From an uncultured Candidatus Saccharibacteria bacterium (GTDB lineage: Bacteria; Patescibacteriota; Minisyncoccia; Phycocordibacterales; UBA2100), in NCBI GenBank assembly GCA_964424265.1, contig CAYRHX010000001.1, forward strand, positions 128,498 through 192,497: 64,000 nt of DNA, given 5' to 3'. Each line of letters opens with the position of its first letter. The stretch's first letter is position 1. The position numbers were made by a program, and so were the translations under genes. This document shows positions 1-64,000 of the stretch, one piece after another. The notes under the pieces are model-generated. The model did not search any database and was not told where the DNA came from. It saw only the letters and a program-made list of their open reading frames with translations.

Positions 1-11
1 TCGATGCGATC

Positions 12-620
12 ATGCCACCGCGCGAACGGACGGCGCGAACGAAAAGCCGCGAACCGGGAGACATCCCCCTCGTCCTTGAGGTGCATGACCTTCTAAAGGT
101 AAACATCACTACACTCATGGACTACCGCGAGTCGGCTGTGCAAGATCTCATACGCAGCCTCAAGTACGATGGTTCGGGACACGCGGCTCGACTTGCGGCG
201 ACGCTTCTAGCGGATTATCTTCGCGAAGAGATCTCGTCACATCGTGCTTTCAGCAAAAAGAAAATACTTATTGTCCCGGTACCGCTTCACGCATCTCGTG
301 CTCGTGAGCGCGGATTTAATCAGGTAGAGCTCGTCTTGAAAGCGCTGCCACGAGAATTCCTCGACGATACCGAGGCGATGATCGCACCCCGCGCACTCAC
401 GCGCACGAGAGAAACGAAATCACAAGCTCATCTTTGCCGCTCTGAGCGATTATCCAACGTCGCGGGAGCGTTCGTCGCGCCCAATGCGGCGCTCGTAAAC
501 AAAACCCATATATTTCTTATCGACGACGTGACCACCACGGGCGCCACACTCGCAAACGCCGCGACGCCTCTGCGGCGCGCTGGCGCGGAAGTCACCCTCC
601 TTGCGCTCGCGCGAGCGTAG
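12..620 (+). CDS. comF: ComF-family protein with a phosphoribosyltransferase domain; may be 5'-truncated by the window edge
   Basis: C-terminal type I PRTase motif LIDDVTTTGATL. ComF-like layout. No N-terminal zinc-finger in the ORF, which begins 11 nt from the window start. Confidence 0.55.
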   Translation: MPPRERTARTKSREPGDIPLVLEVHDLLKVNITTLMDYRESAVQDLIRSLKYDGSGHAARLAATLLADYLREEISSHRAFSKKKILIVPVPLHASRARERGFNQVELVLKALPREFLDDTEAMIAPRALTRTRETKSQAHLCRSERLSNVAGAFVAPNAALVNKTHIFLIDDVTTTGATLANAATPLRRAGAEVTLLALARA

Positions 621-633
621 TCGCTCGGATCAC

Positions 634-2061
634 TTATTCTACGCGGGAGGTGTTGGTCCGAATGTATCGCCGCAGCCGATCCGCATCGACATCAATCGTG
701 TGGAACGCATTGTCTTTGAGAGATTTCTCGAGATTGACGAATCGTGCGGGTCTCTCAGGCACTTCCCCCAGCGCCTCTCGTATCGTCTCTTCGAATTTCA
801 CTGGCAGCGCCGTCCCCATGCATATGATCGGCACGTCTCCACTCTCTTTCTTATACTCAAAGCCGACGGCCACGGCATCCGCAGTATGAGGATCAATGAC
901 GAAACCCGCCGTCTTGTATACGTCTTGTATGGCTCGCAACCTCTTTGCGTGCGTGGACCTTCCGCTCCTAAATCCTATTTCTTCAAACCGCTTTACGTTT
1001 ACCCCATAATCGCATACGTCCACGGTCTTCTTCTTTTCAAACTCATTCATGTATTTTTTGACATTACCGGCGCTGCCATCGAACACGTCGAAAACCAATC
1101 TTTCGTAATTTGATGCCTTAGATATGTCCATGGAGGGGCTTGAGGTGACCTTCGCTTCGGTGAGCGCGTATACGCCCGTCTTAAAGAGCGTGTCCATTAC
1201 CGCATTCTCGTTGGTCGCGACGACAAGGCGGCGGATCGGCACTCCCATTCGTTTGGCGATGTATCCGGACAGCACATCGCCAAAGTTGCCGGTGGGCACG
1301 ACGAAATCCACCTCGTCTCCGACGCGCTCTACCGCCTGTAAATATCCAGAAACAAAATACGGGACCTGCGAGGAGATCCTTCCCCAATTTATGGAATTCA
1401 CCGCGCCGAGCTTTGCAAATTCTTCTTCACCTTTTAGCTTCTTTACCAAGTCCTGGCAATCATCAAATCGTCCCCGCACACTGACATTGAAAATGTTGCC
1501 GCCGGTGAGGGCGCCCATTTGTGCTTTTTGAAAATGACTCATGCCTTCTTGAGGACTCAACATAAAGAGCGTAACGTTGGCAAGCCCCTTAAACGCAGCT
1601 TCTGCGGCCGATCCCGTGTCCCCCGAAGTCGCCCCGAGTATTGTCAGGTGTTCATAGCGTTTTTGCAGTTCATAATTCATCTCTTGTCCGAGTAATTGCA
1701 TCGCCATGTCCTTGAAAGCTGCCGTCGGCCCGAGCGAGAGCTGTTGCACGTAGAAACCATTCTCCACTTCCATCAAAGGGACAATATTGCCATCGAGAGC
1801 GCCGAACGCCTCTTCCGAATACGCCTTCCGTATGAGTTCGCGCAAATCCTTATCGGGAATGTCTCCGTCCACCAACTTCTTCTTTACCACAAACGCTATT
1901 TCAGCGTACGGCAATCCTTTGAGCTGCTGCAATTCTTCTCGCGAGATCTGTGGATACTCTGCCGGCACATATAATCCCCCATCAGGCGCGAGACCGGCGA
2001 GCAGGACATCGGTGTACGATTTTGCCGTTTTCGACTCGTCTCTCGTACTAATCATTTTCAT
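634..2061 (-). CDS. thrC: threonine synthase
   Basis: 475-aa ORF. N-terminus YVPAEYP...; PLP-lysine motif TAAFKDMAMQ. Length typical of ThrC. Confidence 0.9.
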   Translation of the reverse strand: MKMISTRDESKTAKSYTDVLLAGLAPDGGLYVPAEYPQISREELQQLKGLPYAEIAFVVKKKLVDGDIPDKDLRELIRKAYSEEAFGALDGNIVPLMEVENGFYVQQLSLGPTAAFKDMAMQLLGQEMNYELQKRYEHLTILGATSGDTGSAAEAAFKGLANVTLFMLSPQEGMSHFQKAQMGALTGGNIFNVSVRGRFDDCQDLVKKLKGEEEFAKLGAVNSINWGRISSQVPYFVSGYLQAVERVGDEVDFVVPTGNFGDVLSGYIAKRMGVPIRRLVVATNENAVMDTLFKTGVYALTEAKVTSSPSMDISKASNYERLVFDVFDGSAGNVKKYMNEFEKKKTVDVCDYGVNVKRFEEIGFRSGRSTHAKRLRAIQDVYKTAGFVIDPHTADAVAVGFEYKKESGDVPIICMGTALPVKFEETIREALGEVPERPARFVNLEKSLKDNAFHTIDVDADRLRRYIRTNTSRVE

Positions 2062-2083
2062 ATGGTTAGTCTCCGCAACTCAT

Positions 2084-2740
2084 TCACGCCCTTAAATATG
2101 ACTTTATGATATCGAGTGTCTCTCGGCCACTCTTGTCGTGTAAGGTTTCGGCCGAGATATTGATGTGCGAGAGCGCGCGGTACCTTTTGAGCCGATCGGA
2201 CAAGAGAATAGGATAACAGCGCTCGAGTGTCTGTTTTTCTGTTTCGCCTTTTTTCGGAATAAATGCGCCATTCCACGTGACAGGTTTTGGGTTCTCAACA
2301 AATTTCTTCATCATCTTGTCGATCGCCGCCTCTTCAACAACCACATTCACGATCAAGCAGTTCTCTTTGAGCCATGCGAGGGTAGATGCCTGAAGATAAA
2401 TCACGCTGCCCGTCGTGTCGAATACAAGATTTTTTCCACCCGTGTGCACAAAATCCACTTTTGTATATTTGCCTTCAGCTGCTAGATATTTCTTCTCACG
2501 CTCTGGATACCCCTTACCACTTGGATATCCAAGCCACCGCGATATTTCCTCCATCGAGGTAAATCCAAACGACTTGAGTATTTCTTCATCGACCTGATAC
2601 CACATAAAACCGGACTGGTCGCGAAGCACTTTTGAGCGATAACTCTTCCCTACATTCGACATCCCGACGAAGGCAAGCCGAAACGTGCCGTTTGCAATAT
2701 GCGCCTCATATTCGACTCGAGTAAGGTTTTCTGACTCCAT
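2084..2740 (-). CDS. P-loop NTPase, kinase-like (AAA_33/zeta-like); function unknown
   Basis: Walker A FVGMSNVGKSY near the N-terminus. 218 aa. No further family assignment possible by eye. Confidence 0.5.
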   Translation of the reverse strand: MESENLTRVEYEAHIANGTFRLAFVGMSNVGKSYRSKVLRDQSGFMWYQVDEEILKSFGFTSMEEISRWLGYPSGKGYPEREKKYLAAEGKYTKVDFVHTGGKNLVFDTTGSVIYLQASTLAWLKENCLIVNVVVEEAAIDKMMKKFVENPKPVTWNGAFIPKKGETEKQTLERCYPILLSDRLKRYRALSHINISAETLHDKSGRETLDIIKSYLRA

Positions 2741-2829
2741 TCGGATAAAGGTACCCAGATTCCGATATATTACAAGGTGACCTTCGAATGCACCTTTGCA
2801 AAGACTGCTGAGCCAGTCTTATACAGCAA

Positions 2830-3489
2830 CTACAAATCAATGAGGTCGAGATATCCTATTACATCTTCGATGGTATCGGCATACAAATCGGCCCCCTCTT
2901 GCTTGTATCCTTCTGGCAGGTTGGTACTGAGCCCAATAACAAATGCGCCCGCCGCCTTGCCCGCGGCAATGCCAGAATTTGAATCTTCAAGAATGATCGT
3001 GTCCTCAGGCGTCACCTCTAGTAATCGCATTGCTTCTTGGTAGCCATCTGGGTGCGGCTTATGTCGTAAGTCCGATCGTTCCGAAAGCGACAATACGAGT
3101 GAAAGATCACCAGCAAAGGTAAGCCTTGGGAGCATAAAATTGATCCATTCCGATCGAGAGGCAGAAACAATCCCCATCAGATAACCACGCTCATGTAATA
3201 CCTTGCCGAGCTCATCAATGCCCTGAGTCATCGAAGCCAAGTCATAAATGCGATTCGCCTCGGCATCGTGTAATGCGATGTATGTTGCTTCATCAAAATC
3301 TGCACCCAATTCACGAGCTTTCTTGAATATTGTAGCGCCACTCATTCCAATTGTGCTACCGACCCTTTTCATAACCTCCTCGCCAAAAAGATCCGTCAAG
3401 AAACGCGCACCATGCCTCACCCATGTTCGCTCAGTATCAATGAGCACGCCGTCCATATCGAAAAGAAAAGCTTTTTTTCCAGATGACAT
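2830..3489 (-). CDS. HAD-superfamily hydrolase (beta-phosphoglucomutase-like)
   Basis: Motif I FLFDMDGVLIDTE and C-terminal LEDSNSGIAAGKAAG (HAD motifs III/IV). Start chosen at MSSGKKAFLFDMDG (3489). The longer ORF runs to 3576 but would abut the tRNA. Confidence 0.75.
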   Translation of the reverse strand: MSSGKKAFLFDMDGVLIDTERTWVRHGARFLTDLFGEEVMKRVGSTIGMSGATIFKKARELGADFDEATYIALHDAEANRIYDLASMTQGIDELGKVLHERGYLMGIVSASRSEWINFMLPRLTFAGDLSLVLSLSERSDLRHKPHPDGYQEAMRLLEVTPEDTIILEDSNSGIAAGKAAGAFVIGLSTNLPEGYKQEGADLYADTIEDVIGYLDLIDL

Positions 3490-3574
3490 ATGTAAGGTAC
3501 CCCTTCGCTGTCGCTGTGCTCCGACTTTTTTTCCGAGCCATGAAGCAATGGTATACCTCCGTTTACTGCTACAC

Positions 3575-3667
<93 letters not shown>

Positions 3668-3805
3668 ATTTGTCGCCTATCCGTGCAAGCCGTACTTCAT
3701 TCTCAGCTCTTCTCGTTTATACCCTTTTTTGTACTCTTTTTCCAGTTTACGAGCCTCTTCTTCCGAAACACAGTCGATACATTCGAGAAGTATCATTTAA
3801 AATTC

Positions 3806-4141
3806 TCAGAGAATCTTCTGGATAAACCAGCCCGAGATCGAGAGCACTACCGCACCGAGAAGCGCTGCGAAAAAGCCACTCACCACAAACCCCGGTACAA
3901 TGAGCGTAACAGCCCAAAAAAGAAACGCGTTGAGGAATAGAGAAAAAAGGCCGAAGGTGACGATGGTGATGTGAAGGGTCAAGATCGAGAGAACGGGCTT
4001 AATGACTATCGCAATGACGGACCACACCAAAGCAACCAAGAGCGTTGTCTCCCAACCACCCTCCACAGTGATCCCAGGTACAAGCTTCACCGTAAGTACG
4101 ACAGCTGCAACTGTACCGAGATATCGAAGTATCGCGTGCAT
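3806..4141 (-). CDS. small four-TM membrane protein, phage-holin-4/DUF360 (YvlD)-like
   Basis: Highly hydrophobic 111-aa product with four predicted TM segments. Start taken at MHAILRYLG; the ORF could extend to 4210. Confidence 0.45.
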   Translation of the reverse strand: MHAILRYLGTVAAVVLTVKLVPGITVEGGWETTLLVALVWSVIAIVIKPVLSILTLHITIVTFGLFSLFLNAFLFWAVTLIVPGFVVSGFFAALLGAVVLSISGWFIQKIL

Positions 4142-4244
4142 GATGAATTGGAGTTGGTGAGATGGTATAGCTTTTAGTCGATTCCCGCAAATATTCAACC
4201 AACTCTTCAACCAACCAACAGCGAGGCAGGGTGATGTCTTGAGG

Positions 4245-4330
4245 AACCCCCGCAGAGCTTGGCTCGAGGATTGAGGATTTTTTCAGCAGGAAAAATCCGT
4301 GTTCAGAAAGGCAGCACCCCGCCGAGCGCC
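4245..4330. repeat. intergenic hairpin repeat element, copy 1 (core GAGGATTGAGGATTTTTTCAGCAGGAAAAATCCG)
   Basis: Near-identical core also at 39047-39080. A diverged copy sits at 12086-12113. The AU-rich 8-bp stem GGAUUUUU/AAAAAUCC has a CAGCAG loop. Confidence 0.6.
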
Positions 4331-4332
4331 CT

Positions 4333-4482
4333 CTACCATCCGCCCCTCTCCTCATCGGCATCCACTTCAGCAACAAGCGGATCGGCGAGCAAGTGCGCAT
4401 CATCGTCTTCGTCTACTTCGTCGAGCACGCTGTCCGGGACGACTTTGTCTTTGTCCTCTTCTTCGTCTTCATGATGAACCAT
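4333..4482 (-). CDS. hypothetical 49-aa highly acidic peptide (MVHHEDEEEDKDKVVPDSVLDEVDEDDDAHLLADPLVAEVDADEERGGW)
   Basis: Short ORF below the track cutoff, found by reading the minus strand. Lies immediately upstream of hairpin repeat copy 1. Coding status unproven. Confidence 0.2.
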   Translation of the reverse strand: MVHHEDEEEDKDKVVPDSVLDEVDEDDDAHLLADPLVAEVDADEERGGW

Positions 4483-4580
4483 AACGATAACTTCAATATA
4501 AATTTCTTATTAACACGAATATCTTACTGGCACACCGCCCGTGTGCAATATTGAAACGATACAAACTGTGAATAACTCAA

Positions 4581-6767
4581 ATGTATACTGTCCACATGTC
4601 CCCCAAAGACCTGATGACTCAGCACTTCCGTCTCACACCAATTCAATTGGGTGGATTCAAAAAGCTCGGTATCGGGACAATTCGGGATCTTCTGTACCAC
4701 TTCCCCGCTCGCTATGATGTGGGCGGGGGCGAATCGTCCGTTGCAACTTTGACCGCAGGAACATCTGTCACTGTATATGGCACCATCGGCAAGCTGGAGA
4801 CACGACGATCCTGGAAACGCAAAATTCCCGTGGGCGAAGCAACGATCACCGATGCGTCAGGATCGATCAAGGTCATGTGGTTCCACCAACCATATGTAGT
4901 CAAAAAATTCTCCGAGGGGATGTTTGTAAAGGCGGTTGGTACTGTTTCCGGAAACGCTGGTAAGCCGTACCTCGCCAATCCGCACGTGGAAGTAGCGGAT
5001 CCGGCCGAAGTTGGCCTTTTTACCCCTCGAAAATACGGCAGTCAGACTACCGTATTTCCTGAAACGACAGACTACTTTGCCGTCTACCCCGAATCACGAG
5101 GTGTCACGTCTCTATGGTTCAGACATGCTATTGAAAAACTCTATTCGAGCGGTGCATTCGATACTATGGTCGACCCGATTCCCAAAGACATAATCGATCG
5201 ATACCATCTCCCCGATCTTAAGAGCGCTCTTTTGTACATTCACAAGCCAGGTGAACTCAAACACGCGGAGGCCGCGCGCAAGCGCTTTGCCTTCGAAGAG
5301 ATTCTTGCCATTCAGATCACGCGCGCGATGGAGCGAGCTCTCAATGACGCTCAAGCTTCATTCCCCATTCGAGAGGGTGCGGGACTCGCGGAGCGTTTCC
5401 TTACAACAATACCGTTCCCACCGACAAAAGCTCAGGGACGTGCCATCGCCGACATTGTGGCTGACTTCGGGAAGACGCATCCTATGGCACGACTCCTCGA
5501 GGGAGATGTGGGGAGCGGGAAGACGCTCGTGGCTGCGGCAACAGCATATGCGGTCGTCAATAGCCGCCCACCGAATCGCACTTCGGGTACATTGCAGGTC
5601 GCATACATGGCACCGACCGAGATACTTGCCAATCAACATTTCCAATCGTTCGTCGAATATTTCAAAGAACTTCCCATTAATATCGCCCTCATGACAGGGA
5701 GTGGTTGCAAGAAATTCCCCTCAAAGGTCGCGAAAGGTGCGGCGACCGACATTTCGCGAGCACAACTTTTGAAGTGGGTTGCAAGTGGTGAGATCGCCAT
5801 GCTCGTGGGGACCCACGCGCTCATCCAAAAATCGGTGAAATTCCAACACCTCGCATACGCGATCGTCGATGAGCAGCACCGATTCGGCACGCGCCAACGA
5901 CGCGCGCTCGCACATAAGGGCGACGCGACGCCCCACTTCCTTTCGATGACGGCGACCCCAATACCGCGCACGCTTTCACTCACCCTCTATGGCGATCTCG
6001 ATCTCTCACTTCTCGACGAATTACCGCCAGGGCGCGCAAAGATCGCAACGAAGATCGTTAAGCCCGATCGAAGAAAAGATGCGTATGAAGCGATACGCGC
6101 CGAATTACAAAAAGGAAGGCAAGCGTATGTGATATGCCCACGCATAGAGGAGCCAGACCCAGCCAAGATCAACGCCCTTCAAGCAACATCCGCCAAGGCC
6201 GAAGCCAAACGCCTGCAAGCAGAAGTGTTTCCAGAGTACGAGATCGGACTCCTGCATGGCGCCATGAAGCCGCGCGACAAAGATGAGGTGATGCGACGCT
6301 TTACGAATGGAGAATTGCATATCCTCGTCGCGACATCAGTAGTGGAAGTGGGAGTAAATGTGCCAAACGCGACGGCAATCATGATAGAAGGCGCAGAGCG
6401 ATTCGGCCTCGCACAACTGCATCAGCTGCGAGGACGCGTCATGCGGTCATCTCACCCACCCGTGTGTTTTCTCCTTACAGAATCGAAGAGCGACATATCA
6501 CTCAAGCGTTTAAGAACGCTCGAGGCAACAGACGACGGGTTTAAGCTCGCCGAAGCAGACCTCGAAAATCGAGGCGCGGGCGATCTCTTCGGACGACAGC
6601 AGTGGGGCGTCTCAGACATTGGCATGGAAGCGCTTAAGAATCCCCGGCTTATTAAGGCAGCTCGTGAGGAAGCGCGAGGCATCGTCTCCCACGATCCGCA
6701 ACTTGCGAACAATACGATCCTCGCCGAACGTGTCGCAAACTCGGGGCGAGAGCTCCATGGAGAATAG
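4581..6767 (+). CDS. recG: ATP-dependent DNA helicase RecG
   Basis: 728 aa. Walker A GDVGSGKT; DEQHRFG (motif II); helicase C motifs; N-terminal wedge domain. Typical RecG length. Confidence 0.9.
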   Translation: MYTVHMSPKDLMTQHFRLTPIQLGGFKKLGIGTIRDLLYHFPARYDVGGGESSVATLTAGTSVTVYGTIGKLETRRSWKRKIPVGEATITDASGSIKVMWFHQPYVVKKFSEGMFVKAVGTVSGNAGKPYLANPHVEVADPAEVGLFTPRKYGSQTTVFPETTDYFAVYPESRGVTSLWFRHAIEKLYSSGAFDTMVDPIPKDIIDRYHLPDLKSALLYIHKPGELKHAEAARKRFAFEEILAIQITRAMERALNDAQASFPIREGAGLAERFLTTIPFPPTKAQGRAIADIVADFGKTHPMARLLEGDVGSGKTLVAAATAYAVVNSRPPNRTSGTLQVAYMAPTEILANQHFQSFVEYFKELPINIALMTGSGCKKFPSKVAKGAATDISRAQLLKWVASGEIAMLVGTHALIQKSVKFQHLAYAIVDEQHRFGTRQRRALAHKGDATPHFLSMTATPIPRTLSLTLYGDLDLSLLDELPPGRAKIATKIVKPDRRKDAYEAIRAELQKGRQAYVICPRIEEPDPAKINALQATSAKAEAKRLQAEVFPEYEIGLLHGAMKPRDKDEVMRRFTNGELHILVATSVVEVGVNVPNATAIMIEGAERFGLAQLHQLRGRVMRSSHPPVCFLLTESKSDISLKRLRTLEATDDGFKLAEADLENRGAGDLFGRQQWGVSDIGMEALKNPRLIKAAREEARGIVSHDPQLANNTILAERVANSGRELHGE

Positions 6768-6808
6768 AGCCTTCACCAACAGCCCCGTCTAACAGGGAGG
6801 CTACAGGG

Positions 6809-7723
6809 TTAGCGTGCTTCGACGACGATAGTAGCTGAAGCCATGAGTTCTTGATTCTCTGCACACACAGCGGCTCCCGCTGCGCATGCCCCGATCTTTG
6901 AAGAGATGAGTCTTGCTGAGTACCGACCGGGAGAGGTGTACGAATGTACATGCACTCCCGAATCCAAACTGCATACTCCTGAGGACGAACATCCTGATAT
7001 TTTCTCTATAGAATTGTCACCATACTCTATTTTGTATGAGACGCCGAGAGACGACACGGAGCTGGGGATCTTTGTCGTGAACGTGACGAGAAGTGGCGAT
7101 AGACCTGAAGTTGGAGATGCAGAAAATGCATCGGATACAAGATCACGGCCCGGCATGGCGATGGAGCAGCGATACGAAACAGTACATCCACGCACATCGA
7201 CATTGGCTCGCCAACCTGTGGAGCAGGCAGACGAAGGAGGAGGCGCCGCGGGACACGTCACGACCTTAACCGCATTGCATTGGGTAGTGATCATGGATCG
7301 AGTACGTGCACCGACCATTCCCCATCCCGTCGATGCGGGCGTCCCTGTGGCCACAACTTTATAGGTTGCTTGCCACTTTTGCACCGCGCTCTCTGTACGA
7401 GGGCCGAAAATCCCGGAATCAGAGCCGGCCGTCAAAATACCGAGAGATATGAGATATTTCTGTAGAGATTGCACATCCGGGCCGTTCATGCCGCGCGACA
7501 AATTGCGCTGAAGCGTAGGGCAAGAATTGTTGCTCGAAACGTTCGCTTGCGCGCCGTTCCCCGGGACAACGGTGACGGGACGCGCTTGATTCTTAAGCGC
7601 AGCGAGTTGCAGTAGCATGCTTTGCATCTGGGCCATCAACTCTTCAGCTGTAGCGGCAGAAGAAATGATCGGTGTGAGCACCATAAGCCCAAGCACTGCG
7701 GCGCACGCAATGTTTCTTTTCAT
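6809..7723 (-). CDS. secreted protein with peptidoglycan-binding (PG_binding_1) domain
   Basis: N-terminal signal/TM, coiled LQ-rich segment, and PG-binding-like GPDVQSLQKYLISLGIL...GIFGPRTESAVQKWQ. Paralog of 7727..9526 and 25970..27469. Confidence 0.7.
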   Translation of the reverse strand: MKRNIACAAVLGLMVLTPIISSAATAEELMAQMQSMLLQLAALKNQARPVTVVPGNGAQANVSSNNSCPTLQRNLSRGMNGPDVQSLQKYLISLGILTAGSDSGIFGPRTESAVQKWQATYKVVATGTPASTGWGMVGARTRSMITTQCNAVKVVTCPAAPPPSSACSTGWRANVDVRGCTVSYRCSIAMPGRDLVSDAFSASPTSGLSPLLVTFTTKIPSSVSSLGVSYKIEYGDNSIEKISGCSSSGVCSLDSGVHVHSYTSPGRYSARLISSKIGACAAGAAVCAENQELMASATIVVEAR

Positions 7724-7726
7724 GGA

Positions 7727-9526
7727 TTACTGTGGGTATACGATCGTGAGCGAACTCTGATCAACGCGCGAGAGCGAGGCCCCTCGCTTTAAGATGATGT
7801 TATATGTGCCAGCCGCAGCGTATTGATGCACAAATGTCTTCTGTACGGGAGTTTGCGAACATGACAGCCCACCATCAGGCTGACTGGTAGTGGAGGAGAA
7901 ATAATCTCCCCAATCCAAAGTATAACCAGTGCAAGCCGATGCGAGATCAAAACTGATTGCGAACTGGAGAGGGTCAGTCCCCGAAGGAGTGACCACCGGA
8001 ACCGCGTATGAGTACGACCCTGCTGTGCCCGTGACCGTTGTAGTCGCGAGAGTAACTACAGGAGTTGTGGCGGGAGTCACCGGTACTCCGAAACCTACGA
8101 TGATGGTCGCCGAACCCACGATCGGTTGCGAAGCCCCCGCACCGCCTTGATAGAGAGTCGCTCTAAATCCGCCGCTCTTGGTATAGGTGTGCGTGACGGT
8201 GTAGTTGAGCCAGCTCCCGATGCTCCCCGGGAGATTTACGGTAGCTTGATTTCCATCTCCGAAATCCAAGACAGACGCGCAACCATCTTCACAAAATCCA
8301 GCGTCGTTGCTGTTTACCACTCCTGAAAACGTAACGGTGAGGGGCGCGTTGCCGGAGAGCGGAGCAACGTTGAATGTCTCGCGCGGGAGGCCTGGGGTAA
8401 AGACGGGTGGAGGTGATCCGCGTACCGTCACTGTTGCAGATGTCTCATGACCGCCCGCGGAAAGTTTGACAGTATATACGCCGCCATATTTATAGGTATG
8501 CGGATATACTTGGCTTGATTGATTGCAGAGACCAGCAGCAACTGGGATTTGGAGAGGCGCACTCCCATCGCCGAAATCTAAGAGGTAGGTCGCTGTCTGA
8601 CACGAATTCGTTGTGTTGACTGTCGCTGTCACTTTCACGACAAGAGGCGCTTCGCCTGTAATTGGTGAAACAGATATGAGTCCGCCAACTTGTGGCACAA
8701 CGTTTGTGTTGATGATGGGACCAGGCACCCCTGCATAACTCCCCGTTGTGCACAAAAGCGCTATCGCCGCAGCGGTGCGTGGGCCCACGACACCAAATCC
8801 CGTCGAATCGGGTGAACCCGAAGAGACCACATTATATTTGGTCTGCCAGCGTTGCACGGCCTTTTCCGTGAGAGGGCCATAATATCCCGTTACCGTTCCC
8901 TCGGGATAGATTCCAATATCTCGAGCAAGAAATTGCTGTAGTCGTGTCACATCGCTACCAGAGACTCCACGCTTCAAGACCCGTCCCACGAGCGGACATG
9001 CGTTCGAATCCGATACCGCCAACCCCGCGTTGCTACCGGAAGTATTCTGTCCTTTGAGAGCGTTCAGTTGGTTCGAAAGCGTTTGTAATTGCGCCTGTAA
9101 TTGTGCAACAGAAGCTGTCGTACTCGCCTTCGCCGCGACCACGGGAGCGATTGCCGTTATCACACCTGAAAAGTTCGTTCCGTGAATTTTGCAGTGGTAC
9201 GGATATTTACCTGCAATGTTGAAAATCGCCGCAAACGATTGCCCAGGCGCAAGAGTAACGCTTTCGAAGCTTCCATCATCCGAAGTTACCGTGTGCGATG
9301 TCGCGCCGTTATTTATCCATCGAACGGTATCCCCCGGGGCAACTGTCGCGCTCATGGGCACATACCCGCTATCATTGATAGCGATATCTACTTGCGCGGC
9401 AAAACTCATACGGGGAAACCAAAAAAGAGCGATTGTTAAAAGAACCAGAATAGACGAATAGGAAAAACGGAGAGAGTGTCGCATTGAAGTATTGTGGCAC
9501 GGCTGACTTTCAACGCAACTCCACAA
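7727..9526 (-). CDS. secreted multidomain protein: cupredoxin-like domain, PG-binding domain and Ig/PKD-like repeats
   Basis: Signal peptide. Blue-copper-like segment (TSHTVTS...YPYHCKIHG). PG_binding_1-like SDVTRLQQFLARDIGIYPEGTVTGYYGPLTEKAVQRWQ. C-terminal beta-rich repeats with DFGDG motifs. Confidence 0.7.
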   Translation of the reverse strand: MWSCVESQPCHNTSMRHSLRFSYSSILVLLTIALFWFPRMSFAAQVDIAINDSGYVPMSATVAPGDTVRWINNGATSHTVTSDDGSFESVTLAPGQSFAAIFNIAGKYPYHCKIHGTNFSGVITAIAPVVAAKASTTASVAQLQAQLQTLSNQLNALKGQNTSGSNAGLAVSDSNACPLVGRVLKRGVSGSDVTRLQQFLARDIGIYPEGTVTGYYGPLTEKAVQRWQTKYNVVSSGSPDSTGFGVVGPRTAAAIALLCTTGSYAGVPGPIINTNVVPQVGGLISVSPITGEAPLVVKVTATVNTTNSCQTATYLLDFGDGSAPLQIPVAAGLCNQSSQVYPHTYKYGGVYTVKLSAGGHETSATVTVRGSPPPVFTPGLPRETFNVAPLSGNAPLTVTFSGVVNSNDAGFCEDGCASVLDFGDGNQATVNLPGSIGSWLNYTVTHTYTKSGGFRATLYQGGAGASQPIVGSATIIVGFGVPVTPATTPVVTLATTTVTGTAGSYSYAVPVVTPSGTDPLQFAISFDLASACTGYTLDWGDYFSSTTSQPDGGLSCSQTPVQKTFVHQYAAAGTYNIILKRGASLSRVDQSSLTIVYPQ

Positions 9527-9547
9527 TACACAGAGTAATTCGTGTTT

Positions 9548-9625
9548 GTCCGCCCTCTTGGACTCGAACCAAGGATCCTCGAGAATATCTCCGATATGGT
9601 GTCATCGCTCGGAGGAACTGCAAGT
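9548..9625 (-). ncRNA. tRNA-like fragment (T-arm GGTTCGAGTCC plus 3' acceptor-like strand) with no matching 5' acceptor strand
   Basis: Reverse complement ...CCTTGGTTCGAGTCCAAGAGGGCGGACA resembles a tRNA 3' half. No complementary 5' acceptor found within the ~80 nt available. Contains GGATCCTCGAG palindromes. Confidence 0.3.
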
Positions 9626-9630
9626 GTCTG

Positions 9631-9703
9631 TCCGTCTGCCTGGACTCGAACCAGGAACCCCAGAGGTATAAGCTCTGTGCTCTAACCATTGAGCTACAGA
9701 CGG
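9631..9703 (-). tRNA. tRNA with anticodon UAU (putative tRNA-Ile reading AUA); C1:G72 first pair
   Basis: Reverse complement CCGTCTG-TA-GCTC-AATGGTTA-GAGC-A-CAGAG-CTTATAC-CTCTG-GGGTT-CCTGG-TTCGAGT-CCAGG-CAGACGG-A is a perfect 73-nt cloverleaf. U33/A37 present. CCA not encoded. Confidence 0.7.
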
Positions 9704-9722
9704 GCGAAGGTCAATTATAGTG

Positions 9723-10880
9723 CTAGCGAATGACTTTTGCGACCGCTGGGGCGACGCGCTTGTCAAACATGTCGGGGACGATCTTGTCTGCCGTTGGCTT
9801 TTTGATGAGTGATGCGATCGCGCGCGCTGCCTTGAGTTTGATCTCGGTAGTGATCTTCGTGACCTTGTGATCAAGCGCCCCGCGGAAGATTCCGGGAAAC
9901 GCAAGCGAGTTGTTGATCTGATTTGGGAAATCGGATCGTCCTGTGCCCACAACCATCGCCCCACCCCTCTTCGCTTCTTCCGGCATTATTTCGGGAGTTG
10001 GATTCGCCATCGCGAGCACGATCGCTTTCTTCGCCATAAGCTTTATATCTTCGGCTTTTACGAGATTTGGGCCCGACACACCGAGGAGCACGTCTGCACC
10101 CTTGAGCGCGTCTTGTAGATTTCCAGTGATGCCCTCGGTATTGAATGTGGCGAGTTCTTGTTTATGAGCCTCGGGCCTCGAAGATTCTAGTATTCCTTTA
10201 CTATCGAGCACTACAATCTTAGTGGCACCTGCAGCATGCAAAAGCCCCGCGGTCGCGGCTCCCGCCGCTCCCGCACCCAAAATCACAATCCGCGCCGATG
10301 CGATGCTTTTGCCAACCACCTTAAACGCATTGATGAGCGCAGCCAACACAACAACAGCAGTGCCGTGTTGATCGTCGTGCATGACGGGAATGTCGAGCGC
10401 CTCGGAGACGCGTCGCTCAATCTCAAAACACTTCGGCGCATTTATATCCTCAAGGTTGATCCCACCAAATGCGGGGGCGATCGCGATCACTGTCTCAATG
10501 ATTTTTTCGGTATCTTGTGTATCGAGAACAATCGGGAACGCGTCGACACCAGCAAACGTCTTAAAGAGCGCCGCCTTCCCTTCCATTACTGGCAGTGCGC
10601 CAAGCGCACCGATATTTCCAAGACCAAGTACAGCTGAACCATCAGAAATCACCGCCACCATGCGACCCTTAATCGTGTAATCACGCGCTTCCTTGGGATT
10701 TCTCGCTACATGCATCGAAACAGCCGCGACACCGGGCGTATAGACGAGCGAAAGGTCGGCTCGATTGCGTACGGGCGCCGCCGGCATGATGCGAATCTTC
10801 CCCCCAAGCTTTTTATGGAGCGCGAGAGCCTGTTTCGAGACATCCTTTCTTGACCTGAATTTAGTCGAGCGGTTCGCCAT
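9723..10880 (-). CDS. NAD(P)-dependent malic enzyme (small type)
   Basis: 385 aa. N-terminal region LSLVYTPGVAAVSMHVARNPKEARDYT... and Rossmann GAGAAGAATAGLL characteristic of malic enzyme. Confidence 0.85.
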   Translation of the reverse strand: MANRSTKFRSRKDVSKQALALHKKLGGKIRIMPAAPVRNRADLSLVYTPGVAAVSMHVARNPKEARDYTIKGRMVAVISDGSAVLGLGNIGALGALPVMEGKAALFKTFAGVDAFPIVLDTQDTEKIIETVIAIAPAFGGINLEDINAPKCFEIERRVSEALDIPVMHDDQHGTAVVVLAALINAFKVVGKSIASARIVILGAGAAGAATAGLLHAAGATKIVVLDSKGILESSRPEAHKQELATFNTEGITGNLQDALKGADVLLGVSGPNLVKAEDIKLMAKKAIVLAMANPTPEIMPEEAKRGGAMVVGTGRSDFPNQINNSLAFPGIFRGALDHKVTKITTEIKLKAARAIASLIKKPTADKIVPDMFDKRVAPAVAKVIR

Positions 10881-10902
10881 TCCGCCAGTGTATACTAAAC
10901 GA

Positions 10903-11994
10903 ATGGTGAATCAAACAACCATCAAAAAGCCTTTCGACTCGCACCTCCACCTCCGCCAGGGCTCGATGCTCCGCACGGTCACGCCGATTTCGGTCGCGAA
11001 ATTTGCCTCCGCGATCATCATGCCCAATACCGAACCACCCATTGAAACGGTAGAACAAGCCGCGGCATACAAAAGAGAGATCCTTTCGGCATGTGAATAC
11101 GGCAGTCAGACTGCCGTATTTGAGCCGCTCATGACGCTGTACCTTACGAAGAAACTCACTCCTGCTGAAATAGAAAAAGGTGCAAGTGGTGACGGTTGCA
11201 AAATCTATGGCGTGAAGTCGTACCCATACGGCGCAACGACCAACTCTCAGTGGGGCTATCGCGACATTCTCGAAGCTGATGAGGTGCTGCGCGCGATGGA
11301 AAAAGTCGGCATGCCTCTTCTTCTACACGGCGAGGTGCATTTGAACGATCATAACGAGGAAGAAGATCCTTACGATGCCGAGAAACTTTTTATTGCTGAT
11401 ACCTTGCCTCGCCTTTTGGATACGTATTCGAGACTCAAAGTATCGCTCGAACACATGTCGAGTGCCGAGGCGATCGACTTCATGGAAAAGAATGGCGAGG
11501 CAGGAAAATTGGTAGCGACGGTCACGCCGCACCATCTTCTGTACGATCGTCGCCACGCATTCTCGGGCGGCTATCGCGCACTTTTGCACTGTAAGCCACT
11601 TGTGAAAACAGCCTATGATCGTGAACGTTTGCGCGAGATGGTAAGAAAAGGATTGCCCTTCGTCTCGGCGGGCACCGACAGCGCGCCGCACCCAGAATCA
11701 AAGAAATTTTCATCGTGCTGCGCATTTGGTGTATTCAACTCCCCATCGGCAGTCGAGGTATACACACAGATTTTCGATGAGCTAGGGTGCCTCGACACAC
11801 TCGAAGCATTCCTCTCGATCAACGGACCAAGCTTCTATGGCGTTGCGCCGTCAGAGGAAACAATTACACTCGTCAAAAAAGATTGGCAGATCACTCAGCC
11901 GGTCGTCACCGACCAAGGAGTCAAAATCTGGCCCATGGGCCACGTGGAGCACGGCCTCGGCAACGAGACGGTTAGCTGGCAGATTCAAAAGTAA
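10903..11994 (+). CDS. pyrC: dihydroorotase (type II, homodimeric)
   Basis: FDSHLHLRQG, PNTEPP, MPLLLHGEV, GTDSAPH motifs. Strong similarity in layout to E. coli PyrC. Start moved to MVNQTTIKK to avoid overlap with the divergent malic enzyme gene. Confidence 0.85.
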   Translation: MVNQTTIKKPFDSHLHLRQGSMLRTVTPISVAKFASAIIMPNTEPPIETVEQAAAYKREILSACEYGSQTAVFEPLMTLYLTKKLTPAEIEKGASGDGCKIYGVKSYPYGATTNSQWGYRDILEADEVLRAMEKVGMPLLLHGEVHLNDHNEEEDPYDAEKLFIADTLPRLLDTYSRLKVSLEHMSSAEAIDFMEKNGEAGKLVATVTPHHLLYDRRHAFSGGYRALLHCKPLVKTAYDRERLREMVRKGLPFVSAGTDSAPHPESKKFSSCCAFGVFNSPSAVEVYTQIFDELGCLDTLEAFLSINGPSFYGVAPSEETITLVKKDWQITQPVVTDQGVKIWPMGHVEHGLGNETVSWQIQK

Positions 11995-12032
11995 CGCAAG
12001 GGGCGAAAGCCTCACAACACCACCCAGCGAAT

Positions 12033-12143
12033 GGGGCGGGAGAAAGTGCTTTGACAGAGACTTGCGAGCGCGGCGGCGCGAGCACGAGGAATTTTTCAGC
12101 AGAAAAATATCCGTGCTCTGGAGAGGCACTTTCTCCCGCCCCT
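12033..12143. repeat. hairpin repeat element copy 2 (diverged) inside a 17-bp perfect inverted repeat; likely bidirectional terminator between convergent pyrC and ftsH
   Basis: GGGGCGGGAGAAAGTGC ... GCACTTTCTCCCGCCCC arms flank the GAGGAATTTTTCAGCAGAAAAATATCCG core. Confidence 0.55.
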
Positions 12144-12153
12144 GAGCACTCCC

Positions 12154-14085
12154 CTACCCCTGATGCTCAATATCCTGCTTCTTTTTTGGTGTAATGCCGT
12201 GCGCGATGAGAATCTTCTCAAATTCTTCTCGCTCAAGCGTCTCCACTTCTACGAGCTGCTGCGCAATCGCATTGAGCGCGGCCCGATGTTTTGCTATCAC
12301 CGACTCCGCTTTCTTGTACGAGCCAGAAATTATTTTCTTTACCTCAGAATCCACGGTCGCCGCTGCCTCTTGCGACTGCTCGTTGCCCTCAATACCACTA
12401 CCAAACATGGTTCTACCCTGGCTCGCTTCAAATGCCATCGGCCCCACTTTGTCGGACATGCCGTAGCGGGTCACCATATCGCGCGCGAGCGCGGTCAATA
12501 CTTGCAAATCATTTGAGGCGCCGGTAGTGATGTCGCCAAACACAGTCTTCTCAGCGATGTAGCCACCGAGCGCGACAGAAATGTCATCGAGAAATTCTTT
12601 GCGCGACTGCATCTTTCTGTCTTCGAGTGGCAGCTTCAATGTGTAGCCTGCGGCGCGCCCACGCGAAATGATCGATATCTTGTGCACCGGATCAGCGTAT
12701 GGCAATACAGACGCAATGAGCGCGTGCCCAGCCTCGTGATATGCAGTAATCTCTTTTTCCTTCTTATTGAGCACGTGGCTCTTGCGTTCCGGCCCGAGCA
12801 TCACTTTTTCAATTGAGCGAATGAGGTCGTATTGTGTGATCTCGGTGCGATCCTCGCGCGCCGCGAGAATTGCCGCTTCGTTCATGAGGCTGGCGAGATC
12901 GGCTCCGGAAAATCCGGGTGTTCGCTCCGCTATCACGGGAAGCTTAACATCAGCGCCGAGCGGCTTTGAGCGCGCGTGCACGCGTAGTATCTCTTCGCGG
13001 TCTTTGCGATCCGGAAGATCGATCGTCACACGCCTGTCGAAACGGCCCGGACGCAAAAGGGCCGGATCGAGCACATCGGGTCTGTTGGACGCAGCCATCA
13101 CGATCACTTTTTCATTCGGCTCGAACCCGTCCATCTCTACCAATATCTGATTGAGTGTCTGCTCACGCTCGTCGTTGCCACCCCCTACCCCGGTACCGCG
13201 CACGCGGCCCACCGCATCGATCTCATCGACGAAAATGATAGACGGCGCGGCTTTCTTGGCGGTCTGGAAAAGATCGCGGACGCGCGATGCACCCACTCCC
13301 ACAAACATCTCGACAAACTCTGAGCCCGAGATTGAGAAAAACGGCACGCCCGCCTCCCCTGCTACCGCCCGAGCGAGCAAGGTCTTCCCAGTGCCTGGCG
13401 CTCCCATGAGGAGCACTCCCTTCGGGATTCGCGCACCAATCTGAATGAACTTCTTGGGATTTTTCAAGAAATCAACGATCTCAGAGAGCTCGGCTTTTGC
13501 CTCCTTCGCTCCGGCAACATCGGCAAACGTTACTTTCTGCACTTCGTCTTCTGGATTCACCAATCGCGCCATTGATCGCCCAAACGTGAGCGCTTGCATT
13601 CCGGCCCCCTTCATCTGTCGCGAGAGATACCAAATCACGCCAAAGAGAAATATGATGGGCACGAGAATCGGCAAAAGCGTAAGCGCCCAAAAGCGCACAC
13701 CGCCCTCGTCTTTTATCTCAATCTTCACGGCCGACAATTTCGCAGGGGTAAGGCTGTAGTCTGAGAGCGTCTGCACGAGAGAGCTCTCTTGTTCTTTGCG
13801 AGAATTCTTTTTTATCTCATCCTTATATATCGCTGTAATCGCGTCTCCCGCGAGCTCTATAGAAACAATATTGCCCGCCTCAATATCTGCGGCGATCTGT
13901 GAAAGAGGGACTTCCTCTGGAGGATTTTCGAAATATTTTCTCGCATACGAGTATCCAAAAGAAAGAACCAGGAACACTGCAAATGCCGCCGCCAGCTGCA
14001 CCCATATCGACGGGCCGGCCCCGGGAGTGGGCTCTTTCACATCTTTCGCCTTCTTGCGGAAATCTTGTTTTCTTGGTGGTGTCAT
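12154..14085 (-). CDS. ftsH: ATP-dependent zinc metalloprotease FtsH
   Basis: 643 aa. N-terminal TMs; AAA Walker A GAPGTGKT; SRH; zinc motif HEAGHAL. Confidence 0.9.
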
Positions 14086-14149
14086 GAAGGCGCATTATAC
14101 ATAACGAAAGCGTGAGGGAAAGAACGCGCTCACAGTGTATAGTGTCTGA

Positions 14150-14593
14150 ATGACCGTCGTAGAAAACAAAAAGGTCGGCTTTGATTACACAATCCTCGAG
14201 GAGATGGAGGCGGGTTTGGAGCTGCTGGGGTTTGAAGTGAAATCACTTCGCGCTGGCCACGGCTCGCTCAAGGGTGCGCGTGTGGTCGCTCGCGGCGGCG
14301 AGGCCTATTTGGTGGGCGCTACGATCCCCCCTTGGCAAGTCCTCAATGCCCCAAAGTCCTATGATCCCGAGCGAACGCGCCGCTTACTCCTTTCGACCAA
14401 GGAAATAGCTCACGTAGCCTCTGCGGAGGGCCAAAAAGGGTTGACAATTGTGCCTTTAAAGGTATATAATAAAGGGCGAAAACTGAAGCTTCTGATCGCG
14501 ATTGCGCGTGGTAAAAAGAAAGAGGATAAACGCAGCACGCTCCGCGCCCGCGACGAAAAAAGAAGCATTGAACGTACGTTGAAAAATGCATAG
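14150..14593 (+). CDS. smpB: SsrA-binding protein SmpB
   Basis: 147 aa. N-terminus KKVGFDYTILEEMEAGLEL. Gene sits directly upstream of a tmRNA gene. Confidence 0.9.
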   Translation: MTVVENKKVGFDYTILEEMEAGLELLGFEVKSLRAGHGSLKGARVVARGGEAYLVGATIPPWQVLNAPKSYDPERTRRLLLSTKEIAHVASAEGQKGLTIVPLKVYNKGRKLKLLIAIARGKKKEDKRSTLRARDEKRSIERTLKNA

Positions 14594-14685
14594 CCGCCGT
14601 TTCCAGCCGGTCCCCACTCACGACTCTCGCGGGTCTTGCCTGCAGAAGCGAAAGCTTCTTGCGTGGCGCGTTAGAGTCGTGAGTG

Positions 14686-15072
14686 GGGGGTGACTGGCTT
14701 CGACAGGAAATTCAGTGTGCCTGTGGGCGATGCGGAAGTGAGTGACTTCCTTAAAACACTCAAATCTAAGTGCAAACAAAACTGCACGGGGGATCCTCTC
14801 TCCTATTCAGGCGAAGGATCTCGGCCTCGTTTTCGCTTAATCGCCTAGACGACCGTTCGCTCAGTTGACATCCGATATATTGATGCGAGCGTCATAAAAT
14901 TCGGGTCCGATCTTCGCTTCACTCCGAGCGATGATCTAAAGAAAGAGAGTTCGGCTACGCGTTATCTTGTACGTTCTCGAGACGCATGGCCTAAACCAAA
15001 AGAACGTCCTACGCATCGTAGAATCGCTTTCACATCATTTTCTGGACTCGGGATCGTTCCCCGACACCTCCA
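14686..15072 (+). ncRNA. ssrA: tmRNA (SsrA), one-piece
   Basis: 5' GGGGGUGACUGGCUUCGACAGG matches the tmRNA consensus. 3' T-arm-like stem-loop plus acceptor CACCUCC pairing with the 5' end. Internal tag ORF from GCA at 14772 gives ANKTARGILSPIQAKDLGLVFA*. Located after smpB. Confidence 0.75.
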
Positions 15073-15082
15073 CATTAGTCCA

Positions 15083-15120
15083 AAATAGCCCGCTTTAGCC
15101 CAAGTGGGCTATTTTGTGTA
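15083..15120 (+). terminator. rho-independent terminator after ssrA
   Basis: Hairpin AAAATAGCCC...GGGCTATTTT followed by a T-rich tract. Confidence 0.5.
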
Positions 15121-15477
15121 ATAGCTTGATTTATTCTTCTTTTTAGATAAGTATTCCTGTGCGGCTTGAAGACCATGCTACTGAGATGTGGCGAAAGGCA
15201 CTGAAAATCGGGTGTGTCGTTCCGAGTAGACCAGATCGAAAGGAAGACGGCGACACTTAGACATGGGTTAGCAGCCCACCGATGCGCCTTAGGGAGAGCC
15301 GTTCCAACAAAGGAGGTGCGACGCTGTGGTAGTTTCGCACGAGGGGCACCCGCTTGGTGCCCTTCGTCTTTTCAACCTTTCACTTTCACAACAACACCAA
15401 GGGCAGACATAAATTCATCAACGGAGCTGCCGTAAATAATCTGCGGCAGTAGCGTTTTCCAAACTCCCCGACTATCT

Positions 15478-15575
15478 CCACTCGATTCGGCCATGAAATG
15501 GCCTCGCTCGTGGCAAGCCACCACGACTCGTCGACCGCCCATCAAGGGCGGTTTTCGCGTTGCCGAATCGAGTGT
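15478..15575. repeat. structured ~100-nt element closed by a 12-bp stem (CACTCGATTCGG/CCGAATCGAGTG) with internal hairpins; its 5' ~60 nt repeated at 15960-16005
   Basis: Direct repeat CCACTYGATTCGGCCATRAAATGGCCKCGCTCGTKGCAAG flanks the GIY-YIG gene on both sides. Confidence 0.5.
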
Positions 15576-15610
15576 CCCGAGCAACGTCGAGGGACTGGTA
15601 TTATTTATTC

Positions 15611-15877
15611 ATGTACTTTGTCTACATGATCCAAAACGTCCACGGCGATCTCTATGTCGGGATTACTGACAGCCCCGAACAGCGCCTCAAGTATCACAAT
15701 CAGCAACGTGGGGCTCAATTTACAAAAAGGGTCCCGACATTCGAGGTTGTATTCCTCGAACACTACCCGACCCTGGCTGCGGCGCGTAAGCGGGAAGTCC
15801 AAATCAAGAAGTGGCGCCGAGACAAAAAAGAAATACTGATTGAAAGGTACCAAAAAGGTTTAGAAACAAAAAAATAA
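15611..15877 (+). CDS. GIY-YIG nuclease-domain protein (YhbQ/UPF0213-like, standalone)
   Basis: YVYMIQNVHGDLYVGITDSPEQRLKYH = GIY-YIG motif. ~89 aa. Start chosen at MYFVYMIQ; the ORF opens at 15560. Confidence 0.7.
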   Translation: MYFVYMIQNVHGDLYVGITDSPEQRLKYHNQQRGAQFTKRVPTFEVVFLEHYPTLAAARKREVQIKKWRRDKKEILIERYQKGLETKK

Positions 15878-16071
15878 ATTCTCACATTCTTCCATTCGAC
15901 CCACTGCGTTCTCTCATGATAAACCATATTCCGTTTTGCCGGCAGTCGTTCATTAGGTTCCACTTGATTCGGCCATAAAATGGCCGCGCTCGTTGCAAGA
16001 CACCGCGCAGGATAACTCTTCCCTGCTCCGTCGACACTGACACCTTCATCGGGGAGTGTTAATATTTCGTT

Positions 16072-16959
16072 ATGGAATCAACGCACGCATCTACCCCACC
16101 AATACCCCAGACCGCATACGTGCTTATTGTCGCCGGTGCTGCTGCAGCTGGCGCATTGGCGGGCGTTGTCGTGATGGATTTCGTACAAGACTCGATGTTG
16201 CGGGGCCCAACTTTCGGAGTCCCCTATGCATGCAACGTGATCGGTGTACAAGTGCACGGCACAATCGTGGGAAGCGTGGCCGATATCCCGATCATGGACT
16301 TTTTGCAAACATACGACGAGATGGGGGTGTCTACAATCACACATCCTAATTACACGGTTACCAACGAGGTAGAGGATCGCCTCCGATACTACAGAGAGGA
16401 TCCAACTATACGAGGACTACTTATCGACGTGCAATCGAGCGGCGGCGGAGTGGTGCCAGGTAATGAGCTCGCGAGTGCGTTTAAGAATTTTGGTAGACCC
16501 TCGGCTGCTGTCATCCACGAGATCGGCGCGTCTGCCGGCTACCTTGCGGCAGCGTCAGGAAATATCGTATTCGCCGCAAAGGGATCACTCGTCGGCTCTA
16601 TCGGCGTGACCAGTTCATACGTCGACAACGTGCGACAAAACGAAAAGGACGGGCTGACATTCAATCAGCTGAGCTCTGGTCCGCTCAAAGATACATTCAA
16701 TCCAAACAAAACCCTCACAAAAGCGGAGCGCGATCTGATAATGGCCGACTTGAAGATCTTGCGAGACAGCTTCGTACAGCGAGTCGCTGATTTTCGCGGC
16801 AAGACGTATGAAGCAATCGATCAGCTTGCCGATGGTTCCACACTCCTCGGCAACGCAGCACTTGAGAAGGGCCTGATCGATAAAATCGGCGGCACCGATG
16901 ACGCGATAGCATATCTTGAAGAACAAATCGGCGAGCCCGTAACTATTTGTTGGCAATAA
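16072..16959 (+). CDS. sppA: signal peptide peptidase SppA (S49 family)
   Basis: N-terminal TM. ClpP/crotonase-fold motifs LLIDVQSSGGGV and EIGASAGYLAAASGNIVFAAKGSLVGSIGV (Ser nucleophile context). Confidence 0.8.
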   Translation: MESTHASTPPIPQTAYVLIVAGAAAAGALAGVVVMDFVQDSMLRGPTFGVPYACNVIGVQVHGTIVGSVADIPIMDFLQTYDEMGVSTITHPNYTVTNEVEDRLRYYREDPTIRGLLIDVQSSGGGVVPGNELASAFKNFGRPSAAVIHEIGASAGYLAAASGNIVFAAKGSLVGSIGVTSSYVDNVRQNEKDGLTFNQLSSGPLKDTFNPNKTLTKAERDLIMADLKILRDSFVQRVADFRGKTYEAIDQLADGSTLLGNAALEKGLIDKIGGTDDAIAYLEEQIGEPVTICWQ

Positions 16960-16985
16960 GTCTAGGTTGACGGGCACCATCCTCT

Positions 16986-18293
16986 TCACCCCACCTCCCC
17001 CAAGCTTGGAATACCCAAGCGGCGGCGGGAGGTTTCGCCTTTAAAAAGGGTGCGTGTGCGCTCAGGTGTGTCTCCGCGATCGCCAAGGTACGCACCGAAG
17101 CGCATGGCATCAAAGCTTGAACCAAGAAAGACAGCATGCTTACCATACCGACGCGAGATATTATCGACACTCTCATACACCTTTTTTAGCCCTTCTGATT
17201 TTAGTACCGACCCGAAGAGATCGAGTTGCGCACTACCCGCGTCGTGCAATTTCATGAGGGTGATGCCGGTCGCACGGTACTCCGTGCGTTGTCGAAAGAC
17301 TTTTGGAAAATACTCGGATACCACTTTCAAAATATCTTGCGGCACTGAGGTCGCGTGCGAGAGTTTGATTTCGTATCCGTGATACCGAAAATCTTGTGTT
17401 TTGAGAAAAAAGAATATTTCGCGCGTCGCGAGGTTCCACCGACGCGCCTTGATGCAAGCATTCTCGACATTTTTAGAAAGCTGAGAGAAGACGAACTGCA
17501 GATCGCGCGATGGCGGCGTAAACGTTTTGGTTTTTTGGATGGATTGGTAGCTCTTGCGCCCTGTTGTGTCGAGCTCATATACCACTTCCCCATTGATCTC
17601 CCGCCATATTTCCACGTAGGGTTTCGAGAGGTTTGCGCGCACCCACTCTTCGTCTTTGCGCGCAAGCTGAAGCGCGGTGCGTATGCCAAATTTCTCGAGA
17701 TACGCGGCCGTATTTGATCCAATACCCCACAAGTTGATACACGGAGTTTTCGCGAGATACTGCTCTGCGTCGCGTAGCGGAATAATCGTGAGCCCCGCGG
17801 GCTTCTTCCACTTAGAGCCAATCTTTGCCAACACCTTCGTGGCAGAGACACCGATGGAGAAGGTCATGCCGAGCTCGCGTTCGAGATCGCGCTGCATCGC
17901 TTCGGCGATTTTCGGATATGGCATGTGATGCACGCGCCGGAGGCCCGTGAGGTCAGCAAAACATTCGTCGATCGAATATTCTTCGACCGCGGGCGTGTAA
18001 CGGCGCACGATCTCATACATCCGATGCGAAAAGAGACTGTACGTCTCATAATCCGACGGCAATATGATCGCATCGGGACACGCCTTCAGCGCCTCGCGAA
18101 GCGAGACTCCACGCTTCACCCCCCTCGCCTTTGCTTCGTACGTGCACGCCGATACAATCCCCCGCTCTTTCCCCGTGATCACGGGCTTTCCTCGTAGACT
18201 CGGATTTTTCGCAACTTCGCACGACGCAAAAAAAGAATCTCCATCGATGTGCAAAATCGCTCTTGGTAGCGAATGTAAGTTTCCCCAGGACAT
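16986..18293 (-). CDS. dinB: Y-family DNA polymerase IV
   Basis: ILHIDGDSFFASCE (catalytic Asp motif), SIDECFADLTG, little-finger domain. 435 aa. Confidence 0.85.
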   Translation of the reverse strand: MSWGNLHSLPRAILHIDGDSFFASCEVAKNPSLRGKPVITGKERGIVSACTYEAKARGVKRGVSLREALKACPDAIILPSDYETYSLFSHRMYEIVRRYTPAVEEYSIDECFADLTGLRRVHHMPYPKIAEAMQRDLERELGMTFSIGVSATKVLAKIGSKWKKPAGLTIIPLRDAEQYLAKTPCINLWGIGSNTAAYLEKFGIRTALQLARKDEEWVRANLSKPYVEIWREINGEVVYELDTTGRKSYQSIQKTKTFTPPSRDLQFVFSQLSKNVENACIKARRWNLATREIFFFLKTQDFRYHGYEIKLSHATSVPQDILKVVSEYFPKVFRQRTEYRATGITLMKLHDAGSAQLDLFGSVLKSEGLKKVYESVDNISRRYGKHAVFLGSSFDAMRFGAYLGDRGDTPERTRTLFKGETSRRRLGIPSLGEVG

Positions 18294-18393
18294 ACGTACA
18301 GTGTTTTGACTTTTACGAGTTGTCTAGTATTATTCCTGTACAAATGCCTTCGGGCTTGCCCTTCTCGAAAGAGAAGGGAGAAAGAGGAAGCCG

Positions 18394-18786
18394 TTAGAGC
18401 ATGTCTCTGACGGCTTTTCTCACACGATCGAAAATATCTTCTTTCATGTTTTCAATCTTACGGTCCAGACGTTTCGTATCAATGAGTCGTATCTGAGAAA
18501 TGATAGCGGATGCTTTTCGACTTCCTACCGTCCCAATAGGGACATAGTACTGATTCCGTTTGGCAGAAGTTGTAAGCGGCACAACAAGACAAACCGAACG
18601 ACTAAAAGCTTTGAGAACCAATACTGGCCTGGCTCGGTGCAAGCCCGACCCATCTTGTTCGAAACCAACATTTACACCAAGCTGACACCAGCGAATATCG
18701 CGCTCATGATACAAGAGCACATCACTACGAACATTGATTCTCTTCTTCTGTTCATTCCACCCATCAAAATCCTTCTCCATATTCAA
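18394..18786 (-). CDS. PemK/MazF-family endoribonuclease toxin homolog
   Basis: ERDIRWCQLGVNVGFEQDG..RARPVLVLKAFSRSVCLVVPLTTSAK...SQIRLIDTKRL aligns with Kid/MazF conserved blocks. Start codon overlaps the lexA stop (ATGA). Confidence 0.7.
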   Translation of the reverse strand: MNMEKDFDGWNEQKKRINVRSDVLLYHERDIRWCQLGVNVGFEQDGSGLHRARPVLVLKAFSRSVCLVVPLTTSAKRNQYYVPIGTVGSRKASAIISQIRLIDTKRLDRKIENMKEDIFDRVRKAVRDML

Positions 18787-19361
18787 TACTTCCGCACAAC
18801 CGCCGTGACAACAGCTTCGACGCGAAACGATTCTTTTGGATAGATCGGTTTGTATTTTTTGTTGGCAGGCTCTAGGTAAAAATCATTACCTTTTTTACGG
18901 AGGTATTTCATCGTGTATTCATTATCAACACTTGCGATAACGATTTGCCCCGGTTTGTATGAGGCTTTGCGCTCTACGATTACCATATCCCCTGGCTGAA
19001 TGCCCGCATCAACCATCGAATCACCCTTGACCTTGAGGATGTAGCTCGACTCTTTGTTGGGGGTGAGGTATTCGTCGAAATCTATGACGTCAAGAAGCTC
19101 CTCTTCCGCAGGCGAGGGAAATCCCGCTTCGACCAAACCAAGGAGCCGAGACCCCCTATCAAATAATCTGGCAAAAGAACCGGGCGATAACCTTCCTCGC
19201 GCATCTTTTCTGACCACTCCATCCTCGACAAGTTTACCGATAAATTTGAACACAGCGTTCTTGGATCTAAAACCCGTGAGTGCCATGATCTCTTTGTATC
19301 CGGGCATACGCCGATGCTTCTCATAAAACGCCGACAGTTTGTTTTTATATTCCTCATACAT
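18783..19361 (-). CDS. lexA: LexA repressor (wHTH + S24 peptidase)
   Basis: 192 aa. Blocks RMPGYKEIMALTGFRSKNAV, LGLVEAGFPSP, KVKGDSMVDAGIQPGDMVIVERK (Ser nucleophile) and the catalytic Lys region. Collinear with E. coli LexA. Confidence 0.9.
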   Translation of the reverse strand: MYEEYKNKLSAFYEKHRRMPGYKEIMALTGFRSKNAVFKFIGKLVEDGVVRKDARGRLSPGSFARLFDRGSRLLGLVEAGFPSPAEEELLDVIDFDEYLTPNKESSYILKVKGDSMVDAGIQPGDMVIVERKASYKPGQIVIASVDNEYTMKYLRKKGNDFYLEPANKKYKPIYPKESFRVEAVVTAVVRKY

Positions 19362-19375
19362 TACTTTCAGTGTAG

Positions 19376-19391
19376 TGAACTATGGTTCACC
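19376..19391. promoter_or_regulatory. putative LexA (SOS/Cheo-type) operator GTGAAC-TATG-GTTCAC upstream of lexA
   Basis: Perfect 16-bp palindrome of GAAC-N4-GTTC type, 15-30 nt upstream of the lexA start codon. Confidence 0.6.
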
Positions 19392-19486
19392 TGTCAATCC
19401 GCGCCCTGTGGATAAGACCCCCACAAGACGCCTTGAAAACAAAAGACCGCTCGTGAGCGGTCTTTTGGGGATTCACGATTTCTTCC

Positions 19487-19642
19487 CTACTCCCCCTCTT
19501 CGATCTTCGAACGATTCGTCGGGCACTTCCTTCCACACCCCTTGCACGACCCTCCACCGCCTGGCGTACACGTGCTGTGTTCGCCGCAATCACATTCACT
19601 TTCATTCATACAATTATTGTGACGGCTGATAATTGCACTCAT
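19487..19642 (-). CDS. hypothetical small Cys-rich peptide (7 Cys in 51 aa)
   Basis: MSAIISRHNNCMNESECDCGEHSTCTPGGGGSCKGCGRKCPTNRSKIEEGE. No clear SD. Downstream of the DUF3298-like gene. Speculative. Confidence 0.25.
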   Translation of the reverse strand: MSAIISRHNNCMNESECDCGEHSTCTPGGGGSCKGCGRKCPTNRSKIEEGE

Positions 19643-19670
19643 GATACGCTCGCCAATAACTCTGTAAAGA

Positions 19671-20360
19671 CTATTTCTTGCGTTCAAATGAAATCGTCTG
19701 TGGCCCCGCAACGTATGGCGCGACTTGGTACGGCTGGAAAATGAATGTCACCGTGTCCGCGGATATCAGAAACGAGCTAAAATTTCCTGAATTAGAATCT
19801 GCTCCATCGGGAAAGAACACATCGCCAAGCCGCTCCTCAAGCTGCGCCGTCGCGGCAACCGAGACTTGCTTGAGCGTGAGACCAATCATGCGAAGCGCAT
19901 CATCGAGCACAAGCTGTCGCCCGGTAGCCTTGTCGAAGTTTAAACCGTGCGAGAGCGAATTTGGATGCGCGCCACCTGTGTACTCTGTATGAACGATCTC
20001 GACCGAGACAATATCAGGGCCGATGTAGGGGGTGTCGAAGTCGAGAGTGAGTTCGAGTAGAGGCGATGCCATGTCGGGAGGATTAGCTGTCAGGGTCTTA
20101 AATTCTTTAACAATTTCGTTCACCACCTTTTCAATCTTTGGATCAATCGTGACAATCCCAAACTTTGGGTACTTCACATCTATCGAATGCGTCGCTGTCA
20201 CCTCTTTCATCTCCATTGTCGTAAACGGCACAACGGCAACCTGTGGCGTCGTGGTCGCAACGAATGATGGCCTCGATGCGGGTATTGTGAGTATCGAGAG
20301 ATAGTATCCGGCCCCCAGCGCCAACGTCGCCACCAAAAGGTATGAGAAGAAACGGCCCAT
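19671..20360 (-). CDS. membrane-anchored DUF3298/DUF4163-like (RsiV-like) protein
   Basis: N-terminal TM then beta-rich extracytoplasmic domain. Family call by overall resemblance only. Confidence 0.45.
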   Translation of the reverse strand: MGRFFSYLLVATLALGAGYYLSILTIPASRPSFVATTTPQVAVVPFTTMEMKEVTATHSIDVKYPKFGIVTIDPKIEKVVNEIVKEFKTLTANPPDMASPLLELTLDFDTPYIGPDIVSVEIVHTEYTGGAHPNSLSHGLNFDKATGRQLVLDDALRMIGLTLKQVSVAATAQLEERLGDVFFPDGADSNSGNFSSFLISADTVTFIFQPYQVAPYVAGPQTISFERKK

Positions 20361-20450
20361 GACCTCAGTATACTACTCTATAAAAACGTACCTGCTTGCC
20401 ACGAGGCTCCTGGAAGAAACGAGGGGCTTATGCTATAGTCCACCTAACAG

Positions 20451-21059
20451 ATGGGGTTCACTAAATACACTTCGCAGGCGGAAAAGGAGCGCGCGCGCAT
20501 GAACGAAGGCATTCGTGCGCCCGAAGTACGCGTCATTGGGCCGGAAGGAGAGAATTTCGGTATCCTCCCGTTGCGCGAAGCGCTCGCGAAGGCGCAGGAG
20601 CTTGGATACGATCTCATCGAAATCTCACCGAATGCGCAGCCACCTGTCGCCAAAATAACCGACTACGGAAAATTTAAATACGAACAAAAGAAAAAGGACA
20701 AAGAGATTAAATCGAAGGCGCACGTGACCGAGACCAAGGTCACACAAGTGAAAATCGGGACTTCCGAGCGAGACATGCAGATCAAGGCAGCCAAAGCAGC
20801 GGCATGGCTCAAAGAAGGGCACCGCGTACGTGTCGACCTTTTCCTTTGGGGCCGCTACAAGTACATGGAATTCGACTTCCTCAAGGAGCGCCTAGACCGT
20901 TTCCTCTCCGTCATTCCCGAAGGGTACAAAATCGCAGAAGCGGTCCAGAAAGGGCCGAAGGGACTCTCTGTCTCCATCGAACGAGATCCCTCAAAGAAGC
21001 CTCAGGTATCCAAGACCTCCAAAGCTGTCCCCGCGCCCCCTCCTCCAGAGGAGGCCTAG
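20451..21059 (+). CDS. infC: translation initiation factor IF-3
   Basis: NEGIRAPEVRVIGPEGENFGILPLREALAKAQELGYDLIEISPNAQPPVAKITDYGKFKYE collinear with E. coli IF3. C-terminal Pro-rich tail. Start uncertain, as IF3 often uses a non-AUG start. Confidence 0.85.
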   Translation: MGFTKYTSQAEKERARMNEGIRAPEVRVIGPEGENFGILPLREALAKAQELGYDLIEISPNAQPPVAKITDYGKFKYEQKKKDKEIKSKAHVTETKVTQVKIGTSERDMQIKAAKAAAWLKEGHRVRVDLFLWGRYKYMEFDFLKERLDRFLSVIPEGYKIAEAVQKGPKGLSVSIERDPSKKPQVSKTSKAVPAPPPPEEA

Positions 21060-21142
21060 CCGAAGTTTGCGTTTTCTCATATTTCCGGCATAATGGTCCG
21101 ACCCTCAAATCGCCCTATCGACTGGCAAGAAGGGATTACATC

Positions 21143-21331
21143 ATGAAAAACAACAAATCATACTCAAAGCGCCTCCGAGTGACGAAGAACGGCAAAATCA
21201 TCGCTCGCGTCCCTGGCCAGAACCACTTCAATGCGAAGGAGGGCGGTAGAAGCCAAATGCGTCGTGGACGGTCGGTCGCCTTTCACGGGATCATGACAGC
21301 TACAGACAAAAGCCGGTTCCTTCCCCATTAA
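21143..21331 (+). CDS. rpmI: 50S ribosomal protein L35
   Basis: 62-aa basic protein MKNNKSYSKRLRVTKNGKIIARVPGQNHFNAKEG.. between infC and rplT. The longer ORF 20804..21331 is a frame artefact. Confidence 0.8.
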   Translation: MKNNKSYSKRLRVTKNGKIIARVPGQNHFNAKEGGRSQMRRGRSVAFHGIMTATDKSRFLPH

Positions 21332-21334
21332 ATT

Positions 21335-21679
21335 ATGTCGAGAGTAAAACGAGGAACAACGAAGCTGAAGCGCCGCCGAAACGTCTTGGCACAAACCAAG
21401 GGATATCGCTTCGGTAGATCGACCAAAGAGCGCGTCGCAAAAGAGGCTATTCGCCACGCAGGCGCTCACGCATTTAGACATCGTCGCGCAAAGAAGCGTG
21501 AATTCCGCAACCTCTGGACGCTCCGTATCAACGCCGCCGTCCGCCCACTCGGACTTTCCTACTCACGATTTATCGATGTCCTCAAGAAAGGCAACATCGC
21601 GCTTGATAGAAAATCGCTTTCGTCGCTTGCAAAAGATCATCCTGAAACCTTCGCTCGACTCGTCCAAAAGGTCAAGTAA
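21335..21679 (+). CDS. rplT: 50S ribosomal protein L20
   Basis: MSRVKRGTTKLKRRRNVLAQTKGYRFGRS... classic L20. Confidence 0.9.
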   Translation: MSRVKRGTTKLKRRRNVLAQTKGYRFGRSTKERVAKEAIRHAGAHAFRHRRAKKREFRNLWTLRINAAVRPLGLSYSRFIDVLKKGNIALDRKSLSSLAKDHPETFARLVQKVK

Positions 21680-21695
21680 ATCCACGTGCTAGAGT

Positions 21696-22268
21696 GTGCG
21701 CATGGCGGACCTACTCTTCCAGTTGGTCATCGTGTTCGCCCAAATGTGCCTCCTCGTATGGATCATAGGCTTCCTGCGCCAATCGATACTCGTGAAAATA
21801 TATGGCGATGCGCCATTTTTACCAACACCATACGATGCGCTTGCAACTATCGCGAAATCTCTTGAGATCGAGGCGCGCGATGTCGTGTATGAGCTCGGGA
21901 GCGGCGATGGACGATTCCTTATCTATTGCGCGCGCCAAGAACCATCCGCGCAGTACGTTGGGATAGAGCGCAACGTCGCTTTAGTCTTCTGGGCACGCGT
22001 ACGAACATACTTTTCCGGCAACCCAAAAAACGTGCAATTCCTTCGCAAGAATATCCACGAAGTGGATCTCACAAACGCGACAAAGATTTATGCTTATTTA
22101 TTGGGGCCCGTAATGGACAAGCTGCTGCCCACCTTTCAACGTGAGTTTCGCGGCCGTCTCGCCTCACGCGCTTTCGTCTTCCGAGAAAAACAAGCGACTT
22201 CTGTCGTCACTCTTTCGGAAAAAAAAGGGAGGTTCGGAGAGCACCTCCTGCACGTGTACGATTTTTAG
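21696..22268 (+). CDS. class I SAM-dependent methyltransferase (membrane-anchored)
   Basis: N-terminal TM. SAM motif I VYELGSGDGRFLIY. Confidence 0.7.
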   Translation: MRMADLLFQLVIVFAQMCLLVWIIGFLRQSILVKIYGDAPFLPTPYDALATIAKSLEIEARDVVYELGSGDGRFLIYCARQEPSAQYVGIERNVALVFWARVRTYFSGNPKNVQFLRKNIHEVDLTNATKIYAYLLGPVMDKLLPTFQREFRGRLASRAFVFREKQATSVVTLSEKKGRFGEHLLHVYDF

Positions 22269-22948
22269 AGAATCACCTCTTGCCTCTTCCCTGTCGCACT
22301 CCAGCCGTCGTGGTTGTTATAGACGAGCATCGCCTTCTCTTTGTCTTTTGTCACCATTTCTATGAGACGTTCCACCATCGCCTTCGGATCAGAATCAAAA
22401 ACGATTTTGTCGTTGGGTCGATGCGCAGCGTCGATGACATGGTGCAAAATCTCGTCGGTCTCCCATGTGCCCTCGAGGATACCAAGCGGGCGACGATCTT
22501 CGAATGCCACGGAAAATTCATTCAAGGTCCCGATGCGGCCACAACCGATAATCATCGCGTCCGACGAGCGGACAAAGAGCAGATCGCGACCTGCGTAGCC
22601 AAACCCTGTGTAGATCACAACATCCATGAAGTCGAGCGGGAGCTTATACGTTTCTACGTGCTCACGCTCGTTCGCAGCAGGAGAAAGGCCGATAGAAAAT
22701 CCGCACTCATCTTTTGCGCCCATCGCCGCATACATGGGAAATCCTGTGGTAGCACCCGTGGTAATGATTGCGCCGTGTCGCGCAATCTCGCGTCCTACCT
22801 CTTTTGCTTTTTCGTAGGCATCAAGGCCACACGCACCCGTCTCCGCGGCACCCGAGACGCCGATTTTCACAACACCGTAGCCGTCGGGTAGACGGCAGAA
22901 ATTTGACGGCACCGCTGTGTGATTGGGGTGAAGAATTCTTTTTGCCAT
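22265..22948 (-). CDS. LOG/TIGR00725-like Rossmann-fold protein
   Basis: GCGRIGTLNEFSV and Gly-rich nucleotide-binding loops resembling the LOG/SLOG family. Confidence 0.5.
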   Translation of the reverse strand: MAKRILHPNHTAVPSNFCRLPDGYGVVKIGVSGAAETGACGLDAYEKAKEVGREIARHGAIITTGATTGFPMYAAMGAKDECGFSIGLSPAANEREHVETYKLPLDFMDVVIYTGFGYAGRDLLFVRSSDAMIIGCGRIGTLNEFSVAFEDRRPLGILEGTWETDEILHHVIDAAHRPNDKIVFDSDPKAMVERLIEMVTKDKEKAMLVYNNHDGWSATGKRQEVIL

Positions 22949-22972
22949 TTGAGGGTACAGTATAACATTTCC

Positions 22973-24343
22973 CTACCAGTCGATCTCTATGGTTTCGCTA
23001 GCGTGTGGAACGACGGCATCGACACCGAGAAAATCACGGACGCGTTGAGCAAAAAAGAGCGAGGCTTGTGGCTCTCCCATGGTTACAAAGACTCGCTTGA
23101 GGGATGTGCCTGCTTTATCGACAAAATCGAGCAATTGATCGCGATCCGCGTGGCCCGAATACCCTGTAAGCGTGGCGATGCGAGCGTAGACACGGATATG
23201 TTCACCATCAATCTCGACGCGCTTTTCGCCATCTTGAATCCTGCGGCCGAGAGAACCGGGTGCCTGATAACCTACGAAAAGAACTGTCGCATGTTTATCA
23301 CCCAAATAATACTTTTCGTGCGAGCGGATGCGCCCCCCACTCGACATCCCCGCACCCGCGATCACAATCTTCGGGCTTGGAGATTTATGGATCGCCTGCG
23401 ACTCACCCGTGTGAGCCGTGAGCGTAAGGCTTTTGAAAGAAAACGGATCGTGGCCACTCTCAAAATGCTCTCGTGAGGCAGGATTGAGGATCTCTTTATA
23501 TTTTCGAAAGACCCCCGTCACTTCGATCGCAAGCGGCGCATCGAGGTACACGGTTATGGGCTTCATGATCCCCTCCTCGATCATAGTATTCATTTCATAC
23601 AGGAGTATCTGCGTCCTCTCGATTGAAAACGATGGAATGAGAAGCGTGCCCTTTCGTGTGCGTGTGTCCTCGATGCACAGACGCAAACGCTCCCGACGCT
23701 CGTCTCGTGCCTCATGCAGCCGATCGCCATAGACACTTTCCATCACGACATACTGCGCGCCTTCGGGACTTTCGACGTCGTTCAAAATCGGCTCTGGAGA
23801 ATTACCGATGTCGCCGGTGAAAATAATGGTCTTCTCGCTCCGTCTAATATGCACCAAGGCCGAACCCAATATATGTCCCGCGTCAAAGAATTCCACTTGT
23901 GCGTCTCCTAAAGAAAATGGCTTGTGATATTCGTGCGTTTGCCACAATGAGAGAGATTTTTCTGCATCCTCTTTTTCGTACAGCATTTCACATCCCTTAC
24001 GCTCCGCATCCTGTCCCATTACTTTTAGCGCGTCATCAAACATAAGCGCGGCAAGATCTTTCGTCGCAGGAGTGGAATAGATTGCACCTTTGAATCCGCT
24101 GTGCACCAGCCGCGGAATACGCCCGATGTGATCAGCGTGTGCGTGCGTGACGATGAGCGCCGATATTGAGCTCGGGTCGTATGGAAACGGCGCGAAATTT
24201 GCGGTATCACAACGATCACCGTGCAGATATTCACGCTGGAGTATTCCACAATCAACTAAGATCTTCGATGAATTTGTGTCGAGTAGAAAATTCGCTCCGG
24301 TCACCGTCCCTGCACCTCCGCAAAATGTTATACGCGCGGTCAT
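22973..24343 (-). CDS. MBL-fold metallo-hydrolase, beta-CASP family (RNase J/CPSF-like ribonuclease)
   Basis: HAHADHIG motif 2, later Asp/His motifs, beta-CASP insertion, C-terminal RNA-metabolising MBL region. 456 aa. Confidence 0.7.
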   Translation of the reverse strand: MTARITFCGGAGTVTGANFLLDTNSSKILVDCGILQREYLHGDRCDTANFAPFPYDPSSISALIVTHAHADHIGRIPRLVHSGFKGAIYSTPATKDLAALMFDDALKVMGQDAERKGCEMLYEKEDAEKSLSLWQTHEYHKPFSLGDAQVEFFDAGHILGSALVHIRRSEKTIIFTGDIGNSPEPILNDVESPEGAQYVVMESVYGDRLHEARDERRERLRLCIEDTRTRKGTLLIPSFSIERTQILLYEMNTMIEEGIMKPITVYLDAPLAIEVTGVFRKYKEILNPASREHFESGHDPFSFKSLTLTAHTGESQAIHKSPSPKIVIAGAGMSSGGRIRSHEKYYLGDKHATVLFVGYQAPGSLGRRIQDGEKRVEIDGEHIRVYARIATLTGYSGHADRDQLLDFVDKAGTSLKRVFVTMGEPQASLFFAQRVRDFLGVDAVVPHASETIEIDW

Positions 24344-24523
24344 CGATGGATTCTAGCACCCAAAAACCCTGCTCTCGCAGGGTTTCTCGGAGGCGGCGAT
24401 ACGGTGAGCCTGGTATTGGAGCCAGGTGGGTGCTCTCAGCATCTACACCAAGGCGCAGAGCAATTCGAGCTCCCTTTTTCGCACCAGCAGGTTTTCGTAT
24501 CAACCGCTTCAAAAAGTATAGCA

Positions 24524-24832
24524 CTACTTGACCGTGAGTACATGTGACTTAACTTCAAATATGTGACTAGTGGGGTTGTGGTTGGGATGGAATTTCGTGG
24601 TATGGATCTCATCTCCCCGGATCTCAAACGTCGCATGAGGGCTCGGACCAGTCGGATGATGCGCGGTCGCAAAAGCCTGATCGCCTCGTATATTGTAGAT
24701 AGGTTTTGTGATATCGGGACGCCCGCCTTTGATATCGTAGATGTGCCCTCGAGACCGATCCATAGCCATGACCGGTCGCGCAGTATGCACGCCACCCGCA
24801 TGACCATATGTAGACTGGTGCAAGAATTCCAT
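24524..24832 (-). CDS. hypothetical His-rich small protein with internal I[RK]GD/HTTKFH repeats
   Basis: 102-aa ORF in the 527-bp gap between ndk and the MBL RNase. Competing ORFs in other frames. Low confidence. Confidence 0.3.
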   Translation of the reverse strand: MEFLHQSTYGHAGGVHTARPVMAMDRSRGHIYDIKGGRPDITKPIYNIRGDQAFATAHHPTGPSPHATFEIRGDEIHTTKFHPNHNPTSHIFEVKSHVLTVK

Positions 24833-24870
24833 AGAAAGAGTACTTTATTCTCCCCTCGCCCAAAAACGAA

Positions 24871-25473
24871 CTACTCCAATATGCCGTCGAGGTTTACGTC
24901 GTAGAGGATTTGCTCGTTCACGAGGCGATAGTCGGTCATTTCGCTTTCAGCAAACCAGATCGCGATCTCACGCTTGGCCTCATCTACAGACTCCGAGCAA
25001 TGGATCAAGTTGCGCACCGCACGATCGTCGACCGCTGAAATATTGTAGGAATCGAGGGTAAGATCGCCACGAATCGTCCCGACATCTGAAGTTGACGGCT
25101 CTGTGTCGCCTGTGATTTTCTTCACGACAACCGCTGCCTGATTCCCTTCCCATACCATCATAAGGACCGGCCCGCAGGTCATAAACTTCACGAGCTGACG
25201 AATGATGTCTTTGCCGTATTCAATCGGCTCCTTTGTGACCGGAAGATTATTGGCTTTTTTGTCCTCAACGATTTTCGTCCCCTTTTTGAGAAACCACGCA
25301 TCGTCTTTGTTGTAGTGCTCCCAAAACTTCTTTTCATCGGCGACGCCGAATTTCATGCCGACGAGCTTGAGGCCCGTGCGCTCATACCGCTTCATAACCT
25401 CTCCGATCAAACCTCGCTGCACGCCGTCAGGCTTAATGATGACAAACGTACGCTCTTTTTTTGGATGTGGCAT
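24871..25473 (-). CDS. ndk: nucleoside diphosphate kinase (with insertions)
   Basis: FVIIKPDGVQRGLIGEV..., active-site His region NLIHCSES. 200 aa. Confidence 0.85.
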   Translation of the reverse strand: MPHPKKERTFVIIKPDGVQRGLIGEVMKRYERTGLKLVGMKFGVADEKKFWEHYNKDDAWFLKKGTKIVEDKKANNLPVTKEPIEYGKDIIRQLVKFMTCGPVLMMVWEGNQAAVVVKKITGDTEPSTSDVGTIRGDLTLDSYNISAVDDRAVRNLIHCSESVDEAKREIAIWFAESEMTDYRLVNEQILYDVNLDGILE

Positions 25474-25484
25474 ATATGTTATTT

Positions 25485-25937
25485 CTATTTAGTAAGTAAC
25501 CCCGCTTTCCGCTCGAGAACAGTGATGCGCTTGCCGTGATCGTAGAGAGTCTTTGCGTCCACGTCGACCGCTTTCGCAATTGGCTCAAATGTCTCTTCTC
25601 TCAGACGATCCAGGTCATTCTTGGTCGCGCAATCCTTCACCGAGTCAGCGAGATCGGATTTTGTCACTGCCCAGGTGGCAAGGTTCTTTATACCACCCTC
25701 CACATGGTCGAGTCTTTCAGAAAATTCTGCGACCGTCTTCTCGACCAACGTCTCGAATCTTGTAATTTTGCTGCTCACTCTCGACATCTCATTGTCCAAA
25801 CGACTCGATCGCCGCACTTGCACCTCCATCAAAGACTCGACAGCTTCGACTTTTTTGCCCATATCGAGCAAGACCTCCATAATCTTCTCGTTGGTGACTT
25901 CACGTGGCAGCTTCTTTTTCACCATGCGGATCATCAT
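25485..25937 (-). CDS. hypothetical coiled-coil protein
   Basis: 150-aa charged, helical-looking product immediately upstream of ndk. Confidence 0.45.
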   Translation of the reverse strand: MMIRMVKKKLPREVTNEKIMEVLLDMGKKVEAVESLMEVQVRRSSRLDNEMSRVSSKITRFETLVEKTVAEFSERLDHVEGGIKNLATWAVTKSDLADSVKDCATKNDLDRLREETFEPIAKAVDVDAKTLYDHGKRITVLERKAGLLTK

Positions 25938-25969
25938 ATCATCCGCCGAAAACCCGCGCTATAAGATCA

Positions 25970-27469
25970 TTATCTTACAAATACGTACGCGCCGACACCC
26001 CCGTGTGCACCCGTATTTACATTGAGAATATCGAGGTAGTAATCTCCTATCGGAAGATCACCAATGTATATCGAAGCGGATGTCACGCCATTCGTCTTTT
26101 TTTCGACGTTTGTTGGTGTTCTCTCGTAAATATTCGACACGCCGCTGCCGGAGAAGGTTCGGAAATATACTACGTATACATCGCCAGCTTGACCCGTGGG
26201 GTCAAGAAATTCTATGGAGTAGGCCGGCGTGTTTTTTTGTAAGTAATCGTTTGGATATGGTTTTGTAATGCTGATGTATGTTCCGCCGTCTTTTACACCG
26301 TTTGATGTGAGTACTTGTTGGCCCCACCGACACACGATATTGGTATACGAATCGATCGTTACTGCAGCTGCATCACAAAGCTTTTGTGCCGTATCCTGCT
26401 TCAGACCGGTTCCGAGTAGGAAAATTTTATCTCTCCAACTTATTGAGAGCGGGGCCCTCACATCATCATCAATGACTGTAAACGTAACGCTGTGCGAAGT
26501 GGCGTGGGTTTGTACTGGCCCATACCCGGGCTCTGGGAAATCCGGATTTTGATCACATCCTTTTGGAGAACAGTCCCGTAGGGCCAAAGATACTGCGTAC
26601 GTTCCTGGCACTGAATCGTTCAATCCCCAATCTTGCTCGAATGTCCCGTAGTGCGTCCCGGGTTCTATCGTCTTCATAAAACCACTTCCGCTAACCGATC
26701 CTACCGGATGGGGGTTGTTGGTATTGGGAGTGCTAATGAGTGTAATGGCCCCTGTAACGATTCGTCTCTTATCCGTCGAGGCTCTCCAAGAAATCGTCAT
26801 CTTACCTTTTCTGCTCACGGTAAATCCTTGAGCTGGCGAGAGTAGTTCAACAGCCGGTGCAACGTACGGTGATGGGATGTTGCCGATAGTGATAATTGGG
26901 ATCGGTGTACTTGCCGGTGTGGATGAGATGTTGCTACATCTTTGCGCCATCGCAGTACGGGTCTTGGGTCCAACGTACCCATAGCCCGTAGAATCGGGAT
27001 CGCCGGAAGAGACGAGTCCGTGCGCCGCTTGCCATCGCTGCACAGCGCGGAGTGTTGCAGGTCCGAAGTAGCCCGTAATTCGCCGCTCGGGATAAACGGA
27101 CCCTCCCTGACTTGCTAGAAATCTCTGCAGTTTGGTGACATCGCCGTTGGTATCTGCATCAGTATCATCAAGTGACAGACTGTTTGAAAGCGAAACACAA
27201 GCAACCCCTGTGCTTGCGCTAGAAGTCGGAGGAGCGCCAATTTGAGATTGGAGGCTCGCGATTTGCGCGAGGAGAGATCGGATTTGCGCTTGCAAATCGG
27301 AAAGCGCGTCCGCCGAGGCGAAGACAGGAGAAACGAGCAATACAAAGCCAAGACCGCTAGAGGTGATTTTTTTAAACATATATGGGCGACTGAGGGATAA
27401 TAACGAATGATAGCAACCCCCCCCCTGATGTCTAGCCTCGATATCTAGAGCTTGTTTACAGCGGTCCAA
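25970..27469 (-). CDS. secreted protein with peptidoglycan-binding (PG_binding_1) domain
   Basis: Signal peptide, LQ-rich coiled leader, then GDVTKLQRFLASQGGSVYPERRITGYFGPATLRAVQRWQ. Third paralog of this architecture. Confidence 0.7.
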   Translation of the reverse strand: MDRCKQALDIEARHQGGGCYHSLLSLSRPYMFKKITSSGLGFVLLVSPVFASADALSDLQAQIRSLLAQIASLQSQIGAPPTSSASTGVACVSLSNSLSLDDTDADTNGDVTKLQRFLASQGGSVYPERRITGYFGPATLRAVQRWQAAHGLVSSGDPDSTGYGYVGPKTRTAMAQRCSNISSTPASTPIPIITIGNIPSPYVAPAVELLSPAQGFTVSRKGKMTISWRASTDKRRIVTGAITLISTPNTNNPHPVGSVSGSGFMKTIEPGTHYGTFEQDWGLNDSVPGTYAVSLALRDCSPKGCDQNPDFPEPGYGPVQTHATSHSVTFTVIDDDVRAPLSISWRDKIFLLGTGLKQDTAQKLCDAAAVTIDSYTNIVCRWGQQVLTSNGVKDGGTYISITKPYPNDYLQKNTPAYSIEFLDPTGQAGDVYVVYFRTFSGSGVSNIYERTPTNVEKKTNGVTSASIYIGDLPIGDYYLDILNVNTGAHGGVGAYVFVR

Positions 27470-28302
27470 TCAGCGTCGCCAAGCCCTTTATGGCTAGCAT
27501 CATCGAAACACGAGAGTAACGCGTCGAGAAGTGGCGTTGGGAGCGTACCTGAAAAGTCCTTGGCGTAGTGAAGATCTTTTGTAATCCACTTCACCGCGAA
27601 ATTAGTTTGTTGCGGAGGATTCTGATACGCGCGCCAGGCCATATTGGTCGCTACACCCCCGGGGCGATCAGCGAGCGCCGCGCCTACCGCATCGAGATCC
27701 ATATGGTGATTCTTCGCGATGCGTAATGCCTCACCGAGGCCCGCCACATGGAGTGCTTGCAGCGCATTGAGTATGAGCTTGAAACGCGCGCCCGAGCCGT
27801 TCGACCCAAAGTAATACACTTTCTCGCTAATGGGAGTGAGGTCCGACCTCAATGTCTCCAACTGCTCCTTATCGCCGCCAACCAGAAGTGTCATCGTCCC
27901 CCCTTCCGCACCCGCGCGACTGCCCGTGAGAGGAATATCAAAGTGAATATGAGTTCGCTGTGCACATAGCCGCGCGAGCTCATCGATCCAGGGAATAGAA
28001 AATGTCCCGCTCGCGATAAGTATGCTCCCGATCCTGGATCCCGCGAGAATACCATCGTCTCCCAGCCAGACAGAGCGCGATGCCGCGTCATCCGACGTTA
28101 CGTCAAATACTATGTCTGCGTGCTTCGCGGCATCTCTTGGGGAAGGCATGGCGACTGCGCCTTGCGCGATCAAAGGAGCGATTTTCTCTTTCGTGCGATT
28201 CCAGAGATAGACAGAATACCCGCGCTTCAGGTAGTTAGCCGCCATCCCGGCGCCCATAATCCCAACTCCTATGATCGCTATTTTCCTCATGAGGGTCTTC
28301 AC
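27445..28302 (-). CDS. NAD(P)-binding oxidoreductase, 3-hydroxyisobutyrate/6-phosphogluconate dehydrogenase-like
   Basis: N-terminal Rossmann IAIIGVGIMGAGMAANYLKRGYSVYLWNRT; HIBADH-type catalytic region. Confidence 0.75.
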   Translation of the reverse strand: MKTLMRKIAIIGVGIMGAGMAANYLKRGYSVYLWNRTKEKIAPLIAQGAVAMPSPRDAAKHADIVFDVTSDDAASRSVWLGDDGILAGSRIGSILIASGTFSIPWIDELARLCAQRTHIHFDIPLTGSRAGAEGGTMTLLVGGDKEQLETLRSDLTPISEKVYYFGSNGSGARFKLILNALQALHVAGLGEALRIAKNHHMDLDAVGAALADRPGGVATNMAWRAYQNPPQQTNFAVKWITKDLHYAKDFSGTLPTPLLDALLSCFDDASHKGLGDADWTAVNKL

Positions 28303-31136
28303 TGATACAACGACGAAACATCGGGGAGATCGAGCCCCGCTGGTGCGTCAGGCTTCTTGCCATACGCCGCGTCAAACTTACGACGCGTTTCCGCTTCCAC
28401 CTCTTCCCTGTCTTTACCGTACGTGCGATACGAAAGCTCCTTCATCGCGCCGAGATGGTCATAATTCATTTTCGGTAGTTCTTGGGTCTGAATAGTGAAA
28501 GGGCGCGCGGGTACGCCATTTACCAAGAGCGAGAGTACCGCATTACGGTTGGGCAAATTCTCGAGATCTTGCGCGGTGAACGTCGGGGTAAATTGTTTCT
28601 CCAAAAATTCGGCATCAGTGGTGCCGATGCGGAACGCTGCTTTGGTACCGACGTTGCCCACGACCGCGTCCCGAATGTCTTCTTCGAGCTGCGCGATAAA
28701 TTGGTGCGCGATGGTGAGTGAGAGTTTGTATTTTCGAGCTTCGGAAAGAATCGTTGCGATAGAAGGCGTGGCGAAATTTTGAAATTCGTCGATATAGAGA
28801 TAGAAGACGGGCAATAGATCGCCTCGTGTATCCACGCGAGAAAATGCGGCTTGTAAAAATTTGGACACGAGAATGAGGCCGAGAAGCGAAGTGTTGCGAT
28901 CGCCTAGACGACCCTTGGAAAGATTCGCGAGGAAAATCTTTTTTGAGTCCATAATCTGCCGGAAATCGAACGCGGATTTTTCCTGGCTTACAATCGGGCG
29001 CATGATGTCGTTTGTCAAAAAGACGTCGAATTTACTGGTGATGTACGGGGCGACGTTTTCAAGTGACGGATCTCCCTGCGCCTGCTCGGCAATTTTGCGC
29101 CAGAATTGAACGATGATTGGGTTGTTGCAGTGGCTAAGCTTCAGATTACGAAATGCCGTGTCGGCAAAGACGCGTGGAATCTCGACAAACGTGCTTCCCG
29201 TGTCGGGGTCTTCAACGACGAGCTGAACGGCATTGCGGTAGTATTGCTCAAACATCGGTCCAAACGCTTCGGGCACATCGGCGTACAGTTTGCGGAAAAT
29301 ACCGTATACTTCGTCGACGACAAACGTCTTCATCTCGGGCTTTGTGCGATCATACTCAAGCATGTTGAGGCCCATGGGGCGCGCAGTGTATGCGGGATCA
29401 AAATAGATGACATCCTTCATGCGCTCTGGCGGCACGCACGCAAGCACATCGTCGATGTCGTTGCCGTGCGGATCGATAAACGCGACACCCTCGCCATTTT
29501 TGATGTCTTGAATAATCATATTTTTGATGAGTCCAGTCTTTCCGGTACCTGTCTGTCCTATAACGTACGCGTGACGCAAACGATCGGAGGTGCCAAAACG
29601 CACCGGTGTCTCATCTGCGCCGTATTTATTTATTCCGATTATTATGCCCTCCGCGGGAGTTTCAACGGGTGCGGGAGCTTGCTTCGCAAAACTGCGCTTG
29701 AGCTCCCGCGATGAAGTGAGGCGCTCTGCGGTAAAGTGGAAAATCGAAGTAACTTCATTGAGTGAAAGTGGCATGGCGATTGCACTATCAAATGATCGAT
29801 ACGTGAAGTCGCGAAGGAAATCATCGAGCCCCCAGCTTCCGACTTTTTTAAAGACAAAATGATTTCCTTTCGGATCATCGTATTGACTAAATGGTGCCTC
29901 GAGGTTGCTGACCAGCTCCTCGGCGCGCTCCTTCGTGGGGGCGGAAGCAACAAGCCGGATGGAAACAGGCGCTATACGCGATTTTACCTTGCGAGTAATG
30001 CCTTCGGTCGTGACCTGATCGGACGTGCGACGAAATTGCTTATCTATTTCTTCTTTGTGTTTGCTGGGCGTAAATATCTGCTGAGCGAGAATCTTCACCG
30101 CCTCTCCAATCTCCGACTCTGGCACCTTAAGTGCTTTCTCAAAAATTTTCCCCTTTTCGAGTTCGCGAAGAATCTTCTTGTAGTGATGATTGTAGCGGTC
30201 ACCCTCGGTGGAAACGGTAATCTGGAGCGCCGCGCCTTCCCCATGCTTTGCGAGCTTCGCAAACGCAGCAAGTAGTACGTTCATCGGATCGCGCTCAAAC
30301 ATCTCGGGAGTCTTGAGAGGGAGCGAGGGATGATTTGAGAGCGTCGCATAGGATGCAGCGTGCACTCCGTCGTAATTAAAGATATTGTAATCCCCCCGCG
30401 ACTCCGATATACGCGCATTTGGAAATACCGATGACATGAGTCGTTCGGCAAGGATCTTTTTCGCACGCGGTACCGCCAAATATAAATACGCAGCTTCACT
30501 ACCTTCTTGCACCGCTATTTCGAGTGAGAATCCTTCTCCTTTCTCGATGAGCGTCACGAGGCCGGCATAGAGTTGTTCAGACGAGGAGAGCAGTTGCTCC
30601 AGTTTGTGTTGTTGGCTGTCTTGCTTGTCGCCTTCTCCGTGTGCCTGAGGCTGAATCTCAAAAAGGACCATGTGAAGGGCCCGTTTCACTTTTTCAGGGA
30701 CCCCCATCCCCTTGTCCGGTAGACCCTCGGAAATGTAACTCACGAGCGCTCGATGTATGTCGTCCTCGAGATGCGGATTTTTCAGACGCGCAGCCACTGA
30801 GAGCGCATTGCGTATACCTCGCTGCATTACAATATTGAGGATTCCATCCACTTGCTGGTCGTGTGTCTCGGGTTCAAGCTTGAGAACATTCCTCAAAATA
30901 TCGTGCTCCGCCATCACGACCGTCTCATGCAAAATAGTTGCCGCTGGCGTGTCGGCATATGAGGCAACCTCCCGCCGCGCGATGCGATCGCTCTCGAATC
31001 TGTTTTTGGGCGCTTCCATTTCGGCCTCCTTCTCGCGCACTCGCGCGCGCAAATAGGCCAACTCCTCTTCAGGAGATTTAAACTTCTCTAAAACCGCTCC
31101 ACCAGCGGGCCGCGGCTTCTCCATCAAGGGAGGCAT
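28299..31136 (-). CDS. large P-loop ATPase, HerA/FtsK-VirD4 superfamily (DUF87-like AAA domain) with ~480-aa unknown N-terminal region
   Basis: Walker A RHAYVIGQTGTGKTG followed by FIDPHGNDID; Walker B YLYIDEFQNF. No N-terminal TM. Confidence 0.6.
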   Translation of the reverse strand: MPPLMEKPRPAGGAVLEKFKSPEEELAYLRARVREKEAEMEAPKNRFESDRIARREVASYADTPAATILHETVVMAEHDILRNVLKLEPETHDQQVDGILNIVMQRGIRNALSVAARLKNPHLEDDIHRALVSYISEGLPDKGMGVPEKVKRALHMVLFEIQPQAHGEGDKQDSQQHKLEQLLSSSEQLYAGLVTLIEKGEGFSLEIAVQEGSEAAYLYLAVPRAKKILAERLMSSVFPNARISESRGDYNIFNYDGVHAASYATLSNHPSLPLKTPEMFERDPMNVLLAAFAKLAKHGEGAALQITVSTEGDRYNHHYKKILRELEKGKIFEKALKVPESEIGEAVKILAQQIFTPSKHKEEIDKQFRRTSDQVTTEGITRKVKSRIAPVSIRLVASAPTKERAEELVSNLEAPFSQYDDPKGNHFVFKKVGSWGLDDFLRDFTYRSFDSAIAMPLSLNEVTSIFHFTAERLTSSRELKRSFAKQAPAPVETPAEGIIIGINKYGADETPVRFGTSDRLRHAYVIGQTGTGKTGLIKNMIIQDIKNGEGVAFIDPHGNDIDDVLACVPPERMKDVIYFDPAYTARPMGLNMLEYDRTKPEMKTFVVDEVYGIFRKLYADVPEAFGPMFEQYYRNAVQLVVEDPDTGSTFVEIPRVFADTAFRNLKLSHCNNPIIVQFWRKIAEQAQGDPSLENVAPYITSKFDVFLTNDIMRPIVSQEKSAFDFRQIMDSKKIFLANLSKGRLGDRNTSLLGLILVSKFLQAAFSRVDTRGDLLPVFYLYIDEFQNFATPSIATILSEARKYKLSLTIAHQFIAQLEEDIRDAVVGNVGTKAAFRIGTTDAEFLEKQFTPTFTAQDLENLPNRNAVLSLLVNGVPARPFTIQTQELPKMNYDHLGAMKELSYRTYGKDREEVEAETRRKFDAAYGKKPDAPAGLDLPDVSSLYQ

Positions 31137-31151
31137 GCGAAAAGTATATCA

Positions 31152-32444
31152 TCACGCAGCAAGCGCTTTTGCCCCGATGTCGTGTCGGAATTGCATTCCC
31201 TCAAAGTGGATCTTTCCGACGGCCTCGTACGTCCGATCAAGCGCTTGCTTGAGAGTACCTCCACGCGCCGAAACACTAAGCACACGCCCACCCGTGGTGA
31301 TGAACTGCCCGTTTTCCATTTTTGTGCCTGCGTGGAAGACGACGACGTCGGGTACCATTTCCGCCTCCTCAATTCCCGTGATGGGAAATCCTGTTTGATA
31401 TGCATCCGGATATCCCCCTGAAGCAATTACTACGTTCGCCGCAAAACCCGAGTGCCACAGAATCGTCCTCGCCACAGAATCCAAAGTGCCGTCGATGCAC
31501 GCTTCAAAAAGATCGAGGATATCGCTTCGCAAAAGCCGCATATAGATCTGAGTCTCCGGGTCACCAAAACGCGCATTAAACTCCAGGACTTTCGGGCCCT
31601 CGAGCGTCATCATGATGCCTGGGAAGAGAAGTCCCTTAAACTGACTTCCTTGTTGTAACAGCGTGTCAAACGTCCGCTTCACAACATGATCTTCGACAGT
31701 CGACATCATCTCCGTCGTCATCCACGGAACGGGCGCGATCGTACCCATGCCTCCCGTATTTTTCCCCAAGTCTCCATCAAGCGCGGGCTTATGATCCTGC
31801 GACGAAGGAAATGTGTAGTGAGAAATGCCGTCAGAAAGCACGTGAATCGAAGCCTCGGGCCCTTCCAAGAACTCTTCGATAACGACCTCGTTTCCGGCAT
31901 CTTTGTGCACACGCTCAACCATGATTTCGGTAATTGCGCTTTCGGCTTCATGTATCGTCTTGCACACATAGACCCCCTTTCCAAGCGCAAGACCGCTCGC
32001 CTTAATCACCACGGGAGCCCCATGGATTCGTATGTGCGCAAGGGCAGAGTCTGCACTTGTAAAGACTTTGAATTTCGCAGTGGGGATATTTCCATCATTC
32101 ATCAGAACTTTTGAATGTGCCTTCGACCCTTCAATCTGCGCAGCATCTTTAGTTGGACCCCATATACGCAGGCCATGTGCCGAGAAAACATCGACGATTC
32201 CAGCAACAAACGCGTCATCGGGGCCCGGGATGGTGAGACTTACATTTTTTTCTTTGGCAAAACTCGCGAGTTTCTCAAATTCCATAACACCGATTGGTAC
32301 ATTTTCAGCTATGCCCCATGTGCCACCATTGCCGGGCGCCACGTAGATCTTTCCAGCACGTGAAGATTGCTTCAGCTTCCACACAAGCGCATGTTCTCGC
32401 GCCCCGCCGCCAATTACCAAAATGTCAGTTGCCATGTTCAGCAA
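31152..32444 (-). CDS. purD: phosphoribosylamine--glycine ligase
   Basis: ILVIGGGAREHALVWKL, ATP-grasp motifs. 430 aa. Confidence 0.9.
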   Translation of the reverse strand: MLNMATDILVIGGGAREHALVWKLKQSSRAGKIYVAPGNGGTWGIAENVPIGVMEFEKLASFAKEKNVSLTIPGPDDAFVAGIVDVFSAHGLRIWGPTKDAAQIEGSKAHSKVLMNDGNIPTAKFKVFTSADSALAHIRIHGAPVVIKASGLALGKGVYVCKTIHEAESAITEIMVERVHKDAGNEVVIEEFLEGPEASIHVLSDGISHYTFPSSQDHKPALDGDLGKNTGGMGTIAPVPWMTTEMMSTVEDHVVKRTFDTLLQQGSQFKGLLFPGIMMTLEGPKVLEFNARFGDPETQIYMRLLRSDILDLFEACIDGTLDSVARTILWHSGFAANVVIASGGYPDAYQTGFPITGIEEAEMVPDVVVFHAGTKMENGQFITTGGRVLSVSARGGTLKQALDRTYEAVGKIHFEGMQFRHDIGAKALAA

Positions 32445-32958
32445 TATACCGCATTACTTCCTGCGGCGTACGAGCAAAATACACCAACTCATCGAGCGTC
32501 TCCGGCAAGAATCCCTCCTCTTCCATCCGCTTGAGCTGCGTCTGTAACCCTTGATAGAAATTCTCTGTATTGAGAACAGCGATTGGCTTCTTATGTTGAC
32601 CATGCTTTTTTAACTCCAAGACCTGTGCCATTTCGTCGAGCGTACCGATGCCACCCACGAGCACAACAAGCGCATCCGCGCGTGCGAGCAAAGCCGCTTT
32701 TCGGGCTCCTAAATCCTTCGCGATGATCATTTCGTCAGCATTTTTTCTCGCCTTATGCTTGAGAAACTCCATCGAAACACCAATTATTGTGCCTCCTTCT
32801 CCCTGGACAGCGTCGGCCATGATTTTCATGAGGCCTTCATCCGATCCGCCCCACACAAATCCGTGGCGACCTCGTGCAATGAGCGTTGCGAGTTCTACGG
32901 CAGGTCCTGAATACGTGGGGGCGACATCGCTTGCCGAACAAAATACGCAGATATTCAT
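32425..32958 (-). CDS. LOG-family cytokinin riboside 5'-monophosphate phosphoribohydrolase-like protein
   Basis: ICVFCSAS..., VWGGSDEGLMK, VVLVGGIGTLDE motifs typical of LOG. Confidence 0.8.
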   Translation of the reverse strand: MNICVFCSASDVAPTYSGPAVELATLIARGRHGFVWGGSDEGLMKIMADAVQGEGGTIIGVSMEFLKHKARKNADEMIIAKDLGARKAALLARADALVVLVGGIGTLDEMAQVLELKKHGQHKKPIAVLNTENFYQGLQTQLKRMEEEGFLPETLDELVYFARTPQEVMRYIAEHGN

Positions 32959-32972
32959 CTGAGCATTCTACT

Positions 32973-33743
32973 CTATTCTTTGGTCAAAATCTCAGGACCG
33001 CCCTTGGCGATTAAAACGGTGTGCTCAGCATGTGCAGTGCGTGAACCATCCTTGGTGCGATATGAATGGCCATCATCGTCGACGAAGAGATCGCCGCTTC
33101 CGAGGGTCATCATTGGTTCAATCGCGATCACGAGCCCCTCCTGAAGTTTGACACCCTTCCCAGGCTCACCGAAGTTCGGCACATGTGGTTCTTCGTGCAC
33201 CTTGATGCCAACTCCATGACCCGAAAGATTCTTTGGGTATCCAAAATGATATTTTTCCGCTACCCTCTGAACGGCGTATCCGATATCACCCGTAGTATTC
33301 CCTACCCGAGCCGCCTTGATACCCGCTTCAAGCGCTTCGTAAGTTCCTTTCACAAGCTCTTCGTCATTGGGATCGCGTTTTCCACCGGCGATAACGGTGA
33401 CCGCATGATCGGTGTATAAACCCTTGTGTTTGATGCCGAAATCAAGACATACGATGTCTCCATCTTCTATGACGACGCCATTCTCACTAGCGGGAGAATG
33501 GACGATCACATCATTGACCGAGAGACACAATCCTGATGGATAGGGGCGATCGTTCTTTCTTTCGGTGTGTCCATAAAACGCCAGTACATCGCCGTCCGCC
33601 TTCACCATTTCGCGAGCCTTTTGTTCGAGCACATGACCCGTAACTCCCGGAACAACCATTGCGCTAAGTAAGCGAAGATGCCGAGCGAGCCGACGCCCGC
33701 CTTCTCGCAATATTTCGATCTCCTCTTTCGTTTTTGCAATCAT
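32973..33743 (-). CDS. map: type I methionine aminopeptidase
   Basis: MIAKTKEEIEILREGGRRLA..., metal-ligand Asp/His/Glu blocks. Start set at MIAKT; the ORF extends to 33875. Confidence 0.85.
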   Translation of the reverse strand: MIAKTKEEIEILREGGRRLARHLRLLSAMVVPGVTGHVLEQKAREMVKADGDVLAFYGHTERKNDRPYPSGLCLSVNDVIVHSPASENGVVIEDGDIVCLDFGIKHKGLYTDHAVTVIAGGKRDPNDEELVKGTYEALEAGIKAARVGNTTGDIGYAVQRVAEKYHFGYPKNLSGHGVGIKVHEEPHVPNFGEPGKGVKLQEGLVIAIEPMMTLGSGDLFVDDDGHSYRTKDGSRTAHAEHTVLIAKGGPEILTKE

Positions 33744-33745
33744 TG

Positions 33746-34330
33746 TTATATCCCGAGTTCGGTCAAGATACTTTTGTGGACCGCATCCATGTCCGGAGAT
33801 CCGTCTACCCGATGGACCATGCGCCCGCGCTCCGCAAGAAATGCCAACTGCGGCTCCACTTCGGCCTTGTGCCACGAGAGTCGCTTTTTGATCGCATCCT
33901 CCACATCGTCACTCCTCCCACGGATGAGAAGTCGCTTGACGCTCTCTTCCTCAGACAACTCAAGGGAAACGATGTGATAGTCTGCTCTCTTGTAAAATAC
34001 CATCGCGTCGTCCCACCCCCGTGTCTGATCCGGACCGCGCGCGAGTCCGTCTGCGATTATGTGCTCCTCGCCTGTAAACTCTCGTACCAATGCGTCAGTC
34101 GTCAGGTAGATCGGCATAAAATCCGGCATGCGCGCACCAATGCCTACTATTTTATCGGTGAGTTTACCTGTATAACTGCCCTTGGCTATCATGTTGCGCA
34201 AGAGCTGACCCATATCGATATGGATGATGTCTCGATCGGATTGCTTTTTGAGGACGTCGATCAATAGTTTGACTTGAGTGCCCTTCCCAGCGCCTTGCGG
34301 ACCGAAAAAAAGAACGGTGAGCGGTTCCAT
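33746..34330 (-). CDS. adk: adenylate kinase
   Basis: FFGPQGAGKGTQ P-loop, LID region. 194 aa. Follows secY as in spc operons. Confidence 0.9.
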   Translation of the reverse strand: MEPLTVLFFGPQGAGKGTQVKLLIDVLKKQSDRDIIHIDMGQLLRNMIAKGSYTGKLTDKIVGIGARMPDFMPIYLTTDALVREFTGEEHIIADGLARGPDQTRGWDDAMVFYKRADYHIVSLELSEEESVKRLLIRGRSDDVEDAIKKRLSWHKAEVEPQLAFLAERGRMVHRVDGSPDMDAVHKSILTELGI

Positions 34331-34345
34331 ATCCGAGATTATAGA

Positions 34346-34906
34346 TTATTGTTCGCGCCAGCGCGAATAGCGATCGAGCAAGATACGAATGACATTCTCG
34401 AGATCATTCTCTTTCGTATCGATAATCAGATCGAAGTTCTTTGGATCGGTCGGATCGACGCCGTAAAGCGCCATGTACCTCTTTTGTTCGCTCGCAAATC
34501 TGCGCTCGATACTTGCACGTACCTCCTCTAGAGAGTCGGCATCCTCGCTCACGCGGCGCTTCTCACGTACATCGTTGAAAATACGTTGTGCAGCGTGGTC
34601 GATACCGAGCGAAAGAAACACCTTGAAAGAATCCGGCATCCAATGCCATGCCATTCGAGAATCGATCACAAGCTTCGATTCACTTTTTCCCATTTCTTGC
34701 AGCAATCTATCCACTTCGTAATCAATATCCCTTTGCGCCTCTGCCGAGAGGTTGGTCGCCTCGACCGATTCGCCGCGTTCGGCTGCCATCTTGCGAAAGA
34801 GATCGCCGGAAGAAAAGTGTCGGTACCCTAAAATCTTTGCGACTTCTTTCGCAGTTGAAGACTTTCCTGAACCGAGCGAGCCCGCTATCGTTATGAGCTC
34901 CCGTTT
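34346..34906 (-). CDS. cmk: cytidylate kinase-like (CMP kinase) protein
   Basis: ITIAGSLGSGKSSTAKEVAKILGYRHFSSGDLFR. Start chosen at MKRELITIAG to avoid overlap with secY. Confidence 0.65.
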   Translation of the reverse strand, partial: KRELITIAGSLGSGKSSTAKEVAKILGYRHFSSGDLFRKMAAERGESVEATNLSAEAQRDIDYEVDRLLQEMGKSESKLVIDSRMAWHWMPDSFKVFLSLGIDHAAQRIFNDVREKRRVSEDADSLEEVRASIERRFASEQKRYMALYGVDPTDPKNFDLIIDTKENDLENVIRILLDRYSRWREQ

Positions 34907-34913
34907 CATTTGG

Positions 34914-36188
34914 TTAATATTCGCGAATTGAGGTCTGCGCGTCAATCTTTTTCACGACATCAAGCACGACTGAAACGACGATGAGAAGCGCTGTTCCCCC
35001 GATCGTAATTGCGGTAATACCCGTAATACCTTGGAGTATGATCGGCAAAACCGCAAGCACGCCGAGGAAGAGAGCTCCGACGAGGGTGATGCGCGTGATG
35101 ATATTGCCAAGGTATTCGGATGTCGTGACGCCAGGACGCACGCCAGGAATAAACGCCCCATTCTTTTGCAGATTCTTGGCGATCTGATTTGGCTCAAAGG
35201 TAATGGCTGTATAGAAGTAGGTAAAGACGACGACGAGGAAGAAGTAGAGTCCTCCGTAGACCCACTGATTCGCGAGCATGCCAACCACGGCGTTTCCCGC
35301 CGATGCGATCACGGCAACTGAACTTTTGGAGAGAAACGTCGCTATCATCTGCGGGAAAAGCAAAATGGACAGGGCAAAGATAATAGGAATGACACCAGCT
35401 TGGTTGACACGAAGTGGCAAGTAGGTGGAAATACCGCCCAAGACTTTTGTCCCTCGCACGCGACGCGCGTATGTTACAGGTATTGGTCGCTCAGCCTCGG
35501 TGATATACACAACTCCCGCGATAACCGCCGTCGCTGCTGCGGCAAAGCCTATGTATACAGGTATCTGCGCGACGTCAAATGAGAGTATGAGCTGGGCCGC
35601 AGTCGACGGCAGTGTCGATACGATGCCCGCGAAGATAATGAGTGAGATACCGTTGCCGATGCCGAATTCGGAGATGAGTTCTCCAATCCACATGATGAGT
35701 ATGGCGCCCGCAGCAATTACAATGACGTTCGTAGCAAAGCCGAGAATAGAAAGTTGCGAGACGATGCCATTTTGCTGAAGGAGAAGGAGGAAGCCGAATG
35801 CTTGGATGAAAGCGAGCGGAACGGAAAGGTATCGCGAATACTGCATAAATCGCATGCGGCCTGCATCTCCCTCCTCCTGGTACATCTCCTTCAATTTTGG
35901 AACCAAGATCGTCATAAGCTGCATGACAATAGACGCGGTAATGAACGGAGAGACGCCGATCATCATGATTGAGAGGTTGGAAAATCCTCCTCCTGAGAAG
36001 ACGTTGAGAAGTCCTAAAAATTGGTTGTTGATTAAGAATGATTCAAGCTGGGCGACATCGATGCCTGGAATTGGAATTGCAGCAAGGAAACGAAACACGA
36101 CGAGCGCGCCGAGTACAAAGAGGATCCGCGTCCTCAACACCTCATCTTGAAAGATGAGTTTTACTTTGCGAAGAAATTGTTCTCCCAT
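34914..36188 (-). CDS. secY: preprotein translocase subunit SecY
   Basis: 424 aa, 10 TM. Conserved plug and TM2/TM7 regions. Confidence 0.9.
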   Translation of the reverse strand: MGEQFLRKVKLIFQDEVLRTRILFVLGALVVFRFLAAIPIPGIDVAQLESFLINNQFLGLLNVFSGGGFSNLSIMMIGVSPFITASIVMQLMTILVPKLKEMYQEEGDAGRMRFMQYSRYLSVPLAFIQAFGFLLLLQQNGIVSQLSILGFATNVIVIAAGAILIMWIGELISEFGIGNGISLIIFAGIVSTLPSTAAQLILSFDVAQIPVYIGFAAAATAVIAGVVYITEAERPIPVTYARRVRGTKVLGGISTYLPLRVNQAGVIPIIFALSILLFPQMIATFLSKSSVAVIASAGNAVVGMLANQWVYGGLYFFLVVVFTYFYTAITFEPNQIAKNLQKNGAFIPGVRPGVTTSEYLGNIITRITLVGALFLGVLAVLPIILQGITGITAITIGGTALLIVVSVVLDVVKKIDAQTSIREY

Positions 36189-36192
36189 AGCC

Positions 36193-36636
36193 CTATGCGA
36201 TTATACCGCCCGCTTTTTCAATAGCACTTCGTGCGGAAGCAGACACTGCAATCCCCTTAAACGAGATCTTTTTGCTCATAACGCCGCCTCCCACGACCTT
36301 GACGGGCACTACCTTGCGCGCTCTCACGACCCCCTTGTCTGCGAGCGCACGGAGCGTGACCTCGCTTCCCGAATCAAACAACGCCTCGACTCGCGCGATA
36401 GTGAGCACGAGCGCATCGAGCTTAGTGCCATCCACGGTACGACCGCGATTCTTCCCATACCCACGCCGCTTCGGCAACTTCTTGATGATGTCGCGCATTT
36501 CGGGGCGCTTCTTGCGACCAGCACGCGCATCCTGACCCTTGGTACCACGGCCTGCCGTTTTGCCACGCTTCCCTCCCCGACCAACACGAGGTTTTGAGCG
36601 TGCCGTTACTCGCCTAAGTAAATTAAGTGTTGCCAT
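36193..36636 (-). CDS. rplO: 50S ribosomal protein L15
   Basis: MATLNLLRRVTARSKPRVGRGGKRGKTAGRGTKGQ.. typical L15. Confidence 0.9.
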   Translation of the reverse strand: MATLNLLRRVTARSKPRVGRGGKRGKTAGRGTKGQDARAGRKKRPEMRDIIKKLPKRRGYGKNRGRTVDGTKLDALVLTIARVEALFDSGSEVTLRALADKGVVRARKVVPVKVVGGGVMSKKISFKGIAVSASARSAIEKAGGIIA

Positions 36637-36637
36637 A

Positions 36638-37255
36638 TTATTTTATACGAGAGAGACTCTTTAGAGCTTCGATAGCTGCGCGCGCGTTGTTGACAGGATT
36701 CTTGCTGCGAGAAAGCAACTTCGCAGTAACATCTGATACTCCCGCGAGCTCGAGTACGGTTCTCACTGAAGAACCCGCTACCAATCCGCGGCCTGGGCTC
36801 GGACGGATCTCAACGCGAGACGCGCAGTACTTTGCTTCAACGTTTCGAGAGAGGCTTCGATTCTTCGTGAGGTTGAGAGTGATCATCGCACGCTTCGCTG
36901 CACGAGTCGCCTTCTCAATCGCCTGCGCTGTATCAGCTGCCTTGCCGAGGCCAACACCCACACGACCCTTCTTGTCCCCGAGCACAAGTGCTGCGCTAAA
37001 GTTAAAACGTCGTCCGCCGGCCATAACTCGCGCGACACGCCGAATACCAATCAGCTTCTGTGCGAATTCGCTGCGACGCTCGTCGCCGCCACGTCGAGGG
37101 CCGCCGCGACCACGCTGACCACCACCTCGGCGATCGCGATTGCCACGCGTACCTGCGAAGGGTGACTTCGCACGATCATCAACAGGTACTGACGCAACCT
37201 CTACGACCTCCGCAACTGCCTCTGCCACCAATCCTCCTGTTTGATCATTAGACAT
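36638..37255 (-). CDS. rpsE: 30S ribosomal protein S5 (no L30 gene between S5 and L15)
   Basis: Gly/Arg-rich N-terminal extension, then IGIRRVARVMAGGRRFNFSAALVLGDKKGRVGVGLGKA. Confidence 0.9.
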   Translation of the reverse strand: MSNDQTGGLVAEAVAEVVEVASVPVDDRAKSPFAGTRGNRDRRGGGQRGRGGPRRGGDERRSEFAQKLIGIRRVARVMAGGRRFNFSAALVLGDKKGRVGVGLGKAADTAQAIEKATRAAKRAMITLNLTKNRSLSRNVEAKYCASRVEIRPSPGRGLVAGSSVRTVLELAGVSDVTAKLLSRSKNPVNNARAAIEALKSLSRIK

Positions 37256-37264
37256 ACGGTTTCA

Positions 37265-37609
37265 TTAAAATTCTAATCCGGCAGCGCGCGCGGCGTCGGC
37301 GAAGGCTTTTATTGTCCCCACGTATTGGAATCCTCCACGATCGAAGACAACAGCTTTCACCCCCTTCTCTCCCGCCTTCTTAGCGAGCGCTCCGGCAGCA
37401 GCCTCCGCCCGTTCGCGCGGTGTCTTTCCTTTCTCTGAAAGCGAAGAAACCGAAGCGATCGTAATCCCCTTTGCGTCGTCGATAATCTGAGCCCGGAGAC
37501 GCGTGTTCGATTTGTGGATGGAAAGCCGCGGACGCAAAGAGCTGCCAATTACTTTGGCACGCACCCTGTTGTGTCTTCGGTCCCTTTTCTGTGATTTTGA
37601 AAGTTCCAT
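37265..37609 (-). CDS. rplR: 50S ribosomal protein L18
   Basis: ...GITIASVSSLSEKGKTPRERAEAAAGALAKKAGEKGVKAVVFDRGGFQYVG. Confidence 0.9.
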   Translation of the reverse strand: MELSKSQKRDRRHNRVRAKVIGSSLRPRLSIHKSNTRLRAQIIDDAKGITIASVSSLSEKGKTPRERAEAAAGALAKKAGEKGVKAVVFDRGGFQYVGTIKAFADAARAAGLEF

Positions 37610-37623
37610 ATACTATTTTTATC

Positions 37624-38169
37624 TTATGCAGCCGCAGTAGCAGCTTTCTTGCCCTGCTTCTGGCGAACCACTTCTCCTTCATACCGAATACCCTTCCCTT
37701 TGTATGGTTCTGGCTTCTTAGTGGCACGAATCGATGCCGCGAATTCACCTACTTGCTCTTTATCGGGTCCAGAAACGGTAATGATATTTTTATCGACGGT
37801 TGTGGTGATGCCTTGCGGAACGGTGAGCAGGACAGGGTGCGAGAAGCCAACAGAGAGCTTGACCTGCTTTCCCGCGAGCTCCGCTTTGTATCCGATCCCT
37901 TCTACCTGCAGCTTCTTTACAAACGGAGTATTTACTCCTGCGATCATGTTTCGTACGTGCGCGGCGTATGTGCCCCACAACGCTCGTCCGAGACGAGACA
38001 TCTCTTTAGGCACGACGGAGACCTCACCATTTGCAACCGTGATCGTTACCGCAGGATGGATCGGGCGCTTGAGAGTAGCAGCTTTACCTTTCACAATGAT
38101 TTCATGCGAAACGACGGACACATCGGTGCCTGTCGGTACTGGAATTGCTCGTTTGCCTATACGTGACAT
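37624..38169 (-). CDS. rplF: 50S ribosomal protein L6
   Basis: MSRIGKRAIPVPTGTDVSV... two L6 repeats. Start set at MSRIGK. Confidence 0.9.
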   Translation of the reverse strand: MSRIGKRAIPVPTGTDVSVVSHEIIVKGKAATLKRPIHPAVTITVANGEVSVVPKEMSRLGRALWGTYAAHVRNMIAGVNTPFVKKLQVEGIGYKAELAGKQVKLSVGFSHPVLLTVPQGITTTVDKNIITVSGPDKEQVGEFAASIRATKKPEPYKGKGIRYEGEVVRQKQGKKAATAAA

Positions 38170-38186
38170 ATAAATTTTTCGTGATA

Positions 38187-38582
38187 CTACCAAATCTCGA
38201 AGAGGGCTTCGCCGCCGACTTTTTCTTTTCGCGCTTCTTTATCGGTCAGAACACCCTTTGGAGTTGAGAGTACAAGCGCTCCATATCCATAGCGCACGGG
38301 GATAATTTCTCGAAAACTCTTGTACAGACGACGGCCGGGCTTTGAGATCCGCCTCACCCCAGAGATTGCATGCTGACCGGTCGCATCGTATTTGAGGGTG
38401 ATGTCGAGTGTTTTGCGTACCTTCTTTCCCTTCTTTTCTACTGCTGCAACGAAGCCCGCGTCTTTCAATTTCTCCGCAACTGCAAGTTTGAACGAGGAGT
38501 ACGGCACGGATACAGACGCCCTGCGAATGGCCCCAGCGTTTGTGAGACGAACGATAAGATCTCCAATTACGTCGCTAATCAT
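38187..38582 (-). CDS. rpsH: 30S ribosomal protein S8
   Basis: MISDVIGDLIVRLTNAG... Confidence 0.9.
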   Translation of the reverse strand: MISDVIGDLIVRLTNAGAIRRASVSVPYSSFKLAVAEKLKDAGFVAAVEKKGKKVRKTLDITLKYDATGQHAISGVRRISKPGRRLYKSFREIIPVRYGYGALVLSTPKGVLTDKEARKEKVGGEALFEIW

Positions 38583-38611
38583 AGTGTTTATTTATAGTGA
38601 GCAGTGTCGAA

Positions 38612-38797
38612 CTACCAAGAAGATTTCTTAATACCCGGAATATTTCCCTCCAACGCTTCCTCACGGAAACAGATACGGCAAAGGTTGAAATCGCGCATAA
38701 AACCACGCGGACGACCACACTTGAAACAGCGGCGGACCGTACGACTCGAAAATTTCGGCGTACGATTTGCCTTTATGATCATTGATTTCTTTGCCAT
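38612..38797 (-). CDS. rpsN: 30S ribosomal protein S14 type Z (zinc-binding)
   Basis: [46 protein letters not shown], 61 aa, CxxC...CxxC. Confidence 0.8.
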
Positions 38798-39024
38798 GAG
38801 TGAATGCCAAGAAAGGAGAGCGTGAAGTCCTTGCACCCCACCTTTCGGATGTTGGGTTACGGAAACTTCGTGCGTGACTTTGTTCTTGCGATATCCTCCC
38901 TTCGACAAGTTCAGGGTAAAGAGGATCAGACCTAAAAACAAAGCCCCCTACGAGGCTCGGCAATACTACGCGAAGCAAGAGGCAAAGTCAAATTTAACCG
39001 GAGTGAGAGAGGGTATTCCCGAGG

Positions 39025-39110
39025 AATCCCCGCAGCACGAGGAGTGCGAGGATTGAGGATTTTTCAGCAGGAAAATCCGGTTTCCGAGGGGATATCGCCT
39101 CGAAGCGAAA
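39025..39110. repeat. hairpin repeat element copy 3, inside an unusual 348-bp gap between rplE and rpsN
   Basis: CCCCGCAG...GCGAGGATTGAGGATTTTTCAGCAGGAAAATCCGG, near-identical to copy 1 at 4245-4330. Confidence 0.6.
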
Positions 39111-39145
39111 GTCTCCAAACATGCCCTAGGTGTCGTGTCGGGTGT

Positions 39146-39688
39146 TTATCTGCCCACCTTTCCCTCTTGCAATGGAACGCCGAGATAGCGGAGAAACGCC
39201 TCAGCCTCTTTTTTGTTTTTTGCAGTCGTCACGATAGTTATCGCAATACCAAAAATATCTTTTGCATCTTCGTCGGAAGTTTCTGGAAACACCGTGTGTT
39301 CTTTGAGGCCGATAGAAATGTTACCCATCTCGTCGATCGACGAGGGTTTAATGCCTCGGAAATCTTTGACCCGAGGGAAAACGATGTGAACCAACTTGTC
39401 GAAAAAAGCCTGCATACGCGCTCCTCGGAGCGTTACTTGGTATCCGGCGACGTCGCCCACGCGAATCTTGAAGTTGGCGATAGATTTCTTGGCACCTCTC
39501 ACTGCTGGAGCTTGGCCGGTGATCGCCGTCATGCGATCAACGATGAGTTCGAGTTTCTTTTTGTCTTTGAGAGACCCGACGCCCGTAGAGACGACGATCT
39601 TCATCATGCGAGGCGCCTGCATGACGTTGGTATAACCGAACGCGCCCTTGAGCGCATCAAATGTCTTTGTGTGTAAAGTGGTAGTCAT
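39146..39688 (-). CDS. rplE: 50S ribosomal protein L5
   Basis: 180 aa, typical L5 blocks. Confidence 0.9.
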   Translation of the reverse strand: MTTTLHTKTFDALKGAFGYTNVMQAPRMMKIVVSTGVGSLKDKKKLELIVDRMTAITGQAPAVRGAKKSIANFKIRVGDVAGYQVTLRGARMQAFFDKLVHIVFPRVKDFRGIKPSSIDEMGNISIGLKEHTVFPETSDEDAKDIFGIAITIVTTAKNKKEAEAFLRYLGVPLQEGKVGR

Positions 39689-39693
39689 ACTCG

Positions 39694-40005
39694 TTATTTG
39701 AGCTCTTGCCCGCTTTTTACCGCTATACGTCCACGATTTCCATCTTTATCGCGAGTGATCCTAATACGGGTCGGCTTGCCCGATTTAGGGTCGACTAACA
39801 TGACGTTGGATGCATGAATGGGCATTGATTTATCGACAACCTGCCCTTTGCGATTTTGCGCGGACGGCTTGCGGTGCTTCTTCACGAGATTTATTCCATC
39901 GAGCAGGACCATATTTTTCGCCGTCAAAATACGCACAATTGCGCCAGTTTGACCTTTGCTCTTTCCTGCAATAACAACAACCTTGTCGCCTTTTTTGAGT
40001 TTCAT
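39694..40005 (-). CDS. rplX: 50S ribosomal protein L24
   Basis: MKLKKGDKVVVIAGKSKGQTGAI.. KOW motif. Confidence 0.9.
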   Translation of the reverse strand: MKLKKGDKVVVIAGKSKGQTGAIVRILTAKNMVLLDGINLVKKHRKPSAQNRKGQVVDKSMPIHASNVMLVDPKSGKPTRIRITRDKDGNRGRIAVKSGQELK

Positions 40006-40010
40006 AGTAT

Positions 40011-40391
40011 TTATACAATCTCGGGCGCAAGCGAGCCGATTTTCTGGTAACCACGAGCGACGACTTCGCGCGGGATAGGACCAAACACGCGATTTGCTTT
40101 TGGTTCTTTGGGTTCTTTCCCGGATCCGGTGATCAAAACAACAGCGTTCTCATCAAAACGCACGTACGATCCATCTTCGCGGCGGTACGCGTTCTTCTGA
40201 CGCACCACAACCGCACGATGAACCTCCTTCTTCTTCACGGACTTTCGTGGTTGCGCCGTCTGAATAGATATCACGATCTCGTCGCCGATTCCCGCGTAAC
40301 GACGTTTGGAACCACCGAGTACCTTGAAAACACGGCCAATGATGCCGCCGGAATTATCTGCAATCTTCACGAGTGTTCTGTCTTGAATCAT
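40011..40391 (-). CDS. rplN: 50S ribosomal protein L14
   Basis: MIQDRTLVKIADNSGG... start set at MIQDRT. Confidence 0.9.
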   Translation of the reverse strand: MIQDRTLVKIADNSGGIIGRVFKVLGGSKRRYAGIGDEIVISIQTAQPRKSVKKKEVHRAVVVRQKNAYRREDGSYVRFDENAVVLITGSGKEPKEPKANRVFGPIPREVVARGYQKIGSLAPEIV

Positions 40392-40398
40392 ATACTTT

Positions 40399-40662
40399 CT
40401 ACTTGGTCGCACCGACCTCTTTTACAATGATGAAACGCTTCCTCTTAGAAATCGGACGTGTTTCGCGGATGGTGACCCTCTCCCCCACCTGCGCGGTATT
40501 GCCGGGGTTATGCACGAGGAACTTCTTGCTGTGTTTCTGATACTTTTTGTATTTCGGGTGCTTGACGTATCGCTCAACTTGCACGGTTACCGTGTCGGTC
40601 ATGGCGGCCTTCACAACGACGCCTTCAAGTAACTTTCCTGTGTTTTGTTCTTCCATATGCAT
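40399..40662 (-). CDS. rpsQ: 30S ribosomal protein S17
   Basis: GKLLEGVVVKAAMTDTVTVQVERYVKHPKYKKY. Confidence 0.9.
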   Translation of the reverse strand: MHMEEQNTGKLLEGVVVKAAMTDTVTVQVERYVKHPKYKKYQKHSKKFLVHNPGNTAQVGERVTIRETRPISKRKRFIIVKEVGATK

Positions 40663-40676
40663 TTGTGCGAAGGATA

Positions 40677-40898
40677 CTACGCTGTCTTTGCCTTTGAAGC
40701 AATTCCTGTATTAAGAGACAAATCTCGCGCTCGAAGCTCTGTTAAGATCTGAGCAACTTCACGTCGAAGATTGCGACCCTCACGAACATTTCGGGTACGC
40801 GAACCTGCTCCGCCAAAACGAAATGCCCGCAATGCTTCGCGCTTCTCCGCGAGAATCTTGTTCAGCTCTGCGATATCCTGTTTCGAAAATTCTGACAT
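40677..40898 (-). CDS. rpmC: 50S ribosomal protein L29
   Basis: 73 aa, MSEFSKQDIAELNKILAEKREAL. Confidence 0.85.
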   Translation of the reverse strand: MSEFSKQDIAELNKILAEKREALRAFRFGGAGSRTRNVREGRNLRREVAQILTELRARDLSLNTGIASKAKTA

Positions 40899-40926
40899 AA
40901 TTTTACTTGTAGTGAGTATGATCGAA

Positions 40927-41349
40927 CTATTGACGAGCTACGACACGCACTGTGAGTGGCAGTTTGGTCCCGGCTTTGCGAAGTGCCTCGCGCGCTATCG
41001 CCTCCGTGGCGCCATCTATCTCGAAAATAACCCGTCCTGGACGTACGTCGAACACGTATCCCGCAACATCACCCTTACCGCTACCCATTCCTACTTCGGC
41101 TGCCTTCTGGGTAAACGGACGGTCTGGAAAAATGCGTGTCCAGATCTTGGCACTCTTACCACCTGCGCGCGTGAGTGCGCGGCGGGCCGCTTCGAGCTGA
41201 TTCGAGGTTACGCGCGCTTGCGTAAGCGACTTCAATCCGAACGACCCGAAGGCGACGGTGATGCCGCGTGTTTCCGGAGCTTCAAGACGACGCTGATGCC
41301 TGCGTCCGGTCTGCCATTTGCGATATTTTGCTTTTTTTGGTGCCAACAT
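40927..41349 (-). CDS. rplP: 50S ribosomal protein L16
   Basis: MLAPKKAKYRKWQTGRR... start set at MLAPKK. Confidence 0.9.
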   Translation of the reverse strand: MLAPKKAKYRKWQTGRRHQRRLEAPETRGITVAFGSFGLKSLTQARVTSNQLEAARRALTRAGGKSAKIWTRIFPDRPFTQKAAEVGMGSGKGDVAGYVFDVRPGRVIFEIDGATEAIAREALRKAGTKLPLTVRVVARQ

Positions 41350-41354
41350 AAAAA

Positions 41355-42026
41355 TTACTTTTTTGCGTCTTTGTCGAATATTTCGCCTCGATAGATCCAC
41401 ACTTTGATGCCGATCACTCCGTAAGGAAGGTATGCCTGCTCTCGCGCAAAATCGATATCCGCACGAAGTGTCTGGAGTGGTACGCGGCCACGCTTGATCT
41501 CCTCAGTACGAGACATTTCGGCACCTCCGAGGCGACCGGCGATCGCTATGCGAACGCCCTGCACATCTCGATTTGCCATAACCTTCTCTACCGTCTGCTT
41601 GAGCACTCGGCGGAAGGTCTGGCGCTTCTCCAAGCCCTCTGCCACCATGTAAGCGACGACGGGTGATTGCGATTCTGGCGAACGCACCTCTTCGATATCA
41701 AGACGGACAGCTTTGCGCTCCGCGTGCGGAACGGTGCCGATGATTCGTTCGATTTCTTTTGTGAGCTTGACAGAGCCCTCTCCCCCACGACCGATTACAA
41801 GACCAGGGCGGGAGGTCTTTATGATTACTCGAATCGCTTTCTCGTTGCGCTCGATCTCTACGGAAGTGACGTAGCTTCCACGCAGACGCTTCTTAAGAAA
41901 GCGTCGGATCGCCGCATCAACACATACGTTTTCACGATATTTTGCGGGTGACTTCGAAAACCATCGCGATTTCCAATCACGAATGATGCCGAGACGGTGA
42001 GCGAATGGATGTACGGTGTGTGTCAT
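41355..42026 (-). CDS. rpsC: 30S ribosomal protein S3
   Basis: KH domain and C-terminal domain; MTHTVHPFAHRLGIIRDWKSRWF. Confidence 0.9.
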   Translation of the reverse strand: MTHTVHPFAHRLGIIRDWKSRWFSKSPAKYRENVCVDAAIRRFLKKRLRGSYVTSVEIERNEKAIRVIIKTSRPGLVIGRGGEGSVKLTKEIERIIGTVPHAERKAVRLDIEEVRSPESQSPVVAYMVAEGLEKRQTFRRVLKQTVEKVMANRDVQGVRIAIAGRLGGAEMSRTEEIKRGRVPLQTLRADIDFAREQAYLPYGVIGIKVWIYRGEIFDKDAKK

Positions 42027-42412
42027 ACGTGTTTTTCCTCTTTTTTAGCCTTCACGACTTTTTTTGCGCGAGATGCTTTTGGAGGCTTCGTAGATGCGCC
42101 GAGCTCGAGAAAGATGATGCTCATCTCTTTTCGGATTGAGCCCGATCTTCCGCGCGCGAATGGTCGTGCGCGACGCATTACCAAACCCTTGTTGACCGTG
42201 ATTGTCTTAATGAAGAGGTTCTCAGGGGATGCGCCGATAGCTCCCGCGTTTGCAATAGCAGAATCTAGCAATTTCCCAATCGCAGGAGAAGACTTCTTCG
42301 GCAGATACGACAACGCGGCACGCGCCGCAGGGACGCTCTTCCCACGAATGAGATCCGCGACGAGACGCACCTTCCGGGGCGCTTGGTGGTAATTGGTAAG
42401 AAGTGCTTTCAT
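42023..42412 (-). CDS. rplV: 50S ribosomal protein L22
   Basis: MKALLTNYHQAPRKVRLVADLIRGKSV. Confidence 0.9.
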   Translation of the reverse strand: MKALLTNYHQAPRKVRLVADLIRGKSVPAARAALSYLPKKSSPAIGKLLDSAIANAGAIGASPENLFIKTITVNKGLVMRRARPFARGRSGSIRKEMSIIFLELGASTKPPKASRAKKVVKAKKEEKHV

Positions 42413-42457
42413 ATATTGATAGAATGCGGGATTTCTGAATGAGTGTTGAGAAACGAA

Positions 42458-42799
42458 TTATTTGGCTGAAGATGTAGCGGTTGCCTTCGCTGCGGTCGCT
42501 GCGGCGACCTCCGCGGCCTTGGCAGCCATTTCGTTCTCCTTTTGCATTTTACCGCCGTGCTTGATGAATTTGGTCGTGGGAGCGAATTCTCCCAACCGAT
42601 GTCCCACCATATCTTCCGTCACAAACACCTCGTCAAAATTCTTACCGGTGTGGACAGAAAAAGTGTAGCCAACAAATTCCGGTGCGATCTGGCTTGCGCG
42701 TGCCCACGTCTTAATCGAGCCCTGCCCACTCTTGCGGGTAGAGACCTTCTTCATCAATTTGACGTCCACGTAGGGACCCTTTTTTAGTGAGCGTGTCAT
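42458..42799 (-). CDS. rpsS: 30S ribosomal protein S19 (Ala-rich C-terminal tail)
   Basis: [19 protein letters not shown]... start set at MTRSLKKG. Confidence 0.85.
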
Positions 42800-42905
42800 A
42801 CTTCGTTTTGTCTGCAATTGAAAACCCGCTTCTGCGGGAGTCCGCACAATGTATAGGAAACAATGACGAATGTCAACAAAAAGTCCGCATACGCGGACTT
42901 TTTGT

Positions 42906-43754
42906 TTACTTCCTCTTTCCTACCTTGCGGCGAGAGACGATAAAGACGTTGGAATACTTCTTTGGCCGGCGGGTTTTTTGACCCTTTCCTGCTGGCTTGC
43001 CCCAGAGCGTCTTCTGGCGACGAGATCCGCGACCCTGCTTGCCTTCGCCTCCACCGTGCGGGTGGTCCACCGGGTTCATGGCTGATCCGCGGACCGTCGG
43101 GCGCACGCCCATCCAGCGGGTTCTGCCCGCTTTGCCAATACGCACGAGGCGATGCTCTTCGTTGGACACCTCCCCTACGGAAGCCCAAGCAGTCGAAATG
43201 ATTCGACGGATCTCGGTGGACGGCATTTTGACGTGGGTGTAGCCCGCATCCTGCGCAACGACTTCACAAAAGTTACCGGCGGAGCGCGCGAGTACTGCGC
43301 CACCGTTTGGCCGCAATTCGATATTGTAAACGAACGTACCTACAGGCATATTGCCAAGCGGCAGACGATTACCGAGCGTCACGGGCGCACTTTCCGAAAC
43401 GAGAAATGTGTCGCCGACCTTCACGCGCTGCGGGAGCACGACATAACGCTTTTCGCCATCGGCGTAGATCGCAACTCCGATAAAGCCGCTTCGAAACGGA
43501 TCGTACTCGACCGACGTGATTTTGGCGGGGATATTTTTCTTATCATATCGGAAATCCACCAGTCGATGGGTCTTTTTGTGTCCGCCACCCTGATGTCGTA
43601 CCGTGATCCGACCGAATGAGTTGCGACCCGCATTACTCTTCGCCCCCTTCATGAGCGACTTCTCAGGCTTGTGTCCGGAAAGCACGGCGCGATAGTTGAT
43701 TGAGATGCGACCGCGCTGTGAGGGAGATGTTGGTTTGTATTCTTTCATTGACAT
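42906..43754 (-). CDS. rplB: 50S ribosomal protein L2
   Basis: 282 aa; [24 protein letters not shown]; conserved C-terminal His region. Confidence 0.9.
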
Positions 43755-43765
43755 ACGCGAGTATA

Positions 43766-44125
43766 TTATCCAATAGTTATCGTTTCTCCCTTCTTAAGAT
43801 ACACGTACGCCTTCTTGCCTCCCCGTGTGATTCCGATCTTACCCGTGCGAGGATTGCGGCGCATCTTTGTGGGCACTCTTACGACACGAATCATGCGTGG
43901 AAGGACTTTGTAGAGGGCCTGAACCGCCTGTGCAATGTCGCGTTTCGTCGCGCCATCTGCGATATCAAAGGTGTAGACTCCTTCCGAAGAATGCATCGTG
44001 GCCTTCTCAGTAATACGTGCATGCTTCAATACATGGGAAAGGTCCCTGCTCACACTGCTCGGCGATGCCACCACGGCCTTCGTCTCCTGAGGTGCGATTT
44101 TGTCTTTTTTGCTGAAGATTGCCAT
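43766..44125 (-). CDS. rplW: 50S ribosomal protein L23
   Basis: position between L4 and L2; ...HARITEKATMHSSEGVYTFDI... Confidence 0.85.
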   Translation of the reverse strand: MAIFSKKDKIAPQETKAVVASPSSVSRDLSHVLKHARITEKATMHSSEGVYTFDIADGATKRDIAQAVQALYKVLPRMIRVVRVPTKMRRNPRTGKIGITRGGKKAYVYLKKGETITIG

Positions 44126-44137
44126 ATGAGTACGTGC

Positions 44138-44833
44138 TTATGATTTAGAAGGAGCGGCGGGGGCAGATTTCTTGGTTGTGCGACTCTCGACTATAGCGAC
44201 AGCAGCCTCCGGATTTTCGATAATGAGGTACGAGCTTTTGAGGACAGCCGCTGGATTAAGATTGCGAGCCGCAACGTAGTCTACATTGCCAATGTTGCGG
44301 AAGCTCTTCTGCGCAGCAACGGTGGGTTCTGCAAACGCAATGAGAGCCGCGTTCTTCTTTTTTGTCGAAAGCTTCTCAAACCCAGATACCTTCGAGAGCA
44401 TGACGAGCACCTTTCGAGCAGCCGCCGTCTTCGGCGCGTCGAGTCCAAATGAATCAACAAACATGATTTCGCCATCCTTTAACTTGCGAGAAAGAGCCAT
44501 GAATAGCGCTTTCGCGCGCATCTTCTTTGGAATCGTTTGGCTGTAATTCTTTTCCGATGTCGGACCGTGCGTAACGCCTCCACCTTTCCAGATCGGGGAA
44601 CGACTCGAGCCATGGCGCGCACGGCCCGTACCCTTCTGGGCCCACGGCTTTTTACCACCACCGCGCACTTCCCCGCGAGTTTTTACGTGCGCAATGCTTT
44701 TGCGCGCGTTCGCCTGCATGCCTGTAACCACCTGATGCATCAGGCCATCGTTCCATGCAACACCGAAAATACTCTCCGGCAATGTGATGGAGCCGTTCTT
44801 TTTCCCCTGTGCGCTGTATATAGGTGATTCCAT
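44138..44833 (-). CDS. rplD: 50S ribosomal protein L4
   Basis: KPWAQKGTGRARHGSSRSPIWKGGGVTHGP. Confidence 0.9.
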   Translation of the reverse strand: MESPIYSAQGKKNGSITLPESIFGVAWNDGLMHQVVTGMQANARKSIAHVKTRGEVRGGGKKPWAQKGTGRARHGSSRSPIWKGGGVTHGPTSEKNYSQTIPKKMRAKALFMALSRKLKDGEIMFVDSFGLDAPKTAAARKVLVMLSKVSGFEKLSTKKKNAALIAFAEPTVAAQKSFRNIGNVDYVAARNLNPAAVLKSSYLIIENPEAAVAIVESRTTKKSAPAAPSKS

Positions 44834-44841
44834 ACAAAATA

Positions 44842-45456
44842 TTATCCGCGGATTTCGATAAGAGTCCCGGGTCGGCCAGGTACTGCCCCTGAAATAAGAA
44901 GTGTGTTGGTCGCCACATCGATTTGCAGCACTTTGAGATTCTTGACCGTGACGCGATCCCCTCCCATACGGCCAGCCATGCGCATCCCAGGCACCACTCG
45001 TCCTCCGGCGCGACCACCACCTCCGATAGAGCCAGGACTTCGCTCTTTATTCTTCTGGCCGTGTGAACGCGGACCTCCATGGAAACCGTGACGCTTCACA
45101 ACACCCTGAAAACCTTTGCCTTTAGAAATAGCAGATACCGCAACCACATCTCCCGGCGAGAAAACTGACACATCGATCACGTCTCCCCTTTTCATTTCGC
45201 CTGCCAAGGGGAATTCTCTTAAATATCGAAACGTGGTGAGATCCTTCAAATGCCCTTTTTGCGCGGAATTCGTATTTTTTTCTTTGCGAAAGCCAAAACC
45301 GACTTGCGCCGCTTCGTACCCCTCTTTTTCCTTACCTTTCACTTGTGTAACGGTGAGCGGACCCGCGGTGATGATAGTCGCAGCAGACACAACGCCTTTT
45401 TCATCAAAGACCTGCGTCATACGACCCTTGGTGCCGAGCATAAATTTGGTTGTCAT
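44842..45456 (-). CDS. rplC: 50S ribosomal protein L3
   Basis: MTTKFMLGTKGRMTQVFDEKG... start set at MTTKF. The ORF extends upstream spuriously to 45756. Confidence 0.9.
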   Translation of the reverse strand: MTTKFMLGTKGRMTQVFDEKGVVSAATIITAGPLTVTQVKGKEKEGYEAAQVGFGFRKEKNTNSAQKGHLKDLTTFRYLREFPLAGEMKRGDVIDVSVFSPGDVVAVSAISKGKGFQGVVKRHGFHGGPRSHGQKNKERSPGSIGGGGRAGGRVVPGMRMAGRMGGDRVTVKNLKVLQIDVATNTLLISGAVPGRPGTLIEIRG

Positions 45457-45565
45457 AAAATAGCGAATCCGCGCAACAGCGCGGATGACGGACCCGCACC
45501 ATTGGTCCCGATATGGGGACGTAGCGTGGAAAGCAGTATACGCAGAACCTTCAGAAACGCAATAG

Positions 45566-46030
45566 CTATGTCTCCGAACCACCGAGTGATCGTCGGGAAC
45601 GCTTATGCAAAACTTCTGCAAGGATCCAGACCATACCCATAGAAGTCGATCCCAGGATAAACGGAATGATGCTTCCACTGTCGTCAAATCCAAATGCTGC
45701 GTTAAATTGACAAAAGAAGGATCCCGGTTCGCATCCCCTCCCATGCGCTCCTGCACCGTTTTGCACAGGAGAGCCAGCGTCCGCAGGCTTCCACAAAATG
45801 TCCTCTACCGTAAGACCTCTTTTCTGTGACTCTTGTGCGAGCATGTCGACTATTGAATCAAGACTTGCTTGCGATAATCCTGACGTACGAGGATCAGTCA
45901 AAAGCGAGCTTCGGATGGCCGCTCGAATGTCGGAACCATCTTCTGCGTGTGCGATGAGCGGCATTGCACTCATCAGCACGATCACGGCCACGGCGCATGG
46001 CGCCCACCCAAAAATAGCAGATGTATTCAT
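45566..46030 (-). CDS. hypothetical secreted protein
   Basis: Signal peptide MNTSAIFGWAPCAVAVIVLMSAMPLIAHA. 154 aa. Downstream of the giant protein gene. Confidence 0.4.
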   Translation of the reverse strand: MNTSAIFGWAPCAVAVIVLMSAMPLIAHAEDGSDIRAAIRSSLLTDPRTSGLSQASLDSIVDMLAQESQKRGLTVEDILWKPADAGSPVQNGAGAHGRGCEPGSFFCQFNAAFGFDDSGSIIPFILGSTSMGMVWILAEVLHKRSRRSLGGSET

Positions 46031-46058
46031 ACAAAAAATTGTATCACGCTCTTTAGCC

Positions 46059-49000
46059 TTACCGCTCTTGAAACGCGGGAAGTATGTTGACAGTGGATGA
46101 TCGGCTCACACTTGACGGCGAGGAACCAGGAAGCCCCTCACATGTGATAGTAAAGACGGTCTGAGAACTCAAAACCGTTCCCCCGCTGCCCTCAGTCCCA
46201 CTCCACGAATCACCATTCGCACTGACGACGGTACACAATTGAGTATTAGCGGTTTGCCAACGAACCTGCACTTGATTCCCTGCTCTTATCAACAATGGCG
46301 TGACGAGCCATTCCGTAATGGAAGGAGGTGGGGTGCCGTTACATCCGCCTAAAGTACATCCATTCGTGCACTGATACACCCGACGGCTTCCACTTTGGCA
46401 TTGGTTTATGATGTCGTCGTGGTCCTCTCCTTGATTTACATCTCCACAACGATTGAAGCACCCTTGGGGCGGCGTACACCGCGTCTGATTCAATATCTGA
46501 TCAAAGGACTCCGTCCACCCTTCTGGACAGCGGTCGAAACGACATGATAAAGATCCTCCGGTACCTTCTTGCCGGTAACCAACGGGACATTGACCAAATC
46601 GACACACCCCGTCGGCGTATAACTCATACCCAGCGGAGCACGTGTATTGGCATTTGGGGGTTCCGCAACTGAGGGCAACCGTGCGGGGTGTGTTTGCGGT
46701 AAGACCAGCAGCGTCTCCTGTGCAGATATTTGTGTTTGAGGGAGTAGCGCCTGTGCAAGAATACTGAGAGACACATTCACCCCCTTGCTTAACGTACCCT
46801 GGAGAACAGTAGTACTCACATTTCTTTGATGGAGTGCAGCTTGAAACGAGAACACGGCCGGAGTCTGATGTGACATTTTCATCGCCCGGGCATGAGGCAG
46901 CATGTTCAGGGATATAACCTCTGCACTCTGGGGGGGTACAGTACCCTGCCTTTACATATTTACAATCCGGCGTATCCGAGTCTACGGCAAAATATGTGTT
47001 AGTGGAGACTTCACAATACCCTCTCTTGAGGAGACATTCTGGTATCGGATTACACTGCCCGCCGTACACGTAAGCACATGCGACTGGATCGACGTCGTTT
47101 TGGACACCATTGACCCCATCCGCATTCGCGTCGCAGTAGGGTTGTTTGGTGCAGGATTGAGTATCCCTCACCACCACATTCACCCAATCGGAGCAGTTGT
47201 TGTTTTCGTTTGTTGATGTTGCGGTGAGTCCTTCACGGACAGAACCAGTATCGGTAGCGGAGCTCTTGTCTGCACATGCTCTCACTGAGGATGTGCCTGT
47301 TGACGTGAAGATGTACGAGCGGGAGATGTCGTCGCTCGATCCTTCCACAAGCGGAGGGAGAGAGTTTGCGACGAGGCCTGTGATGGCGCCTCCGCCGTCT
47401 GGCGCGGTAGCTACTTGGAAGAAGTTGTAGAAGTTCTGACTGCCTGTCGGGGCGCCTCCCTGGTTTACGATGGTGGCTGAGAGTGTGGTTGATGCGTTGC
47501 GGATCGTGGCTGTAGGGCTTGTGTTGATGGCGGTGAGGTCGGGGTAGATGGGATCGCACCTGAGACCCGAGGGATATGGTTGACATGCGTCATTGATTTC
47601 TTGTTGGATGTAGGTTTCTGCGTCGCAGTAGGGTTGCCTGTTGCAAACACACGCTCCATTCTGAAGTACTTGGCCTGCGGGGCACACAATGACGCACTCG
47701 CCATTTTGAAGTGTCTGGCCAGCTGGGCAAATCAAAACGCATGTGCCATTTTGACGTGTTTGACCAGCGGGACACGCAACGTCTGTCACCACCACATTCA
47801 CCCACAGGGAGCAGTTGTTGTTTTCTCCTAGATCTTCGTCGGGTCCTTCGTAAACGGAACCTGTGTTGGTAGCAGAACTCTTGTCTGCGCATGCTCTCAC
47901 AGAGTATGTGCCGGCTGATGTGAAAGTGTATGGACTGGAGATGCTGCCACTGGCTCCCGACGTGAGAGCGGATATGAATACAGGAGAAAGGCCTGTGATG
48001 GCGCCTCCGCCATCTGCCGCGGTAGCTACTTGGAAGAAGTTGTAGAAACCGCTCCCCGTTGGAGCGCCCCCTCTGTTTGTAATATCGGCAGAGAGTGTGG
48101 TCGAGGCGTTGCGGGTTGTCGTTGCGGGGCTTGTGTTGAGGGCGGTGAGGTCGGGGTAGTGAGGGTTGCATTGTCCCCCATACACATATGCGCAAACGGT
48201 TGCATCGACTTCGTAGAAGGTATCGGTGTTTGCATCACAGTAGGCAGTTTTGCTACATGGTATCGGATTACACTGCCCCCCGTACACGTACGTGCACGAT
48301 TCCACGTCGACGTCATTCTGAGTGTCTGTTGCTGCGTCGCAGTAGGGTTGCCTGTTGCAAACACACGCTCCATTCTGAAGTACTTGGCCTGCGGGGCACA
48401 CAATGACGCACTCGCCATTTTGGCGTGTTTGACCAGCGGGACACGCAACGTCTGTCACCACCACATTCACCCACAGGGAGCAGTTGTTGTTTTCTCCTAG
48501 ATCTTCGTCGGGTCCTTCGTAAACGGAACCTGTGTTGGTAGCAGAACTCTTGTCTGCGCATGCTCTCACAGAGTATGTGCCTGTTGACGTGAAGATGTAC
48601 GAGCGGGAGATGTCGTCGCTCGATCCTTCCACAAGCGGAGGGAGAGAGTTTGCGACGAGGCCTGTGATGGCGCCTCCGCCGTCTGGCGCGGTAGCTACTT
48701 GGAAGAAGTTGTAGAAGTTCTGACTGCCTGTCGGGGCGCCTCCCTGGTTTACGATGGTGGCTGAGAGTGTGGTTGATGCGTTGCGGATCGTGGCTGTAGG
48801 GCTTGTGTTGATGGCGGTGAGGTCGGGGTAGAGGTCGTTGCACAACCTTCCGGAAGGCCGGAGTGTACATGCACTTGTGTTCCCTACGACCTCTTGATAT
48901 TGACCGTTTTCGCAGAACCCTACGAGAGTACACGTGTCTGGGACACACGATCCATTCTGAAGTACTTGGCCTGCGGGGCAGCCGTCGTCAACACACGATC

Positions 49001-52000
49001 CATTCTGAAGCACTTGGCCTGCGAGGCACACAATGACGCACTCGCCATTTTGAAGTGTCTGGCCAGCTGGGCAAATCAAAACGCATGTGCCATTTTGACG
49101 TGTTTGACCAGCGGGACACGCAACGTCTGTCACCACCACATTCACCCACAGGGAGCAGTTGTTGTTTTCTCCTAGATCTTCGTCGGGTCCTTCGTAAACG
49201 GAACCTGTGTTGGTAGCGGAGCTCTTGTCTGCACATGCTCTCACTGAGGATGTGCCTGTTGACGTGAAGATGTATGAACTGGAGATGCTGCCACTGGCTC
49301 CCGACGCGAGAGCGGATATGAATACGGGAGAAAGGCCTGTGATAGAGCCTCCGCCGTCTGCCGCGGTAGCTACTTGGAAGAAGTTTTGGAATCCACTTCC
49401 TGTCGAATGGGCTCCACGATTTGTGATGACGGCAGAGAGTGTGGTTGATGCGTTGCGGGTTGTCGTTGCGGGGCTTGTGTTGAGGGCGGTGAGGTCGGGG
49501 TAGAGGTCGTCGATGGTCGCAACCTCCACATTCACCCACGCGGAACAATTATTGCCTTCGTAGGGTCCTTCGTTGTTTGATCCAGGATCATTCGCATAAC
49601 TTTTGTCCGCACACACTCGCGTGGAGTATATACCGGCAGATGTGAATGTGTGCGGAAGATAAATGTCGCGACTTGTTCCTGGCGCAAGCGGAAGAGAAGT
49701 GGCAGACGCGAGGTTGGTAATGGCAATGTCGCCTCCGCCATTTGCACCTAAAGCTACCTGAAATAAATTCTTGAAGCTGTTGCCTGCCAGGGCGCCTCCT
49801 TGATTTGTAATGGTGGCTGAGAGTGTGACAGAAACACCGACCGTTGCAGATGTTGGACTCGTATTAAAGGCTACGAGATCTGGATATATGGAGACACATC
49901 CTTCACCATCCTTGGTAAATCCAGAAGAGCACGTGTACTCACATTTGGATGCTTCGCTAGGCACACTACAGTCGTAGACAAGCTTTCTGGGCGTGTCTGA
50001 GGCGAGACCATCGGCGTCTCCTCCGCAGAGATTCGCGTTGGAGGGGGCGGAGCCGGTGCAGGAGTAGGTGATAGCGACACACGCGCCATCTTGAAGTACG
50101 TATCCGGAAGAACATGTGTATTCACATTTTGTTGACGGACTGCAACTGGATACAAGAGTGCGAGGGGTACTCGTAGCGAGCTCAACGTCGTCGCCTGTGC
50201 AAATATTTGAATTCGAGGGAGTTGCTCCGGTGCAAGCGCAACTCCCAACTGTGGAGGTAGCCCCCGCTGCTATATATGTAATCACGACAAGACCAGAACC
50301 GCCGGAAGTGCCGTTGCTATAGCCAGCTGTCGCCTGAGCTCCCATACCAACACCGGGAACATACGAGGAGTCCGTCATGTTCGCGGCATTGCGGCCACTC
50401 CCCGCGATGAGAGTTGCTCCGACCCCATATCCAGAACCACCGCCGCCACTTCCCACCTGTGCGCCACTGTCGACTCCATTTCCGCCACCACCCCCAAAAT
50501 ATCCTCCTCCGCCGCCACCACCACCATAACTCCTCGCACCACCGCCCGAGCCAGAACCTCCCTGAAGCGCGCTCCCAGATGACCAGCCTCCTCCACCTGC
50601 AGATTGCGTGCCACCAGTACCGCTCAAAGATGCTGCGCCACCACTCGCTCCACCACCGGGACCTGCATTACTTGCAGATCCTTGATCTCCTACTCCTCCC
50701 GATCCGCCTCCCCCTCCTGCAATGATGAGCGCACTTGCCTGAGAAACAGCACCTCGAAATACTCCCGAGTAGCCTCCACCCCCACCACCGCTTGTACACG
50801 GGACCCGGAAATTACATGCCACAGCTCCGCCTACTCCGCCTCCCGGTGAACCGCCCGCCCCCGGCGCAAAATCTCCGAGTTGTGAGGTTTTACCACCTTT
50901 TCCAGAATCACCCACGGCAATTGTAAGGGTCTCACCTGCTGTCACGCTGAGAGTGCGCTGTGCAAATCCACCTCCACCCCCAATGCCGCCCGTTACACCA
51001 CTCGCGCCCCCTCCACCTCCTCCTGCTCCCCATGCTTTCACGGTAACATTTGTCACGCCTGTGGGAACGACAAATGAGTGCACACCTATCGTAGAAAAAG
51101 TCCTAGTGTCGGAAGAGGTCGTCGATACTGACTGAGAACAGGAAGGTCCGGGGGGAGGAGTGACGACACACACACCGCCTTCATTGGTATATCCAGCAGC
51201 GCATGTGTATCTAATGTCAACGAGGCCAGTGCCTCCAGCAGTTCCGCTTGCCTGAGCTCCCATACCAACACCAGGAACATACGAAGAGTCCGTCATGTTC
51301 GCGGCATTGCGGCCACTCCCCGCAACGAGAGTTGCTCCGACCCCATATCCAGAACCGCCGCCGCCGCTTCCTACCTGATAACTAAAATCTACTCCATTCC
51401 CGCCTCCACCGCCAAAGTATCCACCACCACCACCGCCACCGCCATAATTTGTTCCTCTTGTGCCAGCTCCCCCCGATAGAACGCTCCCGGAGTACGAACC
51501 TCCAGCCAATTGTGTCCCGCCAAAGCCATGTTGCTCTACAAACGAGCTGTTTACACCAGATGAACCTCCTCCTGCTCCGCCATTGCTTGCATAAGCATAA
51601 TTTCCGGTACCCCCTGAGCCGCCGCCGCCGCCAGCAATCAATAGTGCGCCGGCTTGTGATACGGTGCCACGAAAGACCCCTGAATATCCTCCCCCTCCTC
51701 CTCCGGTCGAACACAAGATCGCATTTTGACAACCTGCGTAAGAAGCTCCTGGAGCGCCTCCTGGAGCGCCTCCTGCTCCCGCAATGTTTGAAAGAGTGCT
51801 ACCGCCTTTACCGGAATCGCCGACGGCAATGGTGAGCGTCTCGCCCGATGTCACGCTAAAAGTGCGCTGCGCAAATCCACCGCCGCCGCCATATCCACTT
51901 GCGGCGCCATTACCCCCTCCTGATCCTCCACCAGCGCCCCACGCTTTCACGGTAATTTCTGTGACCCCAACAGGAACAACGAAGGTGCGCGTGCCTGGTG

Positions 52001-52142
52001 TTGAGAAAATACTTGCGGCAAACGCGGAGGAAGGCGCTAATATCGCCGCTATAAAAACAAGCGCAACACCTACCAAAAAGAAATTCTCTGAAATGTGATC
52101 GACGACCGCTGAGATGTAACCATGCCTCACACGCTTGATCAT
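46059..52142 (-). CDS. giant (2027-aa) cell-surface protein: N-terminal TM/signal, two glycine-rich modules, tandem CARDB-like and Cys-rich (CPAGQxxQNGxCV) repeat units, C-terminal Ig-like domain
   Basis: One uninterrupted ORF. Repeated protein blocks YPDLTALNTSPATTTRNASTTLSA...SVRACADKSSATNTGSVYEGPDEDLGENNNCSLWVNVVVTDVACPAGQTRQNG. Gly-rich GGGSGGG...GFAQRT(F/L)SVT(S/A)GETLTIAVGDSGKGG occurs twice. Confidence 0.8.
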   Translation of the reverse strand: MIKRVRHGYISAVVDHISENFFLVGVALVFIAAILAPSSAFAASIFSTPGTRTFVVPVGVTEITVKAWGAGGGSGGGNGAASGYGGGGGFAQRTFSVTSGETLTIAVGDSGKGGSTLSNIAGAGGAPGGAPGASYAGCQNAILCSTGGGGGGYSGVFRGTVSQAGALLIAGGGGGSGGTGNYAYASNGGAGGGSSGVNSSFVEQHGFGGTQLAGGSYSGSVLSGGAGTRGTNYGGGGGGGGYFGGGGGNGVDFSYQVGSGGGGSGYGVGATLVAGSGRNAANMTDSSYVPGVGMGAQASGTAGGTGLVDIRYTCAAGYTNEGGVCVVTPPPGPSCSQSVSTTSSDTRTFSTIGVHSFVVPTGVTNVTVKAWGAGGGGGGASGVTGGIGGGGGFAQRTLSVTAGETLTIAVGDSGKGGKTSQLGDFAPGAGGSPGGGVGGAVACNFRVPCTSGGGGGGYSGVFRGAVSQASALIIAGGGGGSGGVGDQGSASNAGPGGGASGGAASLSGTGGTQSAGGGGWSSGSALQGGSGSGGGARSYGGGGGGGGYFGGGGGNGVDSGAQVGSGGGGSGYGVGATLIAGSGRNAANMTDSSYVPGVGMGAQATAGYSNGTSGGSGLVVITYIAAGATSTVGSCACTGATPSNSNICTGDDVELATSTPRTLVSSCSPSTKCEYTCSSGYVLQDGACVAITYSCTGSAPSNANLCGGDADGLASDTPRKLVYDCSVPSEASKCEYTCSSGFTKDGEGCVSIYPDLVAFNTSPTSATVGVSVTLSATITNQGGALAGNSFKNLFQVALGANGGGDIAITNLASATSLPLAPGTSRDIYLPHTFTSAGIYSTRVCADKSYANDPGSNNEGPYEGNNCSAWVNVEVATIDDLYPDLTALNTSPATTTRNASTTLSAVITNRGAHSTGSGFQNFFQVATAADGGGSITGLSPVFISALASGASGSISSSYIFTSTGTSSVRACADKSSATNTGSVYEGPDEDLGENNNCSLWVNVVVTDVACPAGQTRQNGTCVLICPAGQTLQNGECVIVCLAGQVLQNGSCVDDGCPAGQVLQNGSCVPDTCTLVGFCENGQYQEVVGNTSACTLRPSGRLCNDLYPDLTAINTSPTATIRNASTTLSATIVNQGGAPTGSQNFYNFFQVATAPDGGGAITGLVANSLPPLVEGSSDDISRSYIFTSTGTYSVRACADKSSATNTGSVYEGPDEDLGENNNCSLWVNVVVTDVACPAGQTRQNGECVIVCPAGQVLQNGACVCNRQPYCDAATDTQNDVDVESCTYVYGGQCNPIPCSKTAYCDANTDTFYEVDATVCAYVYGGQCNPHYPDLTALNTSPATTTRNASTTLSADITNRGGAPTGSGFYNFFQVATAADGGGAITGLSPVFISALTSGASGSISSPYTFTSAGTYSVRACADKSSATNTGSVYEGPDEDLGENNNCSLWVNVVVTDVACPAGQTRQNGTCVLICPAGQTLQNGECVIVCPAGQVLQNGACVCNRQPYCDAETYIQQEINDACQPYPSGLRCDPIYPDLTAINTSPTATIRNASTTLSATIVNQGGAPTGSQNFYNFFQVATAPDGGGAITGLVANSLPPLVEGSSDDISRSYIFTSTGTSSVRACADKSSATDTGSVREGLTATSTNENNNCSDWVNVVVRDTQSCTKQPYCDANADGVNGVQNDVDPVACAYVYGGQCNPIPECLLKRGYCEVSTNTYFAVDSDTPDCKYVKAGYCTPPECRGYIPEHAASCPGDENVTSDSGRVLVSSCTPSKKCEYYCSPGYVKQGGECVSQYSCTGATPSNTNICTGDAAGLTANTPRTVALSCGTPKCQYTCSAGYELYADGVCRFGQCPVGYRQEGTGGSLSCRFDRCPEGWTESFDQILNQTRCTPPQGCFNRCGDVNQGEDHDDIINQCQSGSRRVYQCTNGCTLGGCNGTPPPSITEWLVTPLLIRAGNQVQVRWQTANTQLCTVVSANGDSWSGTEGSGGTVLSSQTVFTITCEGLPGSSPSSVSRSSTVNILPAFQER
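47190..49560. repeat. near-identical tandem DNA repeats (~670-675 bp period, at least 3 copies) inside the giant gene
   Basis: String CACCCACAGGGAGCAGTTGTTGTTTTCTCCTAGATCTTCGTCGGGTCC recurs near 47795, 48470 and 49144. Long stretches are identical between copies. Confidence 0.75.
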
Positions 52143-52152
52143 AATATAGGGT

Positions 52153-53010
52153 TCATTGTACCGTGCCTGATTCGACTTTCATTTCGATAGTGTGCATATT
52201 GTTCGCGACAGCACCCCTAAATGCGTCGAGGCCCTGCCCAGCTATCTTCGGATCATTACCCGGATACGCCACGAGCCACTCATACTCGGTCACATCAACT
52301 ACCGCTGCCTGCGCTTTTTTCACCGCTTTCAGCGCTTCCTCATAGCGGCCAAGCTCGAAAAGCGCGGTCGCATACGAATTGAGCAACCACGGATTCTCCG
52401 GAAAGTATTTGAGTCCCCTTTCGATCGCATCGGCAGCTTTTTGGAATTTTTCCGATTTCAAAAGTACCCACGCCAAGTCGTTGATCGCGGCCCAATTGTT
52501 GGGATCAGATTTGAGGTAGATTTCATAATCCTTTGCAGACTGAGTGTACTCTCCCATATATCCTTCGATAAGCCCGCGAATATAGTACGAGGATGGGGAT
52601 GGCGAAGCGTTGAGATCAAGCTCTTTATTGATGTGCCACATCGCACTGTGGAAATCCCCTCTCAAAAACGCGACTCGTGCGAGTTGGTGGTGCACGTATG
52701 GAAGCCTCGGATCAAGCGCGAGTGACTTCTTATACCAATGCTCAGCCCGACCGATATCATATTGACGAGAGTTGAACGCTCGAAAGTGTATGTCGCCATA
52801 TTCGTACGCTCGCTGCGCAGAAGGCCGAATCGCAAACATCACATCATTGATCGCGCGTCTTGGAATGTCATAGACGAAAAAAAAGACTGCAACGACACAT
52901 GTTGTGAATAACGCGACTATAAAATGCCACTCCTTCGGAATTTCGTGGAATATAGATTGATAATTTCTCTTCATACTTAACTTGCGTAGAGAGACGAACG
53001 TACCAAACAT
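52153..53010 (-). CDS. membrane-anchored tetratricopeptide-repeat protein
   Basis: N-terminal TM, then several TPR-like 34-aa repeats (W/LG/Y/A/F/A/P pattern). Confidence 0.7.
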   Translation of the reverse strand: MFGTFVSLRKLSMKRNYQSIFHEIPKEWHFIVALFTTCVVAVFFFVYDIPRRAINDVMFAIRPSAQRAYEYGDIHFRAFNSRQYDIGRAEHWYKKSLALDPRLPYVHHQLARVAFLRGDFHSAMWHINKELDLNASPSPSSYYIRGLIEGYMGEYTQSAKDYEIYLKSDPNNWAAINDLAWVLLKSEKFQKAADAIERGLKYFPENPWLLNSYATALFELGRYEEALKAVKKAQAAVVDVTEYEWLVAYPGNDPKIAGQGLDAFRGAVANNMHTIEMKVESGTVQ

Positions 53011-53070
53011 CTAGCAAATGCGTCTCTTTCCAGCGACATACTGCTCGCTGGAGTCGTAGATATCTGGACT

Positions 53071-54279
53071 TTACATTGCTCCATTCATTACATTGGGGTC
53101 GTAATATATCTTATCCGATTTATGCGAGACAAGGTCGATACATTCATACGTCCTGTAAAAAGGAAGCGTCTTGCATATATCGTGAAGGGCTTGTATGTAC
53201 AACTCATTACCCCTTGATCGGTCAATGGAATAGGCAATCCTAGTCGCAACTACCGCCGTACACATTACTCGTTCTGCAGGACTGCTCGTTTCAGCACACA
53301 TTCCACTCACATCTTCATACTGTACGGCCCTCGTGGCACGACCTGCAATAAACTTGACGCACGCCATTCGATAGCGGTCGTTTTCAATCTGTTTGCAGTA
53401 ACGCATATTCTTAGTGAAATCATCTGGAGTCAGATTAAAATTCTCAAAAAACGCAGAGTGTTGTCCATAACATGCAACTTTGTATTTTTCATCTACAGAA
53501 TCACATACTTTAAACGTCATTCGCCCGTCTTTTACCTCGACCATGTCTCGTGTCGCGAAATCTTGTGCCATCTCCATAAACACTCCCATATAACATGAGT
53601 AGTTCTTTACAGGATCGCTGGTGACATTGTCGCATACATAGAGAGCGTCGTCGGTCGCATATTCTAATTGGACAAACGCTGCATGCCCCATGCCATGGAA
53701 GCAATCGATCGCATTTTTCAGCCCCGGTTCCTTGCACACATTCGAAAGTATCTTCACCAACATTTCTTTATCGTTCGTCTGTTTAGAGTACTCTTCTATC
53801 ACGCCGTGAAAATACCCGTTGCCACACGTGGATACATTCTTGAAGTAGGCATCTTCAGACATCGTCGCAAAGGCTTTCCCGATGTCTCCTTTGTTAACTT
53901 GCAACTGCGCATGCCCAATGCCGTGTGATACATAGTGGCAATCTTCAACGAAGCTTTTACTCTCCTTTTGCAAAAGCGCGAGATGCGAGAATGATCTCCT
54001 AACACCGTGCGTAAGCGTGTATTCGATATAAAAATCCCTTAGACAGTCTTGTGTTCTCTTATTCGCAAGGGCGCCTCGTGTCTGTTTGCATTTGTTGATA
54101 TGCTCCCATTCAGCGTCAGTGATGGCGATACTGCCTACAACCGATTCTTGAGCAGTAATCCTGGAATAGTAGTAAGCGAGACTCTCCTTGGGGACGAAAG
54201 TCCGATAACAGTAGCCCGATAAAATACCCACCACTAGGAGGCCGAGCACGACTACCCACTTGCTGACCTGCTTGAACAT
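53071..54279 (-). CDS. membrane-anchored Cys/His-rich protein with repeated C..HGxGHA motifs (paralog A)
   Basis: N-terminal TM. CHYVSHGIGHA, CGNGYFHGVIEE, CFHGMGHAA, CYMGVFME. Paralogous to 55891..57126. Confidence 0.6.
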   Translation of the reverse strand: MFKQVSKWVVVLGLLVVGILSGYCYRTFVPKESLAYYYSRITAQESVVGSIAITDAEWEHINKCKQTRGALANKRTQDCLRDFYIEYTLTHGVRRSFSHLALLQKESKSFVEDCHYVSHGIGHAQLQVNKGDIGKAFATMSEDAYFKNVSTCGNGYFHGVIEEYSKQTNDKEMLVKILSNVCKEPGLKNAIDCFHGMGHAAFVQLEYATDDALYVCDNVTSDPVKNYSCYMGVFMEMAQDFATRDMVEVKDGRMTFKVCDSVDEKYKVACYGQHSAFFENFNLTPDDFTKNMRYCKQIENDRYRMACVKFIAGRATRAVQYEDVSGMCAETSSPAERVMCTAVVATRIAYSIDRSRGNELYIQALHDICKTLPFYRTYECIDLVSHKSDKIYYDPNVMNGAM

Positions 54280-54336
54280 GATCGTATACTACCACTCTCG
54301 AATCAGAGGACGTGAGTCAGCCTAATGCAATATGCG

Positions 54337-55584
54337 CTAGATCTTGAGACCCTCTGCTGAGAGAAAATCCCGAAATTGCGCATCTTGTTTTGCAATTTCC
54401 AACATATCCTGACGAGCGAGATCCCGTGACCCTCCGGACGTTTTTAGTATTTGAATATAGTCTGTAAATAATCTCCTCATTTCTTGATTATATTGAAATT
54501 TCGTCTTAAAGCCTTCTATGTCCCTCAGAACACGTGAGACGTCATGATTTACAACTTTATCGTTGGCATTAAAGAGAAACGCTGCGTAATTCACATCCAA
54601 GATTACCTTAGAAAATAAGAGGATGTCCTCGTCGGAAAGGATGTTGGCTGCAATAGATGCGTAAGCCTGATCGAAAGATTGTTTTGCTTGATCTTCCGTA
54701 ACGATATCAAATCGAGCAAGTATCCCGACCCCTAATGCATAGTCGACGAGCGGTCTTACGTCATTTTCGGATTTTGAGTTCGTAAGTTTAGTTGTCGAAG
54801 CGGTGGGAAATATTCGCATGAGCTCCAAGCTCTCATCGACAATTTTCGACTTTAGGCCAAGGTCTTCGACTACCCCCTGGCGATAGAGTAACTGGGCGAG
54901 GCTAAGAATCTTTATGCTGACCATGTAATTATCGCGCGGCAAGTCATCACGACTAAAAAGATGGTCATTTATATAGAGCGTCGATGCAATGCGCTTATCT
55001 GTGGAGTACTTCTGGATAAGGGTTTTCAATTGCGGTTCATTCGCGAAACGAGAGTCTAAGAATGAATTCGGGTCAATGTTGTAGATGAAATTGATTACAT
55101 AAACGTAGAATCTTCGCAAATATCTTGGGTTTCTTTTGTCTTTCTGAGCCGCTTCGGCGATACTAAAGATGCCATCGTAAAGTCCATCGTACGCCTCGAC
55201 CATCATCGCCTTTCTTTTTATCGGATCACTCGTATTGGTAAACGCAACGGAAGCGAGTTTTTTGTAGTACATGGCTCTTTTAAACAACAATTCAGTCTCG
55301 GTATCAACTCCTGCAGAATTCTTCAGGTCCACCTCCATCTTCGCCAACTCCTCCTCGAGGTACTTATACTTCGTACCCGTCTCCGTCCCTTGAAGATTTC
55401 TGAAAGTATCGCTAGTAGGAATACGACTATTGATGAAATCACTTGTAACGATACTCTGTAAATCATCCAGGGAGACTTCCCGCGTAATACTAGACTGCGA
55501 CACGATGTGATACGCGAATCCCGCCACACCCACAAGGATGGCGATGATCGCAATGTATATTGATATTCTTGGAGAATTATTCAT
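54337..55584 (-). CDS. hypothetical membrane-anchored protein
   Basis: N-terminal TM then a 390-aa helical-looking domain. No recognisable motifs. Confidence 0.5.
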   Translation of the reverse strand: MNNSPRISIYIAIIAILVGVAGFAYHIVSQSSITREVSLDDLQSIVTSDFINSRIPTSDTFRNLQGTETGTKYKYLEEELAKMEVDLKNSAGVDTETELLFKRAMYYKKLASVAFTNTSDPIKRKAMMVEAYDGLYDGIFSIAEAAQKDKRNPRYLRRFYVYVINFIYNIDPNSFLDSRFANEPQLKTLIQKYSTDKRIASTLYINDHLFSRDDLPRDNYMVSIKILSLAQLLYRQGVVEDLGLKSKIVDESLELMRIFPTASTTKLTNSKSENDVRPLVDYALGVGILARFDIVTEDQAKQSFDQAYASIAANILSDEDILLFSKVILDVNYAAFLFNANDKVVNHDVSRVLRDIEGFKTKFQYNQEMRRLFTDYIQILKTSGGSRDLARQDMLEIAKQDAQFRDFLSAEGLKI

Positions 55585-55613
55585 GCGACCACAAATATGA
55601 GCATCGCTCGTGA

Positions 55614-55886
55614 CTACTCAGAACTGTCAGAGCTAGCACCGGCCCCACAGTCACTACTACCAGAGTCAGAGTCGGAGTCGCCACCGGTGCCACCAGAAAC
55701 GTCGCCAGCAGTGCCGCCAGCAGTGCCGCCAGCATCTGCTGAGGCTGTCTGTGTATCAAAGTCGAGTAAAATAGAGTGCTTCCTTGAAGCGTCATCCGTC
55801 TTTATCGAGATGAAAAAACCCACGATGAGCGCTGCCCCCGTTAGGATTCCGAATCGGACCAGCTTGGAGAGTTTGCGAACATTCAT
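55614..55886 (-). CDS. small membrane-anchored peptide with Gly/Ser/Asp-rich acidic tail
   Basis: MNVRKLSKLVRFGILTGAALIVGFFISIK... then GGTAGGTAGDVSGGTGGDSDSDSGSSDCGAGASSDSSE. Sits between the two Cys/His-rich paralogs. Confidence 0.4.
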   Translation of the reverse strand: MNVRKLSKLVRFGILTGAALIVGFFISIKTDDASRKHSILLDFDTQTASADAGGTAGGTAGDVSGGTGGDSDSDSGSSDCGAGASSDSSE

Positions 55887-55890
55887 ACCA

Positions 55891-57126
55891 TTACAGCCAT
55901 GCTACCAAGTGATACCACTTTGACAACTCATCAACTGTAGAGAACCGCAAATCTTTTTCAGATGTAAAGAAAAGGCGACTCCTATCGACAAAGACGAGAT
56001 GCTTGCATTCTCGCGCATAGAGAGGATTGAGCGTATCGCACACATACTTCACAACGGATTGATAATCCTCACTTTTCCGAGCACTGTCCATTGAACCTCC
56101 GATTCTATCTGCCATCACTGCAGTACACATGACACGCTCTTGAGCAGAAGTGATATTAAGGCACATCTCATATATTTCCTTGTAGTGGACCAACCTTACT
56201 GCCCTGATCGCAAAGAGCTTGACACAAGCCATACGATTGAGACCGTCTCCAATTTGCTTGCAGAAACCAATATTCCTCGTGTAATTTTTCCCTTCTTTCG
56301 AATACGACTGAAAGAATGAGGATTGCTCCAAATAACATGCCGGTTGGTATTTTTTCTCCAATGAATCACACAGGACGAAACTCATTTTTTGATTTTCCAC
56401 GCGGACTGCATCCTTAAATTCTTGACCATACTCCATAAAACCGCCCGTGTGACATCCGAATACACGGTCGGGTCTCTGTGAAATCCGATCACAAACGTAC
56501 ACCATGTCTTCAACACTGTAATCGGTCTGGATCATTGCCGCATGCCCTACTCCATGAAAACAGCCTCCGGCGTTAGAAATCTCTTTGTTATTACAAATGG
56601 GACGAAGAACCGTTACGAGATCATCTCTGTCTGCGACATCTTTTGCCATTTCTTCAATCACGCCGTGAAAGAAACCATTTCCGCATGTGACCACATTTTT
56701 GAAATAACCCCCAGACGACATGAACGTATACGCCTTATATGGATCGTCGCCGCTTAGACGAAAGACGGCATGTCCAATACCATGAGAAATATAGTGGCAG
56801 CTCGAGAGCAACTCGGGGCGCTCTTTTTGTAATCGCGCAAGATGCGCGAAGGCCCTTTCACCCCCCTGCTCCATAGCATACGTATCGTAAAAACTACGCA
56901 TACACTCCTCCACCCTACTTCCTCCCGATTTGACTTTCTGACACCGATTGATTTTCTCTAGATCTTCCGCTGTGACCTTTACGTCATCTATGATCTTCTC
57001 CTGATTTTCAATAATCGAATAGTAGCGAGCTATTTCTGCTTTCTTTATGTGCTGAGAGTACTGGAGTGCCGCGAAAGTACCGATTATTACAAAAGCCACA
57101 AAGGCAATTTCTCTTCTACTAAGCAT
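55891..57126 (-). CDS. membrane-anchored Cys/His-rich protein with repeated C..HGxGHA motifs (paralog B)
   Basis: CHYISHGIGHA, CGNGFFHGVIEE, CFHGVGHAA, CHTGGFME. Collinear with paralog A. Confidence 0.6.
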   Translation of the reverse strand: MLSRREIAFVAFVIIGTFAALQYSQHIKKAEIARYYSIIENQEKIIDDVKVTAEDLEKINRCQKVKSGGSRVEECMRSFYDTYAMEQGGERAFAHLARLQKERPELLSSCHYISHGIGHAVFRLSGDDPYKAYTFMSSGGYFKNVVTCGNGFFHGVIEEMAKDVADRDDLVTVLRPICNNKEISNAGGCFHGVGHAAMIQTDYSVEDMVYVCDRISQRPDRVFGCHTGGFMEYGQEFKDAVRVENQKMSFVLCDSLEKKYQPACYLEQSSFFQSYSKEGKNYTRNIGFCKQIGDGLNRMACVKLFAIRAVRLVHYKEIYEMCLNITSAQERVMCTAVMADRIGGSMDSARKSEDYQSVVKYVCDTLNPLYARECKHLVFVDRSRLFFTSEKDLRFSTVDELSKWYHLVAWL

Positions 57127-57167
57127 ACGACTTCCTGCGCAAGAGGATACGTATATAATAACACTGT

Positions 57168-58574
57168 ATGGTGTCCACCCTTAGGGAGAGATATTATCGA
57201 CTGTTTGCAATTCATGAGATCGAAGGGAGTGCGATTTTACAGCTCCTCTTTTATGTCATCAGCCTCTCATTTTTTGTCACGTTTTATGGGTGGGTTGAGA
57301 GAGGCTTGATTAGCATCACAACATTCGAAATCGGGACTCATATTTGTCCGCCATACTTCCCTTCGTGCGGAAATCTTTACTTCTTGGAAGCGCTTCCGTA
57401 CGGCTATAGCCAGAGCGCTTTTTACGTATTCCTTTTTCTCGTTCTCGGCTACGGCGTGTATTCCGCATACCGAAGGGATTGGGTGTCGGCCCATGCGGCA
57501 TTGTTACTGTGTCTCGTCTGGAAGATAATCTGGGCCTTTGTTCTGACGTACGGCGTAACGGGAAATTTCGACTATTATGACATGGCGTTTGCCTTCCTCT
57601 TGCTCTTCGCGCGAGAAAAAGAATACTTCGCGAAAGTCACGTTTGTATTCTTCTATGTACTCGCATCAAGTATAAAAATCGGAGACGGATGGATCTTCGC
57701 AAACTACTTCAACGGACTCTTCACCTCATCACCCATCTTCGGGCCCGCCTACTTACCCGCTTTTACCAACCTGCTCATCGTGATGCAAATGGTCGGCTGC
57801 TGGCTCCTGTTGTCGAAAAACAAGATCGTGCAGCGAAGCGCACTCGTATACTTCCTCCTCTTCCATATCTATTCGGGAATAATCGTCAACTACCGCTATA
57901 TCACTGTTTCCGTACCAACGCTCTTCGTCCTTTTCTCAAATCCGAGCGAATTTCACGTAAAACGAATAAACAGGACCACGCTCTTTGGATACCTTTTTTT
58001 GCTCTTCCTTCTTTGCAGCCAGCTTATTGCAATCCTTACCCCAGGAGATCAGAAAAAGACCTTGGAGGGCAATTACTATGGGCTGTATATGTTTGAGGCA
58101 AATCATCAATGCATTTCAGAAACGGCCATCTATCGCAAAGACGCGGAGCCTGTCGTGACGAAGCGCGAAAATCATGTCGCCAACAATCGCTGCGACCCAT
58201 ATCGATATTGGTTCCCGCTTACAACCCTGTGCGCGCGCGACGCGAGTGTTGAGCGAATAGCGTGGACCTTTGACCATTCTATCAACGGTGGCGCGTACGA
58301 ACGTATCGTAGACGTGGAAGACGCGTGCACGCTCACCTATCGGGCAATCGGCCATAACGAATGGATACAGATAGACCAGCCGAAAATCTTGGATATACCC
58401 GTATACAAAACGGGGTTTGCGAATCCTCTCGACTCGCGAATACAGGTATCTGCCGTGCCCATAAAGAATGAACCCTTACTTGAAGACATTACAACAGCTT
58501 ATTGGGCATTGTGGATCACGTCGCTCTCGTTTGCCTTTGGGGCACTTGCGTACGCGCACGTTAAAAGACAATGA
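57168..58574 (+). CDS. polytopic integral membrane protein (at least 8 TM) with Cys-containing C-terminal extracytoplasmic domain; possibly HTTM/VKGC-like
   Basis: Highly hydrophobic 468-aa product; Trp/Tyr-rich TM helices. The family guess is unverified. Confidence 0.55.
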   Translation: MVSTLRERYYRLFAIHEIEGSAILQLLFYVISLSFFVTFYGWVERGLISITTFEIGTHICPPYFPSCGNLYFLEALPYGYSQSAFYVFLFLVLGYGVYSAYRRDWVSAHAALLLCLVWKIIWAFVLTYGVTGNFDYYDMAFAFLLLFAREKEYFAKVTFVFFYVLASSIKIGDGWIFANYFNGLFTSSPIFGPAYLPAFTNLLIVMQMVGCWLLLSKNKIVQRSALVYFLLFHIYSGIIVNYRYITVSVPTLFVLFSNPSEFHVKRINRTTLFGYLFLLFLLCSQLIAILTPGDQKKTLEGNYYGLYMFEANHQCISETAIYRKDAEPVVTKRENHVANNRCDPYRYWFPLTTLCARDASVERIAWTFDHSINGGAYERIVDVEDACTLTYRAIGHNEWIQIDQPKILDIPVYKTGFANPLDSRIQVSAVPIKNEPLLEDITTAYWALWITSLSFAFGALAYAHVKRQ

Positions 58575-60193
58575 GCACGATCCGAGACGAGCTCAAGACA
58601 CTCATTGAACAGCGAGTGTTCTCCCGCTACAAAGACCTTGGCGAAGAAAAATGGATTTTCGATTTCCGCACCGTGAGCATGACCCGTGAGTTCATGGATC
58701 TGTATTCGCATGCTTTCTTCGAACACTTCAAAGGAGAAAAGGACGTCCAGATATGCGGACTTGAATCTGCGTCTATCCCTCTCGTCACGACACTCGTTTA
58801 TGCGTCGGAAGCGTTTGATGTAAAAGCAAACGGGCTTTTCATACGGAAAGGAAGAAAGAAGCACGATCTCCATAAGATTATTGAGGGTACGCCAAACAAA
58901 CAGCCCGTAATCCTCGTCGACGACATACTGAACACGGGGAAATCTATTGAAAAACAAATTGAAGTTTTAAAGAACGCCGGACTCACGGTCAGCGGCATAT
59001 TCTGCCTCGTGCGATTTCGAGACGAGTCGTTTTATGGTTTTTTGACCAAAGGTGAGATACCACTCACATCACTCTTCGAACTCAACGACTTCAAATCATC
59101 CCTCAACATCGAAAACCTTCAGAGAAAGAAAGAACTTCAGTCGCTCTCCTTCACCTACAAATGGGGATTCACTATTCCCGCCGATCTCGTCAACTATAAG
59201 AACGTCGCCCCGAAATCCGCGCCCGTGATATATCGAGATACGATACTTTTCGGCACGGACTCCGGCATATTCTATTGTTTGGATAAACGCACGGGAGACA
59301 CAATATGGACGTACAAAATCCTGTTTGGTGATCGTGGGAAAATGATCCATTCCTCCCCCGTCGTCCACAAGGACACCGTATACTTCGGCGCATACGACGG
59401 CAATTTCTACTCACTTGATGCGCGCACGGGAAAAAGAAAGTGGGTGTACATGGAGGCAGACTGGATAGGGTCTTCTCCTTGTGTCTCTGCAAAAGATAAT
59501 CTCGTATACGTCGGCCTGGAATTTGGCTTATGGAAAAAGAGGGGGGGCATAGTGGCACTAGACGCGAATACAGGCAAAGAAAAGTGGCGCGACACCCACA
59601 TCGGCCTCACGCACTGCTCACCATATGTCTCTCTAAAAAATAACCAGCTCTACTGCGGATCAAACGACGGGATCCTGCGAATATACAACGCACAAACGGG
59701 CGAGCATCTCAAGAATCACGTAATCGGTGCGCCCATACGACTCTCGTTTTCTGAAAATGATGCCGGCACCAAGATCGTCTTCGGGGCATTCGATAAGCAC
59801 TGCCATGTTGTCGACACGACCACGCTTGAGATCGTGGATAAACTCGAGACGCTCGAAGCAATATATTCCACTCCTCTGTGGATCGGCGAAACTATCATCG
59901 TCAATTCACTCGACAAAAGAGTCTATTCGTACGACGCGGTACATAAGAAACTGAACTGGACCTTTCTGACCAAAGGCAGGATCTTTAGTAATCCCGTATT
60001 AATTAAAGGATCGCTATTTGTAGGCTCAAATGACGGGGCTTTATATAAATTAGATCCAGAGACAGGCAAAGAAATCGGGCACATACAATTCCCCGAAAGA
60101 ATCGTGAACAAGGTGCTGTTCGATGAAGAAACTGGCTACACGTACATCCCTACGTTTGCCAACGAACTCCACTGTCTTTCCATTGTTCCATGA
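58571..60193 (+). CDS. fusion protein: N-terminal type I phosphoribosyltransferase-like domain + C-terminal PQQ-like beta-propeller repeats
   Basis: PRTase motif PVILVDDILNTGKSI. At least five repeats of the PQQ/BamB type (FYCLDKRTGDTIWTY, FYSLDARTGKRKWVY, VALDANTGKEKWRD, LRIYNAQTGEHLKNH, LYKLDPETGKEIGHI). Start overlaps the upstream gene stop (ATGA). Confidence 0.7.
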   Translation: MSTIRDELKTLIEQRVFSRYKDLGEEKWIFDFRTVSMTREFMDLYSHAFFEHFKGEKDVQICGLESASIPLVTTLVYASEAFDVKANGLFIRKGRKKHDLHKIIEGTPNKQPVILVDDILNTGKSIEKQIEVLKNAGLTVSGIFCLVRFRDESFYGFLTKGEIPLTSLFELNDFKSSLNIENLQRKKELQSLSFTYKWGFTIPADLVNYKNVAPKSAPVIYRDTILFGTDSGIFYCLDKRTGDTIWTYKILFGDRGKMIHSSPVVHKDTVYFGAYDGNFYSLDARTGKRKWVYMEADWIGSSPCVSAKDNLVYVGLEFGLWKKRGGIVALDANTGKEKWRDTHIGLTHCSPYVSLKNNQLYCGSNDGILRIYNAQTGEHLKNHVIGAPIRLSFSENDAGTKIVFGAFDKHCHVVDTTTLEIVDKLETLEAIYSTPLWIGETIIVNSLDKRVYSYDAVHKKLNWTFLTKGRIFSNPVLIKGSLFVGSNDGALYKLDPETGKEIGHIQFPERIVNKVLFDEETGYTYIPTFANELHCLSIVP

Positions 60194-60300
60194 GCGATTT
60201 GTGAGGACTGTACTATGATCATGGGGCGGTCCACGCCCGAAAGAGTCGCCCATGTATAGTGAGTAGTGCGCATCCGTCGCCAGATGCGCACTATCGAGGG

Positions 60301-60606
60301 TCAGAATGGGATCCCCATCCTAACCCTCCTTTCCCCCTCGTCGCACCACTCGCGTGGATTCTTTTTATCCTGGTTTGCCCGCAGGCAACCAGAATAGGAC
60401 CAGTTGGCATGGCCCTGTAGTTCCGGCCGCGCGGCCGGAACTACAATACCCTTCCCGGGGGGTCGTATAGTCCTCGCCTCCGGCGAGTCCCAATGGGGCC
60501 TCGCCGAAGGCGCCACCTGACCCCCGGTGGCGGGGGGGGTCTGGCCATAGGCCAGACCCGTCATCATGACGAGGGCGAAGAGCCCCGCCATAATTCTCTT
60601 TTTCAT
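60301..60606 (-). CDS. hypothetical signal-peptide ORF in an atypically GC-rich segment
   Basis: MKKRIMAGLFALVMMTGLAYGQ then Pro/Ala/Gly/Arg-rich sequence. Overlapped by a second-frame ORF. May not be coding. Confidence 0.3.
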   Translation of the reverse strand: MKKRIMAGLFALVMMTGLAYGQTPPATGGQVAPSARPHWDSPEARTIRPPGKGIVVPAARPELQGHANWSYSGCLRANQDKKNPREWCDEGERRVRMGIPF

Positions 60607-60840
60607 GGGTTTCTCCTTCTCCTCGTCCTTCGACCGCGGATGTGCGGCCTATCGTAAACGAGGCATCCGAACACAAATCGTATTATGTGCGCATGCCTCG
60701 CCCATAGGATCAGGCGGAGAAGTGTACCGTGGGATAATATGTCCAACCTGTCAAGGTGCTCTTTCGCCACTGTAGCCCCCCTCCACGCAATAGTCAAGCG
60801 CACCCTGAGCACATTCCCGAGAGCCGGAAGGCTTCGGGGT

Positions 60841-61221
60841 TTACATCATCTTCACGTCGATTGAGACGCCAGATGGAAGGTCGATATTGGTGAGAGCTTC
60901 GATCACCTTTGGCTCTGGATTCAAAATATCGATCATGCGCTTATGGATACGCATTTCAAATTGCTCGCGAGAATCTTTGTCGATGAAAGCAGCGCGGTTG
61001 ACCGTGTATTTCTTGATATCAATGGGGAGCGGGACGGGGCCGATGACTTCTGCGTTGTGCCGTGCAGCGACATCGATGATTTGCTTCACCGCACCATCAA
61101 GGACACCGTGCTCATAGGCACGCACGCGAATACGCAAGCGGCTTGGGCCCGCAGCTTTTTTGACAGCACGTGGAGCACGAGCCTTCACAGGAGCCTTGGT
61201 GACCTTTGATTCCGCTGTCAT
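60841..61221 (-). CDS. rpsJ: 30S ribosomal protein S10 (with basic N-terminal extension)
   Basis: LRIRVRAYEHGVLDGAVKQIIDVAARHNAEVIGPVPLP...FEMRIHKRMIDILNPEPKVIEALTNIDLPSGVSIDVK collinear with S10. Confidence 0.85.
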   Translation of the reverse strand: MTAESKVTKAPVKARAPRAVKKAAGPSRLRIRVRAYEHGVLDGAVKQIIDVAARHNAEVIGPVPLPIDIKKYTVNRAAFIDKDSREQFEMRIHKRMIDILNPEPKVIEALTNIDLPSGVSIDVKMM

Positions 61222-61301
61222 AGAACCCAGAGAGTATGCACTAGGGCCCCCAAAAAAGCAACCATTTGCACCCCTGCCGGCAAAACCAGCGATGTTGTGC
61301 G

Positions 61302-61649
61302 TTACTTACTTATATTCTGCCACTCCGACATTTCCATGACTTCGATTTTAGCTTCCGCCTCGAGTTCGTCGAAATGAGGACTATCTTGCATAAGCTTCGC
61401 CGCCGCATCGTGGGATTCCGCTTTCACAATCATGTAGCCGCCGATATCGTTGTGAGTATCGGTGACACCCCGCTTGGTCACTTGTTTCACTTTGCTTAAG
61501 GGAGCGCCGGGATCCACGATGTCGGCCTTATGCGCCTCCATCCACGAGTTCCACGCTTCCATCCCCTTCCTTTGTTCTTCTTTCGACATGCTCATCCACT
61601 TTTTAAATTGCTCCGGACTCGCCCTATACAGTACGAAAAACTTTTTCAT
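61302..61649 (-). CDS. hypothetical small protein (possible YciI/Dabb-like fold)
   Basis: 115 aa, MKKFFVLYRASPEQFKKWM... Family call tentative. Confidence 0.45.
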   Translation of the reverse strand: MKKFFVLYRASPEQFKKWMSMSKEEQRKGMEAWNSWMEAHKADIVDPGAPLSKVKQVTKRGVTDTHNDIGGYMIVKAESHDAAAKLMQDSPHFDELEAEAKIEVMEMSEWQNISK

Positions 61650-61745
61650 ATGATTTTTATTAAGGAATAAGTTTGTTGATTATACACCCGCACGGAGGAG
61701 AACTGAACAGCACCAGAAGACCCACCTCACAGTGGGTTTCTCTAG

Positions 61746-62732
61746 CTAGACCAACGAGATGAGGTCTTTCGGATCTTTTAGGACGGGGACGATACCCAAT
61801 TCGGTGCCGACACCGTTCTCGTGAAGCATGCGGAGCATTGAGAAGTCAGCGAGCGCGAAGCCTACGGAATCGAACACAATGATGCGATCTTTCTTGGTAC
61901 GCCCTGGCTTTGTACCCTGTACGATCTCCCAGACCTCGTCGTACGCAACAGTTCCCTTGAGGTTCTGGATCTCCCCTTCGCGCTTCGTTTGTTCGTAGAA
62001 TTCCACCACGATGCGACCATTGCGCATGACCTCTGGATCAAGTTCGGTTTTGCCTGGGCAATCTCCACCAATTGCGTTGATAAACAAGTGGTCATTCTCA
62101 GCTACGGAGGCGTACTTGAAGAGTCTCACTTTCTTCTTCTCGCAGATACACGTCGTGAGAATATCAACGCCTCGTACAACCTCATCGCCATTCTTGCACG
62201 CAACGAGCGTCACGCCACTCCCTTGCAGATTGCGTGCGAATTTTTTCATCGCTTTCGGATCGCGATCGTAGTAGCGAATAGTAGAAATGGGAAACACGCC
62301 GCGCATCGCATGTACTTGGAATTCTGATTGCGCACCGGTGCCGATAAGTCCGAGCACGCGCGAGTCCGCATGTGCGAGGTGTTTTGCGGCGATGGCAGAC
62401 ATGGCCGCAGTGCGTATTGCCGTGAGAATTGTCATGTCGGCTATGAGCTGCGGGTAGCCAGTCGCGATATCGGCGAGCATGCCGAGCGCAACGATCGAGA
62501 GTTTGCCTAGTGCAGGGTTACCAGGATGCGCATTCACGTATTTGTACGTGTAGTACTGATGATCGGCACATGGCATGAGCTCAAAAACTCCGTGCTTGTA
62601 ATGAGTCGCATGCCGAGCACTTTTCTTGAACGATTCCCACCGATGTAGGTCGGCTTCGAGATACGCGACACCCTTTTTGAAGAGCATATCGAGTTTTTGA
62701 CGAGAGATATCTGATGCAGTGACGATTTTCAT
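61746..62732 (-). CDS. ornithine cyclodeaminase/mu-crystallin family protein
   Basis: Rossmann LGLIGTGAQSEFQVHAM and overall OCD family layout. 328 aa. Confidence 0.8.
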   Translation of the reverse strand: MKIVTASDISRQKLDMLFKKGVAYLEADLHRWESFKKSARHATHYKHGVFELMPCADHQYYTYKYVNAHPGNPALGKLSIVALGMLADIATGYPQLIADMTILTAIRTAAMSAIAAKHLAHADSRVLGLIGTGAQSEFQVHAMRGVFPISTIRYYDRDPKAMKKFARNLQGSGVTLVACKNGDEVVRGVDILTTCICEKKKVRLFKYASVAENDHLFINAIGGDCPGKTELDPEVMRNGRIVVEFYEQTKREGEIQNLKGTVAYDEVWEIVQGTKPGRTKKDRIIVFDSVGFALADFSMLRMLHENGVGTELGIVPVLKDPKDLISLV

Positions 62733-62935
62733 AGGTTATGTGTGGGTTAGAAACTAAAAAAGCCCGCTTGCCGCGGACTTTGTCTGATGGAATAGGAGAC
62801 AAATTAGAAACGCGGCTGGTACATCGAATACAACTGCGGGACTGGCACCACATTTTCGTTGGAAATGTATATCGTATACGCATTCATACCTGTATTTTTG
62901 AGACTATCACGGGTATTTTTATCGTCAAATATCCA

Positions 62936-62966
62936 AAAAGAAAACCCGCCTTGCGGCGGGTCTTCT
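62936..62966 (-). terminator. rho-independent terminator downstream of tuf
   Basis: Minus-strand GAAGACCCGCCGCAAGGCGGGTTTTCTTTTT hairpin plus T-tract. Confidence 0.5.
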
Positions 62967-62988
62967 TGGCTCGAACCTTTGTTCGAAA

Positions 62989-64000
62989 TTAAGCAACAAC
63001 TTTTGTTACTACACCTGCGCCTACCGTTTTTCCTCCTTCGCGAATGGCGAAGCGCATCTGATCTTCGAGTGCGATTGGAGCAACCAATTTCACTTTGAAG
63101 GTGACGGTGTCGCCTGGCATAACCATCTCCACTCCCTCCTTGAGCGTTACCTCTCCGGTAACGTCTGTGGTGCGAACGTAGAATTGTGGTTTGTAGCCAG
63201 TGAAGAACGGTGTGTGACGACCGCCCTCTTCCTTGGTCAAAATGTAGACTTCGGATTCGAATTCGGTGTGCGGCTTCACTGAGGCTGGCTTGCAGAGCAC
63301 TTGTCCGCGGTGCACATCTTCTTTCTTTGTGCCGCGGAGAAGCACGCCCGCGTTGTCGCCTGCCTGACCTTGCTGGAGTGATTTGTTGAACATTTCGACA
63401 CCGGTGACTGTCGTCTTCGCCGTATCCTTGATACCGACGATTTCGATTTCTTCACCAACCTTCACGACGCCGCGCTCAATACGGCCCGTAACAACGGTGC
63501 CTCGGCCTTCGATCGAAAACACGTCTTCGATGGGCATAAGGAACGGCTTGTCGAGTTCACGCACTGGCTGTGGGATGTATTCGTCGAGCGCTTTCACAAG
63601 CTCCATGATCTTTGCGCTCCATTCATTGCCTGGCTCAGGCGACTCAAGCGCTTTCAAGCCAGAACCTCGGATGACCGGAGTATTTTTGCCGTCAAAGCCT
63701 TGCTTCTCGAGGAGCTCGCGGATCTCCTCTTCGACGAGATCGATGAGGTCTTTGTCGTCCACCTGATCTACTTTGTTCAAGAATACGATGACCTTGGGCA
63801 CTCCCACCTGCTTTGCAAGGAGGATGTGTTCACGCGTCTGAGGCATCACGCCGTCGGACGCTGCGACCACGAGGATAGCGCCGTCCATCTGGGCGGCACC
63901 CGTGATCATGTTTTTAATGTAGTCGGCGTGTCCGGGAGCGTCGACGTGCGCGTAGTGACGAGCTGGCGTCTCATACTCAGAGTGCGAGAGCGAAATCGTA
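62989..64000 (-). CDS. tuf: elongation factor Tu (3' portion; N-terminus beyond the window end)
   Basis: [34 protein letters not shown]...; domains II/III of EF-Tu. The ORF runs off the window end. Confidence 0.9.

Follow-up and report, generated by a model that had tools for sequence, protein, structure and literature searches.

A toxin of the MazF family found without an antitoxin gene raises the question of what keeps it in check. In the largest families, over half of all toxin genes are "solo", and RNA antitoxins were suggested for them in 2009 without examples (PMC2701414). How solo toxins are restrained has been an open question since at least that year. In the 64-kb stretch of DNA analysed here (the window), a gene for a MazF-fold protein lies between lexA and dinB, and a predicted small RNA gene, previously unannotated, converges on its 3′ end. 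The locus offers a concrete and testable case, with a precisely delimited, covariation-supported 80-nt RNA at every copy of a MazF subfamily.

A MazF-fold gene inside a lexA-dinB operon

The features of the operon, in the order in which it would be transcribed, are the following:

19441..19466, strand-neutral: terminator-like hairpin GACCGCTC..GAGCGGTC between A and T runs, read from the sequence
19392..19397, minus strand: -35 hexamer TTGACA of the lexA operon promoter (consensus scan, 10/12)
19375..19390, strand-neutral: LexA (SOS) box GTGAAC-TATG-GTTCAC, an exact 16-bp palindrome
19369..19374, minus strand: -10 hexamer TACACT of the lexA operon promoter (consensus scan)
18783..19361, minus strand: lexA, 192 aa, winged helix-turn-helix (wHTH) plus S24 self-cleaving domain (Pfam, TIGR00498 and PDB matches)
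18394..18780, minus strand: MazF/PemK-fold endoribonuclease gene, 128 aa, stop codon at 18394-18396, a predicted RNase
16986..18293, minus strand: dinB, Y-family DNA polymerase IV, 435 aa (IMS, IMS_C and IMS_HHH; NCBIfam Pol IV models)

By sequence, the 192-aa minus-strand gene is a genuine lexA. Its product matched Pfam Peptidase_S24 with an E-value of 1.2e-27 and the TIGR00498 lexA model with 107.6 bits over residues 11-191 (cutoff 110.95); the Pfam LexA_DNA_bind model gave no match at E<=0.1. The top PDB sequence matches were full-length LexA repressors, from the wHTH through the Lys. The alignment covered the Ala-Gly cleavage site (VEAG), the Ser (GDSM) and the Lys (TMKY), and the product aligned to residues 26-197 of E. 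coli LexA. The initial annotation had described a bona fide LexA preceded by a perfect palindrome, and both statements hold. The palindrome is exact and lies within the promoter, where it occupies the 17-nt spacer between TTGACA (19397-19392) and TACACT (19374-19369). TACACT ends 7 nt ahead of the lexA ATG, and the mRNA is predicted to be leaderless or nearly so. The lexA promoter of a related locus, L041, follows the same pattern (TACAAT, 6 nt, ATG) and likewise carries a LexA box. Of 80 homologous metagenome loci, 41 have a GAAC-N4-GTTC box ahead of lexA, among them each of the 19 closest. When the 64-kb window was scanned for further GTGAAC-TATG-GTTCAC sites with up to three mismatches, none was detected. 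A second GAAC-N4-GTTC at 62973-62984, beside a terminator-like hairpin just 3′ of an EF-Tu-like ORF, was rejected as an SOS box, since two such sites per window are within chance expectation (1.18). With both the S24/wHTH features and a conserved box in its own promoter, the unit is predicted, on sequence grounds, to be an autoregulated LexA/SOS operon. The hairpin at 19441..19466 would part the upstream gene from the lexA promoter, which would make lexA-maz-dinB a transcription unit of its own.

The gene downstream of lexA had been noted for blocks resembling Kid/MazF toxins, and the Pfam profile search bore this out: PF02452 matched residues 30-130 with an E-value of 3.2e-13 and 50.3 bits, against a cutoff of 23.1. 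The score against the NCBIfam MazF equivalog was 24 bits against 120, so the protein is a distant member of the family. In PHROGs it matched only a generic "MazF-like growth inhibitor", and a scan of IMG/VR revealed no relative. An AF2 model of moderate confidence (pLDDT 74.6, with the N-terminal 40 residues poorly modelled) was compared with the PDB using Foldseek. The top matches were all MazF structures, the best being 4me7 (E 2e-6, TM 0.72, rmsd 2.3 Å over 102 columns). According to the model, the protein carries the MazF/Kid SH3-like barrel fold. The catalytic Arg and Thr of E. coli MazF are R29 and T52. The HMMER alignment to YdcE placed R53 and T72 of the query (130-aa numbering) at R25 and T48 of B. 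subtilis MazF, and the equivalents of these two residues are invariant in 26 of 26 family members. Judged by its residues, the ORF encodes a catalytically intact MazF-family protein, which is presumably an active RNase and toxic. The protein also has an N-terminal extension of ~28 residues (KDFDxWNxxKK).

The start of this gene differs from that first proposed. Instead of an ATGA overlap, the junction reads ...TAT TGA AT ATG GAG..., with a 2-nt spacer between the lexA stop and the toxin start. The ATG at 18780 is the start in all homologs (M-x-KDFD), and it yields 128 aa rather than 130 aa. The longer form comes from a mechanical TTG start at 18786, the only start that would give an overlap, as TTGA.

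How the gene came to lie behind lexA could be read from related loci. In 38 of 66 lexA loci whose downstream sequence was long enough, lexA is directly followed by dinB; one of the 66 carries this toxin and one a distant paralog, ~97% of the lexA loci being toxin-free. The junction of the relatives is lexA-TGA-GTAT-ATG-dinB, and the differences from the window fit an insertion. An ancestral lexA-dinB operon has therefore received a 487-bp module comprising the toxin gene and the RNA gene, which sits exactly in the 3-4-nt lexA-dinB junction. No -10 element precedes the toxin ATG in the window, hence the gene is without a promoter of its own, and its transcription depends on the LexA-repressed promoter. 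Neither a consensus scan nor inspection by eye revealed a minus-strand promoter-like site for dinB in 18294-18393.

A solo MazF subfamily and its convergent small RNA gene

A protein search returned 806 matches (>800 protein clusters), all of ~128 aa, and at least 564 loci were confirmed in GTDB species genomes. From these sequences, the toxin belongs to a large, Patescibacteria-wide subfamily of "solo" MazF proteins. Its genes occur in many different contexts, with neighbours unrelated from locus to locus. They behave like toxin-antitoxin cassettes: their locations vary, a genome may hold several copies, and tandem duplications occur. Plasmids of Campylobacterota also carry homologs, and an analogous convergent promoter accompanies them. 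A -10 element lies 5-10 nt before the toxin ATG in 32 of 70 family loci, compared with 6% of controls, which suggests that the toxin-RNA cassette has its own leaderless promoter in about half of its contexts.

The initial annotation had found no MazE/PemI-like ORF, and this was confirmed in the window and beyond it. The ORF list of the window contains no antitoxin of the MazE/PemI type on either side of the toxin. Clustering of the nearest ORFs of at least 60 aa on both sides of ~85 loci revealed no conserved neighbour, and among ORFs of 20-110 aa within ±450 nt of the toxin genes at ~85 loci none was conserved. The small "ORFs" that did recur were discarded: they echo the conserved DNA of toxin and RNA, out of frame or in antisense, and their starts and stops are inconsistent. 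An adjacent, co-transcribed protein antitoxin gene, as in type II systems, was thus not found. The conventional antitoxin ORF that would have refuted the earlier reading did not appear; an unconventional partner, a candidate RNA, was found in its stead. Its features are:

18306..18333, plus strand: predicted small RNA promoter, TTGACT (18306-18311), 16 nt, TATTAT (18328-18333); consensus scan, 10/12
18340..18420 (approximate), plus strand: candidate antitoxin small RNA, ~80 nt (covariance model R1, covariation)
18384..18421, both strands: predicted shared bidirectional terminator hairpin P3 (RNAfold; helix-3 covariation)

Pairwise blastn comparison of the flanks of the toxin genes gave 1524 matches downstream and 10 upstream. 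A predicted convergent small RNA gene lies just past the toxin stop codon in every core-family copy, including that of the window. The RNA is predicted to start at ~18340 with the 5′ tail ACAAAUG, followed by stem P1 (18346-18355, GCC-UUCG-GGC), stem P2 (18359-18378, 8 bp with a GAAA loop), an A-rich linker and P3. On the plus strand P3 would serve as the terminator of the small RNA, with its U tract at 18415-18418; within it lie the toxin stop codon (18394-18396) and, in antisense, roughly the last 8 codons of the toxin. RNAfold, applied copy by copy, gave the same three hairpins in each small RNA. The hairpin that had been placed between the toxin gene and dinB is P2 of this opposite-strand RNA; dinB does follow, with 12 nt between its ATG and the -35 box of the small RNA.

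The covariance model R1 matched the window with 75.5 bits (E 7e-20), as the sole full copy in 64 kb, and an R1 element was present behind the toxin gene in 79 loci (E<1e-9). In 381 kb of lexA loci, R1 matched nothing except at one toxin-carrying locus. Within the sequences compared, the small RNA is strictly linked to the toxin gene. Its predicted promoter is also conserved: the TTG of the -35 box is invariant across 63 aligned loci, and the following A and the TA of the -10 box are nearly so. The promoter pattern was found in 84 of 88 loci, the match differing from the aligned box in a few.

Covariation was detected at 17 of 22 pairs, a level reached in 0 of 500 shuffles. Overall, 97.2% of cells were paired, and there were 183 compensatory cells versus 48±6 in shuffles. 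P3 has 14 model pairs, 12 of them in helix 3, with 98.6% of cells paired. The P1 loop is UUCG in 72 of 79 copies and the P2 loop GNRA in 52 of 79, and G.U pairs outnumber A.C pairs (108 vs 22 overall, 99 vs 13 for P3 read on the plus strand), all of which mark the plus strand as the one that folds. P3 is palindromic and overlaps coding sequence, and the terminator of the toxin mRNA could therefore account for part of its conservation and covariation. Lying between lexA-maz and dinB, a bidirectional terminator would be expected to impair the expression of dinB. In the window the U tract in toxin sense is degraded (CUUCCUC), but L087, an 86% relative, keeps UUUUCUUUUU.

No Rfam family matched the window small RNA at E<=10, and a near-consensus copy in L017 gave only sub-threshold matches of miRNA hairpins to the palindromic terminator. 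A second covariance model, R2, found nothing at distant paralogs or plasmid homologs, including that of plasmid pVir; the RNAs of L170 and of the plasmids were recognised by eye alone. An AUG, GUG or UUG occurs at nt 5-7 in 74 of 79 copies, and an encoded peptide was considered and rejected: the ORF ranges from 7 to >29 codons, and past P1 neither frame nor stop is conserved. Pairing in trans of the RNA 5′ half with the toxin 5′ region was likewise discarded. In RNAduplex comparisons with positions -40 to +60 of the toxin start at 61 loci, the mean z relative to shuffles was 0.

What restrains the toxin

The small RNA is most likely the toxin's real antidote. We consider that the window probably, if by a narrow measure, harbours an SOS-inducible, type I-like MazF module, in which the convergent ~80-nt antisense RNA would act as the antitoxin and LexA would repress toxin transcription. 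The partner of the MazF-fold RNase would then be an RNA with its own sigma-70-type promoter, and no protein. In reverse complement, the RNA terminator corresponds to the final eight codons of the toxin, its stop codon and the initial bases of the 3′-UTR, so that the RNA and the toxin mRNA would share a bidirectional terminator and have perfectly complementary 3′ ends. The RNA would act like those of 3′-overlapping type I systems, through a duplex that triggers decay of the mRNA and/or blocks its translation, and interference between the convergent transcription units may aid it. In undamaged cells, LexA would keep toxin mRNA low and the constitutive RNA would mop up the leak. Upon DNA damage, RecA-stimulated self-cleavage of LexA would release a burst of lexA-maz(-dinB) transcript. 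This burst would outrun the RNA, and the RNase would become active, causing growth arrest or translation remodelling during the SOS response. The earlier proposal of an SOS-induced effector remains reasonable to this extent, the sole promoter being LexA-controlled; its other half, that the effector is held off by LexA repression alone, is at odds with the presence of a dedicated small RNA.

A pure 3′-antisense mechanism would demand less conservation in the 5′ half of the RNA than is seen, which may point to some further activity, for instance protein binding. The small RNA could be a type III-like antitoxin that binds the MazF-like protein itself, rather than its mRNA, as a pseudo-substrate or inhibitor, perhaps through ACAAAUG and the A-rich linker. 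MazF proteins bind ACA-containing single strands, and the type III toxin ToxN has a Kid/MazF-like fold. The toxin proteins are only 50-60% identical, yet the 5′ half of the RNA, which lies outside the overlap (ACAAAUG, the P1 sequence and the UUCG loop), hardly varies, and no complementarity between this half and the toxin 5′ region is conserved. We nevertheless regard it as unlikely. In known type III loci, tandem RNA repeats lie upstream on the same strand; here a single convergent gene without visible repeats lies downstream, the upstream flanks are unconserved, and a perfect 3′ antisense overlap is a hallmark of cis-antisense control.

It is somewhat less probable still that there is no toxin-antitoxin pair at all. 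The protein would then be a tolerated housekeeping or RNA-processing RNase, its insertion neutral, and the downstream element mainly a bidirectional terminator or insulator with a small RNA of unrelated function, or with one that is a substrate of the enzyme. Many solo toxin homologs are thought to have been exapted (PMC2701414), the toxicity of the window protein is a prediction, a PADLOC defence-system scan gave no match to it, and its linkage to lexA is rare. Such a role is hard to reconcile with invariant catalytic residues and the mobile, multiplying behaviour of the cassettes. The convergent promoter is kept more strictly than the toxin's own, which points to control of the toxin, and the plasmid homologs in Campylobacterota have its analogue.

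The remaining explanation makes LexA the safeguard, either by binding the toxin or because repression alone suffices. Transcription factors have precedent as MazF antitoxins, MrpC neutralising the solitary MazF of Myxococcus by binding. (This solitary MazF-mx is mentioned in PMC2701414.) Despite a perfect LexA box, genes only 2 nt apart and lexA-toxin junctions in at least three lineages (those of L041 and L170 being independent), we hold this to be very improbable: lexA precedes the toxin in only one of 85 toxin loci (L041; the set predates the addition of the window's clade, L086-L090) and ~97% of lexA loci lack the toxin, so the family as a whole does without LexA; moreover, the LexA sequence has no MazE-like acidic C-terminal tail, and the window keeps a complete small RNA gene (75.5 bits) with a near-consensus promoter, which a takeover by LexA would not lead one to expect. 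The toxin follows lexA only in the window's clade, at L041 and, as a distant paralog, at L170, and LexA is therefore not its cognate antitoxin, as the initial annotation had alternatively proposed.

Returning to the RNA antitoxin, the linkage to lexA concerns about 1-3% of loci, and the SOS wiring may thus have come about by chance on insertion, without being adaptive. More tentatively, and with slightly more doubt than confidence, we propose that the MazF-fold toxins of Patescibacteria, and probably their relatives on Campylobacterota plasmids, are neutralised in hundreds of species by a dedicated convergent small RNA, with a bidirectional terminator common to it and the toxin mRNA, rather than by MazE-type proteins, and that repeated capture behind lexA turns the toxin of these reduced genomes into an SOS-triggered RNase effector. 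If true, a hybrid of type I architecture and type II toxin would explain a large class of solo MazF proteins, and the RNA, a family missing from Rfam, would be one of the first conserved regulatory small RNA families of the Candidate Phyla Radiation, in which RNA regulation has hardly been explored. Annotation pipelines call such genes "type II toxin" and overlook the RNA. For SOS biology, a single 0.5-kb insertion could give the minimal lexA-dinB operon of a tiny genome a damage-inducible growth-arrest effector, comparable to symE/symR and tisB/istR.

Relation to known toxin-antitoxin systems

None of the papers retrieved in a literature search describes a lexA-toxin-RNA module, and the likenesses lie with parts of several known systems. 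With the type II systems MazEF, PemIK and Kid-Kis, the window protein shares the toxin fold, the Pfam family and the catalytic Arg/Thr. It differs from them in its ~28-residue N-terminal extension and in having a convergent RNA gene in place of a protein partner. A type II toxin fold under type I-style control would blur the divide between the two types.

In E. coli, the LexA-regulated dinB operon dinB-yafN-yafO-yafP has an embedded toxin-antitoxin module, as is proposed here. LexA-regulated RelE homologs are a related case (PMC2814082). However, yafNO is a type II pair of two proteins downstream of dinB, whereas here the toxin gene lies between lexA and dinB and its putative partner is an RNA.

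As in type I systems, a separate antisense RNA gene overlapping the toxin gene is predicted. Its arrangement resembles that of txpA/RatA and bsrG/SR4 of B. subtilis and par (Fst/RNA II) of E. faecalis, in which toxin mRNA and RNA are convergent and overlap at their 3′ ends, in par with a shared bidirectional terminator. The par RNAs also pair through direct repeats at their 5′ ends, and none were found in the window family. The toxins of these Firmicutes systems are hydrophobic peptides of ~30-60 aa, unlike the 128-aa, soluble MazF-fold protein, a predicted RNase, encoded here. Exceptions to the small hydrophobic toxin are known among type I systems, namely SymE and RalR. SymE is a protein with RNA-cleaving activity and not a membrane peptide (PMC8167048).

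A further parallel may exist on the plasmid pVir of Campylobacter jejuni. Two reports cite cjrA/cjpT of pVir as an experimentally validated type I system (PMC7826846, PMC10470494). A 134-aa PemK/MazF-family ORF at 30630-31034 of pVir (NC_005012) is 33.6% identical to the window protein over 88% of its length, N-terminal extension included. At its 3′ side there is a convergent near-consensus promoter (TTGATT-17-TATAAT) with hairpins antisense into the 3′ end of the ORF. That this ORF might be CjpT is a lead only. The pVir RNA and that of the window have no detectable homology, and the context differs, plasmid maintenance in pVir and an SOS operon in the window.

The regulatory logic proposed here resembles that of E. 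coli symE/symR and tisB/istR-1, in which a LexA-boxed toxin gene is combined with a constitutive antisense or antitoxin RNA as a second lock, the RNA being predicted in our case. SymR overlaps the 5′ end and the RBS of symE, whereas the overlap in the window would be at the 3′ end, through the shared terminator; the fold of SymE is AbrB/MazE-like, and that of the window toxin MazF-like. Finally, in contrast to both E. coli systems, the link to LexA arose here by insertion between lexA and dinB, which would place the toxin on the same transcript as lexA itself.

lexA and the toxin gene behind it

The arrangement described in the initial annotation, a lexA gene followed by a PemK/MazF-like gene and dinB, was confirmed, with a correction at the lexA-toxin junction; its interpretation is partly supported. 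The transcription unit lies on the minus strand of the window:

19397-19392 and 19374-19369, minus strand: lexA promoter-like site (TTGACA, 17-nt spacer, TACACT; sequence and promoter scan)
19375-19390: LexA box GTGAAC-TATG-GTTCAC, an exact palindrome filling the promoter spacer
19361..18783, minus strand: lexA, 192 aa
18780..18394, minus strand: MazF-fold toxin gene, 128 aa
18293..16986, minus strand: dinB, next after the toxin gene

The lexA gene is genuine, as had been proposed. Its product matches Pfam S24 (1.2e-27), scores 107.6 bits over residues 11-191 against TIGR00498 (slightly below the cutoff of 110.95), and has full-length LexA repressors as top PDB sequence matches, in an alignment that covers the wHTH, the Ala-Gly site and the Ser/Lys dyad. 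The SOS palindrome reported upstream of lexA proved exact and, allowing up to 3 mismatches, was the sole site found by a motif scan of the 64 kb. Of the 80 related metagenome loci, 41, among them all 19 closest, have GAAC-N4-GTTC upstream of lexA, and the toxin locus L041 carries TAGAAC-GTTC-GTTCTA, likewise in the promoter spacer ahead of a leaderless lexA; the LexA box is thus conserved across lexA loci. Only 7 nt separate the end of the -10 hexamer from the lexA ATG (19361), hence the lexA mRNA is leaderless or nearly so. No Shine-Dalgarno sequence precedes lexA in the window (19359-19397, minus strand) or in L041 (960-1015), the -10 to ATG gap is 6-7 nt, and in both the lexA transcript appears to have no leader.

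The shorter GAAC-N4-GTTC sequence occurs twice in the window, within the chance expectation of 1.18. In the second copy (62973-62984) the GT/AC that flank the lexA box are missing; it adjoins a terminator-like hairpin just past the 3' terminus of an EF-Tu-like ORF (62989..63909, minus strand). Upstream of lexA, a 74-aa Cys-rich ORF (containing CDCGEHSTCTPGGGGSCKGCGRKC; 19487-19711, minus strand), for which no Pfam match was found, is followed by a terminator-like hairpin (19441-19466). On the near-identical contig L086 the gene caller chose instead a probably spurious overlapping ORF of 72 aa (19605..19387) that crosses both this hairpin and the promoter of lexA.

The ORF after lexA scored 50.3 bits against the PemK_toxin profile (cutoff 23.1). 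PDB sequence matches were weak (B. subtilis YdcE/MazF, E 0.003). A structure search with the AF2 model (pLDDT 74.6, the N-terminal 40 residues being poor) retrieved only MazF structures (best 4me7, E 2e-6, target-normalised TM 0.72), and the residues aligned to B. subtilis R25 and T48 are invariant throughout the family. Judged by this model, the toxin is a real MazF-fold protein, in agreement with the Kid/MazF resemblance first noted. The ATGA stop/start overlap and the length of 130 aa originally given need revision: the junction reads TAT-TGA-AT-ATG, and since all homologs start at the same ATG (M-x-KDFD), the toxin has 128 aa and follows lexA after a 2-nt spacer.

The toxin family comprises 806 protein clusters, nearly all of 128-130 aa. 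Most of them are unnamed or carry the label Patescibacteria, Kaiserbacteria, Yanofskybacteria or Minisyncoccia; at least 564 toxin loci were confirmed in GTDB species-representative genomes. Their contexts are unrelated (glycosyltransferase clusters, R-M systems, a gene with a weak PD-(D/E)XK nuclease-domain match, and others), and tandem duplicates and multiple copies per genome occur. Four module-bearing GTDB contigs (L023, L028, L029 and L067) are labelled as Chitinophagaceae, Bacteroidia, Nanoarchaeota or Bifidobacteriaceae MAGs; these could be mis-binned Patescibacteria contigs or reflect horizontal transfer. No recurrent protein partner emerged after clustering the ORFs that flank the toxin genes, nor among all 20-110-aa ORFs within ±450 nt. 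The absence of a MazE/PemI-like antitoxin ORF therefore holds beyond the window, and the family is "solo" as regards protein partners.

A candidate small RNA opposite the toxin 3' end

Pairwise blastn among toxin-gene flanks gave 1524 matches downstream versus 10 upstream, and every locus printed carried the same ~100-nt element directly 3' of the toxin stop codon. As read from the sequence, the missing partner of the toxin would be an RNA gene, with predicted expression and antitoxin activity. Its layout, on the strand opposite the toxin, and its position in the window are:

Promoter consensus: TTGAC(T/A), 16-17 nt, TAnnnT
5' part: ACAAAUG ~6 nt past the -10, then GCC-UUCG-GGC (stem P1)
Middle: variable stem (P2) with a GCAA, GAAA or UUCG cap, then an A-rich linker
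3' end: 14-18-bp hairpin (P3, the terminator), then a U tract
18306-18311 and 18328-18333, plus strand: predicted RNA promoter (promoter scan)
~18340-18420, plus strand: predicted small RNA
18346-18355, plus strand: P1
18359-18378, plus strand: P2
18384-18421, plus strand: P3, terminal hairpin

The 5' arm of the terminal hairpin is antisense to the toxin stop codon and the first 3'-UTR bases, and its loop and 3' arm to the last ~8 toxin codons (K-A-V-K-D-M-L), so that the RNA and the toxin mRNA share a bidirectional terminator. The hairpin that had been placed before dinB exists (18359-18378) and is identified as P2 of the predicted opposite-strand RNA.

In the window, a covariance model built from 14 copies (R1) recognised a single complete copy (75.5 bits, E 7e-20). 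At E<1e-9 it located the RNA 3' of the toxin gene in 79 loci, and these matches take in the second copies of tandem modules. In the 79-sequence alignment, which was fitted to the model and is thus biased towards the structure, 97.2% of cells are paired, both-sided changes affect 17 of the 22 pairs, and compensatory cells number 183, compared with 48±6 in shuffled alignments, none of 500 of which reached that number; when the 3' partners were shifted by 1-3 columns, pairing fell to 39-66%. The raw sequences also show the swap of P1 from GCC/GGC to GGC/GCC (24 sequences) and a P2 that is hypervariable yet always paired. As to strandedness, 72 of the 79 copies cap P1 with UUCG and 52 of 79 cap P2 with GNRA, and G.U pairs outnumber A.C pairs (108 versus 22 overall; 99 versus 13 in P3). 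In the aligned flanks of 63 loci the first three bases of the -35 (TTG) never vary, and the following A and the TA of the -10 hardly do. No Rfam 15 family matched the RNA. In 381 kb of lexA loci R1 matched only the toxin-bearing locus; the small RNA is strictly linked to the toxin.

Nucleotides 5-7 of the RNA (18344-18346, plus strand) form a start codon in 74 of 79 copies (AUG 47, GUG 26, UUG 1), 4 nt from the predicted 5' end, under a purine-UG constraint. A conserved peptide is improbable, because neither the length nor the frame of the ORF (MPSG.. or MASA..) is constant. Toxin locus L021 has a second RNA copy just past the first (4481-4565, minus strand), with a weaker case in L024 (2665-2747, minus strand); tblastn found no second toxin gene beside these copies, which may be orphan or duplicated antitoxin RNAs or remnants of decayed modules.

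Insertion behind lexA and proposed control

A metagenome scan for relatives of the window LexA gave 80 loci, 66 of them with at least 450 nt downstream. In 38 of the 66, dinB directly follows lexA, and both dinB and the toxin are missing from 26; of the other two, L092 (the 86% relative) is ordered lexA-toxin-dinB and L170 has a 34%-identical toxin paralog. The closest relatives of the window (toxin 99% and 86% identical) share its gene order, which is absent from the 76% and 74% relatives. Module-free junctions read lexA-TGA-GTAT-ATG-dinB (L093) or TAG-TGT-ATG (L098), and those of the window TGA-AT-ATG(toxin), module, CGT-ATG(dinB); by this comparison an insert of 487 bp entered exactly at the junction of the lexA stop and the dinB start. 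L170 has the complete module, with its RNA, in diverged form, beginning at the lexA stop and with no dinB. The window clade, L041 and L170 thus represent at least three apparently independent lexA-toxin junctions; set against roughly 1-2 modules per ~800-gene genome they look enriched, by a rough estimate that is suggestive only.

Other lineages carry short unrelated inserts (~70-315 bp) in the lexA-dinB junction of metagenome loci: L097 (2717-3032, with a 55-aa ORF), L099 (1735-1912), L095 (4064-4190) and L096 (893-961). Small SOS "cargo" genes may have landed repeatedly in this 3-4-nt junction.

In 32 of 70 family loci, versus 6% in controls, a -10 element (frequently a TG-extended one) lies 5-10 nt upstream of the toxin ATG, which points to a leaderless toxin promoter of their own in about half of the family loci. 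Since its ATG lies directly against the lexA coding sequence, the window toxin gene lacks such an element and is therefore transcribable only from the LexA-controlled promoter. The best-supported reading is an SOS-wired toxin and RNA-antitoxin cassette with type I-like architecture, of predicted expression, toxicity and antitoxicity. A constitutive RNA would pair with the toxin mRNA 3' end, as in txpA/RatA, bsrG/SR4 or par; upon DNA damage and LexA cleavage, toxin mRNA would exceed the capacity of the RNA. The earlier proposal of an SOS-induced effector held off by LexA repression alone survives in its first half: SOS control is plausible, given the single promoter, whereas LexA as the only safeguard is not supported, given a dedicated candidate antisense RNA. 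A type III-like, protein-binding role of the RNA is kept alive, since its 5' half is conserved beyond the need of cis-antisense action and shows no pairing with the 5' region of the toxin. That LexA doubles as antitoxin is disfavoured, as only one of the 85 toxin loci fetched first (L041) has lexA, and dinB, as neighbours, and the candidate RNA is the probable partner of the toxin.

With the cassette in place, a predicted bidirectional terminator and a promoter of opposite orientation now precede dinB. The promoter scan detected no promoter for dinB in the toxin-dinB interval, and its expression presumably relies on read-through. The sense-strand U tract is degraded in the window (CUUCCUC) and intact in L087, from the same clade.

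Comparison with known toxin-antitoxin systems

Of greater interest than the original observation are the candidate small RNA and the way the module came to be inserted. The module is not a canonical MazEF system, as the defining protein antitoxin is absent, and its architecture is not that of type III. It shares with type I the architecture, a predicted RNA gene, and departs from it in toxin type; its proposed logic matches that of the LexA-controlled type I systems symE/symR and tisB/istR-1 (PMC8167048). In the largest toxin families, solo genes account for more than 50% of the toxins, and RNA antitoxins have been suggested (Makarova et al. 2009, PMC2701414). No description of a toxin and small-RNA module in Patescibacteria turned up in the literature searched.

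Toxin homologs 33-35% identical, N-terminal extension included, are found on Campylobacter (pVir), Helicobacter and Nitratiruptor plasmids. These PemK-family ORFs, in pVir of C. jejuni (L172; NC_005012, 30630-31160) and two further Campylobacterota plasmid loci (L173, L174), are labelled "type II toxin" without an annotated antitoxin. Hairpins antisense into the toxin 3' end lie behind a convergent near-consensus promoter in the pVir and Nitratiruptor cases; on the Helicobacter plasmid such hairpins are clear and the promoter-like match is weak. According to PMC7826846 and PMC10470494, which cite Shen 2016, pVir carries an experimentally validated type I system, cjrA/cjpT, and the pVir antisense element is possibly the published CjrA RNA. 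If CjpT is the pVir PemK-family ORF, the mechanism has a precedent and the Patescibacteria module is a new, very large member group; if it is another protein, a cis-antisense RNA controlling a MazF-fold toxin would be a new variant.

Follow-up and report, generated by a model that had tools for sequence, protein, structure and literature searches.

The rpsJ–rplC interval of a Kaiserbacteria-type patescibacterium: envelope genes in the gap and a conserved leader upstream of rplC

When the 64-kb stretch of DNA analysed here (the window) was examined, rpsJ and rplC, both on the minus strand, were separated by 15,384 bp, which bears out the distance of about 15.4 kb given in the initial annotation. 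There, the intervening DNA was regarded as an accessory island that splits the S10 operon. In our reading the interval is probably no recent island: the tuf-rpsJ-rplC cluster of Kaiserbacteria-type Paceibacteria seems to have been broken here for a long time, as a trait of the lineage, with an operon that starts at rplC and a permissive site ahead of it. The earlier placement in the Patescibacteria was correct, the lineage being Kaiserbacteria.

The large r-protein operon of this clade probably starts at rplC. On the model of the E. coli S10 leader, which L4 controls, this unit would be autonomous and probably subject to feedback by an r-protein, and rpsJ would be left solitary, detached from tuf as well. 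If the operon does start at rplC, the gap is a permissive insertion site: since expression of rplC and the genes downstream of it would be independent of rpsJ, intervening DNA could be gained, lost or rearranged without harm to ribosome synthesis. The site appears to have been filled repeatedly with clade-specific cell-envelope genes.

Genes between tuf and rplC

The rpsJ gene (60841-61221, minus strand) encodes an S10 protein of 126 aa (Pfam PF00338 Ribosomal_S10, E 5e-30, profile positions 1-98 of 98), identical on six independent contigs. The rplC gene (44842-45456, minus strand; L3, 204 aa, Pfam Ribosomal_L3) starts with an ATG at 45456, supported by alignment with relatives, and opens the r-protein string L3-L4-L23-L2-S19-L22-S3-L16 and onwards. 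Between the two genes there are 10 ORFs, each also called by public gene callers, and not 12 as originally counted; the gene inventory was otherwise essentially right. Profile searches identified no translation gene among the 10, as had been stated. Seven of the proteins carry an N-terminal hydrophobic anchor or signal in a Kyte-Doolittle scan, one is polytopic by hydropathy, and two genes are on the plus strand, which agrees with the earlier description (both strands, mostly secreted or membrane products).

The gene next to rpsJ encodes the small protein p101 (60301-60606, minus strand, from the ORF listing; 96 or 101 aa in public assemblies). Its N-terminus is below the Kyte-Doolittle threshold and signal-peptide-like by eye, and it had no matches in Pfam, NCBIfam, PADLOC or PHROGs. 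Two plus-strand genes follow, a PRTase-PQQ propeller fusion of 540 aa (58571-60193; Pfam Pribosyltran, PQQ_2 and Beta-prop_ACSF4) and mem468, a polytopic membrane protein of 468 aa (57168-58574); the start of the fusion gene overlaps the stop of mem468 by 4 nt. The Cys/His-rich CH411 (55891-57126) is the first of seven co-directional minus-strand genes running toward rplC. The others are the small protein p90 (55614-55886; translation, and gene call in public assemblies), the N-terminally anchored p415 (54337-55584), CH402 (53071-54279; a second Cys/His-rich paralogue, 42% identical to CH411), a TPR protein of 285 aa with an N-terminal membrane anchor by hydropathy (52153-53010; Pfam TPR_2, E 9e-17, and related TPR families), a giant surface protein of 2027 aa (46059-52142; Pfam CARDB, E 8e-24, in five stretches, and ALK_LTK_GRD) and p154 (45566-46030), which is small and has a signal peptide and, at its C-terminus, a transmembrane segment.

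As a translation gene rpsJ is solitary, being detached from tuf too. The two are 1.8 kb apart in this genome, with an OCD/mu-crystallin gene (61746-62732, minus strand; Pfam OCD_Mu_crystall, E 2e-94) and a YCII-like gene (61302-61649, minus strand; YCII, E 5.5e-4, below its cut-off) between them, and a terminator scan placed a terminator-like hairpin after tuf (62759-62781). Within the close clade, tuf and S10 are 114 bp to 7.5 kb apart, and at least 465 bp apart in every genome except L036; outside it the distance is ≤281 bp in most genomes.

The cyanobacterial and plastid str operon (rps12-rps7-fusA-tufA-rps10) is similar to the archaeal arrangement of uS10. In Archaea, uS10 is always apart from uL3-uL4-uL23-uL2, and the str/L30e cluster ends with EF-1alpha and then S10 (PMC10833476). 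As in Archaea, the uS10/uL3 junction appears here as a natural breakpoint, with the large operon running from uL3 and uS10 expressed separately. Unlike in Archaea, the host is a bacterium of the Patescibacteria, the 1.8 kb and a terminator-like hairpin part rpsJ from tuf also, and variable envelope genes fill the 15 kb between rpsJ and rplC, which keep the same orientation. Gene insertions between operons of the r-protein cluster relax synteny (PMC8046335). In those events, as proposed here, a few genes inserted at an operon boundary relax the selection on synteny, rearrangement or full disconnection follows, and no long-distance horizontal transfer is evident. They lie between E. coli-type operons (str|S10), whereas the present break is at rpsJ|rplC, inside the S10 operon as defined in E. 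coli, is far larger, many species having more than 10 kb, and recurs within one clade across many lineages.

Promoter-like element and leader upstream of rplC

A promoter-like element of rplC, TTGCGT-16 nt-TATACT, is located at 45535-45562 (minus strand). The pattern TTGCRT-N16-18-TAKAST has this single match in the window, compared with 0.09 expected by chance; the element failed a promoter scan whose consensus is that of E. coli. In 27 of 28 loci the leader described below has an equivalent element ahead of it, and in 19 of these the distance from the end of the element to the leader model is 3-5 nt. This conservation suggests that rplC has its own promoter, and the leader RNA would begin at about the transcription start.

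The structured 5' leader itself (45494-45531, minus strand; covariance model R1, 28.3 bits, E 7.6e-4) consists of helix P1 (CGCUA/UGGUG), an asymmetric internal loop (C/CAA) and helix P2 (GUCCC/GGGAC), and in many relatives its motif can be recognised by eye ahead of rplC. The covariation score was 0.298 versus 0.121 in shuffles (0 of 500 reached 0.298) and ≤0.093 when the pairing partners were slid; the covariation was then confirmed on 28 distinct sequences. In P2, five of six pairs had changes on both sides, including U-A to A-U; the U-G wobble of P1 is replaced in some sequences by a C/A juxtaposition, which was scored as unpaired in the counts. When model R1 was run on 1.43 Mb of related loci, 35 matches were obtained, all 30-190 nt upstream of rplC on the rplC strand, and none away from these sites. 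In independent metagenome contigs, 23 motif matches were found 38-220 nt upstream of L3; between the end of rpsJ and the leader there were 45-7,821 nt, or else up to 12 kb of upstream sequence had no rpsJ.

The leader is followed either directly by the start codon, as in one subclade, or by a terminator-like hairpin and its U-tract. The hairpin in the window, a candidate attenuator (45457-45486, minus strand; terminator scan and RNAfold centroid structure), has an 8-bp stem with six G-C pairs, a UGUU loop and a U-rich tract up to the rplC start codon. By eye, a hairpin with a T-run was seen at the equivalent place in about 20-23 of the 28 leader loci, and the distant relative L100 has the same terminator-promoter-leader architecture ahead of rplC. 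In the one subclade, the same motif is joined to an outer helix (GUUG/CAAC to GGUU/AACC) abutting the start codon. An outer helix in such a position, as an alternative platform, is typical of RNA-level regulation.

The S10 operon leader of E. coli is regulated by L4 through transcription attenuation and translational repression (PMC3616713). In both cases a terminator hairpin lies between the structured 5' leader and the first gene of the L4-encoding operon, just ahead of that gene; the present leader also has, in a subclade, a second expression platform next to the start codon. It differs in preceding rplC and not rpsJ and in its unrelated sequence and structure, with no match to any Rfam family; the E. 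coli leader is confined to Gammaproteobacteria.

A possible but doubtful alternative is that the element is not an r-protein-responsive leader and represents a strong promoter whose initially transcribed region is conserved, an RNase processing site or the site of a DNA-binding regulator. The -35/-10-like element equals the RNA helices in conservation, P1 varies little, and a comparison with E. coli rRNA found no resemblance that might identify the binding protein. However, the compensatory changes in P2, the persistence of this helix through apical insertions of variable length, the different platform at the start codon in the subclade, and the hairpin and U-run that follow in about 20 of 28 loci argue for a leader that acts as RNA.

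Whether the r-protein genes are still co-transcribed with rpsJ had been called undecidable from sequence, and this view stands only in part. The two opposite-strand genes in between, together with the conserved promoter-like element, leader and hairpin of rplC, give a strong hint of separate transcription. No terminator separates p154 from the rplC promoter, so that read-through from the operon within the interval into rplC is possible.

The interval in related genomes

An S10 identity of at least 77% defined the close relatives, 18 species-level genomes, of which 15 were informative. In none of the 15 did rpsJ adjoin rplC. Eleven had no L3 within 7.6-10 kb of rpsJ, three had a gap of 3.6-6.4 kb, and one had a gap of 0.66 kb with a p154 homologue as its only content. 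As rplC is not within 10 kb in most of these genomes, a translocation of rpsJ is indistinguishable there from an insertion. Families of the interval (PRTase-PQQ, the 468-aa membrane protein, CH proteins and TPR) also occur downstream of rpsJ in L017, L018, L024, L028, L034 and L036. In L100, whose S10 is 63% and L3 60% identical, rpsJ is followed by orthologues of CH411, p90, p415 and CH402, by PQQ, membrane protein, YcaO, dehydrogenase and TPR genes, and then by rplC, so that the same gene families span 13.7 kb; orthologues in the rpsJ-to-rplC interval of L100/L101 share 43-59% identity. Thus, from the lack of adjacency in close relatives and the shared families in L100, the break is judged to be old and lineage-typical, with a content that has been repeatedly reshuffled. 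The initial annotation had named the same gene content in relatives as evidence against an island, and this is largely what was observed.

In a tree of S10, L3, L4 and L2, all leader-bearing genomes fell into one clade. Within it, rpsJ-rplC gaps vary between 152 and 6,415 bp, even where sister taxa are compared, in addition to the 15,384 bp here; outside it they are ≤734 bp and mostly <220 bp. The leader arose once, in one clade, and its link with large gaps is therefore a single evolutionary correlation and not independent replication. As a separate observation, small inserts (up to 734 bp) occur outside the leader clade as well.

We consider it unlikely that this species or its immediate ancestors had an intact rpsJ-rplC junction until a mobile or foreign segment of 15 kb was recently acquired there. 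A shift in GC or codon usage, proposed as a check, was found in one respect: GC falls to 0.445-0.486 at 52-60 kb, against 0.49-0.56 in most other 1-kb bins. However, the dip arises mostly from codon positions 1 and 2, and GC3 of the interval genes (0.46-0.58; lowest in CH411, p415 and CH402, 0.46-0.50) is within or just below the range of the other window genes (0.47-0.63). The flanking direct repeats that had been suggested were not found between 45457-45565 and 60607-60840, nor was an integrase or transposase (Pfam and NCBIfam profile searches), a tRNA at either edge of the interval or a phage hallmark gene in it (searches including PHROGs).

Recent acquisition would also agree with the variable content. 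The interval differs in content and order even from that of the nearest relative L102, with 94% identical S10, so the label "accessory" is partly apt. The CH cassette occurs at other sites, namely upstream of tuf (L036), beside ATP synthase genes (L097) and near BipA and RecG (L098, L104), which indicates that the module is a unit of its own that gets relocated. In L100 the cassette is 58% identical, which is high relative to the r-proteins and leaves room for lateral cassette exchange between lineages. Against a recent arrival, the break is found in 15 of 15 informative close relatives, the same-family homologues there, at 35-48% identity, point to long residence, and the promoter and leader of rplC would be older than the large gaps. 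With no signature of mobility, near-background GC3 and a break shared by relatives, the claim of an island inserted into an intact operon is not supported.

The envelope module and its position relative to rpsJ

The cargo of the interval is a Patescibacteria envelope module together with the 2027-aa CARDB protein and p154. The conserved module consists of CH411, p90, p415, CH402 and TPR plus the divergent pair of mem468 and the PRTase-propeller fusion. The N-terminal domain of the fusion is PyrE-like (TIGR00336 pyrE, 62 bits, below the cut-off of 106.8) and is followed by a PQQ/BamB-like beta-propeller; sequence matches in the PDB were to propeller proteins and to OPRT 2yzk. A hydropathy scan detected no hydrophobic segment, and the protein is probably cytoplasmic. 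The fold of mem468 is like that of vitamin-K-dependent gamma-glutamyl carboxylase (HTTM-like), with a Cys-containing beta-rich domain between the helix bundle and the final C-terminal helix. At the sequence level neither the Pfam HTTM model nor any PDB chain matched it. Identity to gamma-glutamyl carboxylase/HTTM proteins, its closest known counterparts, is only 15%, and its partners are unusual (the PRTase-propeller fusion, CH proteins and, in relatives, YcaO).

CH411, N-terminally anchored and all-alpha, and its paralogue CH402 represent a new fold; CH402 orthologues in L036, L097 and L100 are 58-66% identical. In the same three genomes p415, which had no family matches in Pfam or NCBIfam, keeps its cassette position, always between the two CH genes. 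The p90 protein (orthologues 67% identical in L036 and 57% in L100) has an N-terminal transmembrane helix and a Gly/Ser/Thr/Asp-rich tail with one Cys, and relatives have comparable small genes adjoining YcaO; their products have tails such as DGCDGCDGCDGCC and GGCSGGCSGA. In the case of the giant protein, a signal or anchor is accompanied by two glycine-rich domains, Cys-rich modules, five CARDB domains, long internal repeats (repeat families D1-D7) and 96 Cys residues. Where p154 is found among relatives it adjoins rplC or rpsJ: homologues are directly upstream of rplC in L020, L033 and L035 and directly after rpsJ in L032, and two copies are in the gap of L019.

The module most likely matures or handles, at the membrane, a small membrane-anchored Gly/Ser/Asp/Cys-rich peptide. 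In relatives it adds YcaO and a nitroreductase-type dehydrogenase beside small genes with Cys/Ser/Gly-rich tails, as in YcaO-dehydrogenase (TOMM / linear azole-containing peptide) RiPP clusters. Unlike in those clusters, the small peptides carry an N-terminal transmembrane helix instead of a soluble leader, and both enzymes are absent from the window copy, which weakens the peptide-maturation reading for this genome. No RiPP class is known to combine YcaO, dehydrogenase and small peptides with an HTTM-like protein, a PQQ-like propeller and CH proteins.

It is very unlikely that the gap is more than permissive and that the module is kept by rpsJ (and tuf) for co-regulation or for an action on translation, such as YcaO-type r-protein modification. 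Homologous modules are indeed beside rpsJ, on either side, in the six relatives with shared downstream families and in L100 and L102, and E. coli YcaO is linked to RimO-dependent modification of S12. However, the module is far from rpsJ in L097, L098 and L104, varies in orientation and order with respect to rpsJ, encodes mostly proteins with a membrane anchor or signal sequence, and lacks YcaO in the window copy.

An assembly error at either junction had been raised as a concern. Both the rpsJ junction (tuf-OCD-YCII-S10-p101 through TPR to the N-terminus of the giant protein) and the rplC junction (C-terminus of the giant protein-p154-L3-L4 and onwards) recurred at 99.3-100% identity in independent ENA and Logan assemblies of several samples, each in at least five. 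The one part that no independent contig spans is 50557-50989, within a glycine-rich domain that is duplicated in the giant gene, and a mis-join there would leave rpsJ and rplC still non-adjacent. That the contig is chimeric via the giant-gene repeats, with rpsJ and rplC not 15 kb apart on one molecule, is very unlikely: every independent short-read contig breaks or collapses inside the giant gene (CARDB repeats are collapsed in L001 and L002), but the ORF is in frame and continuous over 6,084 nt, contigs from either side end at two copies of one internal duplication, as repeat-induced breaks would, at least 9.8 kb of non-ribosomal genes follow rpsJ and at least 5.1 kb of non-ribosomal sequence precedes rplC on independent contigs, even were the contig chimeric, and the 13.7-kb interval of like kind in L100 is independently contiguous.

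The interval between rpsJ and rplC

The S10-spc-alpha cluster is the most conserved prokaryotic gene string and the basis of the syntenic 16-ribosomal-protein marker sets with which uncultured lineages are placed. When the window was analyzed with an ORF map and family scans, the E. coli-type adjacency of rpsJ and then rplC was absent. The rpsJ gene (S10; 60841-61221, minus strand; full-length Pfam match, E 5e-30) and the rplC gene (L3; 44842-45456, minus strand), which is followed by the genes for L4, L23, L2, S19, L22, S3 and L16, are separated by a gap of 15,384 bp. The gap contains ten ORFs, all ten of which were also predicted by public gene callers. Those on the minus strand encode p101, CH411, p90, p415, CH402, a TPR protein, a 2027-aa CARDB protein and p154. 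The two opposite-strand genes encode a 468-aa polytopic membrane protein (mem468) and a 540-aa PRTase-PQQ-propeller fusion, the start of which is overlapped by the stop of the former. None of the ten ORFs is a translation gene. A hydropathy scan found an N-terminal hydrophobic anchor or signal in seven of the proteins, and p101 was signal-peptide-like by eye. The initial annotation had described this anatomy, with rpsJ and rplC apart on the minus strand, in near-exact agreement with the map and the scans. Its description of the contents as mostly secreted or membrane proteins, encoded on both strands and without a translation gene, also stands, although only ten of its 12 genes could be supported.

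An L3 start at GTG 45756 (304 aa; 300 aa in one public assembly) was considered and rejected in favour of ATG 45456, because the extension runs across leader and promoter and into p154, and because the alignment of relatives begins at ATG 45456.

The rpsJ gene is cut off from tuf as well, by ornithine cyclodeaminase/mu-crystallin (OCD) and YCII-like genes (61302-62988, minus strand), and a terminator-like hairpin lies 3' of tuf at 62759-62781. YCII-like genes recur 5' of rpsJ in four related loci (L022, L028, L035 and L102). In L102, the closest relative found, a RelB/YafQ toxin-antitoxin pair and a DUF924 gene (13087-13779) lie between tuf and rpsJ, adjoining the mem468 orthologue. The 234-nt spacer 3' of rpsJ (60607-60840, minus strand) has an unusually stable predicted fold (-98.6 kcal/mol, z = -4.0). 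It opens with a hairpin right after the stop codon, without a U-tract, and includes a promoter-like TTGACT-17-TACAGT ahead of p101.

Exact-protein look-up yielded ENA and Logan contigs assembled independently and coming from several samples. They reproduced both the rpsJ-side junction (tuf-OCD-YCII-S10-p101-...-TPR-N-terminus of the giant CARDB protein; 99.8-100 % identity) and the rplC-side junction (giant C-terminus-p154-L3-L4...; 99.3-100 % identity), which speaks against an assembly error at either junction. Every independent contig stops or collapses within the giant gene, in which the repeats formed by CARDB and by glycine-rich modules are long and nearly identical, and 50557-50989 is the sole stretch that no independent contig covers. 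A mis-join in this stretch is unlikely because the giant ORF is continuous over 6,084 nt, and it would leave rpsJ and rplC non-adjacent anyway. We conclude that the split is real and not an artefact. In two independent assemblies, L001 and L002, the giant gene is shorter in its CARDB repeat region (about 1.6 kb and 0.9 kb missing, respectively), either from strain-level copy-number variation or from assembly collapse.

Gap size and content among relatives

Species-representative genomes were scanned with S10, which placed the window in Candidatus Kaiserbacteria/Paceibacteria, and the window proteins were mapped onto the resulting 80 loci. The close set comprised the 18 genomes in which S10 identity reached 77 % or more, and 15 of these were informative. 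The canonical rpsJ-rplC arrangement was found in none of the 15. In 11 of them no L3 was present within 7.6-10 kb downstream of rpsJ, three had gaps of 3.6-6.4 kb, and one (L033) had a gap of 662 bp containing a p154 homologue alone. Several close relatives carry homologues of the PRTase-propeller, membrane, CH and TPR proteins 3' of rpsJ (24-48 % identity). In more distant Paceibacteria the order tuf-rpsJ-rplC is usually tight, with uS10 directly 3' of tuf (tuf-S10 distance 25-200 bp), and about a third of them still have gaps of 0.7-6 kb.

In the case of the distant loci L100/L101 (S10 63 % and L3 60 % identical to the window), the gap is 13.7 kb and both of its ends are on one contig. The order there is fusA, tuf, rpsJ, orthologues of CH411-p90-p415-CH402 (43-59 % identical), PQQ propeller, membrane protein, a small ORF, a 412-aa unannotated protein, YcaO, a nitroreductase-type protein, TPR protein and rplC. 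In L102 (S10 94 % identical) the mem468 orthologue is on the tuf side of rpsJ and a YcaO-containing module is on the rplC side. Other sites of the CH cassette are 5' of tuf in L036, next to ATP synthase genes in L097, and in the neighbourhood of BipA and RecG in L098 and L104. These gaps and cassette contexts indicate that the break is old and clade-wide, and that the cargo consists of recurring but mobile, lineage-specific modules. Synteny thus largely places the same gene content in relatives as an ancestral state, the outcome which the initial annotation had named as contrary to its own reading, that is, an accessory island inserted in an otherwise intact operon.

Signatures of such an insertion were also sought directly. 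No integrase, recombinase, transposase or phage hallmark gene was found among the ten island proteins using Pfam, NCBIfam, PADLOC and PHROGs, and no defence-system gene using PADLOC. The only PADLOC/PHROGs matches of the island proteins were a weak PRTase similarity, a weak TPR similarity and a glycine-rich-domain similarity, the last to phage families of unknown or tail-fibre-assembly function. The initial annotation had pointed to possible flanking direct repeats; when 45457-45565 was compared with 60607-60840, no direct or inverted repeat joined them above chance-level matches of 14-20 nt. There is no tRNA or tmRNA at the island edges, the nearest being more than 30 kb away. In composition, the stretch at 52-60 kb is lower in GC (0.445-0.486), a dip due chiefly to the first two codon positions, and the GC3 values of the island genes (0.46-0.58) and of the other window genes (0.47-0.63) overlap. 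The site was uninterrupted in 0/15 informative close relatives, and in several it was interrupted by the same gene families with varying exact content. With no mobility signature and with the break present in all 15, a recent insertion is unlikely. The word accessory is apt for the variable content, but not for a recent insertion. We conclude that the rpsJ-rplC interval is a remodelled break of ancestral origin, situated at what is probably an operon boundary, and not a recent island insertion.

The str operon of cyanobacteria and plastids includes rps10. Archaeal genomes always place uS10 away from uL3-uL4-uL23 and after EF-1alpha in the str/L30e cluster (PMC10833476), so that the rpsJ-rplC split itself is not unprecedented. 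The window resembles the archaeal/cyanobacterial type in that uS10 is apart from uL3-uL4-uL23-uL2. It differs in that uS10 is not directly 3' of tuf, as OCD, a YCII-like gene and a terminator-like hairpin intervene. Insertions at the operon boundaries of this cluster, with subsequent loss of synteny, have been documented in Gammaproteobacteria and Bacilli (PMC8046335). Control by L4 through attenuation at the E. coli S10 leader is phylogenetically narrow, and few such r-protein leaders are known outside the model phyla, those of E. coli being narrowly distributed (PMC3616713). Compared with these archaeal, operon-boundary and E. coli-leader cases, the window represents a bacterial variant with its breakpoint at rpsJ-rplC and with unusually large and variable gaps. 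A distinct candidate leader is attached to rplC. Our literature search on an rpsJ/rplC split or an rplC leader in Patescibacteria/Kaiserbacteria found nothing specific.

In Kaiserbacteria-type genomes, rpsJ is routinely 4 to >10 kb from rplC and will therefore often be found on a different contig or be excluded by a "syntenic block" filter. Missing rpsJ in this way matters for binning and phylogenomics.

A candidate leader RNA upstream of rplC

Three elements are arranged in tandem directly 5' of the rplC start codon (45457-45562, minus strand). The first is a promoter-like element (TTGCGT-16 nt-TATACT; 45535-45562, minus strand), the second a leader of two helices, P1 and P2, with an asymmetric internal loop (45494-45531, minus strand), and the third a terminator-like hairpin on the same strand (8-bp GC-rich stem, then a U-tract) that ends at the rplC ATG. 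The 96-nt region holding the leader has a fold z of -2.8. The number of sites in a scan with the E. coli promoter consensus did not exceed that in shuffles, and the rplC element was not among them; its -35-like hexamer, TTGCRT, agrees with TTGACA at only 3/6 positions. The pattern TTGCRT-N16-18-TAKAST has one match in the 64 kb, at rplC (0.09 expected by chance), and because of this single occurrence it is not the general promoter consensus of this genome.

The motif ...CGCUACGUCCC-loop-GGGACCAAUGG... is recognisable 5' of rplC in many relatives, irrespective of the distance to rpsJ. A seed alignment of 18 sequences was made with the structure assigned by hand, and 80 % of its cells are paired. 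The covariation score in this alignment of sequences related to one another was 0.298, compared with 0.121 in shuffles (0/500 reached the observed score) and at most 0.093 with slid partners. Both-sided changes occur in 5/6 pairs of P2, including U-A to A-U. In P1, a U-G wobble is replaced by a C/A juxtaposition in some sequences, which was scored as unpaired in the counts. The pairing and covariation counts hold on 28 distinct hit sequences.

When R1, a covariance model built from the leader alignment, was applied to 1.26 Mb and a further 0.17 Mb, 30 and 5 matches were obtained, respectively. All 35 matches in the 1.43 Mb lie 30-190 nt 5' of rplC on the same strand, with none elsewhere. Beyond the window, the leader was found in loci L019, L020, L033, L035, L038, L043, L044, L046, L047, L049-L051, L062, L064, L065, L067, L068, L071, L078, L079, L082, L084, L085, L091-L093, L095 and L100. 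Of 28 loci, 27 have a TTGCAT-like/TAnnnT element ahead of the leader, mostly ending 3-5 nt before it, and about 20 have a hairpin with a T-run after the leader. Terminator, promoter and leader precede rplC in identical order in L100. One subclade is without the terminator hairpin. In its members the motif sits within a further, outer helix (GUUG/CAAC -> GGUU/AACC) that directly adjoins the start codon, by prediction from the sequences a second expression platform. A loose regular expression for the leader also matched within the S10 coding sequence of four genomes, which was judged a coincidence.

No family in Rfam 15 corresponds to the leader: a gathering-score scan of the window gave only tmRNA and two tRNAs, and in a permissive scan (45380-45640, E up to 10) only the terminator stem scored, against a 20-nt piece of Leu_leader, which is trivial. 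A tmRNA (14686-15075, plus strand; tag ANKTARGILSPIQAKDLGLVFA) and a tRNA-Ile with anticodon TAT (UAU) (9630-9703, minus strand) are both distant from the island. As a check for rRNA mimicry, R1 was run unfiltered on the E. coli rrn operon (16S and 23S, in place of the host's own rRNA) and reached a maximum of 7 bits, so that no mimicry was detected there.

A collection of 241 million metagenome contig records was also scanned with the exact pattern GCTAYGTCC-N3-33-GGACCAATGG. Downstream sequence was sufficient for 70 matches, and 23 of these had L3 38-220 nt downstream. On these 23 contigs, the distance from the end of rpsJ to the leader is 45-7,821 nt, or else no rpsJ occurs in upstream sequence of as much as 12 kb. 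The other 47 had no L3 in their downstream sequence; the 16 of them that were inspected sit in unrelated, mostly coding, GC-rich sequence and look like chance matches. By estimate, an 18-base pattern with a variable gap is expected to give many chance matches in a collection of this size. R1 scores of 19-30 bits did not separate true from chance contig matches because the pattern pre-selects the conserved bases. The pattern scan confirms the association with rplC and is not a clean specificity test.

At the sequence level, the leader thus passes for a conserved, covarying structure in the 5' UTR of an r-protein operon with an expression platform. We consider it a candidate for an RNA that regulates the main r-protein operon in cis, with putative r-protein feedback, and a transcription-unit boundary at rplC is probable.

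An approximate neighbour-joining tree of S10+L3+L4+L2 from 47 genomes and the window placed all leader-bearing genomes in one Paceibacteria clade. Two members of this clade, L037 and L054, have no R1 match, and related motifs are visible in them by eye. Inside the leader clade the gap varies from 152 to 6,415 bp even among sister taxa, and is 15,384 bp in the window. Outside it the gap is at most 734 bp and mostly below 220 bp, an association of leader and large gap which is only suggestive and not statistically independent because of the single evolutionary origin. The simplest reading of the pattern is a single acquisition followed by remodelling. The rplC gene would have gained its own promoter and a regulatory leader once; the rpsJ-rplC spacer would thereafter have been irrelevant to r-protein expression, and would have been expanded and remodelled again and again.

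We give slightly less than an even chance to the full proposal, in which the leader would be an undescribed class of r-protein autoregulatory leaders in one large Paceibacteria clade, with two alternative platforms (intrinsic terminator or start-codon occlusion). Through its origin, rplC would have become the actual start of the S10-spc operon. The rpsJ-rplC junction would have been turned into a recurrent hot spot for gain, loss and shuffling of envelope and peptide-maturation modules, including an uncharacterised system of HTTM-like, PQQ-like propeller, CH and YcaO proteins. The case offers a testable example of how an operon-boundary change, here a promoter and leader of rplC's own, can open a gene-flux hot spot in a rigid cluster. 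Its main value lies in the hot-spot behaviour and in two uncharacterised features indicated for Patescibacteria, the candidate cis-regulatory rplC leader RNA and a conserved envelope module. This module is built on a gamma-carboxylase-like membrane protein and on Cys/His-rich proteins without structural relatives.

Proteins encoded in the interval

With low confidence, the cargo can be described as a membrane-associated peptide-maturation and surface module. The membrane-domain fold of mem468 fits the HTTM/vitamin-K-dependent carboxylase family. A search for the Pfam HTTM/VKG_Carbox families gave no Pfam match at E up to 0.01, and a profile of 44 homologues had no match among PDB sequences at E up to 1. 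The PRTase-PQQ fusion consists of a PyrE-like type-I PRTase domain (below the equivalog cut-off) and a PQQ/BamB-like propeller, and is probably cytoplasmic as it contains no hydrophobic segment.

CH402 (53071-54279, minus strand) and CH411 (55891-57126, minus strand) belong to a family of 47 sequences with no Pfam domain, and the few members with a stated source organism are from Patescibacteria. Sixteen Cys residues are invariant in the family, which also shows the motifs CHYxxHGIGH, CGNGxxHG and CxHGxGH. The structure model is all-alpha and confident (pLDDT 93), with no structural relative in the PDB, and the CH proteins may be extracytoplasmic and metal-binding or disulfide-rich.

The p90 protein (55614-55886, minus strand) has an N-terminal transmembrane helix and a Gly/Ser/Thr/Asp-rich tail with a single Cys. 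Its counterparts were found in L100 (8439-8696 and 15054-15317), L104 (7431-7682) and L102 (1340-1627), and p90 and these proteins share a conserved [S/H]AD motif and a Gly/Ser/Asp/Cys-rich tail, e.g. DGCDGCDGCDGCC. In relatives, p90-type genes adjoin those for YcaO and a nitroreductase-family dehydrogenase, and the peptides have CG or CS repeats. The p90-type proteins are possible membrane-anchored RiPP precursors. The homologous modules in L100, L102 and L104 contain both YcaO and nitroreductase, and tblastn with the relatives' proteins gave no match to either in the 64-kb window. The window module does not qualify as a TOMM/LAP cluster because it contains no YcaO and no dehydrogenase.

The giant protein (46059-52142, minus strand) has two N-terminal glycine-rich domains, Cys-rich modules and five CARDB domains. 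CARDB scored 84.3 bits (cut-off 22.7) over 5 stretches, and residues 13-48 form an N-terminal hydrophobic segment; with CARDB above the Pfam threshold and a signal or anchor, it was classed as a CARDB-domain cell-surface protein. Its two N-terminal glycine-rich domains resemble the glycine-rich domain of ALK/LTK.

Follow-up and report, generated by a model that had tools for sequence, protein, structure and literature searches.

Organization of the locus

The window analysed here is a 64,000-nt stretch of DNA in which one uninterrupted ORF of 6,084 nt (2,027 codons plus stop, ATG start) encodes a giant protein identical in translation to protein P0128 of a public collection (Table 1). The gene lies among tuf, rpsJ, rplC-rplD-rplW-rplB and membrane-protein genes, and no phage genes were found among its neighbours. 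The upstream gene, encoding a TPR-repeat protein, has its stop 10 nt ahead of the ATG of the giant ORF. The 154-aa protein encoded downstream is, speculatively, a candidate partner of the giant protein.

The protein is 16.9% glycine and contains 96 cysteines arranged as regular modules. From the N- to the C-terminus, it comprises a signal peptide or signal anchor, two glycine-rich domains (GRDs), five CARDB domains with Cys modules and a PKD/Ig-like domain. The N-terminus shows a basic n-region followed by a 22-residue hydrophobic core and AFA|AS, with cleavage predicted after AFA, and contains the only hydrophobic segment of the protein (aa ~17-48, Kyte-Doolittle 19-residue maximum of 2.37). 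Within the 2,027 aa, we recognised no LPXTG motif, SLH domain or C-terminal helix for anchoring, and domain searches detected no toxin or enzymatic domain. A sequence-only reading of this DNA had proposed a single 6.1-kb ORF for a giant, exported, modular surface-type protein with an N-terminal anchor; the domains and the lone N-terminal hydrophobic segment, which is either a signal peptide or a signal anchor, support that description.

Table 1. Positions (in the window) of the giant gene, its encoded parts and the adjoining genes.
Feature	aa	Position	Strand	Basis
TPR-repeat protein gene, upstream, N-terminal hydrophobic segment		52153..53010	-	position shared with L011
Whole ORF	1-2027	46059..52142	-	
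N-terminal signal peptide or signal anchor	1-45	52008..52142	-	sole hydrophobic segment
Glycine-rich domain 1, TNF-like beta-sandwich and poly-Gly lattice, 34% Gly	46-313	51204..52007	-	Pfam, AF2, Foldseek
CAAGYTNEGGVC disulfide-type hairpin and Pro/Ser/Thr linker	314-345	51108..51203	-	sequence
Glycine-rich domain 2, 36% Gly	346-624	50271..51107	-	identity to domain 1; phrog_1589 match
Two ~58-aa six-Cys modules	625-752	49887..50270	-	sequence
CARDB U1	753-880	49503..49886	-	Pfam, repeat alignment
U2: CARDB (type A), 4 CPAGQ hairpins, Cys module	881-1104	48831..49502	-	
U3: CARDB (type B), 2 CPAGQ hairpins, 2 QPYCDA...YVYGGQCNP modules	1105-1328	48159..48830	-	
U4: CARDB (type A), 3 CPAGQ hairpins, 1 QPYCDA module	1329-1532	47547..48158	-	
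CARDB U5 (type B)	1533-1660	47163..47546	-	Pfam, repeat alignment
C-terminal Cys-rich region, 30 Cys	1661-1935	46338..47162	-	sequence; aligns with P0132 counterpart
PKD/Ig-like beta-sandwich	1936-2020	46083..46337	-	AF2, Foldseek, alignment
Tail LPAFQER, motif P-x-[F/Y]-x-E-x	2021-2027	46062..46082	-	motif counts in relatives
154-aa protein gene, downstream, signal peptide and C-terminal hydrophobic helix		45566..46030	-	position shared with L011

Two glycine-rich domains of the ALK/LTK type

As had been noticed from the sequence, the core GGGFAQRT...GETLTIAVGDSGKGG occurs once in each of the two glycine-rich modules (aa 87 and aa 390). The two domains share 72% protein identity and 69% DNA identity over 742 nt; their framework is 80-100% identical, whereas identity drops to 27-60% in two stretches. 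In Pfam, domain 1 matched PF12810 (ALK_LTK_GRD) with 25.2 bits, only just above the cut-off of 24.5 bits, and its only PDB match by sequence was LTK (7nx0, E=0.002). The AF2 model of domain 1 reached a pLDDT of 92.7 and a pTM of 0.91. Foldseek matched the glycine-rich domain with a probability of 1.0 to LTK/ALK TG domains, the Bxb1 tail tip and the Pam3 fibre, with 9d93 and 7ypx among the PDB matches; the TM score was only ~0.4 against solved ALK/LTK structures and 0.6-0.76 against phage GRD proteins (193 matches at E<=1e-3). Domain 2 matched phrog_1589 (E=3.5e-10), and phrog_863 was also matched. By sequence and modelled structure, both domains thus fall in the ALK/LTK "TNF-like + glycine-rich" fold family (PF12810) and are not the beta-helix for which a search had been suggested. 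Low-complexity filler was rejected because Pfam, AF2 and Foldseek indicate a defined fold family. The hairpin between the domains forms two short strands in the AF2 model.

CARDB/Cys array and C-terminus

Pfam placed CARDB domains in five stretches (E=7.7e-24), each opening with YPDL (aa 753, 881, 1105, 1329 and 1533). The array had been described as at least four units of ~224 aa, each joining CARDB to CPAGQ modules. Tandem units and both module types are indeed present, but there are five CARDB domains in units of 128, 224, 224, 204 and 128+ aa (U1-U5), and CPAGQ modules are confined to U2-U4, where CPAGQxxQNGxCV occurs in runs of 4, 2 and 3. The most diverged unit is U1, with 50-72% nt identity to the others. 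The six-Cys modules at aa 625-752 follow the pattern C..P.N..C.GD...TPR.LV..C...KCEYTCSSGY....G.CV and gave marginal Pfam matches (Antistasin, 22.0 bits versus a cut-off of 21.2; Sushi, slightly under) that appear to reflect Cys spacing only. The C-terminal Cys-rich region includes QPYCDA modules, CxxGY/W hairpins and a pair of six-Cys modules.

AF2 modelled the last 103 aa as a 7-strand sandwich (pLDDT 91.7) with PKD domains as the best Foldseek matches (1l0q and ColG 4tn9/4aqo, TM 0.56-0.67), in line with the Ig-like C-terminus proposed earlier. In the alignment with relatives, W1962 and the pair C1970/C2001 are conserved, one of the two cysteines being invariant and the other present in at least 90%. 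The tail extends as a coil beyond the last strand of the model, and its motif stands at the extreme C-terminus of 49 of 77 related Paceibacterota giant proteins, compared with 0 of 329 controls (0/120 and 0/209).

Relatives and a positional counterpart with a different head

The closest stalk homologues came from Paceibacterota, Nomurabacteria, Kaiserbacteria and Yonathbacteria MAGs. Together with the absence of an L30 gene between rpsE and rplO, they make affiliation with the ultra-small CPR/Patescibacteria (Paceibacteria type) plausible. Nearly all relatives begin with classical signal peptides. A PF12810 domain is absent from all 77 related giant proteins, whose heads are VWA, TSP1, Sushi, fn3 or PKD domains. 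At 90% identity the giant protein itself clusters with no other protein, and we found no architecture-mate.

In a related genome (L011), whose flanking ribosomal proteins are 75-90% identical to those in the window, the same slot lies between a TPR gene (59% identity to its counterpart) and a small membrane protein (51%) followed by rplC. It is occupied by the positional orthologue P0132, a protein of 950 aa that shares the CARDB/Cys stalk and the C-terminal domain with the giant protein (38-58% identity) but carries a VWA domain (E=6.4e-15) as its head where the giant protein has its two GRDs.

Mosaic structure and length of the repeat array

The ~670-bp DNA repeats had been called near-identical, which overstates their similarity: whole units share 76-84% pairwise identity, and perfect identity occurs in tracts of 258 nt (U3/U5; 48575-48832 and 47291-47548), 193 nt (U2/U4; 47681-47873 in U4 and 49025-49217), 158 nt (U3/U4), 119, 91, 63 and 54 nt. 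The segments adjoining these tracts are only 57-67% identical, the units outside the tracts are 57-86% identical, and the array follows a higher-order A-B-A-B pattern in which U2 resembles U4 and U3 resembles U5. Because identical tracts sit inside diverged units, the array is best described as a gene-conversion mosaic and bears the mark of recombination or gene conversion that is still going on, as had been suspected. The only repeats that Tandem Repeats Finder reported in the gene were the CPAGQ repeat of 45 nt and two trivial ones of Gly codons; because there is no simple-sequence tract, the proposal of a contingency locus in the usual sense of simple-sequence phase variation is not supported.

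The full-length gene is present on one NCBI contig only. As expected of repeats that had been flagged as assembly-prone, all other short-read assemblies of the same clonal population break inside the gene or carry a shorter array. The breaks, in contigs that are 100% identical, fall in the GRD duplication (window 50989-51455) or in U5 (47197-47282), and two other assemblies have clean in-frame deletions of 1,284 and 1,959 nt with junctions exactly within identical tracts, three assemblies giving 5, 3 and 2 CARDB units. The two shorter in-frame arrays could be real recombinants or assembly collapse, and for that reason we advance real length variation only as a proposal.

There may instead be one true copy number without biological variation, with the array length here or the shorter lengths elsewhere being assembly artefacts and the "recent expansion" partly a product of how the assembler threaded the repeats. 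We consider this quite possible, at somewhat less than even odds. The restriction of the complete gene to one contig, the positions of the breaks and jumps and the three differing unit counts all speak for it, as does the 258-nt tract, which exceeds k in the compared contigs (MEGAHIT k141). Chimeric joins that MEGAHIT makes at lower k can persist to the final contigs. On the other side, the 1,284-1,959 nt that the short forms lack include unique stretches, namely the variants private to U4, the paired QPYCDA modules of U3 and the junction between U3 and U4, and these must derive from real reads. In one short form (L010), the junction tract of 63 nt is shorter than k=141, which makes a simple collapse of the graph at the final k less likely. 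The alternation of identical with diverged blocks gives separate evidence that recombination acts on the array.

Proposed function and alternatives

The best reading, to which we assign a probability of roughly 0.6, is that of a Sec-exported, adhesin-like cell-surface protein of the Paceibacteria type (CPR) built from a head, a stalk and a base, in which heads are exchangeable and the stalk is variable in length. The head would be formed by the two tandem GRDs, each a beta-sandwich with a lattice of poly-Gly segments, in the ligand-binding fold of phage tail fibres and ALK/LTK receptors. Because the framework is near-identical and two loop regions differ, the two copies probably recognise two related yet distinct surface ligands; we found no ligand in the literature for any bacterial cellular GRD protein. 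The five CARDB (Ig-like) domains, with short disulfide-bonded hairpin modules between them, would act as a long, protease-resistant spacer. Through the identical DNA tracts that they have in common, the stalk units would be shuffled by gene conversion and homologous recombination and could be deleted or duplicated in frame, and such gain or loss would alter the reach of the stalk while leaving the protein intact. The base would consist of the PKD-like domain and the conserved tail, through which the protein is probably retained on the cell envelope or handed over to it; the presence of both in many large proteins across the lineage points to a step of retention or handling that these proteins share. 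The modularity is supported by P0132, with its VWA domain on the same stalk and base in the same slot. If the hydrophobic segment were an uncleaved anchor, the N-terminal heads adjoining it would lie nearest to the membrane, and the head-outward orientation would be wrong. Epibiotic Patescibacteria require multiple adhesins (PMC10633639), and a role as attachment factors has been proposed for secreted Paceibacteria proteins with Ig/PKD domains (PMC10936435); the giant protein may likewise play a role in episymbiosis.

A structural role in the envelope or coat, as an S-layer-like or matrix protein whose domains serve self-assembly and protection instead of cell binding, appears unlikely. Foldseek matched the C-terminal domain best to a PKD domain from an archaeal S-layer protein, the protein is large, rich in Thr, Ser and Gly and stabilised by Cys, and its gene has envelope and membrane protein genes as neighbours and lies beside a highly expressed ribosomal operon; however, domain searches revealed no SLH or other S-layer anchoring domain. 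Moreover, P0132 keeps the stalk and swaps the head for VWA, a classical ligand-binding adhesion module, and such a swap fits poorly with a protein that forms a lattice. GRDs of known function bind receptors (PMC9608196, PMC10605310).

We regard as still less probable a soluble lectin-like agglutinin or antagonistic factor that is released and not kept on the producer. The cleavable-looking site behind the sole hydrophobic segment, the lack of a C-terminal membrane anchor and the 'lectin-like' annotation of giant GRD proteins in jumbo phages are consistent with release, but the C-terminal domain and tail are common to many large proteins of the lineage, and the searches for toxin or enzymatic domains were negative. 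Receptor-binding and tail proteins of phages commonly have the GRD fold, and the phrog_1589 and phrog_863 matches point the same way; a phage tail-fibre gene or prophage remnant is nevertheless effectively ruled out by the ribosomal and membrane-protein gene context. In addition, the locus is conserved in the related genome, and the giant protein has a signal sequence at its N-terminus and the kind of CARDB/Cys stalk that is typical of cellular proteins in Paceibacterota.

Comparison with known systems

The adhesin-like protein resembles the ALK/LTK TG region (PF12810; PDB 7nx0, 7nx1, 7nx3, 7ls0) by Pfam, PDB-sequence and Foldseek matches, and in being extracellular and ligand-binding, both predicted here. 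In ALK, the GRD is followed by an EGF-like domain, and the ligand-binding region of ALK/LTK comprises TNF-like, glycine-rich and EGF-like parts (PMC10605310); the small Cys-rich hairpin after the GRD is comparable. The giant protein differs in being bacterial, in lacking a kinase, in its two tandem GRDs and in the low TM score, and its ligands cannot be ALKAL cytokines.

Phage GRD receptor-binding proteins (cyanophage Pam3 gp24, Salmonella phage S16 gp38, the Bxb1 tail tip and Caulobacter/cyano-phage GRD proteins) share the fold, with TM up to 0.76 for predicted phage structures and a similar Gly content (39% in Pam3 gp24 versus 34-36%). In gp24, the Gly framework is conserved and the loops are variable (PMC9608196), a pairing also seen in the giant protein's GRDs. 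In contrast to the phage genes, the giant gene is cellular, lies in a ribosomal-operon neighbourhood and has no chaperone gene, and its product has a signal peptide and a CARDB/Cys stalk instead of a trimerising N-terminal helix bundle. The GRD family includes 34,666 representatives, with proteins reaching 7,819 aa and as many as 11 copies in one protein, and tandem GRDs are common in very large surface proteins (Bacteroidota T9SS substrates and others). Their partner domains are LamG, HYR, Por_Secre_tail and cadherin-like; none has CARDB, and the P-x-Phi-x-E-x tail occurs in 0 of 209.

Gram-positive repeat-stalk adhesins (Rib/alpha-C and the B-repeats of SasG/Aap) consist of a signal peptide, an N-terminal binding region, tandem Ig-like repeats and a C-terminal attachment region, and their intragenic repeats recombine, so that the number of stalk repeats changes via homologous recombination. 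The giant protein is similar in layout, but it lacks an LPXTG/sortase signal and its repeats are mosaic and not uniform; homology is not expected. Large CARDB secreted proteins of Paceibacterota, Nomurabacteria and Kaiserbacteria (such as P0135, P0142, P0161, P0162 and P0158) and the positional orthologue P0132 share its CARDB repeats, Cys-rich modules, PKD/Ig-like repeats, signal peptides and C-terminal tail motif, but the glycine-rich head is missing from all 77 relatives. Overall, the giant protein is a new combination of parts already known and not a new kind of system.

Overall architecture of the giant protein

The open reading frame of the giant gene is uninterrupted and encodes 2,027 residues, 16.9% of which are glycine and 96 of which are cysteines, confirming the single frame described by a sequence-only reading of this DNA. 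A Kyte-Doolittle scan located the sole hydrophobic segment at residues ~17-48, followed by AFA/AS; judged from this profile, the N-terminus would be either a Sec signal peptide or a signal anchor, in agreement with the N-terminal anchor postulated by the same reading. A second hydrophobic segment is absent throughout, and the protein ends in ...NILPAFQER instead of an LPXTG-helix-basic tail. Searches against Pfam and NCBIfam at E≤1 detected no SLH domain, Por_Secre_tail, RTX repeats or T1SS signal, and NCBIfam contained no useful match for the whole protein.

At the nucleotide level, no Rfam match lies inside the gene, and the Rfam matches in the window comprise a tmRNA gene and two tRNA genes only (Table). 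A promoter and terminator scan remained at chance level. One hairpin is located between the downstream small ORF and rplC. Several ORFs of 80-210 aa overlap the repeat array at 47580-49548, in alternative frames as well as on the plus strand, and recur with the array; they were rejected as genes and regarded as shadow ORFs of GC-rich repeats.

Table. Positions of the features discussed in the text
Feature	Sequence	Position	Strand	Remarks
tRNA gene	window	3580-3667	-	Rfam
tRNA gene	window	9631-9703	-	Rfam
tmRNA gene	window	14686-15075	+	Rfam, 113 bits
rplO	window	36193-36636	-
rpsE	window	36638-37255	-
rplC	window	~44842-45441	-
Hairpin	window	45467-45486
154-aa protein gene	window	45566-46030	-	signal peptide and C-terminal hydrophobic helix; 28 nt 3′ of giant gene
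Giant gene	window	46059-52142	-
Cys-rich paralogue gene	window	53071-54279	-	402 aa; paralogues 40-42% identical
Cys-rich paralogue gene	window	55891-57126	-	411 aa
PQQ beta-propeller gene	window	start 58571
rpsJ	window	60841-61221	-
YcaO and nitroreductase-family protein genes	related contig L011	5328-7489
P0132, positional orthologue	related contig L011	10001-12853		950 aa

Two glycine-rich domains with a predicted ALK/LTK-type fold

The two Gly-rich modules already recognized in the sequence are present at residues ~46-313 (GRD1) and ~346-624 (GRD2) and share a common core, with identities of 72% at the protein and 69% at the DNA level. GRD1 matched the ALK/LTK glycine-rich domain PF12810 at a borderline 25.2 bits (cut-off 24.5), whereas GRD2 alone, despite its identity to GRD1, found its best Pfam match in PF21722 at 16.6 bits, below the cut-off of 24.3. 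The sole PDB sequence match obtained with phmmer was LTK (7nx0, E=0.002). An AlphaFold model based on a 36-sequence alignment reached a pLDDT of 92.7 and a pTM of 0.91, and on this confident predicted fold we rejected the idea that the Gly-rich regions, with ~11 Gly-rich motifs per domain counted from the sequence, are disordered or of low complexity. Foldseek matches with a probability of 1.0 included the Bxb1 tail-tip (9d93), the TNF-like/glycine-rich regions of LTK and ALK (7nx1, 7nx3, 7ls0 and others) and the fibre of cyanophage Pam3 (7ypx). Among predicted viral structures, 193 matches were found at E≤1e-3 with TM scores up to 0.76, and both GRDs matched phrog_1589. Membership is thus supported by sequence for GRD1, at a borderline score, and, on the predicted model, by the fold, a TNF-like beta-sandwich with a compact glycine-rich lattice.

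The GRDs of Pam3 gp24 were assigned to host-receptor recognition; their loop tips vary while the Gly framework beneath is conserved, and a resemblance to ALK and S16 gp38 was pointed out by the authors (PMC9608196). In ALK and LTK, this region together with an EGF-like domain constitutes the ligand-binding part (PMC10605310). GRD1 and GRD2 follow the same logic as Pam3 gp24, in that their framework is 80-100% identical and two stretches are merely 27-60% identical.

A homologue search that returned only proteins of ≤497 aa, without the parent protein, bears on short GRD proteins; long ones were covered by full-length and profile searches. The profile search returned 34,666 cluster representatives at E≤1e-3. 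The family includes Bacteroidota surface proteins, jumbo-phage 'lectin-like' proteins and many giants, which reach 7,819 aa and 11 copies. Because this large family contains many multi-copy giants, the tandem GRDs of the protein studied here are ordinary.

The stalk is a mosaic of CARDB units

The stalk matched CARDB (PF07705) with 84.3 bits against a cut-off of 22.7 (E=7.7e-24) in five stretches, whose YPDL starts are at residues 753, 881, 1105, 1329 and 1533 (units U1 to U5, from the N- to the C-terminus). The tandem CARDB units of the sequence-only reading therefore stand, and its count of at least four is replaced by five. The reported joining of CARDB to Cys-rich modules is seen in U2, U3 and U4, where the domain is followed by 4, 2 and 3 CPAGQxxQNGxCV hairpins, respectively, and by other Cys modules. 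Pfam matches of the Cys modules of the protein were marginal and reflect their Cys pattern: Antistasin reached 22.0 bits (cut-off 21.2) and was judged not meaningful, and the scores of Sushi, EB and beta-defensin stayed below threshold. We assign the modules to no Pfam family.

The DNA repeats had been described as almost identical, but pairwise identity of whole units is just 76-84%, and the array is a mosaic instead. U3 and U5 are 98-100% identical over the first ~270 nt and 64-79% identical thereafter, while in U2, U3 and U4 the C-terminal part of CARDB is 95-100% and the N-terminal parts are 59-90% identical. Between units, tracts without a single mismatch measure 258, 193, 158, 119, 91, 63 and 54 nt. 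Read from the DNA, such identical tracts within diverged units are what gene conversion and unequal recombination would leave behind; the array also shows a higher-order A-B-A-B pattern, and the recombination previously suspected is upheld. The related idea of a contingency locus, in the sense of simple-sequence phase variation, had to be abandoned: Tandem Repeats Finder reported just 45-, 30- and 12-nt in-frame repeats, the 45-nt repeat being that of the CPAGQ hairpin, and no homopolymer or other short-unit tract occurs in the ORF or in the 10-nt upstream spacer.

Repeat number differs between assemblies of one clonal population

In the public collection, the full giant protein is a singleton from one NCBI contig (193.8 kb), and its neighbour genes are found on three or four further contigs. 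Because these contigs are 100% identical to the window wherever they overlap, they represent one clonal population that was sampled several times. None of the further contigs compared confirmed the full-length gene. Those approaching from the 5′ side stop at 50989, 51058, 51417 and 51455, all within the GRD1/GRD2 duplication, and two from the 3′ side stop at 47282 and 47197, within U5. Two other assemblies cross the array in shorter forms. L003 (ERZ27247830) follows the window from 50438 to 48575 and continues at 47548, a clean in-frame loss of 1,284 nt that leaves three CARDB domains, with the junction within the 258-nt identical tract. L010 (ERZ27247817) matches it between 50557 and 49212 and resumes at 47315; here 1,959 nt are lost, the junction lies in the 63-nt identical tract, and two CARDB domains remain.

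Three assemblies of one population thus yield 5, 3 and 2 CARDB units, with the junctions in identical tracts, and the short forms are either genuine population recombinants or MEGAHIT collapses. That all length differences are assembly artefacts is a serious possibility, to which we give somewhat less than even odds, and it would be compatible with the adhesin-like reading given below. The long form was not invented from nothing, because the sequence absent from the short forms has unique stretches, but the number of units in the window is to be taken as provisional. It is also unlikely that the A-B-A-B pattern arose from the concatenation of two alleles, as the U1-to-U2 junction is retained in both short forms and no U1-to-U4 junction was observed.

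A PKD-like base and a conserved C-terminal tail

The last 103 residues were predicted to form a seven-strand beta-sandwich (AF2 pLDDT 91.7), with PKD structures as the best Foldseek matches (1l0q, 4tn9, 4aqo; TM 0.56-0.67). No Pfam sequence match was obtained for this PKD/Ig-like domain, so that its membership is at the fold level only, at which the previously noted Ig-like C-terminus holds.

Beyond the last strand, the AF2 model shows a seven-residue coil, LPAFQER, that fits a tail pattern with Pro at -6, Phe at -4 and Glu at -2; no hydrophobic helix lies C-terminal of it. We defined a grouping, which is not a curated family, by an N-terminal signal sequence, Ig-like or CARDB repeats and a C-terminus in which Pro occupies position -6, Glu position -2 and any aromatic or aliphatic residue position -4; the giant protein belongs to it. 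Glu at -2 occurs in 69 of 77 relatives (P0130-P0206), and 49 of the 77 carry the full P-x-[FYIWLV]-x-E-x(1-2) at the C-terminal end; KKK often precedes the tail, giving (KKK)-P-x-[F/Y]-x-E-[N/F/D]. The carriers are large secreted CARDB/Ig-repeat proteins, mostly of Paceibacterota. Terminal domains of at least three unrelated types precede the tail, and where the same Ig-like repeat stands inside a protein, the tail is missing. Among the loci examined, it is confined to large surface proteins. It was absent from GRD proteins of other taxa (0 of 120 small and 0 of 209 giant proteins, 0/329). NCBIfam holds no model for it, and we found no description of it, or of any CPR C-terminal sorting motif, in the literature. 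From its sequence distribution, the tail is a candidate lineage-specific recognition signal.

Gene neighbourhood and exchange of the head in a related genome

The genes rpsJ and rplC are usually adjacent in the S10 operon. In the window they are parted by a ~15.4-kb block whose products are membrane, envelope or secreted proteins. It comprises the PQQ beta-propeller gene, a gene for a 468-aa protein, those of two Cys-rich paralogues and of a TPR protein, the giant gene and the gene of a small membrane protein. Both Cys-rich paralogues carry a membrane helix at the N-terminus and contain 16-17 Cys, and no Pfam family was found for either. The gene rpsE abuts rplO with no L30 gene between them, which is consistent with a CPR genome, L30 loss being a known CPR trait.

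Searching with residues 626-2027 retrieved CARDB proteins of 800-2,370 aa that bear TSP1, Sushi, VWA, fn3 or PKD domains; where a source is named, it is in most cases a MAG of Candidatus Paceibacterota, Nomurabacteria or Kaiserbacteria. None of them contains PF12810, and a full-length search returned no protein of the same architecture. A scan of genome contigs yielded just two remote CARDB loci, in a Bacteroidales MAG and in Candidatus Yonathbacteria, neither of them syntenic, and two scans of metagenome contigs, one for the C-terminal domain and one for the TPR neighbour, retrieved no relatives. Taken with the missing L30 gene, the named sources of the stalk homologues and the Yonathbacteria match point to a likely origin of the window in a Paceibacteria-type CPR bacterium. 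At L013 15276-16988 (GCA_037139975.1), a gene for a T2SSE-family ATPase (type IV pilus or secretion) comes directly after that of a tail-bearing CARDB relative (P0135, 1,735 aa).

The 226-kb MAG contig L011 (GCA_964437185.1, CAYTFU010000001.1), from the same ENA analysis-accession series, retains the order TPR gene, surface protein gene, small protein gene and rplC. Its surface protein, P0132, occupies exactly the position of the giant gene, flanked by the TPR gene (59% identical), the small membrane protein gene (51%) and then rplC, rplD, rplW and rplB (75-90%). P0132 has the same kind of hydrophobic N-terminal start, a stalk in which CPxGQVLxxGxCV hairpins and Cys-rich modules accompany two CARDB domains, and a PKD-like C-terminal domain that is 58% identical over the last 103 residues. 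Its tail motif, LPTFEEN, is internal, with one extra Cys hairpin behind it. In place of the two GRDs, P0132 carries a VWA head (E=6.4e-15). A retained base and stalk with an exchanged N-terminal module is expected of an adhesin under diversifying pressure, and the exchange speaks for the N-terminus as the functional end. The 154-aa product of the small downstream gene might, speculatively, be a partner or anchor of the giant protein.

On L011, the propeller gene adjoins genes for a YcaO protein and a member of the nitroreductase family, which typically occur together in the azoline-forming maturation of peptides; in the window, the ~650 nt between the start of the propeller gene and rpsJ leave no space for such a pair.

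Discussion

We consider the giant protein, with a probability of roughly 0.6, to be an exported head-stalk-base adhesin-like protein, for which we infer export, orientation, binding and true length variation. The GRD heads would bind surface ligands, the disulfide-stiffened CARDB stalk would be altered in length and composition by recombination between identical tracts, and the PKD-like base and tail would let the protein be held or handed over at the envelope.

A role as a structural coat protein appears improbable, as S-layer domains are absent and the exchange for a VWA head weakens it; release of the protein as a lectin or an antagonistic factor is a minor alternative that we rate lower. 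An origin as a phage remnant, to which the viral fold matches of the GRDs might point, is refuted by the gene context and very improbable: the giant gene is surrounded by tuf, rpsJ, rplC-rplB and genes for membrane proteins, and the locus is kept in a related genome, which also excludes a prophage tail fibre.

An extension of the adhesin-like reading is tentative and, taken jointly, rather unlikely. It holds that the tail is an unrecognised sorting or anchoring signal of Paceibacteria-type CPR, which would be recognised by a partner of its own, perhaps the conserved small membrane protein whose gene lies directly downstream; that the slot between the TPR gene and rplC is a conserved expression site in which a constant stalk and base would take interchangeable heads (two GRDs here, VWA in the relative); and that reach would be tuned by repeat recombination inside the clonal population. 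If it is a sorting signal, the tail would serve as a simple tag by which the surface proteins of this large uncultured lineage could be catalogued from sequence.

Host-cell recognition and attachment by CPR/Patescibacteria are poorly understood beyond a few cultured Saccharibacteria. The locus offers a concrete, testable attachment candidate: a fold whose binding role is established for phage host recognition and for ALK/LTK signalling is joined to a stalk that may change in length, and the head swap indicates which part to express for binding assays. With one population, three assemblies and three repeat numbers, it is also a warning case.

All of the domain types (CARDB, ALK/LTK-type GRD, PKD-like, Cys hairpins) are already known, as are giant multi-GRD proteins and giant Paceibacterota CARDB proteins; what is new lies in the way the domains are combined, in the tail, and in the exchange of heads at a conserved locus next to the ribosomal operon. 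The protein differs from LPXTG adhesins of the MSCRAMM type and from S-layer, T9SS and RTX proteins, and its gene is unlike SSR contingency loci and lies outside any phage structural module. Tandem domain-sized DNA repeats with long identical tracts are present, as in length-variable repeat-stalk adhesins, and in its working the giant protein would resemble the repeat-stalk adhesins of Gram-positive bacteria, to which no kinship is expected.
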